Below are positions 1-64,000 of a stretch of 64,000 nt of DNA, in pieces (the first letter of the stretch is position 1; every line of letters starts with the position of its first letter). The DNA lies in the NCBI RefSeq assembly GCF_964355755.1, contig NC_092674.1:29946001-30010000 (forward strand), read 5' to 3'. Below the pieces are notes generated by a model. It did not search any database, was not told where the DNA came from, and saw only the letters and a list, made by a program, of their open reading frames with translations. Origin of the DNA: Antedon mediterranea. Lineage: Eukaryota > Animalia > Echinodermata. The position numbers were made by a program, and so were the translations under genes.

Positions 1-202
1 TCAAAAGAATTAGATTTTATAAAAACGTTTATTTTATTTATTCTGTGTGTGTTTAATTATTCTTGAAAACCCAGCAGCCCAGCTAGGGGTGCAAGAATTG
101 TACCCTCAGACAAGAAGCAATCTGATTGGCCAATACTTTCTATGTGTAAACTTCTTAAATGGGTAGGAAACAACTGATATATAATAATATTACTATCACT
201 GA

Positions 203-1579
203 TCAGTATATACAGTATTATGTATTATATACAGTATTATGTACAGTATTATGTATTATATACAGTATTATGTATTATATACAGTATTATGTATTATATA
301 CAGTATTATATACAGTATTATGTATTATATACAGTATTATGTATTATATACAGTATTATGTATTATATACAGTATTATGTATTGTATTATGTATTATATA
401 CAGTATTATGTATTATATACAGTATTATGTATTATATACAGTATTATGTATTATATACAGTATTATGTATTATATACAGTATTATGTATTATATACAGTA
501 TTATGTATTATATACAGTATTATGTATTATATACAGTATTATGTATTGTATTATGTATTATATACAGTATTATGTATTGTATTATGTATTATATACAGTA
601 TTATGTATTATATACAGTATTATATACAGTATTATGTATTATATACAGTATTATGTATTATATACAGTATTATGTATTATATACAGTATTATATACAGTA
701 TTATGTATTATATACAGTATTATGTATTATATACAGTATTATGTATTATATACAGTATTATGTATTGTATTATGTATTATATACAGTATTATGTATTATA
801 TACAGTATTATATACAGTATTATGTATTATATACAGTATTATGTATTATATACAGTATTATGTATTATATACAGTATTATGTACAGTATTATGTATTATA
901 TACAGTATTATGTATTATATACAGTATTATGTACAGTATTATGTATTATATACAGTATTATGTATTATATACAGTATTATATACAGTATTATGTACAGTA
1001 TTATGTATTATATACAGTATTATGTATTATATACAGTATTATGTATTATATACAGTATTATGTATTATATACAGTATTATATACAGTATTATGTATTATA
1101 TACAGTATTATGTATTATATACAGTATTATGTATTATATACAGTATTATGTATTATATACAGTATTATGTATTATATACAGTATTATGTATTGTATTATG
1201 TATTATATACAGTATTATGTATTATGTACAGTATTATGTATTATATACAGTATTATGTACAGTATTATGTATTATGTACAGTATTATGTATTATATACAG
1301 TATTATGTATTATATACAGTATTATGTATTATATACAGTATTATGTATTATATACAGTATTATGTATTATATACAGTATTATGTATTATATACAGTATTA
1401 TGTATTATATACAGTATTATGTATTATATACAGTATTATGTATTATATACAGTATTATGTATTATATACAGTATTATGTATTATATACAGTATTATGTAT
1501 TATATACAGTATTATGTATTATATACAGTATTATGTATTATATACAGTATTATGTATTATATACAGTATTATGTATTAT
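203..1579. repeat. AT-rich minisatellite, 19-bp unit CAGTATTATGTATTATATA with shorter variant units
   Basis: Direct tandem repetition over about 1.37 kb; it explains the three overlapping Y/I/C-rich ORFs. Confidence 0.97.
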
Positions 1580-2079
1580 TTTGTAATCTAAATAGGAGAA
1601 ATTCAAAAGGAATTTACTTTTAGTAAAGTAACTACAAAACAAAGAAAGCAAGTTTCCCATTACCATGTTTCCACATGTCCTTTTTAATTTAGTTATTGGT
1701 AAAATTAGCAGTTAATTCAGTTATTTTAATCACTTTACCATTTAACTGAAGTCATGCTTTGGTTACAGTATTTCTGCAGCATATGTTAAATCCATTGACA
1801 TGATACAGCTATTACATTTACATGTTGCACCTGTTATTTCTGATTAAGGTGTACTTTTTAATGAATTTCCCTTGTATCTGAAGGCTTTATTCATTTTACT
1901 ACTGAGAGTTATATATTGCAAAAGCGACTGTAGGAGAACATTGCCAAGCTTTTTGTTAACACTTGGTACTTGTTTGTACACTTAAGCACATAGGTCATAC
2001 AGTACCATCATTTAGCCAGTCAGATTGACATGACTTGAACCTCCTACCTTGATAGTCTGACCTTATTTTACAACTCCCT

Positions 2080-2515
2080 CTAGTCTGACCAGGGAATTGC
2101 AACTCCCTAGTCTGACCAGGGAATTGCAACTCCTTAGTCTGACCAGGGAATTGCAACTAGCTAATCTGACCAGGAAATTGCAACTCCCTAGTCTGACCTA
2201 CTGTACAACCAGGGAGTTGCAGCTCCCTAGTCTGCCCTCTGACCAGGGAATTGCAACTCCCTAGTCTGACTAGGGAATTGCGACTCCCTAGTCTGACCAA
2301 GGAATTGAAACTCCCTAGTCTCAACAGGCAATTGGAACTCCCTAGTCTGACCAGGGAATTGCAACTTCCTAGTCTGACCAGGGAATTTCAACTCTTTAGT
2401 CTGACCAGGGAATTGCAACTCTCCAGTCTGACCAGGGAATTTCAACTCTCTTGCCTGACCAGGGAATTGAAACTCTCTAGTCTGACCAGGGAAGTGCAAC
2501 TCCCTGGTGAGACCT
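2080..2515. repeat. 27-bp minisatellite CTAGTCTGACCAGGGAATTGCAACTCC
   Basis: About 15 imperfect tandem copies. Confidence 0.95.
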
Positions 2516-2534
2516 AAGTGTATACATAGATTAC

Positions 2535-2658
2535 CTTTCTCTGTTGGTAGTAGAGTGATGGATTCATCTTTACTAATCTTGATGTGTTCATATTTACAAT
2601 CTTGCTGTTTATATTTGTCTGACTGGGTAGTTGATAAACCTATGCACACCTCCTCCAT
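2535..2658 (-). CDS. Possible first coding exon of an unidentified minus-strand gene running out of the window (MEEVCIG...PTEK)
   Basis: Acceptor tccaccag/cag/cag just upstream of the ATG at 2658; donor AAG/gtaatc at 2535; a candidate upstream exon ends CAG/gtaaag at 3520. No recognisable homology. Confidence 0.25.
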
Positions 2659-3101
2659 ACTGCTGCTGGTGGAGATTAAACTATTAATATTTAATTTACT
2701 CAAAGGTTAAGATTAAAATAAAATGTAATACTGTAACATTTTTGTGAGAAATCTATACTCTTCGGCAAGTTTGTGTAAGTTATCTTATCTTTTTTTTAAA
2801 GCATGTGTACGAAATATATTGATGAAGGTTTTTGTGTGTTCCTAGCCTATGTGTTTGTTATTATTATAGAAGGGTGTTCGTAAAACTTTTATTATTAACT
2901 TCAGGCTGTGAGTTTATTCAAGCTATCATCTTTTTTTTAGGTCGTTTAATTTTTTCATTATTCGAATGATGATGGCTCAAGTAAGGGTGGTAAGGACCAA
3001 GGTAGACATTCAAATATGAACTTGAACTATATGACCAACTGAATTGGAGAGAGGAAGGTACACTTACACTGCTACCGTACTATCCAACACTAGAGTTTAC
3101 T

Positions 3102-3188
3102 GCTACTACTACTACTAGGCCTACTACTACTACTAGGCCTACAGGCTACACTCTAGGCCTACTACTATACTTATACTACTACTACTAC

Positions 3189-3219
<31 letters not shown>

Positions 3220-3220
3220 G
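3102..3220. repeat. (TAC)n microsatellite interspersed with TAGGCCTA
   Basis: Directly visible. Confidence 0.9.
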
Positions 3221-4589
3221 TAAAACCAAGCCGGGACCTCCTCGTTTCGCTCCACGCACACCCATACTGGCTACTTATTTAGGCTAGGCCTACTTTTAAT
3301 ACTATCTGGGGGAGGGAGCGAGAGGCCATTTGTTGTAGCCTGGCCCTAGTAGCTAGTAGTAGTATTGTCTATATAGGCCTTATAAGTATAGTGTATTAGA
3401 TTTAGAAGTTAGGCCTAGAGAGTTATTTAGCGCGTTTTTTAAAGCTGTTGAACAAAAAGACTAAACAAATCATTAACATTATTCTCTAATATTTCATGGA
3501 TCGTCCTGTTTTACTTTACCTGGTCGACCAATTGGGAAATTGGTTGAAACATAGAGAAATTAATTAATTAAATTCTCCCTTTCGTGGTTTGAAAAAAAAA
3601 AACCACAATCGTGTATTATTGTAGTTTCCACAACCAGACGTCTAAGCGTATCTAACTAAAAAAAACACAAACTCATCATCGTGTCGCCTATAGATGGCGA
3701 CGTTTCATTTTTTGGTAACAACTGCAAATAAAATACGGTGAGGATAAAACTTTATTTTTTTAGTGGAGAAATATAAATCTATACTTAGATTTCATTAATT
3801 TAATTGTTTGGTAGCTCCGCCGATTGTGCAAAACGATACTATAATGAATAAACATGTGTAAATTATTTAATTAAATGACCATGTATTAATCAAATGGTAA
3901 ATTCTACTCAAAAGTGAAATGATTTAGAAGATGTTTGTTTATTCATATCTCATACTCATTTGACATTTTCTTTACCAACAGCCAAAGGTAATACAAAAAA
4001 AAAAAGATAAGGAACGGTAATAATAATAAAACAAACAGAAAAAAATAAATTTGGGTGTATCCATAGTCACAGGGTGTATGATGTCTATGGAGTATTTTGG
4101 GGCTTCATGTTTCATAACAGTTACATTAAATCCTTAAAAAGGCAGTTGACAGAAAGCGTGTGAAATTCGTGCTTCGCTGCTAACATGGAATCCCAAAATA
4201 AGCAGATAGGTAATGTCTAACAATAACGCGCGAAATTGTGCCTGGTCGCGCGAAAATAATCTTTGTTTTGAATTACATCACTCTTATATTTAGATTTTTA
4301 CAACGAATTCTTACGAATGCTGCAATCTCATTGGCCACATCAAAAATTCCTGACGTAAAATGTAGCGTTCTATGACAGTAGGAAGAATATACATTTGATC
4401 ATCACAACATCAGTTTATTTTTTCCAAACCACAATACATTCAAGATGATATATAATATCAAAACAGCAACACAATTCGTAGAAAAAATTATGCACGCATA
4501 TGATAGTATATATTTCGCTTTATTCTATTTAATAATTGCCACTAGACACACATTTGAATTATTATTCATTGAACACAGGTCGTAATATA

Positions 4590-5382
4590 CAGCTGGTGGT
4601 ACACGTTTACCTTACTCTCTCGCCATGCCAACTGATCAGCTGATTACCGTAGTAGGAAACCGCATAACAAGGGTGTGTATTGGATTATTTTAGTGTGTGA
4701 AACAAATAGTTCCATAATGCATTTACGATTTTAAACACGTCGACGCATTTACATTCGTTACAATTGTACAAATAAATAAAAATAATTATAAAGTATGTAA
4801 TAACAGTAAAAAATTGGATCTCGCTGAACACATTGTTAAAATATGATTCTTTGTTTATGTCTGGTTTGTGCGGCTGAACATAACGGTGCGCCGTCTCGCA
4901 GCTGACTCTTTGACCAGCTGTTTCCCGCCAATGATATACTTACTACGCTACAACACCACGCCGATCGGAAATATATCAACTGCGGTTTTCTATTATATTT
5001 TGCTTTCTTGGAGTTTTACACTAAAAATTGCAAGTACATGGCGTACTTTATGAAACGAATGGAAAAAGAAGAGAAGGAGCTGCTCTCTTCAACAATCAAG
5101 GCAAAAACTGTAGTCGTTCCGCCGTACAATCATCATGGGAACAGGTTTGGTTTTTTAAATTTCGTTTTTGCATGAAAAATAAAATACACAAACTTAACAT
5201 TGCAATTTTCTAACCGCAACTTACCGAGCCGACATATTTTCCATTAAACTATATAGAAAATATATTAGAGTTATTATGTTGGTATTTTACTGGTTCTGAA
5301 ATATTGCATTTTCGTTAAAAAATAGGAGATCAACGAGTAGCTAATTTACCCGGTTTGTTGTGATGTGTGAGAGTACCACGTG
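4590..5382 (+). promoter_or_regulatory. Putative TFAP4 promoter region with clustered E-boxes
   Basis: CAGCTG at 4590, 4637, 4899 and 4915; CACGTG at 5377; CpG-richer than the flanks. Confidence 0.45.
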
Positions 5383-5820
5383 CTAGAGAGCGCGTCGCAT
5401 TTCATTCATGAAATTGAGTGAATGTTTACTAAAATAAATAGGGGATAAAAACAATAACATTGTTTGTTTATGTGGTTATTAATATTCTACACTAATGCAT
5501 TAAACCACAGAGTGCGTAGATACGTTGATTTACGAAGTTTAGTATTTTTAAGTAATTTTTCTTTGATTGCAATTCTGCTGTTTGTCGGCGTGCTCGATGA
5601 GAGGACTCGCCCACCACGCTGGATTTTAGCTGAGTTGAGCATGATGAATGTGCGAGGCGGCGGTGTGATGATTTGCTCTCTGTGCTGCGGCAACGATTTT
5701 GCTTTGTCATCTTTCACAAAGATGGCTAGCTTTTAGCATCTATGCTCAGTGATTTAGGCTAATGTAGTTTAGTCGGTGCAGTATATTTTAACATTCAGTG
5801 GATGTCGTATTGAGTACAAC

Positions 5821-5831
5821 ATGCACTGTAA
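5821..5831 (+). CDS. TFAP4: Candidate TFAP4 start exon (ATG CAC TGT AA / gtaagc)
   Basis: Phase-2 donor compatible with the phase-2 acceptor at 11460, giving MHCN-SPVHK; in-frame stop upstream. An alternative candidate exists near 9460-9491. Confidence 0.35.
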
Positions 5832-8800
5832 GTAAGCATATTTTAGTGTAAATAAAATCATGACAAAATATAGGTGTGGTGGGTGGGTTTATGTTGTTCT
5901 CTGTAAGTAGTGTCACCAGGACTCAGGAGGGAGGCAGGCCTATTATGTCAGTGTCAGCCTATTATTATTAAATGAGGCTATGGTGGTTTTAGGTATTTGA
6001 GGTTCTAGATAGAAAAGAGGCCTAAAAAAGAGCAGTATCTACTGTATAAACTTTTGATTGAAATACTGTACTGGTGGTGGTATTGACATTTTTTTATTTT
6101 GAATTTGATGAAAACTTCCCAACCAAAAATACTGGTGGTATTACAGTACTTGCTTGATATTGGTAAATAATACTGATTATGGGTAGGTTGGTTTTATGTT
6201 CATAAGAATTAATCTAGGATAGGAGGAGGCTAGACCTAGTCCACAAGGATAGATATTATCTTAAAATAATATTATTATACTATTCTATAGTTTAGTATAA
6301 TAATATAAAAATTAAAAATGTATCAATTCAAACTCGTACTCTATAGACTACAGTAGGGCCTATTTTGAAAAAATAAATTTTCAAAACAATTTACAATTAA
6401 TGACATTGAATGTTGAATGTAAACATTAAAAGTAGTAAATTATGTTTTTAAACTGTGTCCTTTATTGACATGAATGCTAAATAAATTTTAATGTACAGTA
6501 CCTGTAAATTGCGTGGGTGGTTTATAATTTATTATAATATATTTATGCTTCATTGTTGGGTTAGTGTCCAGAGAGGAACAAACGTCTTATAACAGAAATT
6601 TTTTCTTCTATATCAATGGGATTAACCATGGATTAAAATTGATTAACAAAGAATAATTAGAAATGAAAAAAAAAAAAAAAAATTCTGCAGCTGACGAACT
6701 AGTTAGAACAAGTACTACTACTAGAGCAATGTTACTCACTGTATTTTTATTTGCCATGTATGATGCATTTAATTTAAAAATATTATAAATTATAGTATAT
6801 ACTAAGATAATGTAAAATTATTTTATTCTTATGACAGTGATAATTAGTTAATTCAGTCCAGCAATTTATAAAATAATTTAAAAATAGGTCATTATTAATT
6901 TAATATCTACAGTACACCACCATAGTGCCAAATCTGGCTCAGTGCCAAATTGGATTGTACCATTATTGAATAGGGAAGGATTAATATTAATCTGCAAAGA
7001 CATAACATATATAAACTGCTAGAATTGTGAAATGGTAATTTTACTGAAAAAGTATGTTACCTCCTCTAACTATTCTGTAATTATAACTTTTATCTATTGC
7101 AAATAAAACAATAATTCAGTACTTTTTTTCATAAAATTGTTATACAATAAGGATGGTTTTAAAGAATAATGGGATATTAACAATGATGAAACTAGAATAT
7201 TACATAATGAAATAAAATGGATTCTTCGGATTATTATAGATTTGTTTAAAACAATTTTAAGCCAAAGGTTTTTATTTGACCTTGCACATGACCATATTAG
7301 GTATTTTAGAATTTACATTTTTTTGCCATTTTTGCTTGTTTCCTGTAGGCAGGTGGGTCTGTGTCAAGTAGTAATTGTAAAGTGTGCCATGATTGATGAT
7401 GTAGCTATGAGTAAAGAATATTTCCTCTGCTGTAGCTAAGCTGACATTTCCGCCAATTGCTCTTTCTCGTTCGATATAAATATAAATTTTACCAAAGACA
7501 TTTTTTTTCCAAATGTTAGGAAAATGTGTAGCTTTCTATTGTAAATATTATTCATTTTCAATGTATTATAAGAAATAAAATATTTATTTGTCATCAAACA
7601 TTTAATTTACTTTTAATTCAAGTATTATTTTACAAAGATTGTTTATTATCTTTTTGAAATCACAATTATTTGTGTGTTTTAATTGGTCGTTAATTGCAAT
7701 ACCTCTTAACTGTCCTGAAAAGTTCCCCCGTGAATTGTTATGCTTACAATCTCAAGGCTGAGGCAGTATTCTATCTACTGTATTACTAGAGAATCAGTAG
7801 TAGTAACGTTAATTTGTTGATGAGTAAAAAGAATTAATTAAGTATGCCAGCAGCAATGACCATTTCACAGTATTGGTAAACAAGACGGATATCCCTTTGT
7901 CTTCATGGCTTTTGTGTTGTTCTAGCGGGTATCACTAACAGATATTATTATTACAATCTCGTGCAATCACAATACAGCTTTTTTTAGTCAGCTGTTTTTC
8001 ACCTGTCTCGACGCGACGCCTTCTAATTAGATTGATTCTGAAGCTGAATCAGTTCGTTAATTAATCAATTGTCTTCTACTGTATCATCAGTAATAATAAT
8101 AAAGTTGGCAGTCGTATGGTTTATAGTCGTTTTGCATATCGTGACTTCATAGAATTTATTTTGAAATTGAATAATAAACTTAACTCTAATAATACATTTT
8201 TTAAATTAATAAAACTAATTTTTTTAACGATTAATTTTTTTTATGATTCAGTTAATATGTTGTTAATACATTTTTTAAATTAATAAAACTTTTATTTTTT
8301 TGTTTACAATTTATTTTTTTTATGATTCAGTATACAGTATTACTGTGTACTGTACCCTTTTCTGGTTTTCGGAAAGTTTCTGATAGTAATTAATTAATAG
8401 AAAGAACGATTTGTATGGCGATCAGTTTCTAAAAAGCGGAAAAGGAAACTTAAATGCAAAGCAAACAAATGCTTTTTCAAATGATCTTTTTTCTTTCCAC
8501 ACAAAACAGATAAGTTTGATGACATTCCATGCATATTTTAGGTCCTCTTTGCCCTCGTTTTTTTGTGTCAAGTTCTTTCATTTTTATTCCTGCTTTGTGT
8601 ACATTGCATTGTCAGTGCTTCAAACAAAAACAGTGAATTACAATTACATAAAGTGGGATGAGGACAAAAATAAATATTATGCTGTGTAAATTATTCACAA
8701 ATAAATCAATTTAATTAAAAAAATTTCATTTAAAATTATTTTCCTTTTATCTATTTTGTTGTGTAATGTTTGGAATGCGAAGTGGATTAAAATCCTGTAT

Positions 8801-11459
8801 ATTTTGTTCACCCCTACTCCAAAAATGAAAGTACCCAAAAACTTTTAATAGACATTTTTAGAGTTCTTTGGATACCATTTGCCACCTTCAGATGCCTCAA
8901 GCAAAGGAGAGGCTTTTGTCCCCTAGACCTTGGGACAGAAGTTCATAAACTGCTGCATCATCACACCATCTGATCAGCTTAGGAAGTCCAGGGTCAGACC
9001 AAAGGTCACATTATTTGGTTACATGACAATACAGTATAAATTAATAGGTTAATAAATACTACCATGGAGGTATTGTAGATCTGGTTATCAGCTTTACCTT
9101 GGGTTATCCCCCTCCTTCAGGACACTGGTTGAGAGTGGTGGTGGGGAGGGGTCTTTTGTGTGTTTGTGTCTATTTAAATTTAACCAATTTATCCCACTTT
9201 AGGCCTCAAAATCATGTAATCTTTATTTTGGAAGTATGCCAGAATAGGCTGAGAACTTTACCTGGGCAACTTTTCCTTATTCTCATTGGTGGGATAGAAA
9301 TTTAACGACAGACGAAGAATTTTTCCCAAGTCGAGGAATGTAACCAGTCTGGCCCACCTAGCGTAGTTTGTGAACTGTTTACTTTCCACCATCCCATCGT
9401 GAGAGTACGTACTGTCGGATTTTTTTTTGCTTTATTGCCAACCTAGATTTAAAAAAAAGATGATTTCCGTTTCATGTGTCTGCTCATGTTAGTGAGTCAC
9501 TAGTTTCACTTTAGTTTTGAAACATAGATTATGTTTTAAAATGTATGTTGCCCTGATTTTAAGTTTTATTTGACCTGATGATAGTATTTTGGTTTCAACG
9601 TCGAACACTAATCTAGTCTCTTCCAGTCTATGTTAAGTTCTTGCTTAGTCAGATTTTGTAAACTGTTCCCACTCCAACCAACCTGGGGTATATGTCTTGG
9701 GAAATTGACATACCTTTTTTGATTGCACTGTCAAGGGTCATTTAAACATTTTTGGTCTTGGGTACTGATCAGAACCCCCCACTAATATTTGATTATTTGA
9801 ACTGTATTTCAACTGTGCTTTAGAATTGATTTTATTTTCATTTGTGTTCATTGAACCGTTGCAACAGCAGCTGACCCAGCCAACCACCTATCACTGACCA
9901 TAAAATGAACTCTGTGATCACATTACAGTGTAGACATTACAGCAAGCACTCTCTATTGAACTTTAAGAGATTACCATTCTCTGCCTTCTAAGCTTGTTCT
10001 GTCTGCTTAAAAATCTTATGGCCTAGCTTACTGTAACATTCTAATTGGGAGGTTAATATAATAAGGTTGTGTTTTGATTGGCTAGGTCAAGCAAGACAGC
10101 TGTTATAGAGCTGGCCAGACATGGAATTTAATTTGGTGATGAGCCTATAGTACATGTGTGATACCAGAACACCTAGTCGCTTTGTTATCGTCAGATAGAT
10201 CAATATTATAATATTGCATGAGCATGTGAAATGGTGTAATGGTGTTGGAACATGTTGTAAATAATTGCATTAATTGTGTCCTTGTTTGGTGTGAAGTCAA
10301 ATTAAGTCAATCAGGATAGTAATAATAGCTAAAGTAGCATACATCATACATAGTTTGTATGCTAGCCACATTTGTATCTAAGACTGTGGTTACAAAATGT
10401 TAAGTACTTTAAAACTGAGTATAAATTGTGCAACACCTGAATACAGGTACAGCACCTCAAAATTGCCACCCATTTAAAATTATTTTTGCTGCTGACTTAC
10501 AAATTTCTATAAATATCCCAAGTTTTTTTCAACATTTTAATGACATGCACAGTACTGTAGCATATTTTGTAAACAGTGTCGTCTCAATGCGCTGTGGACT
10601 TGTTTATTTACTCCATTTTAATGATCACTGACACCTGAACTAGTTAACTTACTATAGGGTTATTTTCCAAATTTATAATGCAATTAACTTATGATAATTT
10701 GATATATTCAATTTAAATTAAATTAAAAACCCCACAAGTACTTCAGAAATGATTCATCATCATCCAATATAATTTGATTAAATTTCAACAAGTGAGTCAG
10801 TCACTTGTTCGCGGTTTTCCTTCAAAATTTGCAACAGTTTGGTTGCAGTTTTATAAGTCTGTTTTAAACGTTTCTGTCTGTTCTAACATCATTTAAAGTC
10901 TGTGCTAGCGATTTGATCTCTATATTTAGTATCATTTCAACAGATGGACTAGCTACTTTTGCCATATGGACAATTCATGCTTAATTACACTGGAAAAAAG
11001 GGTTGTTTAGTAATTAGACAAGTATTAATACTGAATAGTAAAGCCGGTAATTAATGTTTGTATGTAGAGTCAACAATTTATTTTTTAGTAAATAAAAAAA
11101 AAATTTCTGTATTTCCAACCCCTGCTGATAATTCACTTATTGTACAACTTTACAATTTCATTTAGCTTTTTTTATGCTTTTTTATTTATTTTTTATTATC
11201 TCCATTGAAATCCAGGCTAATACCTATAGCATTGTACGTTTTCTGTAATTCGGATTTATAAAATTAAATCAAATTTTATTTTAGAATTTGATTAAATAAA
11301 AAGAACTGTTCGAACATACTGTACTTTATATATTAAAATTAAACTACAATTGGTTTAATCACCTTATTTAAAATTAATTTATTAATTAAAAATGACTCGA
11401 TTTGCCAAGTGCTGTATTATATAGGTTAATGTGTATTGACTTTTTTTCTCTTTTAACAG

Positions 11460-14400
11460 CAGTCCTGTTCACAAAGATTCAGAGAAGCGGGTACGAAGAG
11501 AGATTGCCAATAGCAACGAGAGACGACGGATGCAGAGTATTAACGCAGGGTTCCAATCGTTGAAGACCCTCATACCACATAGCGATGGCGAAAAGCTTAG
11601 TAAAGTAAGTAATACAAGTATGATTGAATATTAGATTGGATGCTTGCTAACAAGATTAAAGTACCGTAGGCAAAAAAAAACGTTTCAAAACACAAACTAC
11701 TCTAGTTAGTAAAATAAAAAACAAGTTTAAATTAGCTTTTAATTGGTAATCCCACCAACTTGAACATTGGACAAAATGTATAATTTCATGTTCCTAAAGA
11801 CACCCACTCCAAATATCACCTGGCTTAAGATTTCTAAGAAACTTGTATTATAAACTTTATGTACAGTGTTATACCATTTGTGTCATATTTAAAATTCTAA
11901 TAAACCACCACCACACTGTAAGTAAACAAACCACAAAATAACTTCCTCAAGTGCAATGTTGATGTTGTATTTGAGATATGTGTTTCATTGTTGTTGGCAC
12001 ATACTCTCTGGATCTGATCTATTAGTATTAATAGCACAAATGCAATTGAATTCCGTTTTGTAAACAATACCGATTTTGTGTGGGAAAAACCCAGATATGC
12101 AGAATTGTCACACAAGGTTTGCTTTTAGGAAGTAGGCTTTATTTAATACTTGTATTATTGCACATGATGGCATTCATATGATTTAATCTAATTTATGCAA
12201 TAAGTTATCTGAGGTCTTGTTGAATGTTTGATTATAATATAATGTGTTTTTGATAACCATTTCCTTGTTAGTATTGTACAGTATAAAACTTGTTTGTTGG
12301 TAAAATCTTATCATTTTAACAGTAGTTGTGGGAGGCGTTGTCTGTCTGATAAATGTTTCATCCAACCCATTTTGGAAATTAAGCTCTGTCTACACAATTA
12401 AACTGTATGTGTAAAAAAATGATGTGCTCATATATGGACATGATGATGTCATGTCATCACTACCATATTTGGGCATATCACTACCATATTTGGGCACATC
12501 ACACTAAATATGTCAAACAAGTTGTTTGATAGTGTAGAAATTGAGATTTAGAATGCCTATTAGTCTATATGGCCTATTGCCTATAAGTATTTTAATTTAT
12601 ATTCAATAACATTAACACTGTATTAAAATCAGAATGTTATTTTTTATTTGAAATTTGACCAGAAAAGAAATAGGAAAATCTAATTAGCGTACTTAAATTT
12701 TATACCGAGCGGTGGTATACGACTATTACCATTGTACCAATGTCACATGGTTGCTTAGCATGTGACAGAAGTCGTCGCATTCTCAAATATACGCAGGTAG
12801 TTTTAATGACGACACTAAGAATCACATGATTTGACCGAGATTGGTTGCCAAGTCACAATCTTGGTTTAAGTGTTTGTTCTGGCATAAGTCCAGTAAACCA
12901 AACAGTTGGTAGACATTTAATAAATCCAACAAAACATTGAGCATTTTATGAACTATTATTGCAAAACTATTAATATCTCATTTACCTACTGTACTAGATA
13001 CATCTGCTGTACCCCTACGACGATCACCATGGTCATGGGACAACTAACTAACTAACGAGATATAATTATTCTATCAATCCCTACGAAAGGGGTCAATACA
13101 TTCGCTATCACAACATGCTTTGAATTAAACTTGTATTAAGGCCGTTTATTTTAATCTATAGTTTTTTCAAAGTTACAGTATATAATCTTTATAGTTAAGT
13201 TAGTTAGTTTTAACAGGGAATAATTTCGCCAGTGTAGCATAGCAAAAAGCTATACAAAACAACCTTCTTGCTACACATTTCTACAATTGTGTAGCAAAAA
13301 ATACGATAGAAAACTATGTTTCTTGACTCAAAAATCAGTTTGATTAGCAATATTGCTAAACAAAATTTTAAAATGAAATTTTTCCCGGAGTTATATTTAA
13401 AAAGCCATACAGTATTCTGTGAACAAATTGATTTACAATTAAAACAGTGGTACAGAATGATATATGACCCTCATTTATGGACCACATCCAGGTAAATAGC
13501 TATACCTGGAATCCATATACCCAAGGTCTTGTTATACAATACAAGATCAAAGTATTACATTATATTGATTATGTAATAATGTATTGTGCAATGTGAAATC
13601 CAATCGCAAACGTACATAAAGTACTCTCACCATTTTTAAAAAAAATATCTTTTTTAAAGAAATATACATCTCAACTCTCATCCATCACCTAAACACAAAT
13701 ACTTTATTTTTTATTGTACTCGGAAAATTAAAAACTTAAACAATACAATACTTCAAAAATATGACATCCTTGGCATACCAGACATGGTCATGTGATGATA
13801 TTGTTTACTCTACATGTGTGTTTTTCATGCTTCGTTTGATAATCCTTCAATACCATTCACAGACAGTCAGATCAAAGTTCCCATGGCTGCCATGTAAACA
13901 AAATGAGATAGATGGTCAAAGGAAATATTATAGTATTATAAAATGTTACTGTTTTATGAACATAGGTACAAATTGTATAAGATTAAATGGGTTATGTGTT
14001 CACCCTACTCTGAGTACATATGAGAATACTCATCAAACCAATGACCTCCAAATCACTAGCCTGGTGTTCATACCTCTAGACCATTGAGCTACGTTAGGGT
14101 TAGATTCAAGCCTAAGTCAGCACTGGGTACTGTACCAACCGGATGATAATTAACTTGACCCTTTGACGCAAAGTAACCTCAGAAATGCCTAATTAGTAAT
14201 ACAGTAGTACAAACATAAGTTTTTTATATAAAGAAAATAACAATTGATTTATCGTTTATTTGTTGTTAGGCTGCTATTCTTCAACAAACTGCTGAGCATA
14301 TCTCACGAATGGAGCAGGAAAAAACGCAATTATTGCGAGAAAATGTACAGTTAAAGAGATTGGTAGCAAGATACGAACGAGGAGAAATTGATTCTCCCTC

Positions 14401-15505
14401 ACCGAAGAAAAGACAGAGATACGACAGTATGACGGACGAAGGGATTGGTAGTCCGGAATCTGAAGATGTGTCAGCCACTGTAAGTTTAATTTCAAAATTC
14501 TAACATCACTTTTTAAGTCCTAAGCTCATGTTATGGTTTTTCAAATAAACATTTCAAATTCAAATTTATTTTCTTTCTTTAATCATTTGTTTAAGAGTAT
14601 AAACGTAACCAAATCTGCTAGACAGGTGGTTTTTTATTACTACTGTATTTATTTAACTCTGTGGTGTTGTTAGTGGTTAAACCATCTTTAGAAAAGGATG
14701 TGCTGAATTATACAGTTGTTTTTTATTTCTCTTATGTAGATTGACGATTTGCGAAAAGAAATGTTAGAACTGCGTTGCCAGTTAGATCGAGAACGGAGAT
14801 TTCGCCTTCTTCTTGAGGATCAAAACAGAGGACTTGAATCGCAACTCTACCCAGAAAAACTTAAAGAATTGACAAAACAGGTAAAAGATATTACAGTTCA
14901 CTAACAGCAGGTTCCATGGGGAGAGCCAAAATTATACTAGAAAAATATAGATCATTCCTTTCAGCACTTTTTTAAGCTTTGGGCCTGCGTTCAAAATAAT
15001 GCATATGCCAATGCATCCTCGCTTTTTTTCCTAAAAACTTATTTTTATTTTTCAAGTGTGAATTTACACTCATGGGTGCAACAATAGCCGCTTGTCTTTT
15101 CATGTAAATTGATTGTGTCAATTTGGTTTTGTTTAGGTGCACTCAAGGAACCCATACCAACAGCAGCATACAGAACTTTCAGTATTACAACAAGTTCCAA
15201 TGGGCCTACCTGTCATGTCTGTTCCAATGTCATCATCATCGACCTCTCAGCAAAACCTTGAGACGATTGTTAAAGCTATTCGACATCTAGAGGGCGACAG
15301 ATGTACACCAGGAAATACACCTCTACATACTCCGACGCCGGACCAGCAACAAGCTATGGATAGTGAAACGGAGAGCGATAAAGATCTCATTATCGAAAAT
15401 CACATATACTCAAATGAAGCTAGGTCCAATGTCAAAGTTGAGGTCATTGAACCAGTGCCGTACCAAACATTTCAATACTCTCGCCCTGGGATTTATGTGT
15501 CGTGA
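11460..15505 (+). CDS. TFAP4: Transcription factor AP-4 (bHLH-ZIP); exons 11460-11604, 14270-14479, 14740-14880, 15137-15505
   Basis: Spliced translation gives EKRVRREIANSNERRRMQSINAGFQSLKTLIPHSDGEKLSK/AAILQQTAEH, DEGIGSP, LRKEMLELR...LYPEKLK and QNLETIVKAIRHLEG, all hallmark AP-4/cropped motifs. GT-AG introns with consistent phases. Confidence 0.96.
12382..12538. mobile_element. MITE family A (PIF/Harbinger-like)
   Basis: TIR AGCTCTGTCTACAC and the shared core GATGTGC(C/T)CATATATGGACATGATGATGTC; right TIR degraded. Confidence 0.85.
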
Positions 15506-16127
15506 TTTCTGTCCGCTGAGGGCAGTGTTTATTAACTGTCCCTCAGATGTCGAGAGTGGGAATTAAAAATGAGATGGTTGGTTTAGTCATCATCGATTTA
15601 ATGTCTCATGTCAAAGACCACCCAATATTTGTTTTTGTCTCATTGAATAAGTAAATTTGGATCCATTTATATGTTGGATACCAGGGTTTTTGCAATAGTC
15701 CAACTGTATTTAGTCATGAATGGTAATTGATTCTCAAAAACATAAACACTATTTTTTATTAACTTTGTTTTCCTTATCTTGTGCTTATATATCGTAAATT
15801 TTACAAACAAAAACTTCCTAAAACTGTATTTTGAATTTAAAAAAAATAAATTAAAGGCCTGAAATTCTATTTTTTTTTATGTAGTTACTTAAGTCTGTGA
15901 TCTTTTGTGATTATAAATCAATCAAATTACTGTACTGTATATTCTAAGATTATATTCCACAAATGTGTTGGCCTTTTTATCTAAATTTTACTTATATAAT
16001 AAATACTATTTTTTTGTCTTTTGTGATTCTAAATCGGTCTATCAAAAGCTGTGTGTATTGTTTTGAATGTGTAAATGAATAATATATTATAAGGAGTACA
16101 CAGAGGGATATTATATTTATATCATAA

Positions 16128-16327
16128 GCCTGCGTTCACACTACAAACATTCTCTATATATGGCCATTTTTTAATTAACTTACTGTAGTATTATTATACT
16201 GTAATACACTTTGTAGACTTTTTTCTTGTCAAAAGTATTTAAAAATATTTACAAATGAAATTGTATAAAAGGGTATTTATAAAACAACAAATTGTTTGGG
16301 TATTCAATTTTGTAGTGTGAACAGGAT
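16128..16327. mobile_element. MITE-like element in the TFAP4 3' region
   Basis: 14-bp inverted repeat GTTCACACTACAAA (16134) and TTTGTAGTGTGAAC (16309), with TAA/TTA flanks. Confidence 0.5.
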
Positions 16328-17785
16328 TTATGAATCAAAATTCCAGATGGACGTAACAAAGATTTACATTTGTATAATTATTTATAAAAATCGAGATGCA
16401 AGCTAAGTTTAAGAATGTTTTTATGATAAACAAAAAATAATTAGCCAGAATAGGTGTATAGAAAATTCACATACTAGTGGCATTTCACTTGTAATGCTAA
16501 TTAACTTAATTTGAGTAATTGAAGATTTCCCTTTATAGGAATGGAAGAGTCCTAATTTAATATTCCAAATAAGGTTGCGTTGCCACGTGAATATTAGTAA
16601 TAATAAATGATAAACAGCAGTATAGATGATTGCGTTTAACAACCCTGATCGATGATAGGTATAGAATAGATTACATTTTTTTTCTAAGAAGGGTTATTCC
16701 ATTACACCACGAGGTTGAAATGCGTACGCCCCAGACGTTTCAGCGACGGTAAAGAATGTAGACCCTGGCCAAGTTGTCTGAGGCCGGGTTTTCGCTTGGT
16801 TTGGCGTGCTGCCAGTTGCAAAGGAAATTAAACTTTGGCGCGATTGGTCATTATGGTTCCGTTAGGAAGCGTTGCATTTCCTTGCCATTAAAAGATCAGT
16901 GATTCATGCAACTTTGAATTCCCACGAGGCATTGCTTTATAGACAAGTCATCGGAGGCTAGCAAAGTGGTAATATCATTGCCTCAAACATACAGACATAA
17001 CGGCAATATGTTACTTTCTGTAACATTAAATTCAGGTCACAATAAACCAATAAATGTGACGCATTATAACTTGCTTTTGGCTAAACTTACCAATCTCAAG
17101 GGGTTCCGTGTTCAAATCCACATGAGGATGTTTCTTGTTGCCATATCGGTGCCACTATCTGAGCCTCAAGAATAATTTTAAAATCCTCATGCACACACAT
17201 CCTGCAATGGGAAAGAATAAATAAAATTAATCTGAACTATATTTGATAACAAATCCAAATTATTTAAAATTAAGAATCTGTATATTTTAACCATTTTGCG
17301 ATAGTAATTGTTGTTTGTTTGTTCATTTATTTGTTTTTTATACGAGAATGGAGATATACAGTAGAATTCTCCAGTAATATTGTGTTAATGTTGATGCATC
17401 AGATGCTATTGTATAAATTGTATATAAAGTGAGAGAGCGGGATGGGAGGGTTTGTGGGTGGGTCAGGGAAGAGTGTGCCGATGGTCAATTTAATAAGAAA
17501 GGTTTATAAAACAGTTTCATTATAAGTAGATATTTATTGTGTCTAGTCAGCGAAAACTAATACGTAGGATATTTAAAAATACTGTATGAATTAAGACGCA
17601 TTCTAATGGTTGTAATTTTGCGAAGCGTAAGGTTCTGTAATTGCGAGTCCTAAAAGAAACATGTTTTAGTACTGTAGATGAATAGATAATTCTCAGGTAC
17701 ACTAGTTCACTGAATTCAGTGAAAAGATCCAGGATTTCGATATAAGGGGATGCCTAAAAACTGTAAAATAAAGTGCTCAACCTAA

Positions 17786-17935
17786 AGCTCTGTTTACATT
17801 ATCAAACATCAAACTAGTTTGATGAAAAAAAGTGTGATGTACCCAAATATGGTAATGATATGACATCATCATGTCCATATATGGGCACATCACATTTTTT
17901 TTGTCACAAAAAGTTTCGATACTGTAAACAGAGCT
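17786..17935. mobile_element. MITE family A, reverse orientation
   Basis: TIRs AGCTCTGTTTACA...TGTAAACAGAGCT with TAA on both sides (TSD). Confidence 0.88.
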
Positions 17936-20900
17936 TAACATCCCTTATATTGTATTTAGGTGGAACCTGGATCAAATGGCTCCCCTTGGGTATGCCTATG
18001 GAATTTGTTTCGTGCTTGGATTCTAGCAATTATTCAGAACATTTTATACTTCTTGCAAGTTCAACTCATATGTGTATAGGTTTTGATTGTTTTATGTCTA
18101 CAGGTTATGTAACGCTAAAAGACAGTGGCCGCATGGCTTGCTTTTGCCTTACAACAATACAGGGAGAAATAGTGGTGTATATTCTAAGGGGTTGATAGGT
18201 TGGGGTGGATAATTAGGTTACACTAAAAAAGGGACATTAATTGGGGAAACAATGAACTGGAAACCATTGGGGTTTTTTCTTCTTGAAATGACATATTTCT
18301 GGATTTAAAAAAAAAATTCAAATTTGTACTGGTTCAATGTGTTCAATATATTTTATTATTTGGCAGTTTACGATTATAACAAGTAGAATCCCCTGCCACC
18401 ACCCCCACTATCAAACACCCCCCCCCCCACACCTTTTTTATGGTTACACCACTGTCAACAGTAGTATGTTTAACAATGCAATTTTACATTTCCTTGCTTT
18501 AGTTTGGTATTTAACAATGCAACTTTTATTTATTGTCATTTTCATATTAAATCACACAAAACAAATTGGTTAAATTCCACCATGTTGTGTTTTTAAGGTT
18601 TTTAACAGCGCCTGTATATCAAATAGTTAAACGAATTAAACAAGAAGTTATATTATTCTTATCACTTGATTAAAATGAATGACAAAATAAGTTGAATACA
18701 TGATCTTCCAACATTTTAAGAGTTCACTTAGTTTTAAGTAACTTGATTAATACTCATGTTGTATGGATGTTGCTTTACAACACCTGATTGACACAAAACC
18801 TAATTTAAGTAAATGCACCATGTTAGGGACTTTTTCAAAATGATTGAACTGTAGTTACTATATTTAGTACTCTTTAAAATGTTTTTTTTGGATATAATTT
18901 ACTTTCACACTGTTTATTGAACTTCAACAATTAAGACAAACTAAAATCATGCGTTACTGCAGTAATAACATGTAGTTACTGCAGTAACTGAAGTTGAATA
19001 ATTTTGACTAAGTACACATAATCCTTATCATTGACTAATCCCTGGATTCTGCTACATAATTATCTGTTAATCCTCTATTATATATCACATTAATCTCTAT
19101 AATCCATATTGATAATCTCTTGATATTTTTCTGAAATGTTTACTGTAGCATGACAGGCATTGCTTTGACGTTGCCGTCGTCGTTTACTAGTGTTGTTAAA
19201 TTTGATGTCTTGTGTAATGGTTGTCAAATAAATCAGTCTAAATTATATTGATATATATACACAGAAATACTGTCTTTGTTTTTGTTAATAGATATTAAAT
19301 GCTATATATTATTAAGAGCATTTAACATTCAGAATTGAATACACTGAAGCTGATTCTATTAATGCCCCACCCTTTATCTTGTTTTCAGGGAAATACGAGG
19401 GGAATCCCCTTTGCCGCGTCAACCAATCATAAGGTAGAATTTTATTTCAAATCACATTCCACGACTCTTTCCACGACGCAAACCTATCGCGTTGTGAGAT
19501 TATAAAATTGATTCTAAACTCTGCTAAAATATCAGTAACAGACAAATATGGTTAATACTGTTTTGATATTAACAACTTGAATTCCAATCCAAGCCTATCA
19601 CTGCAGACGACTAATATGTATTTGATTATAATATTATCAGTACAGTACTGTAGTAGGATAATACAAATACTAATAATAGGGGCCTACCGTATTCTGTTGT
19701 TTAGTAAGCATAGTTGTAGTACAATACTATGCACAATATAGTATTAATTAGTAGATTTATTTATTATGAATTATTTAGTTTGGCTGAGAATGGGGGCGAC
19801 ATTGCTTTTTATAAAGTTATTACATCCGTAATGCAACACATGGGGGCGGTCTTACGTTTTTACATTGTGTCACAGATCATGGATCTGGATCTCGCCTATA
19901 AATTAATTAATTTATATGTCCATGGTCAGATGATAGATATGGTCAGATAGTGACTCTAAAACCACGTAGCTTATCCTTATTTCCGGTTTCTTTATTCTCC
20001 GTTTTGTTTTGGTTCTAAATTCTAAATCACGACGTTTATTTATACTTGGCGTTTTGAGCAATAGCCAACCCATAGAGGGCGGTAATGTCTTTTTCCCTAT
20101 AAAATACACCCAAACGTAGAGGGCACTTTTTAGTATGGGTAATGAAAAAAGGTAAAGCAATGAACTGGAAACACTGACCAGATGCATTGAAAATAATAGT
20201 TTTTTTTTAATATGAAAATTTATTAGGCACATGGCCAAGGAGAATCAGTAGTAAATATTTATTTAAATCAGATAGACAATGAAAATTCTTTCTCTGTAGT
20301 GATAATTATATTTTGAAATATTGTTTATTTCATACTTTAAAAATAACAATATAGTACTTAATTAAAGAATACAGCAGTTGCGTCCAAAAGTAGGAACAAA
20401 GATTTAGGTTCCTTTCATTGTATGTTTTATTTTTATTTATAAATGTTTTAATTTTTGGTGTAGTTGAAAACGGTTGTTGACATTATGATTAAGTGTGCTT
20501 CCACTCTGCACTAGTTCAAAAGTCACAATCAATACAATTATTTTTAATTTTAAAAATATTTTCATGTGTTACGCTATACAATAGTGTCCGGAGATTGTGG
20601 TTTGATCGACTCGACTGTGTGTCACAAAATAGGTGAAATGTCAGTCTAGTATACCATTCATTCATAACAAAATGTATTTTGAATTAGGCCTAATGGTACT
20701 TATTCAAATAAACCGAGAGCGACCTTTCGAATAGTAGCCACAATTAGTAAAATTAATATAAATTATTAATGATAATGACATTTATTTTCTTGGCAATGAT
20801 TCCGATAAAACCCTACTGAAATCACTCAACCGGAACAAATCTCTCAACCGGAATCAATCGTGCGTCGTGATATCATATCCCGTATCTCCGCTAAAGGGAT

Positions 20901-21251
20901 AGTTTATTTACTAAGCGGCGAATTTCAAACGATGCACTTGTGTGTTGTTCACTGATTGTTGACAAACAATGGCGGGGTCTTATATTTTTGAAATTTCTTG
21001 ACTGTGGTGTGTAAGAAGTTCTTACAAATTCTATTTTGTTTCTACGTTTGTGTCGTCGCCAAAGCGTCGGTCTGTAAGAGCAACGCAAACAATTATACAG
21101 TGGTCAGCTTCATGTTCTTAGATGACATATTAATTAAAACAATTCGTAGAATTCGGGCAGAAATAGATATATTTGTAGTAGCTATTAATATACTCCGTGG
21201 TAACTGGTTAGAGAGTGAGGAAGAAAAATACTTCCGAATTAGAAGGTGCGA

Positions 21252-21259
21252 TATAAAAG
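21252..21259 (+). promoter_or_regulatory. Candidate Cdx TATA box TATAAAAG
   Basis: Consensus TATA about 530 bp upstream of the Cdx ATG in a CpG-richer region; the TSS cannot be verified. Confidence 0.35.
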
Positions 21260-21785
21260 CAGAGACATAAAAAGTTGGTGTCGGCGGCGAACACACCGGA
21301 TTTCGGCATAAACAACAACCAAATAACCACGCTGGACCGACGTTTGTTTACTTTTCTCTTTACTATTGATGCTAATTAGTTGATGATAGTGTGCTTAGTA
21401 GTTCTATCAGCGGCGTCTTTGATCTCCTACATCTTCTTTTGTAAGTAAATACAACTAATTTGCATAATTCCCCTAATAAGGGAACCGATAAACACGCGCT
21501 AGGATCTGGAAAGAAAATCAGCACACATTTTGTGTCTTTGTCGCAAAGAGGGAAGTTCAAAATTGTCACGACAGAACAAGAGTAGTTGCTGATCGAATGT
21601 TTGAGTTGTAATTTTACGATTTTCCAAGCAAACACTTGTAAAAGACTGTGCAGGGGCCGACTAACACACTATTGCTTGCTAACCGGTCGTTAAAGTCATC
21701 GTCCAAGTATTATTACAGTCATAACTGAATTGATACTGCCGCTAACCCACTCGCAACATTTTATTCGTTTAACACCGGGGACACT

Positions 21786-24700
21786 ATGTTATTAGACTAC
21801 TCCGCCATTGAAGACGAGTCTCACGCGTATTATTTTGACGACGAAGACGATATGTACAGATCTCAGGCCAATTTCTGCCCTACGACAGGCAGCTACAACA
21901 TTGCTCAACAACAGGCTCAGTACCCCGGATCCGATTTTTATTACACTGAACCCAGAACGTCTCAGGAGCAACTGATGAGTACATCGACTTGGACCCCGAC
22001 TCCTTCTAGCACACGTGGAATGACAGACTGGCAAGGACAAGTGACGATGGGGTCATACATAAACCCGATGGACCAACAGACAAACAGTGTGGCACAGTAC
22101 AGTGAATCGGACAATTATTCAGGTCTTTGCGCCGTTGCCCAGGCAATCAATCGCACGCCAACCATGAGCTATCACCACCAATGGATGCGTTCTTCAACCT
22201 ACAGATTTAATCCATCCACAGGTTAGTACACCTTTATCAAATTAAGGCTTAACAGTATATACACGCGATTAACAGTGCTTAACGCGCGCAGTTAGTTATC
22301 ATCACGCGCGCGTTAAATTTGACAAACGGTTAAAACCACGTGTGAATGATTTTATTGCTAATTAAAACCCCGAATAGCTTCTATAGTAGTAAAACCAACC
22401 ATAACTTAATACAGATTGTAAATCTTATGGTTATACGAATGATGCATATAAAATGTTAGGTAAGTACGTAGTATAATTCAGAAGAAGTACCTCTCATGTG
22501 TATTTAAGGGCGCATGAAATTAGTCTTGCGGCATTTATACCACAACTTACGACAACAATGGTTTCTGTTTCGCCTTACCTCCGATCTGATTCTCTGCCCT
22601 TGTGGATTTACAATAGTGTAACATGAATGTATTGGAATACGTACCAATTTTCATCAAGATAGGCATTTAATAGACTTTGGATCTTACAATATTACATTTT
22701 TGGTGCATACGTTGTTGGGATATATTTCCTCCAGTCATCAAAGGTAAACTTTAGAGGCTTTATTAGAATGTATTACATCTCTGTCTAATATTGAATAACA
22801 GGGTGATTACCCCTGTAATATCTAGAGCTAGATGAAAAAGTTTTTAGTACCGTAGTTCTTAGTATTATATTTTAGACCAGGAAATGGTGATATTTTCAAG
22901 AGATAACAGAGTAAAGACATTTACTCTTATCTATGGTGTGAGCCAGGCAACCGATAGACAATTAATACTTATAGACAGATCATTCATTGGATTTAAGTGA
23001 CAATCAAAATCATTTAAAATAATTCTCAAACTTACCATAAGGTTTACAAATAAGAAAATACTTTACTTATAGTTTTTATTTCTATACGATTGGAAAACAT
23101 AAACATTTTGACACATATGGCGTGTCATACTTTAGCTGGGTACGGACAACAATAACAAAAAAAGAAATAACCATGGAGAATTCTGTGGGATAATAATAAT
23201 AATAATAATAATTTATTTGGAAGCTACACTTTTGAAACAGTGGCACACTTGAATGAAGGTGCGTCCAGAGTAATTAAAATAAAAGGGTAAAACAAATTAT
23301 ATAACAATAGACCTATTTACAAGGAAACTTAAACTAAATTATGTAGAAAATATAAAAAAATAACATTAACAAAAAATTTCAGTAATACAGGATTTAAAAA
23401 ACACAGAACTAAGCATTTTCATTGATAAAGATTTGATGTAATATTGTGAACGCTTCTACAATATTCCAGATGATTGACGCCAAATATTTATTTATCTTCC
23501 TATTCTAACACAGATTTTATTATTTTATTGTGTCATCATAATAGTGTTATGGTCTCATAATTACATCTCCTTATTTACTGACTTTCAACTTTTCAACTAT
23601 GGACATTCCACGCTATTGTTTTCAGGAATGGGGACCCGGATGGGGACCAGCTATAGTTTGATCATGGAGAAATAAACTTATTTTTTTCCATGGTTTGATC
23701 GAAGTCGATTCGGGTAGATTCTGCCATGGTGGAGAAATAAGTTATTTCTCCATGATTCTGCAGAGAGTTGTGCATTTTTATTTATATAATTATTGTTATT
23801 ATAACTTTTTACTACATTGTCATGGAGGAATTTACTATTTTGTTTGTTGTTATTAATCATTAAAATTTAATGAGGCAATTTACTCTTATTCTTAAATAAA
23901 TTTTAAGTTCAGTATGCCTGTTATTGTCAGTTTTTGTTATAGTTTAAGATTAATATGTTTTTAGAATGTCTTCCTTAAGAAGTTTTACAGTTCTAGTTTG
24001 ACGACTATACCGAAAAGTGTGCTGCCACTGATAAAATTCTGAATATTCTTTATTTTTGAACACAGAAATTATATTATATTATAATATTAGAATATTAAAA
24101 TTCATAACAATAGAAATATTAAATTAAATACCTAACATATTAAAATACCTAACAATATAATTTAAAAAAAAGTAAAGTACAACAAAAGTGTGAAAAACAG
24201 GATCACTAAAAACAAGCAAAAGTTTGTGATCTGTGGCCCCTTAACTCTCACCCTGACATACTAATAAATATTAATAATAGGGCTGTTATTAAAATAAAAT
24301 TTGGTAAAATGAACATCATGATGAAACAGCCTGATAACGTTGAAACTGCCGCCTTGTTGTGATGTGGTAGTTTCTTACTTACACTAAAGTTGTTTATTTA
24401 TTTTATTGAACAGTGCCGCTAACGTTGTTTACTAATTAATTAACATAAACTGACTTATCTTGCTTCATTAAAGCCTTAGGCGGCGCACTTTGATCAATTT
24501 AAAAAAGAGTTGATTAGGAAAGAAGAAGACTGGTAAATGTTTGTTTTAAAATATATAAATTGGTCGGCTACTTGAATGTACATGTCGGCAAGTCTTTGAT
24601 GTCAATTCTCAATTTAGTTATAAGACTTACTTATTACAACATATAAATTAAGTACAGGTAATAAGAATATTAAAACTAACCACTATTGTCATCATCAATA

Positions 24701-25826
24701 TCATCAACATATCATCATCATCAACATATCATCATCATCAACATATCATCATCATCAACATATCATCATCATCAACATATCATCATCGTCAACATATCAT
24801 CATCATCAACATATCATCATCATCAACATATTATCATCATCAACATATTATCATCATCAACATATCATCATCATCAACATATCATCATCATCAACATATC
24901 ATCATCAACATATCATCATCATCAACATATCATCATCATCAACATATCATCATCATCAACATATCATCATCATCATCAAAATATCATCGTCATCATCACC
25001 TTATCATCATCACCAACATATCATCATTAACATATCATCATCATCATCATCAAAATATCATCGTCATCATCACCTTATCATCATTAACATCGTCATCATC
25101 AACAATGTTTGGACTTATTATTATTATTATTTTTAATATTATCATTATTATTTTTATTTTTTCCAGGTAAAACAAGAACAAAAGATAAATACCGTGTGGT
25201 TTACACGGATCATCAACGTCTGGAGTTAGAGAAAGAGTTTCGATTTAGTCGCTACATCACCATCCGTCGCAAGTCCGAGTTAGCTACTTCACTTGGATTG
25301 TCAGAACGACAGGTAATATATGATAAATTTGTATTTAGTAATTTTTTTAACACTTGCACACTTTCCATTTTTTCCCTAAAACTGGTATTCCCACACACAG
25401 TGTAGGCCTAACATGGTAAACTTTGGTTAAGTCCGCACTCACGATAGCTCTGATGACAGCAGTCGTCCCTGCATCTACTCAACTGTTAATATGGCTTGGC
25501 ATTTAAAGCTATATTTTCTAAATTAGATTAGATAAATTTACTCATTTTGATTTTATTCAAAGGTTAAAATATGGTTTCAAAACAGAAGAGCAAAGGATAG
25601 AAAACAAGCTAAAAAGCAAGGAGTCCAATTGGATGAAACTGAAGGACCAAAACAGACCAATCAGAGAACAGGTTTTATTGAAGGAGTAGAAGACTATTCA
25701 AATCAAAAAGAATTGATGAGAAACATTCCAGCGTCTTACAGAATTACTGACCAACCAGCAACTGTTTTAATAAAAGAGGAACCCATTTCTAGCCAATCAC
25801 AAACGTCGTGTCTCAAGTCTTTATAA
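21786..25826 (+). CDS. Cdx: ParaHox homeobox protein Cdx/caudal (281 aa); exons 21786-22221, 25167-25312, 25563-25826
   Basis: Hexapeptide HQWMR, then [64 protein letters not shown]. Diagnostic Cdx homeodomain with the typical intron between SERQ and VKIW; splice phases consistent. Confidence 0.97.
23190..23640 (-). mobile_element. Probable degraded 3' end of a non-LTR retrotransposon in Cdx intron 1
   Basis: On the minus strand AATAAA is followed by an (ATT)n tail at 23190-23218; the body is too degraded to translate. Confidence 0.35.
24689..25102. repeat. (CAT)n-derived minisatellite, unit about ATCATCATCATCAACAT
   Basis: Directly visible; source of the His/Ile/Ser ORF 24686-25030. Confidence 0.95.
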
Positions 25827-26889
25827 ATCTTGACGATATTTGATCAAAACATTTCAAAGTTGACAGAAAGAAAGAGAGAGAGAGAGAGAGATTGATAATT
25901 GAGAACGAGGTTTTTTAAGCTAAAACCACCTGAAATAAGTGTTTGTAAATAATATACATATTTACTTTTATAAGTATTTTTATAGTTTAATATGTTTTGA
26001 GTATATAACATAAAAATACTAAAGTATCTCATTCCATTCTTGCCTAGTTTAGTATAACTTAAAACTATATTATTCCATGTCTTTTTCAGTTCTTTCAATA
26101 GCAATATTTTTAAAAGTAATGTAGACCTAACCATCTTTTTAAACAAAAGTCGTATCGTACCTTTTAAATTACGCTTTTCTTCGGAGTATTGCGTTAATTT
26201 TAACAGAAAGTCGTTGGAAACGCACATGTTTGACGCATTATATTATTATGTACTGTCTTATATTTTGTTTTATTTTACCGGTACACAGAAAGTTACAATA
26301 TTAAATTGTTAAATATGAAGTTTATTTATTATTGAACCACTAACACGTTTAATTTTTTGGAAAGTTTCTACACATGTACCGTATTGTATTGTACCTATTG
26401 TTCGTATTGTACGTGAAAATCAGGAATGCACGCACGCGCGCATGACTTTAAATAGTTTAAAATATTTTAATCGTGTGACTATGGCGTTGGTTTTAAACTA
26501 ATGTATCAATTTAGATTGTCGTTCTATGATCAACACCGACATTTATATTTGCTCTGCAAATAGACCTTTCGTCTGGGACACGATGTTAAGCTGATAATAC
26601 ATCCGATTATGGTCAGATAGTGACTCTCATAGAAGCTAGTTACATTAAACTTATCAATATTCTATTGTTCAATATTGTGTTAGGGCTGTCGATTTGTGTG
26701 AAGTGGTCCGACCTCCTCACAATAGAAACCACAGTTCTTGAACTTTGCTGATAAGCGGGGCCTACTAAAAATTAAGGGACTCGATCGAGTGCGCTTGTTA
26801 ATACGTACGACAGGATCAATTGCACGATTTCATAAATTGTTATGTATTATTATATTATGACTGGCCCAGATGATTGATACGGTTGTTAT

Positions 26890-27026
26890 GCTCTGTCTAC
26901 ACTATCAAACTTTATATGACAAAAAAATGTGATGTGCCCATATATGGACATGATGATGTCATATCACTACCATCTTTGGGCACATCATACTTTTTGTCAA
27001 ACTAGTTTGATAGTGTAGACAGAGCT
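26890..27026. mobile_element. MITE family A between Cdx and Xlox
   Basis: TIRs GCTCTGTCTACACTATCAAAC and GTTTGATAGTGTAGACAGAGC. Confidence 0.9.
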
Positions 27027-27907
27027 TTAGAGAATGTTGAACATACACACAATAAAGATTTGTATTAACATAACCTTTCCTTTCAGTAACACATTTTACT
27101 TTTGTATGGTACATACGTATTATTATTCCTAATCATTTTGGGTGGTTTTTACACATTACCTATTCGTGGTATGAAACATGTAGTTAAACCTATATTTAGT
27201 TTCTCTACGTCAAACGTTGTAGGCCTATTATTAAGGACGTACGGTAATAACCTAAATATAATGATAACAATTCGAATGATACATAATGCCCATATTTAAA
27301 TAGGCCTAGTTCTTAGTGGCAATTTATTCTTTGTTTTCTTGCACGATTGTTTCTAAGCCTACTGTGTGGTAACAATTGTGTTTTATCCAACTTCAATGTG
27401 TATATTGCTGTTTACCATTCTTTGCCATTGTTAATGTAATTTTATATATTGTATTGTGTTTTTTTTAACGTTCGCTCAGAAGCACCTTTGTTCTAGTAGA
27501 ACATATATTTAAAGTCAACTGAAAAAATCTGGTTAAAAATCGACTCTATTATTTAGTTTCGAATAGTTTGTTATCTCCATAAATTGAAATATGATGCGCG
27601 CGAAATTTAAATGCTTCGAATAATAATTCTTGACGTAAGGTGAGGTCTATGTCATTACGGTCTGAACGACTTCGACAATAATTTCACTGTAGGGCTTTCT
27701 AGTTTTTTACTTCAGAAAACAATATATGAAATTATTTTTAATGTGATTTGAATGTTTATGTTTAATAAACCGGTAAAACAAACGCAGAAATGTGTTTATA
27801 CGACGTATCTAGCCTATCTACTAGGCTAGGTAACGTCAGTGTCCAGTCCGGTCCTCCTCACGTTTAAAATCAATTAAAGATGTAGAATAGAATACGAGAA
27901 ACTTCAT

Positions 27908-28118
27908 TTCATAGGCCTAATATAATTTACTTCAATTCATAGGCCTAATATAATTTACTTCAACTCATAGGCCTAATCATAGCTGTGAGTAGAATAGGAT
28001 GTACTTCAATTCATAGGCCTAATAGAATTTACTTCAATTCATAGGCCTAATAGAATTTACTTCAATTCATAGGCCTAATAGAATTTACTTCAACTCATAG
28101 GCCTAATCATAGCTGTGA
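27908..28118. repeat. 28-bp minisatellite CATAGGCCTAATAGAATTTACTTCAATT
   Basis: About 7 copies, in two similar blocks. Confidence 0.92.
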
Positions 28119-28417
28119 ATATTAAATTACAACATAAATTTCCAATAATCAGTTTAATTTTATAAATCATTGCTGCATTTGTGTCCAAATGAACAAGCTT
28201 CGCTTACTTGCTGAATTTGTAATTTATAATTGTTTTACCTTGATTTAAACAGTCTCACAGCACAAATAACTGTATATCTATTGTATTATATATTTATATG
28301 ACTGTACGAAATTAAAAATTAGATATTATATCCAAAAGTCAGTTTGTTTGTCATGATTATGCTACATAAGGCCATACCGTACTAAAACAGATAAACATTA
28401 GTTGATAGATATTGAAT

Positions 28418-28433
28418 TAGCGCCCTCTATTGG
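28418..28433 (-). promoter_or_regulatory. CTCF-like motif CCAATAGAGGGCGCTA between Cdx and Xlox
   Basis: Close match to the CTCF core CCASYAGRKGGCRSY; motif match only. Confidence 0.5.
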
Positions 28434-29210
28434 TTTCTAGTCTAACAGCTTATGCAAATTTTGCATAGCAAGATGCGCGCCCATGCGTAGTATCTATATT
28501 ATGTAAATTAACCCAAGAACTGAAAGACGAATGGGTCTGTGTATCTTCATGCTTTGTACCATGGAGAAATAATCTCCATGTTTGTACTTATTCAATACAA
28601 ATAGTGTATATTGCGAAAATAGTGACACATTTAAATGCTTTTAATAGGGTAAGTTATTTCAAGCCCAATAACATAATAATAGCAATGATAGTTTTAAAAT
28701 AATAACGACATTTTTTTGTCGCAAAGATAATTTACCAACATACGGACAGAAATTCCGCAAGGTGTCTCCATAACTTGCCCTTTGGGCGCCAAAGTTAGAT
28801 AGGCTACTGGTATGACGAAAAAGGAGGAGAGTTGATATAAATTTACACTGATAATAATTCTCTGAGATAATTCCATATGGACAAAAACACCACTATTGAC
28901 GTATGTGAGTCCGGCAAATTCCTATAACAGCCTACGCATGAAATAGCTACATCGGTCGTTCAGGTGCAGTTAATATGAAAGGCGCAGAAAAATAAGGAAG
29001 AACATAACTTTTTACATTTTTGACAAATAGAGTAAAATGTCTGTCTAATATTCTGCTCAGATGTTCTGCATAAATCTAGTACCGACTCCACCTTCGTAAA
29101 AACTCCGGAGTTGTATTGGTGTGAGTTAGCGATCTGAAAGAAGGTGTATTACATTGTCTGACCAGATTATTCCATGATCTGACAATGTAACATAGAAAAT
29201 GAACAGTAAT

Positions 29211-29350
29211 GCTTGGTTGCCACTACAGACGCAACACAACGACGTAACGCAACGTAAGGGATTTGACCAATCACAAGCGATGGATTTATTCGACTGTCGC
29301 TTGTCATTGGTCTGCGTCTACGTCATTGCGTTGCGTCCCAGTTTGAACTA
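29211..29350. mobile_element. MITE family B (PIF/Harbinger-like)
   Basis: GCTTGGTT(C/G)CCACTA end and the core GACCAATCACAAGCGATGGAT...TGTCGCTTGTCATTGGTC shared with about 10 other copies. Confidence 0.8.
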
Positions 29351-30454
29351 AAATTGAACTTGGTTCAAGTGACAGTTCGGATGATCCCAGCGGTGCCCGT
29401 ACGTCCTTGTGCTTCCAAGTGGAACCAAGAACACCCTTGGTGAATGTACCTAATCAAATGCATTATGATAGATTTAAATATTTATTTTTTATTTTTTAAT
29501 GAGTTTAAATAATGGTACAGAAATAACGACATAAAATAAAGTAAAACACATAACAAGTTTATCGTTAGAACGTTTAAACGCCAACTATACTCGTCATTAT
29601 AATACTACACATGTAGTGACGTACACAAAATATAACTATATATATATATATTTACATCAAAGAAAACGCCGCACAAACTGTACACAATCAAAACGCGATA
29701 ATACACGCGTTGTGTCAATATTTAAATAAGACGGGTCAAAGTTCATATATATACAAATGATAATATTAATGGCCAATAGTTGTATGAAAGTATAGAAATA
29801 CATTAGTTATAGTGTTAAAAATAAACAAATGGTTACGTATTTATGGATAACGAATTCTACAAAATATCTGGTTATCTTTGACATTTCGAAACATTTTACA
29901 GATAATTGAAAAAAAAACAAATGTTCTCAATGATGACGAATTCAATTTTAGTTAATACAGTGCAAGGGCCCACAATTGAGGCGACTTACAGTGGGTTGCC
30001 GCAACCACATTACGTTGTTATGCTAATTTGTTGCTGCTTATACAGTTCCACAGAGTACATACTTTAGTCAATGCAGTATACCACAAAAGCAGAATAAAAT
30101 TAAGTAACCCCATGACCAGGTCTGTAAATGAGTTTAGGTGTTGGTTATGTTGATATGAATACTCTACTACCTGCTAAAGTAACTCTTTCTTATCGTAGTT
30201 ATTTTAAAGAAAATATTTTAACGGTAAAATCTAAATTAATATAATCTTAGTTAAATAGTTCAAATGAAAGTTTATAATAATAATAATAATAATACACAAA
30301 ACAAAGAATGAAATCACAAAATATGCTATACGGTGTGCGTTATATACAAATGCACGAAACGGTTTTAAATTATGGCAAGTTGTATCAATCCGCAGCTTTG
30401 TGATTCGGTTCATGCGAATGGTGTTATGGGGCCATTTTTACGTGTATTAATACT

Positions 30455-33400
30455 TTAATATATCGATTTTTGTATAATGTTTTCAGGATACAACATTGGC
30501 GGTGAAGTTGACGAGGACGTTGACGTAGATAAAGGAAAAGTGTCTGTTATTGGTGAATTTAATAACGGAGACGTTGCACACGCAACCGGTGACGTAATTT
30601 TAGTAGGTGATGACGTTTCTGTTGGTGACGACGAAGTGGCAGACAATGGTGAGGTTGGTAGTTCAGTTTTTGCGTTTGCATTTTCGTCCAATGAAATTTT
30701 CTGTTCGTTTTCATTCTCATTCGGTTTTTTCTTGGCTTCCTCCTTTTTCCACTTCATTCGTCGATTTTGGAACCATATTTTGATGTGCCGTTCAGTCAGA
30801 TTGAGCAAGGCGGCCAGTTCTATGCGCCTAGGCCTAGAGATGTATTTATTATAATGAAATTCCTTCTCAAGCTCAAGTAGTTGTCCACGTGTATATGCCG
30901 TCCGTGTGCGTTTGTTCTCGTCGAAATCTGTAAACGATGCGCCTAGAAAATACAAACAATTAATAATGTTAAGGTTACGATTCATTACGTACTTCATTAA
31001 AAGATCATCGCTAACACCTCAATACGAAGAAACCATGTATAGATCTTGTGAAACTTAATAAGTTAATAGCATTAGTTCTTTAAGGAAATGACAACAATGC
31101 GAAAACCAATTATCCTGCACACAGTGATAGAGAGAATAAAATAAAAATAATGTCTCTCCGCGGTTACTTCTTGTCATCAAAAGTTAATCTCTTATTATCA
31201 AAAGTTAATCACAAATTAACAAAGTTCGAAATCATTGACATAATAATTATATATAATAAATAATATAAACAGGCAAAGAACATTAATTCCAAACCGCTCT
31301 CGGTGATATACTGTAATTTAATTAATTTGAAACAATATGAGGAAATCTGTGAGAATGAGAACAATTCACAATCGTCGATAGGGTTTGGGAAATATATCAA
31401 TTTAATACAGTAGTACGGTAGTTAATAAAAAAAACGGCAAGCGTGTGTTTAGTTATTTACTGTTATTTTTGTCTTTTGTGAGAAGCATGTCGTCTGATAT
31501 CACTTTTTATAACATAATTAATGTTAGCTATTAGCACGCGCCGCACCTGGGTTTGTAATATCTATGACTAATGTGTAAAAGGTGCTGCACACACAATACA
31601 GGCAGCATTTGTAAAGTAAAAAAAAAAGGTAAAGGTGAGTCCCGTGTTCTCTGAACGTAGGGGAATGAGCTGTTAGGAGCTCATTGTACTAAGCCTCGGC
31701 ATTATGTGGTAGGGTGGCCAGTTCCTTTCAACACCGCCTTATTTCTCCCTAGTATTTTTCAACCAAGTACTCATTTATTTTTAGTTGTCGGGAATTGAAC
31801 CCGGGTCTATCTGTATGACAGTCAAGTGTCCTAACCACACGGCTATCCAACTCCTTTGTTACAGGATCTATTATAATCGGGTATGAGAACAAATGTTATT
31901 AGGACAAGTTTCTATTTTATATCTTCACGTACACATAGCTAATTACACAAGACTAATTGAATAAACTAGCATTGTTTTAGATTGAATCCTGTCATTGACG
32001 ATATGTGTACGCTCCCATGATTCCCAAGAAAAATAGCACAGTATATAGGCGGCAAAATGTGATATTTATTTAAAATAAACGGCTGATTTACATAGCTACG
32101 TTTGTTAACGTTTTGCGTCGGATCTGTCCACGCTAAAAGAAAGGCCATAAAAGCGCACTCGGCGCGGCTTCTTTTTATCTGAAAAACAGATTCCAATATC
32201 GATTTAATATACAACAACTTTGTTCAGTCGCAACTTATATTATTTGCAATTCCTAAGTAACGGTGTCCGCAGCTGCGCAGGCTATATATTTTACTCGCTA
32301 GGTACACCGTCCAAAGGTCCAGTGTAGCGGCTGCGAGGCAAATACTACTACTTGCGCTAGAGTGTTTTCGCTTCTTTGAAGTTTACCGGAAAACGTCCTC
32401 CAGTTTTCTGTGTGTATACAGACGAAGAAATGATATTTGAACGTATCCAATCACAATGATGAGGAGGTCGGCTCGCCGATAAAACATTAACCCGGTAATT
32501 AAGTGCCGAACGATATGAAATTGAATTGTATGTTAGGCCTACAGACTGCGTGTGTACCAAGCCATTTTGACATTTCAAAACAAAACATGCGAACATATAA
32601 ACACAATTCAATATACTTTTTAACGTGTTTACGTTTAAATAAAGCTTAGTGTATCACAGTTTCAAACATTGAGTTTTATTCAATAGTTATACAGTTACTA
32701 GGATTAAATACATATCACGTAATTAGTATATATAAACACAACAAGCACAGAACATTAATTCTAAACCGGTGATATACTGAAAATGTTTTAATTAATTTAA
32801 AACGATAAGATGAGGAAATCTTGTGAGAATACAGTGTTATACAGTAGTACATTTGAGTATTTTCGTATTGAATTTCTCAATTTTGCCGATCATTGTATCG
32901 TTATAATATTGCAAAAATAATTAGTTTCTTTAACTTCTATTTTATTTCTCTTTCCATATTTTCCTTGAAAAGTGTGTTCCGTTATTCTCTTAGTTTTTAG
33001 TTTTTTCTATGTAAGCCTATCTTCCCTCAATTGTTATTTATTTTTGACAGTATATTGATCGTTTACCTCTTTTTGCAGACCCATGTATGTTATGAACTAT
33101 TTTTCAATAAAACGGAAATAATCATTTTTTAAATATATATTATTATATTATCAAATATTACTAGGATAACGATTAAACCAGCGACGAATAGAAATTGTCA
33201 CAGTAAATAATTTGCGATTATAACACTGATTCTCAACTGGTCATTGGATCTGTAAAGCTTTGTTCACACTCGGTACGTAAGCACATCGCAAGCGAGTTGA
33301 CCAATGACAAGCGACATTTTGAATAATCCATCTCTTGTGATTTGTCAAATTACATTGCGCTTATTACGTCCTTGCGTTGCGTCATATAGGAACAACCAAG

Positions 33401-35857
33401 CTTAAAGTAAGATTAGGAATTAAAAACGACGGTATCGGTAATGTTTTTTAATATATCGTGTTCCGTAAATGCATGCTGACGATGATATACGTTTTATGCC
33501 TATATAATCGTTTTTATTTTATTTGAGTCTCGTTCCAGGATTTAGCCTTATATCAGTAGGCCTATTTGCCCTTACTTTTTTTCTCGTTAGGGTAGCCTTA
33601 ATATTCTATATGACTCTGTATTTTAAACTAAATTTACTCCAACGATGTCAGCCTGAGAAAAAAACTAGGCCAATCTCTACCATTATTTAACGATTAGGCC
33701 TATGATCGTTTGTGATATAATAATACTTTTAGTCTTATACCGCGGTATACCATGCGTTATTCTTATATCGCAGTATACCATACTACTGCGTTGTCTTATA
33801 CCGCGGTATACCATGCGTTATTCTTATACCGCGGTATACCGTACTACTGCGTTAGTCTTATACCGCGGTATACCATGCGTTATTCTTATATCGCAGTATA
33901 CCATACCGTACTACTGCGTTAGTCTTATACCGCGGTATACCGTACTACTGCGTTAGTCTTATACCGCGGTATACCATGCGCTATTCTTATATCGCAGTAT
34001 ACCGTACTACTGCGTTAGTCTTATACCGCGGTATACCATGCGCTATTCTTATATCGCAGTATACCATACCGTACTACTGCGTTAGTCTTATACCGCGGTA
34101 TACCATGCGCTATTCTTATATCGCAGTATACCATACCGTACTACTGCGTTAGTCTTATACCGCGGTATACCGTACTACTGCGTTAGTCTTATACCGCGGT
34201 ATACCATGCGCTATTCTTATATCGCAGTATACCGTACTACTGCGTTAGTCTTAAATCGCGGTATACCATGCGCTATTCTTAAATCGCGGTATACCGTACT
34301 ACTGCGTTAGTCTTATACCGCGGTATACCATGCGCTATTCTTAAATCGCGGTATACCATACTACTGCGTTAGTCTTATACCGCGGTATACCATAATATGC
34401 GGTACTCTTTAGTTATTCTGTATACTATTACCATATTTTTACTTTTGCCTTATCTGCGTCATAATGCCTTATGAGTTTTTTGTGCATATATTACTGTAAA
34501 TACTCTCTAATAATATGTTTATAATGTAGCATTCTTTATATGGTAACTGACAACAGACTCATTTTTCAATCAATAACTTATTTTACACTACTACTGTGGT
34601 GGTTGTACCGAAGAGAACTTTTAGGTTGCAGTTGTTATTGGGGATTGTATTATAATTATTGAATATACCCGACTATTTCACTATTACTTAGTTTAGATTT
34701 GTCCATTTTCCTATAAAATACAAGACTGCATAGATAGCCCTATAAAACAATTGGTATATATAAGACAATGACTACAAAGCATTAAACCAATTAATCTTGT
34801 AACCTAGTGTCATGCTACAAACAACAATACAGTCCAAATCTTGTAACCTAGTGTCATGCTACAAACAATAATACAGTCCAAATCTTCTTAAACACAATTT
34901 GATAGAGGTACAGTTTCCTAGATTAACTTTCTTTTTTCTTTCTTTACATTCGGCAAAAGTTTTATAATTATCCGCAAAATATATATGCCTTTAATAATCT
35001 GTAAAAGTTTGAAAACTTGTTTCCAAAAAGTTGGTCAAATAAATATCTGGGAGACAAAATTTACAATGTTCTTCTAAGAGTTTGAGAGAACTATTAAAAT
35101 AGAATTGATTAATTACAACAATTATCAATTTGTATAGTTATTTATAATTTCGGAAATCAATACATTATACAAATTTAGACCTAAATTAAAATGGGAAATG
35201 TGGAAGTTAGAACAGTAAACTTTGTCACAATTTGTTTGTTGTTATTACGAACCTTTTCGACGTACCAGGTCTTTGTTAAGTAATCACTTTACTTACTAGC
35301 ACATTTTATTGTATGTGCTGCCAAGAAACGAACATTTTATTTGGCACACTAAGAAATGTTTATGTTTTAATGCCACTGAGGCCTCCCTCTGAAGGGAGTT
35401 GAACTTGTATAATTAGCGGTTTTTTTTATGACAGTTTGAACATACCTTGCCAGTTTGCTTTCCACATGTGTGCGTGTGACTTTGTCTGTTTCATCCAGGG
35501 GTAGGCTTGGTACCGTTCATTTTGGCTCGTCTGCTGCTGCAACTTCATCATCAGGGTTGCCGTGTCGGTTTGCATCTGCGAAGTCTGGTTTTGCATCTGA
35601 CAAGAAGCCGCATACTGACTTAATAAATTGTCTTCCAACTGCTGGTCTACTACGGCCATTGACGACCCTCCTCCACTACCCCCACCGCTGCCACTATACC
35701 CCCCATTTGGTAAAGTCTGCCGATTAGCGTAAATACAAGCTGGAGGCGATCCCCCATAACCCACACTTTGATTTTGACATGTTGGTTGCGTCGGTAAGTA
35801 ATGTTCCTTGTTAGTAGATGTATATAAACTGTTATAATACTGATTATTACCATCCAT
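30455..35857 (-). CDS. Pdx: ParaHox homeobox protein Xlox/Pdx (299 aa); exons 35857-35446 and 30942-30455
   Basis: N-terminal SPPACIY, hexapeptide [20 protein letters not shown], and homeodomain [60 protein letters not shown] with the Xlox-diagnostic His in TERHIK. One phase-1 GT-AG intron. Confidence 0.98.
31613..31854 (-). mobile_element. tRNA-derived SINE in the Xlox intron
   Basis: Minus strand: A-box-like TAGCCGTGTGG, tRNA-like loop CTGTCA, B box GGTTCAATTCC, body AAATGAGTAC...GGAACTGGCCACCCTACC, tail CCTTTACCTTTTTTT. Confidence 0.8.
33256..33402. mobile_element. MITE family B in the Xlox intron
   Basis: AGCTT...CCAAGCT ends, TAA on both sides, shared core. Confidence 0.82.
33729..34392. 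repeat. CpG-rich minisatellite of 28/34-bp units with the palindromic core TATACCGCGGTATA
   Basis: About 20 tandem units in the Xlox intron. Confidence 0.95.
34794..34886. repeat. 44-bp tandem duplication
   Basis: AATCTTGTAACCTAGTGTCATGCTACAAACAA(C/T)AATACAGTCCA occurs twice. Confidence 0.9.
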
Positions 35858-36012
35858 AATGTTAAGTGTCGATAATTTCAATTAAGTGCAATAACACGGC
35901 AGTAAAAATCTTCCAATGTGTACTCTTGTAGTCCGTCGTTAATTTGCCAGATCCCGTTATGGTGCGGAGTCCGCTAAACGTTTCACAACACAAACAGATC
36001 AAACAAACTGAA

Positions 36013-36082
36013 CACGTGTGTGCGGACGCAGACTCATTTATATGTCAGGGAGACCAGTTTGTATGCAGTGGTCAAACTCCAA
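36013..36082 (-). promoter_or_regulatory. Candidate Xlox core promoter
   Basis: TATAAA on the minus strand at 36042-36037, about 180 bp upstream of the ATG; CACGTG at 36013; DR1-like TGGTCAAACTCCA at about 36069. Confidence 0.45.
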
Positions 36083-39000
36083 ACTTGTTCGAACGTAGCG
36101 TTATCAAAGAAATAACAACACAACTGGAATATGTGCTCTATCGTTATGTACAGGTTTTTGTCTTCAAACGAATTAACTGTAACTGTCAGCGAATGAATAA
36201 CCATACAACACTGAGTCCTGGTGATGAATATTCCACGGCCAATATTGACTCATCATCTCTATAGGCCTATGAATGGCAGAGAAAAGGACATTCAGTACTA
36301 TGATTAGAATTCAATAAATAGTTTTGCCGCTCAATCAATCGAAAAACAATTGTATAAGAATGGCCATTGTGAAAGAGAATTGTCCAAAAAGTCTAAATAA
36401 GATTACAAGGATTAACAACACAAAGTGAGCCGCAATGGAACCACAAATTAGAAGTATAAAGTCACAATAAGACAAAGTAGACATACTAATTTGAACAATT
36501 ATTTATCTTGAGACACTTTGATACCTAATTATTGTTAATATTTAGAACCAATTTCCATTAATTCGGCAAGGTGTTACCTTTATAGTACGCCGCGTGTCTT
36601 GGACCAGGACCTACACATTTTAATATAAACAAGATGTTTTCCCATTGATGACACCTTAAACAATTTATGATTCAGAAACTAGAGGCAAACAAATTGGTAT
36701 TATTAATGTTTTGTAGGTTTGCATGATTAGAAAAGTAATAATGTTTTGCAGCAATTCACCAAGTTACTAGATAGAGAAATGTCTTCATTCTCCAAATTAC
36801 CGTCAAAGCAAAATTACATTTTTCTTTAAAAAAGAATTATTAAATGTGTTCGTGAATAAGCATTAACTTCAATGTATGCATTTCACATTACTCTTTAAAT
36901 TATTAAGAGTTACAGGTAACTCGGCCTCCTACCGGTATATTGATTTTGTTCTTAAAAGAAATTAGAAAAACGTCGATGTCTCCGAGAATGAAAGAACAAG
37001 TATTTGACGTATAATAATATAATAGTTTTAGTTTAGGTAATGATACACTGTACGACCTATTATGATTGTCAAGGATTTTCTTAAAATCTATGTGTTTATT
37101 AACTATCATATATCGAAAGTGAAACAAGTGCTATTGTTAACTTCAGAATAAACCGATCGTCACGCTTCTACTAGAATATGCGATCGAAAAAAAGGCATAT
37201 AGGCCTCCTCTACTACAATGAGTACATAAGCAAGTTATTAACCATTCCACGAGATTTTAAAACAACCGGATTATTTAATTAAAAATATGAATGTTGGCAT
37301 ATTCGAAGATTCGCCAAAACTCGACAAATGCAGATAATAACACAGAATAATGCAGAAACCAGCAACTAATTAATCGTTGTACATTATTATAACTAGATAA
37401 GACAGGTAATGTAAACACACTGACGAAACGATACTTGATAAACTAAGCAAATAAAATGTCGTCTTTGCATGATACCAGAAGAAGAGGAACAGGTTTTATA
37501 ACTTGGCTGCTATCTTGTTTTGCAGGATGTAGAGTCGCCTTAATGACTGAATTTTAAACTGTATTTATCCTCCCGATACATTTTATCATAAAAAAACAAA
37601 AATACATAACAACGGTTATTACTTCAAAAATTGTAATTGTAAAAAATAGGCAAATCTTAAAGGCAATCTTAAAGTAAGGGGCGTGGTCATCAGCCAATGA
37701 AGCATATGAGGTTCTCAACTGATCTAACATTCTTCTTATTAGTGGTGGTAAAATATTAGCAACTTAAAACTGAAGTCTGATGAATGAGATGACCTACAAT
37801 AGCCAAACTTATCTTATTTTCGTGCGTTTTTAATAATTTTGTACAAACAGAAAAAATCTCACCAAAATTGTATTTAAAATTCAATACTAGTAGTTGATAC
37901 GCTAACGAAATGGAACCATTCCGTGGAAAGGGAAGCGGAACACGAAAGTCAGTCGCAGTTTATTGACAAACATTTTGCATTTATATTGGTCAGCATGCAA
38001 TCTTACCAGTTTAGTTTTGGAATTTATTTAATACTGTATTGAATTTTCAATAGTGTCAATAACTTACTATAACCAACCTGAAACCAACTGTCTTCTTATG
38101 CATGATTTCTGGCGAATTTTGCCAAACTGCCTTACTTTCTTCTGCAAGCTTCCTGATTCTTCTTAATCATTCTCCAAATTCCACAACAATCTTAAATTTC
38201 ACCTTTTAAACTTATAATTTTGCTTTTCTTTGTTCTTTAAATACTGGAAACATCGTATATATATAGGCCTAAATTATAATTTTCTTCAACCGGAGATAAG
38301 TATCACAGACTGATTTTAGTTATTTCCAATCTGTATTATCAAATGATAACATTTGTGTTCATCTTCGAGTAATAAGTCTCAGGATCCTTGTTTTAATTAA
38401 TATGAAGATATAATAAGTTGTGTATTCATCAGAGAGGACACAATAGGAAGGGTATTTAGCGTGATTTATACTCAGTTAAAAACTTTTTCATTCAGAAACT
38501 TCTTCATCGTTATTTTCTGCAAACCTTTTGTGATTTTAAGTTCTGCAAACTTTTTGCAAAGTGATACTTGTTTCCATAAAAGCGACAATATCAATATCGA
38601 TATCAGTAAATATATTTAATCTAGACCAGCAGCCTAAACTAACTACGGTAGTGTTATCAAGATATTTTACACAGTTCAATATTTTATCAGATATTTTAAC
38701 AGTGTCATCAAACACTTTGGTATCTTTATTCCCTGCTATAAATGGGGTTGTTCATGATCTGTTATCATAACACAAAATGATACCTAAAATAGCAAATAAC
38801 CGGATTTAGAAGTGTATATAGTTCGCCTATCACATAATATAGGAGAGAGGTGATAGGAAGTGTGAAAAGTAAGTTATGATGTGTAGGTAGGTGACGTGTA
38901 GTGTTTAGGCCAAGTTGCACACACTACCTGGTCTGGTATCGTTTGCATTGATGTATGTGCGTAGCGTTATCATGTGCAAATGCAAGAGAGTGTTAGGTCT

Positions 39001-40983
39001 TTTGTTGTTATTTTATCTTATTATTAACATTATTGCATTCAAGCATCCTGTTCAATATTTTTCAAGTGCGTATTCTACCTATTGGATTTTTGAAAGTTAC
39101 GTTTATTTAACCTATTTATCTCACAAGACCGTCACAAGTACACACATCGGCAAGATGACACGTAGTGCGCGTACCTTTTGAACTGGAACTTATCGTACAA
39201 TAGGCCAAGTAAATATTGCTTACGATTTCTTTGTCGGTACGTTTGATGTTGCCGCTATTTTGGTGAGATACACTTTGTTACGTCTTCGTAAGATACCGTA
39301 CATGAAAACTGGTTAATCATTAATCCAGACCTTTGTGCCTTCGTTATCTTGGTATATGGATGTTCATGTAGCCAACAGAAACACACGTTGACAGCGAATG
39401 GGCGGGGTTTTGTAATTCCAGCCAATCCCTATAAATTCTGTGTTAATGATTTTATGAAATAAATGAAATGACATATAGCTTAGATAACGGCAATTTGGCG
39501 ACATCCCTTATTGTATAGAATATTATATATTTCTAGCCACCACAAAGTTATCTAAATGAGGGCGCTATATCACCAAGTTAAAATAGTGTTTTACAAGCAG
39601 CACGTATTACACAATAACAGTAATGACAGATTAGCAGTGACATGCGCACATTAGTCACAAACCAATCTTCCTTGTGATCAAATGATATTTGCCTTGAATA
39701 GGACGAATTTTTGCGCGTGCACAAATTCAATTTTCTTTTACAAACTTAACAAACCAACAAAAATCACTTGATTGACAGAGAATTGCGGACGTGCACACTG
39801 ACTGGACACTTCGAAACAAAGTCTCGCCAACTTCGATTTAGATTCTGAGTCTATCAAAAGAACAAAATCAACATTGAATATTATTATGCAACAAATTGAA
39901 TTGGTTTGATATCGTAGATCACGCGAGAGTACTTGTAGAGTACTTGTAAACAAACACACTTGAGCCGGCGAGGACTTGTTTAGGTGAAACGGCAGGATTA
40001 ATTTAACTGAACGAGTATTTGATTAGATATTGAAAATATTTAATTTCAATATTCAAGAGCTAGAAAAAAAAGTTATATTAAGTGAGCACATCTAATAATA
40101 GGTCACTGTACTCTGTGTGCTTGAAACGATAGATTAAGGAAAAACTCTTTGTAACCACCACAATGATTTGGGATTTATACAATTTGTAACATTTTGTAAT
40201 GTACGTCTGATTTATAGTATTTACTATACTGTAACTTAAAATATAGTTCTGAATGTTGAGGGCGGCATTCAGATAGAAGTGTTTCCTTTTAAATTGTACC
40301 ATCATAGACATTCTCATGTATTCCATGTTGTCTTAAAACGATGATGTAGAAACGTTTCTCTGGGCACTCGGTTGAACAATAATTTCTGTTTGGTAAAAAT
40401 AAACTGCAGCAAAGTAATCATTTTAAACAAATTCAGGACAAATTAGGCACATAGACCTTCACCTTGTTGTTAATTGCCCCGATGGACCGAATTGTGGAAA
40501 TAGTTCATCAGGACTATTAGAGAATCCTGTAGTTTTGTATTATATTATTTGATTATAGCATGGGGGAAAAATTACATAATTCCTCCATGATTTTAATATA
40601 GTAAACCAAGTGCTTCCAAAAGTTTGTTGATAGAGGTATCGATAGAGGGCGGTAATGTAAACATAATTCCTACCGTTTGGTTGCATTTGGAACCACTGAT
40701 CACTCTCGTGTAAAATTGAAAATATATATCGCCCTCTATATAAACACAGAATAAACACTTCCTCTGTTGAATTCTGTGAACTTTCACAATAGAATAACAC
40801 AATTGATCTTTCATCTAGTTTTATTTTCTCATCATCGATTTTGAAAATCGTTACTTTTTTTGCTAGCTTGTTATTAATATGCAATTAAATTAACAACCAC
40901 CAGCAGTTATGAATAAGCAATAAACACGTTTCAATTCTCTTTTCATAAATCAGCTAAATTTAAAAGAAAAATCATTATCAGAA

Positions 40984-41014
<31 letters not shown>

Positions 41015-41271
41015 CGTTTGTTTTTTTATTATATAGCAGGAAATACCACAGGGATAATTCTTTGTTTATTTTGTCTTTTAGGAAAAAATCCATTTTACTT
41101 ATCACGTTAAGAACAATTATTGTTTTACTTTCTCCTCATTTAGATGTTTTATGTTCCCATTAAATACACTGAATCCATGTAATATATCTCTCATAATAAT
41201 AACAGTTTTAGTAAACAAACTACATCATAGCAAATCAATCTGTAAGGTATAGTCCCCCTGCGCAGTTGTAA

Positions 41272-41560
41272 AGCTTGGTTCCCACCAATACTTGGTTCCC
41301 ACGCGTAAGTGATTTGACCAATCACAAGCGATGGTTTATTCGAACTGTCGCCTGTCATTGGTCAACTCGCTTGCGCTGAGTTTCTAGTGAAACTTTAGAC
41401 GCAACGCAACGACGTACGAGGCCCAACGTGAGTGATTACAAACGATATTTGCGGTGCGTTTACGTCCCTGCGGTGCGTTTACGTCCCTGCGGTGCGTTTA
41501 CGTCCCTGCGGTGCGTACAAGTTACGTGTCCTCTTAATAGATGTTCTACTGCATACGTTT
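41272..41560. mobile_element. Rearranged MITE family B copy with an internal 19-bp tandem repeat TGCGGTGCGTTTACGTCCC
   Basis: AGCTTGGTTCCCAC end, shared core, and 3-4 tandem units at 41450-41516. Confidence 0.75.
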
Positions 41561-41619
41561 GTTTGTAGTAAAACTACCACGTATTTATTAAAATTACGTC
41601 GATACTTAATATTATGTAA

Positions 41620-41984
41620 AGCGCTGTCTACACTATCAAACCTTATGTGACAAAACAATGTGATTTGCCCATATATGGACATAATGATGTCATATCACCA
41701 CCATATATGGGCATATATTTATATTGACACTGTTGATTCGTCTATTTGTTATTTAAATATTTTTATATAGTTTATTTTATATCACTGTTGTTACTTTGGG
41801 AGTACGGAACCTGAACTCTTGTTATAGTGATTAGGTTCACTTTTAGTTCCTGCCTACTCCCTTAGTTTCTGTGTTTTTGTTTGTTTGTAACTGGTTTTTG
41901 GCAATAAATAATAATAATAATAATAATATCACTACCATATTTGGGCACATCATGTCAAACTAGTTTGATAGTGTAGACAGAGCT
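41620..41984. mobile_element. MITE family A interrupted by a ~210-bp retroposed insert
   Basis: Both TIRs present; the insert 41717-41925 ends in AATAAA plus (TAA)n. Confidence 0.85.
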
Positions 41985-42564
41985 TTAGAAACATGTATTA
42001 TAAGTATGCTATTATTATATATTAATTTATATAATTGAGATCGATATTTTTGAGAACAGAAGACAACAGAAGAAGAGCGTTTCCGAGTTGTTGCCACGCG
42101 TTTTGAAAACATGCCTTTGGCCATTTGGCTATTTCTCAGGTGATGCGTTGTTTTTATGTACTAAACATCAATCAATTTTATCGTCATATTTTTATTGCGT
42201 TGTTTATGTACACACTTCTGATGAGTCAATTATATATTGTTTTTTTGTTTTCTTGTGTGAGTTAATCACACTTTTATATTTCAATTCTCTGTTATGAATA
42301 TTGTATACATGTTCAAATATATAAATCCAAAGGCAATTAAATTACTAAAAATAATGAAAATGCTGTGAGTATCAGTGGCTGAATCTCAATGGAGATACAA
42401 AATAAATAAGCAAAAAGCTAAATCAAAACGATAAAGTAAAACAGCCCTTCATTAGTGCAACTATAATTATAATTATCTACCGGTAAGCCATCCGTGCCTC
42501 TGAGTGACGTCATCGATTATCGCGTAATCTCCACTTAGTTCTGGTATTCTCCCAACACTGTGCC

Positions 42565-45500
42565 TCAATTCATTTCCAGTCCGTTGTTATCTACTCCAAT
42601 TCTCTGTTTGCTGATTGATCTCAGTTTGCTTGTTCTCCTTGAACCGTTTTGTTGGAATATAGATTGTACTTTCAGTACGAAAAACTGACCAAGCTCAGCA
42701 AATGTTATGACACTAGCACCAATGAAAAGACCTAACTGGCCACCGATATCACCTACAGAATAGAAAAAACAAGCCCTATTAATTGCTTTATTTTCGTCTT
42801 TATCATGATTACAAATAAAATTTAAAAAAAAAAATGCTTTGTCCACTAGCGTTGTTAATTTGAGTTTAATAACCAGAGTTCTGGATATCCCTACCCTTTT
42901 ATTTCTCTTTCAGTATACACACCGTATAGTTGTCTCGATTTTTTTCAATTTCTTTGTAGACTTTTACGTCAAACAAAATATGTATTCTATGTATAACTTT
43001 GGGCATTAAAACAATTAAAATCAGCGATACTTACTAAGAAGGGCTGAGAATGTCATGGCTGCATTCTGTTTATACTCCTGAAAGTTAAGTTCTTCGTAGT
43101 ACACGTCCAGTAAGATAAAGTTTTCCCTGTTAAGATGAAAACATTTAAATCTAACCAGTAAACTAATAATTCAACTAAAATATTTTAATTTAACAGAGTT
43201 ATTATATTAGTATAGCCGCACATCAAAAAGCACTTTTATTGTTTGTACTTTTTAACGTTTCTTAAGCTTGGTTCCCATTAGGACGCAACGCAAGCGTGTT
43301 GACCAATGATAAAAGCGGCAGTTTGAATAATCCATCGCTTGTGATTGGTCAGCTCACTTACATTGCGTTTCGTTCTTCTCTAGTGTGAACCAAGCATAAG
43401 CCAATCAATAACAAATTATGGAGTTATTAGAAATTATTTCTTGAACGCTCTGATATAGACTTAAACGCGTTTGCGTCGAACGTTTGACGCTTTATATCAT
43501 CATTGAGTTTTTCCACTCACTTGATATATTCTGATTCGGAGCCATAGAGTGTTTTCAGGTCAGCTTCGACGTTTTTATTCGGTATTGATGCGTAGTTTAC
43601 CGATGTGTCAAATGTTGTGTATTTGCAGGGTACTGGACAGTCGCATTCTGGTAATTTGCCACTCTTTAACCTCTCTGGAAATCAAAATGAAATAGTGATT
43701 GAGCATAACCTGATAAATTATTGTTATAAACTACAAACAAATTAGCACAACCAGAAATTTACACGCACCCTGAAACACTACTATTTGTCATTTCTACAGT
43801 TGTAAAGGAAGTCTGTTATTAGGTAAATCAACTGTCTGGCTTTGTTGATGATGGCGAAAAATGTAGCGCAATGAAGTGCCACCGACTGGACACATAGTAA
43901 ACGTAAGTAAAACGCACTTAACTTGAAGAATTTTGTGACCTCACGATGTGCCGCTTGATAACATTTAGTCTGCGCACGCTCATAAACGTGAGCATGCGTA
44001 ATCACATAGCGCGTCGTGACGACAACGAAATGTCGCTTTTGTCAGAATGGAGAGAGATTAGTAAATTATAAGTTGCCTATTTCTTCATTACAGATTCTAT
44101 GTGGTACAAGCTACCGCTTGTCTGTGTAAATTGTCCTTTAGACTACAGAACATGGCCCATTGGCGCTTACCTAGTACATCTTTTGCGCATGAGTTCGTTT
44201 GTTTCGGCGTACACTCTGTTGCGTTACCAGGATATCTAAAAACCAATAATGACAATAATTCGTCTTATAATGTTTAATATTCTACAGAATTATAGACAAA
44301 ATGCATACAGTGTATATATGCATTCTTATTAATTAAATAAGGATACTTAAGATAATATTCTAGGACGCCCTCTATATCGTCACACAAACATGTTTCCATA
44401 GTCGCTCTCGTTAAACTAGTGGAATAAAGATCTGTTCAGGCCAACGGCTTTGTGTAAGAGGATTTATCACGATCAAGTGCGCAAGTACCGACTGGCCAGC
44501 TTATACGCATGCGTAGAGAAGGATTTAGAAGAAGAAAACATGAATACGCATATACGTATCAACTTGACGCTTTCAATTCGCGCGAACAAATTCGCCTAGG
44601 CGAAATCGGCGCGCCTACGGTTGTTTTTCCATCCGTTGAATCATAGATTAGTGTGAATGTGTATTCACTTACCTGATTGGACGGCATTGACATTCGGTAA
44701 ATATCCTGTCCAGACGACATTCAATATAACAACCAGACAGTGTATACTGGTCATAGTACGTTAGTTTGCGTGAAGGCTGGCATTTTCCATGAGGAGGATC
44801 TAAGTTTGTAACCTTCAAATAAAAACAAAATAAGCTACTTTTTAAGCTGTACGTACGGGGGTGTTGGTGGGGAGAGGGAGGCGGATGGATATATGGAGGG
44901 GCAGGGCGATGGAGATATGGTGGGGGATTGGTTTAGGGTGCGTATATTTCTTCACTTACCTGGATACGTTTAGTAGACGTAAAGGCGTGGTAGCCTGGAG
45001 GAATTGAGATGCCTTTTGATTCTATAAGAGGCGGCTCGTTCTGATCGTGTACCAGTACCTTCAATCCTGCCTCGATGTTCCCGTCCTTAGTCTCTGTATA
45101 TTCATCCTTTAATAAAACAACAATAACATTAAATATACGGAAAATGTTTTTTGTGGGACCTCATAGAAATTATTATTACATACACAACATAGTATCATAC
45201 ATATGTGTTTTGATTGTTGTTATATATGCCAAAATTGTTTTCTTTTAGGAATACCGTGACAAATCGCCTATTCATTAAGTTGAATTGATTGGATTGATTG
45301 ATTAAATGATTGATTAAATGATTGATTAAATGATTAATTAAATGATTGATTGATTAAATGATTGATTAAATGATTGATTAAATGATTAATTAAATGATTG
45401 ATTAAATGATTGATTTATTGATTGATTGGCATAGTTAAAATATAAGGTGCTCTATATTCAAATACTATACGTTCAAATTCACTGTTAAAATAATACGTCC

Positions 45501-48500
45501 AGTAAGATTGAATTACGAAATATTATTGGCTACAGAGTAAAACTAATTAAGTTTCATTGTATCGAAATCAATAATCAATAAATCTAGATTTAATGTCATT
45601 ATAATACTGCCGTACCCTTAATTAAGTTTTATTGGTTAATCCAGCGAGTCTAATATGTCATTAGCCTCCGATATAAATATTGATTTCGCAGTTACATTCA
45701 GGTACATTAACGAATCCATTATTCAACGGTTTGACTATCAAACCGAATCAATATGATATAATTTAAAATAACTTATTGACTCAAATACACCCATTTCGCA
45801 TAACAGATCGTGAAAGCTCTTAAACACAGGTAAACATGAGACATTTCCCTAAGTAGATCACCTTTGTCTAACAACAATGACAATGTTAAGGACCCCGTTG
45901 TATAGAATGCGTCACAGACGGACGCCAAGGCAATACGTTGAAAGCCTATTAACTATCTATGCGCATAAATCAAGTTTTGAATCGTATAGTAGATATGCGC
46001 GTCGTTAAACGAAATCGCACCATTTTAGTTTGCACACTTTCATCATTCATTTTTTTGCTCTTTTTTGTTGTTGATTGTTCAGCGCTTAGAGGCGCCCTGC
46101 ATTTTACGCTATCAAATTGAACATTATCATTAGTAATTATTGATATTCAATACGTCGTAATCAAAATCATAACTATGTTCTTACCTGGAGTATGTTTATC
46201 ATTATTTGTAAGCCATTTCCAGCTCCTGGTTGTTTTACCTTTAATATTGCGTTATCGCTTTCACCAGAATTAAATGTGTAACAATTCCCATACGATGTGA
46301 AAATGTGAGTGAAATTCTGGAAGAATAATATAAAGTGAGATAAAATACACTGACACTTTTGCTGCTTATGGCGCCCCATAGCCACTTGCTTGAAAGTCTG
46401 CATTTCTGTTTTTTGGTTAAACAATTCAGAAATTAACTCTAGTAAATAGATGCATACATTGACCGACGCTGTTGTGGATTTATTCTAGTAAAAATCTGTA
46501 TTGCTCAAATGTAAGTAGGGGAGAGGAAAAGGGAGTACTTTTAGCAACATCTCAAAATTTCCTCGTCACCGAGTCATCTTATTAGCAAACCTCTCAAGAT
46601 TTGAGGAGGGAGAATACTTGACTGACATTTCAATGTCAGTCGAATAGCCGTCATCATGTAAAGTGTCTTATATTAAACAATCCAAGTGAAGGACTTTCAC
46701 AATCAAATATTTTAATAACAAAAGAATGGTTGTCGTCACAGTCTTTATCATTAAACATTAATACAAAGATCTTCTGCACGTTTTTCTTAAATACAGTTTG
46801 TGTGCTGGTATGTTAGCTTTTTGTCATACCCGTCAGGTATGTTCCCGACATCATCATTTCTCGTGGTGCCACTCCCCTATGCCTAGTTTATATGCCTAGT
46901 TTATATGCCTATTTCAATGATACGTTGTTTTTCTGACAATAATATGCCGAATGTATCTATATGACAGGTCTTTAGGCGTCTCAGGTCCACGGTTATGGAA
47001 CGATCTTCCAGTGTCAATTCGGTCTGAAGCTAGCTTTGATAGCATTCAGCGAAAAGTAAAACGTTTCTTTTATGGAACATAATTTCGATGTACAGCGTGT
47101 TTGATAATGATTTCATTCTAAGAGCGCTATATATATTGAGTAATGTAATGTAAAAGTAATGAATGTATCTATATGATTATTATTCTATATTCTAATTTAA
47201 CTTATCAAAGATTATTATATTATCATCTAAATGAAATATACATACAAACTGTGGTTTGCTTATTATTAGGACATTTGAAATTCGTCACTTAATAAATACA
47301 CGAATTGTGTAAGGTATAGGCTATAATGCAAGAATGATGGAGTTGATTGAATCGTAACAACTACACCCACATTTCTTTCTTCTTGTTTAAGACCAGTTTA
47401 AGTAATTAAAGTACAATTTATTTTGTTTTCTGGTTGGATTTACTCGTTAGCTATAATTTGAGAGCAAGTAATTGGTACTGTACTTATTTTGATTAGAGTG
47501 AGTAAGTAAGTAACATGGTTAGCAGATCCTGAATAAAAGAATCTCTGACAAATTTATTATGATTGAGCTGTAAGAAAATACCAGCTGGTTTGTTTATTAT
47601 TTTTCCCACAATATAATACCCATGTGTAATTAATTATGAATTTGTAACACAAACATGTCACAGGAATTGTTTTATACTTGTAAATTTCAGACAATCGTTA
47701 TCTTATATTATGAATATGATATAGTAAGTTTGCTAGATATATACAAACCCATAGACAGGATTGTTACAGGCGGCTATCTACCAACTAACTAACTATATAG
47801 CCTAGTATAGATGAGAATAGAATGCTCGGCTATAGCTTGGTAGGATTACCCAAAACATTTTCATGAGTTGACCTATTCACCAGCACTTTAGTTTGAAAAG
47901 GGCACTTTAGGAAAAAGGGTTTCTTTCGAGCTCTACGAACCCCCTGGCAACAGTCCATGAGTAATGCAATGGAACTCTACAGACCTGTATTTTATCTGGT
48001 GAACGTTGGGAAAGACAAAAACAATGACGTAAACAAGTCGAGCGTAGCTACTTACTGTAGCAGAGCATGTCTGGTCCAGCCATTGACAGGACTCCACCGT
48101 TTCATCGTCCAGTTGAAAGCCCACCCTCCTCGTGAATTCCGATGTGTTGAACGGTTCGCTTCCGAAGATATCAGAATAGTTCTCAAGTTCTGATTCCGAG
48201 TAATAATCGTAATCTTCCGCTTCCCATAAATATTCGATGATCTTTCGTTCGTCTTCTGTCAGAGATGAATTGCGGTACCTGTAATGAAAACAGTTTTTTA
48301 CATATTGATTCTACAGTTATTGCAGTATATGTACTTTACCAACTTTTAGCATAGGCATAGCTGACGGTCTATATCCAAATGTGATATGCCCATATATGGA
48401 CATGATGTCTTATCACTACCCTATTTGGGAATATGATATTCCCAAATAGGGTAGTGATAAGACATCATATAGATATTATCACTACAGTATTTTGGGCACA

Positions 48501-48824
48501 TCACACTTTTTGTCAAACTAGTTTAAGGTCTAATTAAAGTACGTTACGTTAAATAATATACCTGTTAAAATTACATATCGTGACTGCTGGGAAGTCCATT
48601 TCAGTTAGGAAGGATAACTTGATCTCTGTGTTTACATTGAATTGAATATATTCATCAATGCGTAGTACAATCTGCCAGGTGCATACGCCAAGCCCGCCTA
48701 GGAACACCATCAACCATAGCACCTTAACGATAAATGCTTTACTTGTTGCAATGTACTGTACCCCATGTAGGGTGGTTGTGGTAGCAAACTCTTCCTCAAC
48801 TGTAGTCTGCTCCTTTCCCGCCAT
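42565..48824 (-). CDS. DEG/ENaC family (ASIC-like) channel, paralog A (467 aa); exons 48824-48562, 48278-48056, 46316-46185, 45106-44960, 44812-44673, 44235-44171, 43674-43521, 43126-43035, 42752-42565
   Basis: TTLHG pre-TM1 motif, TM1, FPAVTICNFN, YGNCYTFN, GLKVLVHDQNEPP, Cys-rich thumb (CDCPVPC), LDVYYEELN and TM2 LLSDIGGQLGLFIGAS. All eight introns are GT-AG with consistent phases. Confidence 0.95.
43265..43396. mobile_element. MITE family B
   Basis: AGCTTGGTTCCCA...TGAACCAAGC TIRs and shared core. Confidence 0.85.
45284..45428. repeat. (TGATTAAATGAT)n simple repeat
   Basis: Directly visible. Confidence 0.9.
48380..48524. mobile_element. Partial MITE family A copy with an internal perfect inverted duplication
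   Basis: Family A core; 33-bp arms at 48402-48434 and 48436-48468. Confidence 0.82.
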
Positions 48825-49481
48825 TTCAATACAACTCGTGGGCTGCACGAAGAAAAATCAACTCTCTAGTCTCAACAAACTTTTCTGCAAGTTTGGGATG
48901 TTTCGCATTAAAATGTGTACAATAGGCACATGCCTGTCAGTACCTTAGTTTACACATTCCCTTCTGTTATTGATATCTACTAATGTCCTTCTTAAATATT
49001 TTATTTCAAACTCCAATTAATAATCCGTCGGTAAACATCATTACTGCACTTCTTGAGTATCGATACACCACCACCACCTCACTTAATAATATTTAACAAC
49101 TGAGACACAGTCAACAAAACTGAATCGCAAGAATCGATTGAACTCATGACGTCTCTTGATGCGGTTTCTAATAATGTCTGAAAGGGTAACGAATTTGTAT
49201 GTGTGCAATAAGAATACTGAATGTCACCCTGAACGTATCTTGGCAATAGCCAAACAATACAATAGAGTTTGTAATTGTGTGTTTCAAGCTTCATTGATTT
49301 TCTTCATAAAAGGATGTTTTGAAATCTAAAATAATGAGGCTATAGTAGATTTGTCTTCCCTTGGGGGCTAGTCTTTAGTTCAAGCAGAGTGAAGCGTAAT
49401 TAATCTCACTTTATGTGTTTCTTGATAATTTGCTTGTGTTAATCAGTGTCAATTGATACTATATCGTATTCAATATCAATC

Positions 49482-49640
49482 AGCGTTGGTTCTCACTTTG
49501 GACGCAACGTATTTGGATCATCCGAACTGGCGCTTGTGATTGGTCAACTCAATTGCGTAGTGCTACGTTTTAGGACGCGATGGGTCATCCAAACTTTCGC
49601 GTGTGATTGGTCAACTCAACATTGCGTTGTGCCTACGTCA
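49482..49640. mobile_element. Degraded MITE family B copy
   Basis: GCGTTGGTTCTCAC end; GCTTGTGATTGGTCAACTC-like core present twice. Confidence 0.65.
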
Positions 49641-49645
49641 TTTTA

Positions 49646-50992
49646 GAACATTCATAACATATTCATATCATAACATGTTCATTTATAACATATCCATTTT
49701 ATAACATATTCATATCATAACATATCCATTTTATAACATATTCATTTTATAACATATCCATTTTATAACATATCCATTTTATAACATATTCATTTTATAA
49801 CATATTTATTTTATAACATATTCATTTTATAACATATCCATTTTATAACATATCCATTTTATAACATATCCATTTTATAACATATCCATTTTATAACATA
49901 TCCATTTCATAACATTAACATATTCATATCATAACATGTTCATTTATAACATATCCATTTTATAACATATCCATTTTATAACATATCCATTTTATAACAT
50001 ATCCATTTTATAACATATCCATTTTATAACATATTCATTTTATAACATATCCATTTTATAACATATCCATTTTATAACATATTCATTTTATAACATATCC
50101 ATTTGATAACATATCCATTTGATAACATATCCATTTTATAACATATCCATTTTATAACATATTCATTTTATAACATATCCATTTTATAACATATCCATTT
50201 TATAACATATCCATTTTATAACATATCCATTTTATAACATATTCATTTCATAACATATTCATATCATAACATGTTCATTTTTAACATATCCATTTTATAA
50301 CATATCCATTTTATAACATATCCATTTTATAACATATCCATTTTATAACATATTCATTTTATAACATATCCATTTTATAACATATCCATTTTATAACATA
50401 TTCATTTTATAACATATCCATTTTATAACATATCCATTTTATAACATATCCATTTTATAACATATTCATTTTATAACATATCCATTTTATAACATATCCA
50501 TTTTATAACATATCCATTTTATAACATATCCATTTTATAACATATCCATTTTATAACATATTCATTTTATAACATATCCATTTTATAACATATCCATTTG
50601 ATAACATATCCATTTTATAACATATTCATTTTATAACATATCCATTTTATAACATATCCATTTTATAACATATCCATTTTATAACATATCCATTTTATAA
50701 CATATTCATTTTATAACATATCCATTTTATAACATATCCATTTTATAACATATCCATTTTATAACATATCCATTTTATAACATATCCATTTTATAACATA
50801 TTCATTTTATAACATATCCATTTTATAACATATCCATTTTATAACATATCCATTTTATAACATATCCATTTTATAACATATCCATTTTATAACATATCCA
50901 TTTTATAACATATTCATTTTATAACATATCCATTTTATAACATATCCATTTTATAACATATTCATTTTATAACATATTCATATCATAACATT
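49646..50992. repeat. 17-bp minisatellite TATAACATATCCATTTT
   Basis: About 1.35 kb of highly homogeneous tandem units. Confidence 0.97.
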
Positions 50993-51009
50993 ATTCTTAT
51001 TAAGATCAT

Positions 51010-51400
51010 ACATATTTGATTAGAGAAATTATATTACGTCTACATGATATTGAAAGGCAAAATCTTATCGAGGAAATTAAACTTTCTCCAAGGTTGAAAC
51101 AAAGAAATGAAGACAGATCATGAATGTAAATGAGTTAAAATTAGGAATTTTAGATCTTGAAAATAAAAATGGAAGATGGTCAGGAATTAAAAGGGAAAAA
51201 AAAACGAATCATAAAGTCTGTAAAGTTTGTAAATCTAACGAGGTTGCAAATGAATACCACTGTTTTAGTATGTCCATACAAAGGAATAAGTTTTTTTCAA
51301 AACCTTATTATTTTAATCAACCAACAAATGAAAGGTTTATTTTATTAATGAAAAACAAAAAGTAATCAATAACCTTGCATCGTGTGCGCGCGTGCACACG
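51010..51400 (+). mobile_element. Degenerate LINE ORF2 C-terminal remnant
   Basis: LENKNGRWSGIKRE...VCKVCKSNEVANEYHCF resembles the E-x-GRW...CxxC...EDEYH C-terminal motif of CR1/L2-group retrotransposons; frameshifted. Confidence 0.6.
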
Positions 51401-52199
51401 ATGCGTTAACACATGATTATTGTCTCTGCTCCATTTGGTATAATAATGAGCTAGTTACATTCTCCCAATCCTAGCTGAATTCATACCGTCGTATGTATAC
51501 CCTGCAGTTTTGCGGACTGAACCTAGTCGCCTGTGAACGTATCTTTAAAGATATATTTTCCCCCAAAAACATGAAAAATGTAGATTAATTAAATCAGACT
51601 TTGAATAGGTTATTTTGTAGTTTTAATAAAGTAAATCACTTCCGTAGAAAAAAAACGGGGAAAAATAATGTTTTCACTTATAAAATAACATGATAAATGG
51701 TTAAGTTCAACCAAAAATCCATTGGCTGGCCATTTTTTGCTTTGAATTACAGTTTTTCAGGTAAATAATTTTTGTTTCGATCCAATTTTTGGTTGAAGTC
51801 AATAACTATTATGTGACATTAAAATGGCATATTCAACAACAAAAATTGTAAAAAATTATTTTTCAGTTGGACAATACATCTTTAAGTTGTTGTTTACACA
51901 ATGGGGACCTATTTCAATAATTGCAACAGTTCCAGACTGTCAATCGATAATGTTGAAAGTCAGGGTATTATTAAAAAACGTTGTGAAGAATCGATATCTA
52001 AATGTATGTTGTTTTCACACTGGTGATGCGTTTAGCGTTAAAAGGTTCACAAGACAATTGACAAGACCTGGATAATATATTACGTAAAATACACTGAGCA
52101 TGCGCGTTCCTCTAAAACAAATGACTAATATGATAACTAGCATTATAACATAGTCAACTACGTAGTCATAATGCACGCAATGCAAATGATTATCTTTTA

Positions 52200-52630
52200 C
52201 CTAAATGTACAAACAATTTGATCAAGAACTCTATTAAATACCAAGGAGCTAAATTATGGAATTCAATTTATGTAGATATTAAAAATGCATCTACAACTTC
52301 AAAATTTAAATTAGTATACAAGAACTATTTGCTTTTAAGATATGATGAACGTTATATATACATATTTTATAAGACCAGTTAAGATAGGATAATATGATTT
52401 AAATAGAAATTGTAGCTTTGTTTTCTTTTATTTATTATTATTTTATGTAGGCCTATATATATTTTTTTCTTTTTCGTATATTCGTATTTAATGTTATATC
52501 TTGGGGTGGGTCAAACTTAGTTTTTCTGACTTATATGACTCTCCCCCCCCCCCCCACATGACTACTTCATTGTATTTATTATCCTGTATGTATGTTATTA
52601 TATTGTGGAAATAAATTGAAATTGAAATTC
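52200..52630 (+). mobile_element. CR1/L2-like LINE 3' end remnant
   Basis: GAKLWNSIYVDIKNASTTSKFK matches the terminal G-x-KLWN...IK...FK motif; ends in AATAAA plus an (ATTGAA) tail. Confidence 0.6.
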
Positions 52631-53099
52631 AAACAAACTAGGCCAAATGAAATAATACCGCTAGTTCTATTAATAGAAATTAATTAATGTATCGATTGTA
52701 TTGATGTATTTGGCAAATTATACGGTAAATATCGATGAGGTATTGCGTTTATTATGAGGATGAAAATTGTAATTAAAAGTAAATGTGAAATACGTTACGC
52801 TTGGACTTTATTGATTGCGACAAAAAATGTCATAAATAGATACCAAGTGTGTTAGCACACGATTCTCTGCACCGTATCTAATACAACATCACATGTGTTT
52901 CACATGTATCGCCTAGTATCATATACTGTAACCTAGCCTATTACATGATACAGGCACCACATGTGGTACCAAATTAATGAGATGCTGTATTTACCGAATA
53001 TTTCTTTGACATATCTAGGCAAACATTGTAATATATGTGGATATACAGCACTGAAAATCGGGTAAAGTAAGTATCAAATAATAACAGCTGATATATTTT

Positions 53100-53626
53100 A
53101 TGAAGACCGGAGCATGCTCTTGATAAATGACCAACTAATCCTAACACTAATCCTAACACTACAGTAATCCTAACACTAATCCTAACTACAGTAATCCTAA
53201 CACTACTTCTAACACTAATCATAATCCTAACACTAATCATAACACTAACCATAACACTACTTCTAACACTAATCATAACACTACTTCTAACACTAATCAC
53301 AACACTAATCCTAACACTACAGTAATCCTAACACTAATCCTAGTAATCCTAACACTATACTTCTAACACTAATCATAACACTAAGCCTAACACTAACCAT
53401 AACACTGATTCTAACACTAATCATAACACTACTTCTAACACTAATCATAACACTAATCCTAACACTACAGTAATCCTAACACTAATCCCAACTACAGTAA
53501 TCCTAACACTATACTTCTAACACTAATCATAACACTAATCCTAACACTAATCCTAACACTAACCATAACACTAATTCTAACACTAATCCTAACTCTTAAT
53601 ATAACCAGCCATGGTCATGTCTTCAT
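53100..53626. repeat. Telomere-like (CTAATCCTAACA)n array bounded by short inverted repeats
   Basis: Degenerate 6/12-bp units at 53134-53595; ATGAAGAC...ATGACCA on the left and TGGTCAT-GTCTTCAT on the right. Confidence 0.85.
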
Positions 53627-53989
53627 TCTCAACTAATCCTTTAGAAGTTGAGAATACATGCAATACAAAAAAGAAAGGACAAACAAGTCTGTATAAGTAC
53701 AATGTATAAACATAAACACTCTACTATTGATTTTCTATAATAATACGCAGGCGAGGTTTTATGTCAAATATCGATAAGAAAGTAAAATCACAATTAAAGT
53801 TTAAATATAAAAACAATCGTGTTATTGTGTGTTGTATCATAATGAATCATAAAGAAATATAATTATTATAAATTAAATATTATACGGACGACGAAAAAAT
53901 AACTTAATATCATTCGTTGGTTTATGTCACACAATAAATACAGACAACCAATACCAAATGACTTATTTATTCATTGCTAATATACAGTA

Positions 53990-55987
53990 ATTGACATATT
54001 GGCTGGTAATACAGTCTATTCAGCTAACGGATCAATAGAGCACGGATGAGACCACCAACCTGTCTGTGTGTCACAATCTCGGAATATTATTTTATACATT
54101 ACAGTATCGACTTTTGTAATTCGGTGTCTTGGAGCTGGTGTATGGTTCGTCCTTACAGAGCTACGTGAGTGCTGTGATTTCAACGAATAGGTTAGTAACC
54201 ATTTTAATTATTGTGCTGTGTTGTAGTATATGGCATACTGTCTCAGTAGCTGTGAATTGACTTAGGCTTACTAGTCGTGCTGTAAAATATTGATAGAATA
54301 TAATACAGCAATGATAATGATTATTATTATTGAGCGTTTAACCCGTCAAAATACAAAAGTAAAAAAAAAACATCCATTTGGCCACATTCGAATGATTTTT
54401 TAAAGGTGTTTCGTACTGTTAAATGCATATATTATGATGCGTTGGAGTTTGATAAAACTGTGTAGTCTGTGTTCCCACTTGGAGGCAACGCAACAATAAG
54501 TAGGCGCAACGCAGAGTTGAGTCGACCAATCAAGTGACAGTAAATATTCATGCGTCGTAAATGGCCAAATTGTTTATACTTTTGCGGTTGCGTCCAAGTG
54601 GGAATCAAGTTTAAAGAAGCCTAACATTCCAAATACTGTGTAGGCCTACTATTGAAGGGTTCTTCTAAAATTATTAAACGGAGTCGCGCTGACTGACACC
54701 GTTTGGCATCGTTCTCTGTATTGTTGCTTGATGGTCTGCTTAGCATTTCATCCAAAAGATGGTTATTTTAATTTGATTCACAATCAGCATTTTTGCTGAC
54801 TAAAGTAAATTTGTATAATAATTGTAGTGACCCAACGTACAACAAAATAAATATATTATTTACAAAATTTCAAAAGCTAGAACAATTATATAAACAAGCT
54901 ATTGCCAGCATCTTTCGGACAATAAAATTTGATTGATTTATGGTGTAACTTCGTGTTATTGTACTTCAGGAAAGATACAATAATTAGACATTCAAAATTG
55001 AAAAAGCCGTTTTGAACACATTGACATATTGGCTGGTAATATACAGTCTATTCAGCTAACGGATCAATAGAGCACGGATGAGACCACCAACCTGTCTGTG
55101 TGTCACAATCTCGGAATATTATTTTATACATTACAGTATCGACTTTTGTAATTCGGTGTCTTGGAGCTGGTGTACGGTTCGTCCTTACAGAGCTACGTGG
55201 GTGCTGTGATTTCAACGAATAGGTTAGTAACCATTTTAATTATTGTGCTTTGTTGTAGTATATGGCATACTGTCTCAGTAGCTGTAAATTGACTTAGGCT
55301 TACTAGTCGTGCTGTAAAATATTGATAGAATATAATACAGCAATGATAATGATTATTATTATTGAGCGTTTAACCTGTCAAAATACAAAAGTAAAAAAAA
55401 ACATCCATTTGGCCACATTCGAATGATTTTTTAAAGGTGTTTCGTACTGTTTAATGCATATATTATTATGCGTTGGAGTTTGATAAAACTGTGTAGTCTG
55501 TGTTCCCACTTGGAGGCAACGCAACAATAAGTAGGCGCAACGCAGACTTGAGTCGACCAATCAAGTGACAGCAAATATTCATGCGTCGTAAATGGCCAAA
55601 TTGTTTATACTTTTGCGGTTGCGTCCAAGTGGGAATCAAGTTTAAAGAAGCCTAACCTTCCAAATACTGTGTAGGCCTACTATTGAAGGGTTCTTCTAAA
55701 ATTATTAAACGGAGTCGCGCTGACTGACACCGTTTTGCATCGTTCACTGTAATGTTGCTGACTAAAGTAAATTTGTATAATAATTGTAGTGACCCAACGT
55801 ACAACAAAATAAATATATTATTTACAAAATTTCAAAAGCTAGAACAATTATATAAACAAGCTATTGCCAGCATCTTTCGGACAATAAAATTTGATTGATT
55901 TATGGTATAACTTCGTGTTAACGTACCGTACTTCAGGAAAGATACAATAATTAGACATTCAAAATTGAAAAAGCCGTTTTGAACACC
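53990..55987. repeat. ~1-kb near-identical tandem duplication (53990-55019 and 55020-55987), each copy carrying a degraded MITE B
   Basis: Both copies begin ATTGACATATTGGCTGGTAATA and end GCCGTTTTGAACAC. Confidence 0.95.
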
Positions 55988-56778
55988 AATAACAAGAATA
56001 TGAATGAAGTTAACTTAAATCAAGATTGTGTTTGATAGCATTATGAATATTTGTGATATCTATGCGGATAAATCGTTCGTTAAAGACGCCAGATCAAACA
56101 CCAGCCCCCCCCCCCCCCCCCCCACAACAACAGAGGCACATTAATGTTGACGAGCGTATACAAAAACCGAACAATTTCCATCGTGACCAGAGAATTGTAA
56201 GCGTAACGCAAGTGTGACGAATTACGACGCGTTGAATGATGATCATCCATCTATTACGTACGTCCTTTTTGCGTTGCGTCCTAGTGTGAACCAACTTAAA
56301 TACGTCATACACTATAATAAATTGACTATAATTTTAATAGGGGCCAGTTCCATTGAATCCAATTATATTAATATGTTGATATTAATACAGAAATTGGTAG
56401 GTGTTGTTTATTTGTTAATGTTATTGTATAAAAACACGTCAATTACAGTTGCGTAATGATGACAATATTCTGTCTCACGTCCTTAGCAACGTAGGCCTAC
56501 GCTGTCATTATTATTTATTAATTTATAGAACCTCTAATTCTATGAGGCTAAGCACGGTACATCCACCAACAAATATGAATAAAAACGAAATCCGTCGCCG
56601 ATCTAAGATTTTATAAGATTCATACAAATAAATGCATGCCATTATTTAAATAACGCTCTACTAATCAGGTCATCATTATAACCTGACAGCTTGGCTGTAA
56701 AATAAACGTTTAATACGTCATAAGGGAATATATCGGCTCACTACGGTGCGAATCGTCTCCCAGTTTAGCTCGATGTAA

Positions 56779-56905
56779 AGCTCTGTCTACTCTATCAAAC
56801 CTGTTTGACAGAAAAAAAGTGTGATGTGCCCAAATATTGTAAAGACAGGACGTCATCGTGACCATATACGGGCACATCACAAGGTTTGATAGTATAGACA
56901 GAGCT
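56779..56905. mobile_element. MITE family A
   Basis: TIRs AGCTCTGTCTA...TAGACAGAGCT with TAA/TTA flanks. Confidence 0.85.
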
Positions 56906-57675
56906 TTAGCCTAAAGGAAAAAGTAGGCATGGGCCGAAAATGACCACTATAACTATAATATACACATTGTTTTCTCTGTTTATTTACCTTACTAATTATA
57001 TCTAGAATTTCTTACACAATAACAAATGCTAAATAAGATATGCTGTATTGATTTTAATCAAAGTGTTTTGTTTTTTGTTTTTTTTTTTATGAGAAATACG
57101 GTAACCAAATGAATGAATTATCGTACTAACTACATACATTTACTTAATCATGCATACATTTAGTTTAATCGACTAATTTCTATTCAGATGTCCTCCAAAC
57201 AATAATTATTATTTATTGTCATATCATTTTGCTCCAATACCAGTATTAGTAACATATTAATTTAATTCAAAACAAATTATAAATTTGACAAATTCATAGT
57301 TGTATAACATTGTTTACAAACTGTAAACGTATTGTAATTGGAATAAATGAAACATCATCAAAATAATGCATTATTTATAAGTAAGTTTCAAAATGACAAG
57401 GTCGTCTTATTGTCGTAGTTCGCAAATAATGAAAATCAATCTCTTTTGATATTTCAGTCGATTGTTATGATAGAAGATTTAAATATTATTTAAATTCTTA
57501 TAATTACTAAATTCTGTCTATTATTAGATTTACGCCACAAGAGTTTTAAACTGATAGTAGGCAATCCAAAAGGTAGACGACGCGCGATCTACAACAAGCG
57601 AATAAGGTGCAGGGACGGGTGATCCAAGGAGCAGACAAACGATCAAACGTGTTTTCCGACGTAGCATACGATCCA

Positions 57676-57796
57676 AAAAGCAGGCGACCTAAAAGCAGAC
57701 GACCTGAGAGCAGACGATCTAAAAGCAGACGACCTAAAAGTAGACGACATAATTGTCTAAAAGCAGACGACATAATTGTCTAAAAGCAGACGTATA
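57676..57796. repeat. 15/23-bp tandem repeat AAAAGCAGACGACCT abutting the start codon of channel B
   Basis: About 7 units. Confidence 0.85.
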
Positions 57797-60700
57797 ATGT
57801 CAGACAAGCAGAGTTTAGAAGCGGAGTTTGCAACCAATACCACCCTTCATGGACTCCAGTATATCGTCACAAGTAAACGCTGGATTTTCAAGCTACTATG
57901 GGTGTTGGTATTTTTGACGGGATTAGGGTTGTGTGTCTGGCAAATCAGCCTACGATTTAAAGAATATCGGATGTTCAACGTCAATACTGAAATTAATCTG
58001 ACGTTTGTGAATGAACTCGACTTTCCAGCCGTTACCATCTGCAATTTTAATAGGTACGGTGCAATTAATTGTAAAGTTGAATGAAGAAAGTCAGCTAGTC
58101 AGAGTAGGCATTCTATGACGTGTATAACTAGTGTGAACGCATCTGAAGTTACTCTATCACCTGTGTGGAAAGCTTTTTTTCCACTTGCAACGTAACGCAA
58201 CGTAAGTGATTTTACCAATCACAAGCGATGGATTATTCAAACTGTCACTTGTCATTGGTGAACATGATTGCGTTGCGTCTACGTTATATTGCGTTACGTC
58301 TCTAGTGGGAACCAAGCTTAAGTGCGCCAAAAATAATTTGACCAATTACGACTCGATGGATCATCTGTGTCTGTCGCTTGTGATTGATCAACTCAAGCGT
58401 GGTTCCCACTAGCGACGCAACACAAGGACGTAACGCAACGCAAGTGAATTGACCAATCACAAGCGATGGCTTATTCGCTTGATTGCTAACTGTCTATAAC
58501 TTCGCTTGTCATTGGTTAAAACGCTTGCGTTGCGTTTACGTCTTTGCGTTACGTTCTCGTGGGAACCAAGCTTCAGGTAGATCTCTTATAAAACTACAGT
58601 ATTTTTCAACTTTCAGGTATCGAAGATCAGCTCTAACTGACGGTGATTATGAAATTATAGAGTATCTATGGGAAGCCGAAGAATATGATTATTTTTCGGA
58701 TGGCAGCTATTCTGATGGTAGCTTTGACTACGACAAAGTATTCACAGATGCCGGAAACTTTAGTACGTCTGAGTTCACAAACAGAACTGGCTTTCTTCTT
58801 AATAACGACACGCTTTTGACATGCAAATGGAAAGACAAATCGGGGTGTACAAATGTGGTGAGTGTTGTCGGAATTGTATTTAAAGCTCTATCTTCACTAT
58901 CAAACTTTATGTGACAAAATATGTAATGTGCCCATATATACATAGTGATGTCTTATCACTACCGTATTTGGGCATATCACTACCATAAGTGGGAATATCA
59001 CACTTTTTTTGTCAAACTTGTTTGATAGTGTAGACAGAGCTTAAGATCTATTCTAATGTTCGCTTCCGAGGTTTATCATAGATAAGTTAGATAACTCCTT
59101 GTGGTGGTTAGACGTTTCTAAGGTTTGGTTTACATGCACTTCTATGGTTTACACGTAGTAGTCTAAAGTATGGTTTACACGTAGTAGTCTAAAGTATGGT
59201 TTACACGTAGTAGTCTAAAGTATGGTTTACACGTAGTAGTCTAAAGTATGGTTTACACGTAGAAGTCTAAAATATGGTTTACACGTAGTAGTCTAAAGTA
59301 TGGTTTACACGTATTAGTCTAAAGTATGGTTTACACGTAGTAGTCTAAAGTATGGTTTACACGTAGTAGTCTAAAGTATATGATTTTACAGCTACGCCTT
59401 ATAGGCATGGTTTACACGTACTTTTAAGATGTGTTGCAACATTAACAGTGTATATATAGGCCAGATATAGGCCTATGATTAATTTTACAGTACTTGCTTT
59501 CCCAGAATAATTTATTTTGGAACAATACACAGGAGTGTAGGTCTACGTTTCTTTGAAGTTCAAATGCAAATATAGTTAATTAGTAATAAGAACTGAATTA
59601 ATATATTGTATTCTAAAACAGTGAATAATCAAACAACAATTACGAGAGAATTAAATTACTGAATGTTTTATGTAACGTGTTACCTTGACATACTCATCTT
59701 AATAACCTAGCAATATTGGCAACAGTAACCGACGTACATTTCAGGTAATACACCATAATAATGCTTTAAAGCTCAGGTACAGGCATGGATTTTAAATTTA
59801 ATATCTGATTAATTCTACATAAATCAAATATTTGTAACATAAATAAAGATCGATAATTATCGGAATGTATGATCAATAGAATTTTTTTGCCCGCACCTGG
59901 CCTTTAATGTTCACATCATCTTACGAATATTCATAAGGACACACATTCACACGCACCTGCAACATACGCACATGTCAACGAGATTGAAGTCAACCATGAC
60001 TGAGAAGGTGAAAATTGTGTGTAACCTCGTTAGCCTCCAATCTTACAAGTATAATTTCACCTGCTATGTTTAGATACATTAATTGTACTATTTCAAGAAT
60101 CTAAATGGTATAACACATTACTTCTCCTCCTAAAAATGATTCCCAATTAAGTTCTGTAATGAGAAAGTGCAATTATGTTGATACATTTCAGAATTTTACT
60201 CACTTGTATACGTCATACGGAAATTGCTACACATTCAACTCTGGATTGTATTGGGACATCTTGAAGGTCAGACAACCTGGATCAGGAAATGCCCTACAGA
60301 TAATGATTGACATACAACAAGTAAGAGCCTAATTGTATTATATACCGTTTGCTAGGTTACGATGACGCTAAAAAACGATGCGCGCGCAACACCAAACATT
60401 TAACCAATCATAATTAGTTTAGTAATAACGTCGGTTGTGATTGGTCAAATGTTTTTTGTTGCGTTAAAACTTTTGTTACGTTCTCCTCCTGCAGCTAGAG
60501 AGAGAGATGCGCGCAATTTTTACTTTTATTGATCTTGTCAAAAGTCCATCGATAAAATGACATTGGTGTCAAAGACCGTAGTTATTGTCTTTATTATGTT
60601 ATACGTGAGAGCGAGCTTATACGTATGAAACGCCATATCTGCCAAAACATTCATCTTTTTACTAATATTAATTTGAAACTCCGTCTAGAACCTTGACTAC

Positions 60701-62627
60701 CTCGTACATTGTACTTAGCTCTATTTTTTGGAGCTTTCAACAAGTTACATAAATTGACTGTCTTGTAGTATCACGTTTATAAAACAAATGACTATACTTA
60801 AATCAAAGATGATTTAAATGCGTCTTTTTCTCCAAGGATGAATACACAGAGAAGCCAGAGGGCAACTTAGAAGCCGGCCTGAAAGTATTGGTACATTCAC
60901 AGGACGAACCACCACTTGTGGAGTCTAAAGGCTTTGGAGTCCCTCCGGGTGTACACGCCTTCGTATCTACACGTAAAGTCAAGGCAAGTACTTTATATTA
61001 GAAACCACGATTTGTGTCTACCTACGTACACAACTATTATTAATATGTATAGTTAAGCTTGATTCCAACGCAAGGACGAAGGCATAACGAAAGTGAGTTA
61101 ACCAATGATCAATCGCGTTTTTTATTGGTCAAATCACTTGCGGGGCGCTACGTCATTGGGTTGCTTTTTCCAATTGGTCTAGGCTCCAAGCTCTTTAATG
61201 ATGTCAATAACTTTCCAAATGCTATAGGTTGAAACACTAGATCAACCATACGGTCATTGTGACAAGTCATTGAAGTTACAATACTATCGTGTGTACACGG
61301 TCTCTGGATGTCTGCTAGAATGTCGACTTAAAAATATCGTGGAACATTGCGGATGCAGACCTATACGGTAGTGTTTTTTTGTTGTCAGAATTGCTCACTC
61401 TCTGTATTTATTATGGTTTTACGTTTACCTTTGATTTAATATTCATAACTTAACATACAGTACATCTCCTAACACATTCACTTAGCGTATTAATTCCTAA
61501 CATATTCATACATTACCATATTTTGTGTAATTTAAAATAATAGTGATAATCGGTTGGTCCCACGTACGTAAGACAAAAAAAAAAATAATACGATTGGTTA
61601 ATCCAAATCATATTTTATTGATGACTTAATTTACAATAATTACGTTAATACAATATGACGTAGTTACAATGATGACATAGTACAAAGATGACATCATAAA
61701 GATAAAATGACAATGACGATTATGACTAGATTAGATTATAGCATGATACAGATTATGAAGTAATAATACTGACTAAAATACATACATTTACATAATTGTA
61801 ATTGTAGATACCCAGGAGCAAACGATCACAGAGAATGCACACCAAAAGAAACCGAAGGTTGCGCCTCAGATGTACTAAGTATGCTATTCTGATATTTGTA
61901 TATAAAAAGTATCAACTGTTATGGATTGTTGACTCTACTGAATATCTTCTCTTCTTGTTACCTTTCTCTAGGAAAGTTAAAGAACGGTACACTTGAAGAG
62001 TGCGATTGCCCAGTTCCATGCGCGTACACTTCGTTCACAACGTCAGTGACGTACGCTTCCATACCCAACCTATCAGTAGAGGATGAGCTATATGAATCTT
62101 ACAATGATTCAAGTGCAGAAATATCGTAAGGCTGAGACTATTTTTAGTTAAGAGGGGAGGGGGTTCCTCATGCCCCTTCCGTCTGCATCTAATCAATCTA
62201 CAAAATATGGACGGTCCATCATTTCCAATTTGGCAAGAAAATGATCGAATATTCAAAATCCACAAGTCTATTTATATAATTATTAAGAATAATCCTTCAT
62301 TAGTGGTAAAGCCTTGTCTACACTATCAAACTTTATTTGAAAAAAAATGTATGGACATGATGATGTCATATCTCTATCATATTTGGGTATACCCTACTGG
62401 GCTCGTCACACTTTTTATGTCAAACTAGTTTGATAGTGTAGACAGAGCTTTACATTTCATTTAAAAACAACTACTCGCATTTTTTATTTTCTGTAGAGAC
62501 AATTCTGAAAACGTTACAACTATTTGTTTTGATAGGAAAAATTATATAATACTTGATGTATATTTTGAAGAGCTCAATTTACAAGTATATAAACAAACTC
62601 CAGCCATGACGTCATCAGCTCTTCTTA
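57797..62627 (+). CDS. DEG/ENaC family (ASIC-like) channel, paralog B, 3'-incomplete; exons 57797-58053, 58617-58857, 60192-60320, 60837-60983, 61228-61367, 61808-61878, 61972-62125, 62536-62627
   Basis: TTLHG, FPAVTICNFN, YGNCYTFN, GLKVLVHSQDEPP, CDCPVPC and LDVYFEELN. Intron positions and phases match paralog A (exons 4, 5, 7 and 8 have identical lengths). The TM2 exon was not found before 64000. Confidence 0.94.
58171..58572. mobile_element. Cluster of MITE family B copies (58171-58318 and 58396-58572, with a fragment between) in intron 1 of channel B
   Basis: GTGGGAACCAAGCT TIRs and shared core. Confidence 0.88.
58884..59041. mobile_element. MITE family A
   Basis: TIRs with TAA on both sides. 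Confidence 0.88.
59122..59420. repeat. 26-bp minisatellite TATGGTTTACACGTAGTAGTCTAAAG
   Basis: About 9 tandem copies. Confidence 0.95.
61056..61193. mobile_element. Degraded MITE family B copy
   Basis: AGCTTGATTCC...CCAAGCT ends, with internal ACCAAT and ATTGGT. Confidence 0.55.
62310..62449. mobile_element. MITE family A
   Basis: TGTCTACACTATCAAAC and GTTTGATAGTGTAGACAGAGCT TIRs. Confidence 0.85.
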
Positions 62628-63364
62628 GTAAGTACTTTTTATTTTAACCATTGAATAAAACAAATAATTTGTTTAAATATAGTCCGTACTTAAAAATGTC
62701 CCAACTTCAAGTTCATGTGGTCATATAAAAACAATCGAATCTTTCTCCAAAATTGTAGTTAAAGCTTGTAAAAATGTAAATGTACACACATGGCGTTTCA
62801 GGCCCGTATCCAGGGGGGGTGCGTTGGGTGCAGACGCACCCCCCCAAGTCCCAAAAGGTCCACTATTTCCTCGGTTGGTATTTTTTCTTGTCTTGTTTAA
62901 CTAAAGACAATATCATTATATATATACAAAATTTACATTATCAATGGTATACAAACAAAAATATGCTAATATAAAATGAAAAAATACCGGTAATTAAATT
63001 ACGGAATCTGAACTGACTACAAACTCGATGTAAAACATGCGCAGTCGATCATGTGACGACAAGCAATAGCTTAGCGCTTCATGTACGCGGTACGCGGTAA
63101 AGTGTTTGCTGGAGAAATACCATGGATTAAAGAATAGAAGGATATGCATCGACGTGAGATCAAGGGTTCCTTGACTCTCGCCGACAGACCGCGGACCGCC
63201 CACAATGTTACAGTTTAATTAACCGCATGGTAACAACGAAACGGTCGCGTGCCTAATATATTGTTTACTGCACATGTGCAACGACATTTAACCGTGTTGA
63301 CTACGCTTCTTTCGCGCGTTCTTTGTTGCACTGTATGTATTCATACATATTTGAACAGTATAAT

Positions 63365-63553
63365 CAGTGGCGTAACGGATATGTGCGCTCACTGGCTAAA
63401 CCGAAGCTTGGGGCCCATGAGCAGTGCCCAGAGGAACAGGCATAAAATATGTCGAAAATGCTAAAAACGTCCGAGGCCTCGATCTTTGAAACTTTTGGAG
63501 GGCCACTTAGGTTTCCTAAACAAGTGGCTTCAGGCCTCTGCCTCACGCCATTG
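63365..63553. mobile_element. hAT-like MITE
   Basis: Imperfect TIRs CAGTGGCGT...ACGCCATTG; no clear 8-bp TSD. Confidence 0.45.
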
Positions 63554-64000
63554 AAAACAGTTATTAAATTACATTTTATGTTATTGTGAAGACCTTAGTG
63601 TAGGCCTACTTCATCAATATACCAGATAAAAACAATACTATATTGTTATTGGCTTAGAATTGTAGATGCTATAATTGTAATTAGTATAGGTTTCTGCCGC
63701 GATTGATCTACGCTAATGTTTTTAGGCCTATGACATTAAAGTAGCATTTTATGACCTGCAGTAGCCCTACATCTGAGACAATAACTATTTATTTGTTGTC
63801 TCAGCCTACATGTAAAATTACAAAATCAGCAATACTAGGCCTAGGCTTACTAGTAAACCATATGATTTGCCGACATTGATACTGCCTAGGTAGGCCTAGG
63901 CTAATCTGCGTCGCTAGTGGGAACACGAATCGCAACTATACATAGCCAGCCAATCCCGGATCAGGGATCGCTGTTTTCATTCAATTAGACCCGGTGATTG

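What the first reader, a model, noticed from the sequence alone, without database searches (positions are those of the whole stretch)
21786..64000. ParaHox locus with a tight Cdx-Xlox pair but DEG/ENaC channel genes where Gsx is expected
Seen: Cdx(+) and Xlox(-) are convergent and their stop codons are about 4.6 kb apart. In the 28 kb 5' of Xlox I find no homeobox, but two DEG/ENaC genes, the first ending about 6.7 kb from the Xlox ATG. Established: intact clusters (amphioxus, human GSX1-PDX1-CDX2, Ptychodera, Patiria) run Gsx-Xlox-Cdx with Gsx 5' of Xlox on the same strand, whereas the cluster is dispersed in Strongylocentrotus and Ciona. Inference: either non-homeobox ion-channel genes have invaded the Gsx-Xlox interval, or the cluster is broken there while the two gut genes stay linked.
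Basis: partly seen in the sequence, partly recalled or inferred. Interest (0 to 1): 0.85.

Follow-up and report, generated by a model that had tools for sequence, protein, structure and literature searches.

The report
Feather star ParaHox interrupted by channels
In a feather star, the two gut-patterning genes Cdx and Xlox still sit side by side, but ion-channel genes occupy the place of their usual partner Gsx, which is on the same chromosome and likely lies just beyond the channels after a local inversion; similar breaks are already known in a brittle star and in molluscs.

Summary
Observation confirmed. The window matches the crinoid Antedon mediterranea (Xlox 299/299 and channel A 467/467 residues identical to RefSeq proteins). 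Cdx(+) and Xlox(-) converge, stops 4,628 bp apart. No other homeobox is in the window. An intact, spliced DEG/ENaC gene ends 6,707 bp from the Xlox ATG; a second, divergent one runs off the window. The empty 28 kb proves little (Gsx lies 31-47 kb away in intact clusters); the intervening genes are the real anomaly. Gsx is not lost: it is on the same 31.9-Mb sequence, and its accession is three numbers after channel A (chance at most about 1.5%), a proxy for closeness. A third channel likely follows. In another feather star, Anneissia, the channel on the Xlox scaffold is of the third type and the B orthologue is elsewhere, a mirror image that favours a local inversion of [Gsx...channels]. Gsx coordinates and strand could not be read. 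Detached Gsx (brittle star) and intervening genes (bivalves) are published; a crinoid case was not found in my searches. The channels lack ASIC proton-sensing residues and look BASIC-like.

The parts
21786..25826 (+). Cdx (3 exons: 21786-22221, 25167-25312, 25563-25826; homeobox split by an intron; start codon inferred)
30455..35857 (-). Xlox/Pdx (2 exons, YPWM hexapeptide, 299 aa)
   Evidence: identical to XP_071950970.1
35858..41200 (.). Xlox 5' region, mostly low-copy; spanned together with Xlox exon 1 by single contigs of organism A; about 4-5% substitutions against organism B, versus about 6-11% in channel-A introns
   Evidence: table 8; percentages computed by hand from the listed pieces
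41250..42520 (.). High-copy repeat patch, including a ~160-bp palindromic element split into two halves (41608-41716, 41923-41990); candidate breakpoint zone (inferred)
42565..48824 (-). DEG/ENaC channel gene A, 9 exons, 467 aa, same strand as Xlox; BASIC-like features
   Evidence: XP_071950423.1; a 1,273-nt contig of run X7 (RNA is the tool's guess) runs from exon 2 to 42418
57797..62629 (+). DEG/ENaC channel gene B, first 8 exons (aa 1-411 of 477); last exon outside the window; divergent from A, ATGs 8,972 bp apart; 60% identical to A
   Evidence: XP_071951626-8

Best explanation
This is a feather-star ParaHox locus in which Cdx and Xlox remain a tight convergent pair, two DEG/ENaC channel genes follow Xlox directly, and Gsx, present on the same chromosome, likely lies a short way beyond the channel array because a local inversion likely flipped the block [Gsx ... 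channels C, B, A]. Shown: the gene models, the absence of Gsx from the window, and Gsx and a third channel (C) on the same 31.9-Mb sequence. Inferred: that Gsx is near (roughly 0.05-0.4 Mb, a guess from accession spacing) and to the right of the window; that the ancestral order was Cdx-Xlox-Gsx...C-B-A; that one breakpoint lies in the repeat patch at 41.2-42.5 kb. Inferred function: Xlox and Cdx stay together through shared or reciprocal gut regulation lying between and close around them, the mainly neural Gsx is the looser link, and the channels are bystanders.
For: Only 18 of at least 1,208 numbers lie that close to a locus protein, p at most 0.015. C (XP_071951629-30) follows B (..626-8) consecutively and is not in the window. 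Consecutive RefSeq numbers mark the adjacent Gsx/Pdx pair of B. lanceolatum, while 0 of 3 pairs from Amphiura and two Lytechinus species lie within 60 numbers. In Anneissia a channel shares the 1,040,536-bp scaffold length with Xlox. The tree places it with Antedon C (100/100), and the B orthologue (96/94) is on a 359,800-bp scaffold beside another C-like gene: C on the Xlox side in Anneissia, A and B on the Xlox side in Antedon. Brittle-star precedent for the weak Gsx link.
Against: Gsx coordinates and strand were never read; no genome was held. Accession order is a noisy proxy: of 4 RefSeq Gsx/Xlox pairs from species with intact clusters only 1 is consecutive (others 171, 1,042 and 1,361 apart), and neighbours in this window differ by 547 and 1,203. 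Anneissia Gsx was not retrieved. The two Anneissia scaffolds are not shown to be adjacent, the position of its C-like gene within 1.04 Mb is unknown, and no Anneissia orthologue of A was among the 9 hits of 34 candidates. The tree has 10 rows, a midpoint root and a long-branch warning on C. In Platynereis it is Cdx, not Gsx, that is detached, so the Xlox-Cdx bond is not universal.
Confidence: 0.45

Rival explanations
1. Insertion in place: channel genes moved into the Gsx-Xlox interval and expanded there by tandem and inverted duplication. The order and strands Gsx-Xlox-Cdx are kept but stretched, possibly in comatulid crinoids generally.
For: Same accession proximity of Gsx to A; a channel on the Xlox scaffold in Anneissia; these genes do move, since A has a 92% identical copy on a 40.9-Mb sequence; molluscan precedent for intervening genes.
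Against: It predicts A- or B-type genes nearest Xlox in Anneissia, but the B orthologue is on another scaffold and the linked gene is C-like. Annunziata 2013 notes that cluster size changed without new ORFs inside.
Confidence: 0.3
2. Long-range break as in Amphiura: Gsx is megabases away on the same chromosome and the channels are merely the new neighbours of Xlox.
For: Published precedent, Gsx more than 5 Mb from Xlox-Cdx; only 'same chromosome' rests on the firmer proxy.
Against: Needs the 3-number accession gap to be chance (at most about 1.5%) or the numbering series to be very sparse; the Amphiura pair is 67 apart.
Confidence: 0.15
3. Assembly misjoin in the repeat patch at 41.2-42.5 kb; the real cluster is intact.
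For: The patch is rich in high-copy repeats.
Against: Channel-Xlox scaffold linkage in a separately assembled genome; Gsx tracks the channels by accession, which a random misjoin would not give; single contigs span Xlox exon 1 to about 40.8-41.2 kb, and low-copy pieces lie inside and right of the patch (possibly the assembly's own sample, so not independent).
Confidence: 0.05

Closest known systems
Brittle star Amphiura filiformis ParaHox locus (Parey et al., PMC11310086)
   Same: Xlox-Cdx stay closely linked; Gsx is detached but on the same chromosome.
   Different: There Gsx is duplicated and more than 5 Mb away; here one Gsx protein was found and it is likely close, with a channel array in between.
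Loosely linked molluscan ParaHox clusters (Pinctada, Bathymodiolus, Mizuhopecten, Marisa; PMC7566022)
   Same: Three genes relatively close, often with intervening non-homeobox genes.
   Different: Protostomes; the passages seen do not name the intervening genes or the interval. This case is a deuterostome.
Intact ambulacrarian clusters (Patiria PMC3710244; Ptychodera PMC3698058)
   Same: Xlox and Cdx on opposite strands and close (13 kb and 6.2 kb there, 4.6 kb here); Cdx homeobox split by an intron.
   Different: No ORFs between Gsx and Xlox there (31 kb and 47.4 kb gaps); here a complete gene ends 6.7 kb from Xlox.
Uncharacterised clade-A DEG/ENaC channels related to BASIC/ASIC5 (PMC10507113)
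   Same: HG motif, cysteine-rich ectodomain, G-x-S filter; H73 and K211 absent, with a basic residue one place before the K211 position, as described for BASIC; best non-crinoid hits are amphioxus 'ASIC5-like' proteins.
   Different: By score A is about as close to ASIC1 (299 bits) as to ASIC5 (284 bits); clade membership was not tested with a family-wide tree.

Membership tests
Intact ParaHox cluster | Xlox and Cdx adjacent, on opposite strands, no gene between | tested here: met
   4,628-bp gap; no long ORF there other than repeat-derived or antisense frames
Intact ParaHox cluster | No protein-coding gene between Xlox and Gsx | tested here: not met
   Complete channel gene 6.7 kb 5' of Xlox and no Gsx in the window
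Intact ParaHox cluster | All three genes present on one chromosome | tested here: met
   Gsx XP_071950426.1 has contig length 31,901,198, as Xlox does (shared length is a proxy)
Intact ParaHox cluster | Gsx on the same strand as Xlox, order Gsx-Xlox-Cdx | not testable with these tools
   no genome held
Amphiura-type broken cluster | Gsx more than 5 Mb from Xlox-Cdx | tested here: inconclusive
   accession proxy argues against it; no coordinates
DEG/ENaC family | PF00858 domain, two TM segments, HG motif, conserved cysteines, G-x-S filter | tested here: met
   (A: GAS, B: GGS, C: GVS)
Proton-gated ASIC | H73 and K211 equivalents | tested here: not met
   alignment: ASIC1 His pair aligns with Asn-Val, the K211 position with Gln; criterion from PMC10507113; numbering mapped by eye
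BASIC/ASIC5 clade | Groups with BASIC in a family-wide tree | not tested
   no reference ASIC/BASIC sequences were held; one search had crinoid and amphioxus rows only
BASIC/ASIC5 clade | Bile-acid activation | not testable with these tools
   needs electrophysiology

The most novel reading that the evidence does not exclude
A deuterostome ParaHox cluster caught at the first step of break-up: one small, datable inversion inside feather stars turned Gsx away and parked a BASIC-like channel gene 6.7 kb upstream of Xlox on the same strand, where it has come under Xlox gut enhancers, while a relative (Anneissia) keeps the intact state. The pair would be a natural experiment on whether ParaHox clustering is held by shared regulation.
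Probability: 0.15. Interest if true: 0.7.

Novelty: new member of a known kind. Interest (0 to 1): 0.4.

Why it matters
Crinoids are the sister group of other living echinoderms and are used to infer the ancestral cluster. If Antedon is interrupted, the Gsx-Xlox link has failed separately in sea urchins, a brittle star and a feather star, with Xlox-Cdx surviving in two of the three. That sharpens the open question of what keeps ParaHox genes together. Antedon has a staged developmental system (PMC11336682), so timing of the three genes and co-expression of the channel with Xlox can be tested. It changes no mechanism by itself.

Tried and rejected
No whole genome was held, so Gsx could not be placed by tblastn. 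Overlooked Gsx in the window: rejected. Gsx loss: rejected. The named homologue search with a Gsx homeodomain listed no crinoid among the best 120 of 1,270; Antedon Gsx came from the 150 representatives, ranked; 3 of these unnamed Gsx candidates were looked up by name (Antedon, Amphiura, amphioxus). Anneissia Gsx and both Cdx proteins were not retrieved. Contig laying gave no listed piece that bridges the repeats at about 41.3 and 41.6-42.0 kb in organism A or B; such holes prove nothing, and organism B's cover of both flanks does not show that they are joined. A 5,116-nt organism-B contig ending at 42446 matches only a repeat there and was set aside. No RNA holder was listed on record. Five look-ups in earlier findings returned nothing. 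Literature: 10 searches found no text on an Antedon ParaHox locus or on channels inside a ParaHox cluster. Figures are not held, so the state drawn for Anneissia in Parey et al. Fig. 2d and in the Chiridota paper's Supplementary Fig. 3 could not be seen; both bear on novelty. The Atlas did not name the bHLH gene and did not answer for channel A.

Full report
Identity. Xlox exon 2 matched a protein labelled Antedon mediterranea at 100%. The RefSeq proteins for Xlox, channel A and channel B map onto the window at 299 of 299, 467 of 467 and 410 of the first 411 residues. The window is therefore from this feather star or a near-identical source. No whole genome was held.

Observation. Cdx(+) has three exons ending at 25826 and Xlox(-) two exons ending at 30455: 4,628 bp apart. 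A homeodomain HMM over 4,150 six-frame segments and tblastn with 9 Gsx proteins found only these two genes. Channel A(-) has nine exons, 48824-42565, and ends 6,707 bp from the Xlox ATG. Channel B(+) starts at 57797 and its last exon is outside the window. A 1,273-nt contig of run X7, whose RNA status is the tool's guess, has one end in exon 2 and the other at 42418, 5.8 kb apart, as a spliced transcript of A would.

How surprising is the gap? In intact clusters Gsx lies 31 kb (Patiria) and 47.4 kb (Ptychodera) from Xlox, with no ORF between. The window shows only 28,143 bp, so the missing homeobox means little; the intervening genes are the anomaly.

Where is Gsx? A short recalled Gsx motif fetched 44 metagenome loci. 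One served as query for a named search (no crinoid among 120 listed) and a representative search. Ranking 208 Gsx-like proteins by likeness to ambulacrarian Gsx outside the homeodomain picked P0331, which proved to be Antedon 'GS homeobox 1-like', XP_071950426.1, on a 31,901,198-bp sequence like Xlox and the channels. Its number is three after channel A. At most 18 of at least 1,208 numbers are that close to a locus protein (p at most 0.015). A third channel, C, is numbered directly after B and is absent from the window, so it is likely just to the right. Calibration is thin: 1 of 4 RefSeq Gsx/Xlox pairs from intact clusters is consecutive (B. lanceolatum; Patiria 171, B. floridae 1,042, Ptychodera 1,361 apart), and 0 of 3 pairs from Amphiura and two Lytechinus species lie within 60 (67, 447, 9,912; the Lytechinus break is assumed from S. 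purpuratus). I left out Glandiceps (445) and an amphioxus hybrid (53), for which I read no published cluster state, and the GenBank-numbered pairs of Apostichopus and B. lanceolatum, both consecutive. So distant numbers say nothing and close numbers suggest proximity; this remains a proxy, and my reading of the numbering as interleaved positional series is inference.

Second crinoid. Anneissia has a channel (XP_033116228) on a scaffold of the same length as its Xlox scaffold, 1,040,536 bp, and two more on a 359,800-bp scaffold. In a 10-row tree the Xlox-linked gene groups with Antedon C, and the B orthologue is on the other scaffold with a second C-like gene (82% identical to the first). Outward from Xlox, Antedon reads A, B, (C), then probably Gsx; Anneissia has C on the Xlox side and B further off or unlinked. 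That mirror image is what one inversion of [Gsx...C-B-A] would leave. It is suggestive only: scaffold adjacency, gene positions and Anneissia Gsx were not seen. The best non-crinoid relatives, amphioxus 'ASIC5-like' proteins, share a 25,954,402-bp sequence with B. floridae Gsx and Pdx, a weak hint that the channels come from the ParaHox chromosome; orthology was not tested.

Assembly. Single contigs of organism A reach from about Xlox exon 1 to 40.8-41.2 kb; a patch of high-copy repeats follows to about 42.5 kb and holds a split palindromic element. These runs may be the assembly's own sample. A misjoin is not excluded by reads but is made unlikely by the Anneissia linkage and by Gsx tracking the channels.

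The channels. They are clear DEG/ENaC members, closest to ASIC1/2/5 among solved structures. They lack the H73 and K211 equivalents that mark proton-gated ASICs and carry a basic residue one place earlier, as BASIC does (against PMC10507113). They likely belong among the uncharacterised BASIC-related invertebrate channels; the database names 'ASIC1-like' and 'ASIC2-like' are not supported as functional labels. Vertebrate BASIC is expressed in intestine, which makes gut co-expression with Xlox worth testing, but nothing here shows it.

Comparison and verdict. Amphiura keeps Xlox-Cdx with Gsx more than 5 Mb away; four molluscs have close ParaHox genes often with intervening genes; Ciona has Gsx on another chromosome and Platynereis has lost the Cdx link instead. 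The pattern is thus a known kind. A crinoid case was not found in ten searches, though figures showing Anneissia could not be viewed. Probabilities: local inversion 0.45, in-place insertion 0.30, long-range break 0.15, misjoin 0.05. Interest 0.4.

What was seen of each paper: passages only for 10.1101/2023.10.30.564762, PMC11310086 (plus its supplement list and passages of supplement 1; one supplement was too large to read), PMC7351957 (supplements searched, no hit), 10.1101/2021.09.24.461635, PMC8913654 (plus a supplementary legend), PMC6307216, PMC3710244, PMC3698058, PMC2723086, PMC13079724, PMC11959729, PMC10507113, PMC11336682, PMC7566022 and PMC8848322. The neural role of Gsx, the gut roles of Xlox and Cdx, and the HG and G-x-S motif names are from established knowledge, not from a call.

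Noticed in passing
window ~5040-15505 (+): A multi-exon bHLH gene ends about 6.3 kb 5' of Cdx (PF00010). It looks like TFAP4/AP-4 by recall; PDB and Atlas did not name it. PRHOXNB (chordates) or FLT1 (Ptychodera) are the neighbours discussed, so the Cdx flank may be rearranged too.
   Followed up: partly
P0122 (XP_071941021), 40.9-Mb sequence: A 92% identical copy of channel A lies on another chromosome-scale sequence; its model is fused to a reverse-transcriptase fragment, suggesting a recent move.
   Followed up: partly
window 53990-55986: A tandem duplication of about 1,030 bp at 97-98% identity between channels A and B.
   Followed up: no
window 12381, 17782, 26884, 41608, 56774, 58881, 62306: At least seven copies of a ~160-bp palindromic, MITE-like element; one lies between Cdx and Xlox.
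   Followed up: partly
window 51111-51365 and 52149-52382 (+): Short ORFs that resemble LINE retroelement ends by recall; no Pfam match.
   Followed up: no
channel B aa ~418-424 and channel C (P0125): The selectivity-filter motif differs among the neighbours: GAS in A, GGS in B, GVS in C, hinting at different ion selectivity or heteromer roles.
   Followed up: no
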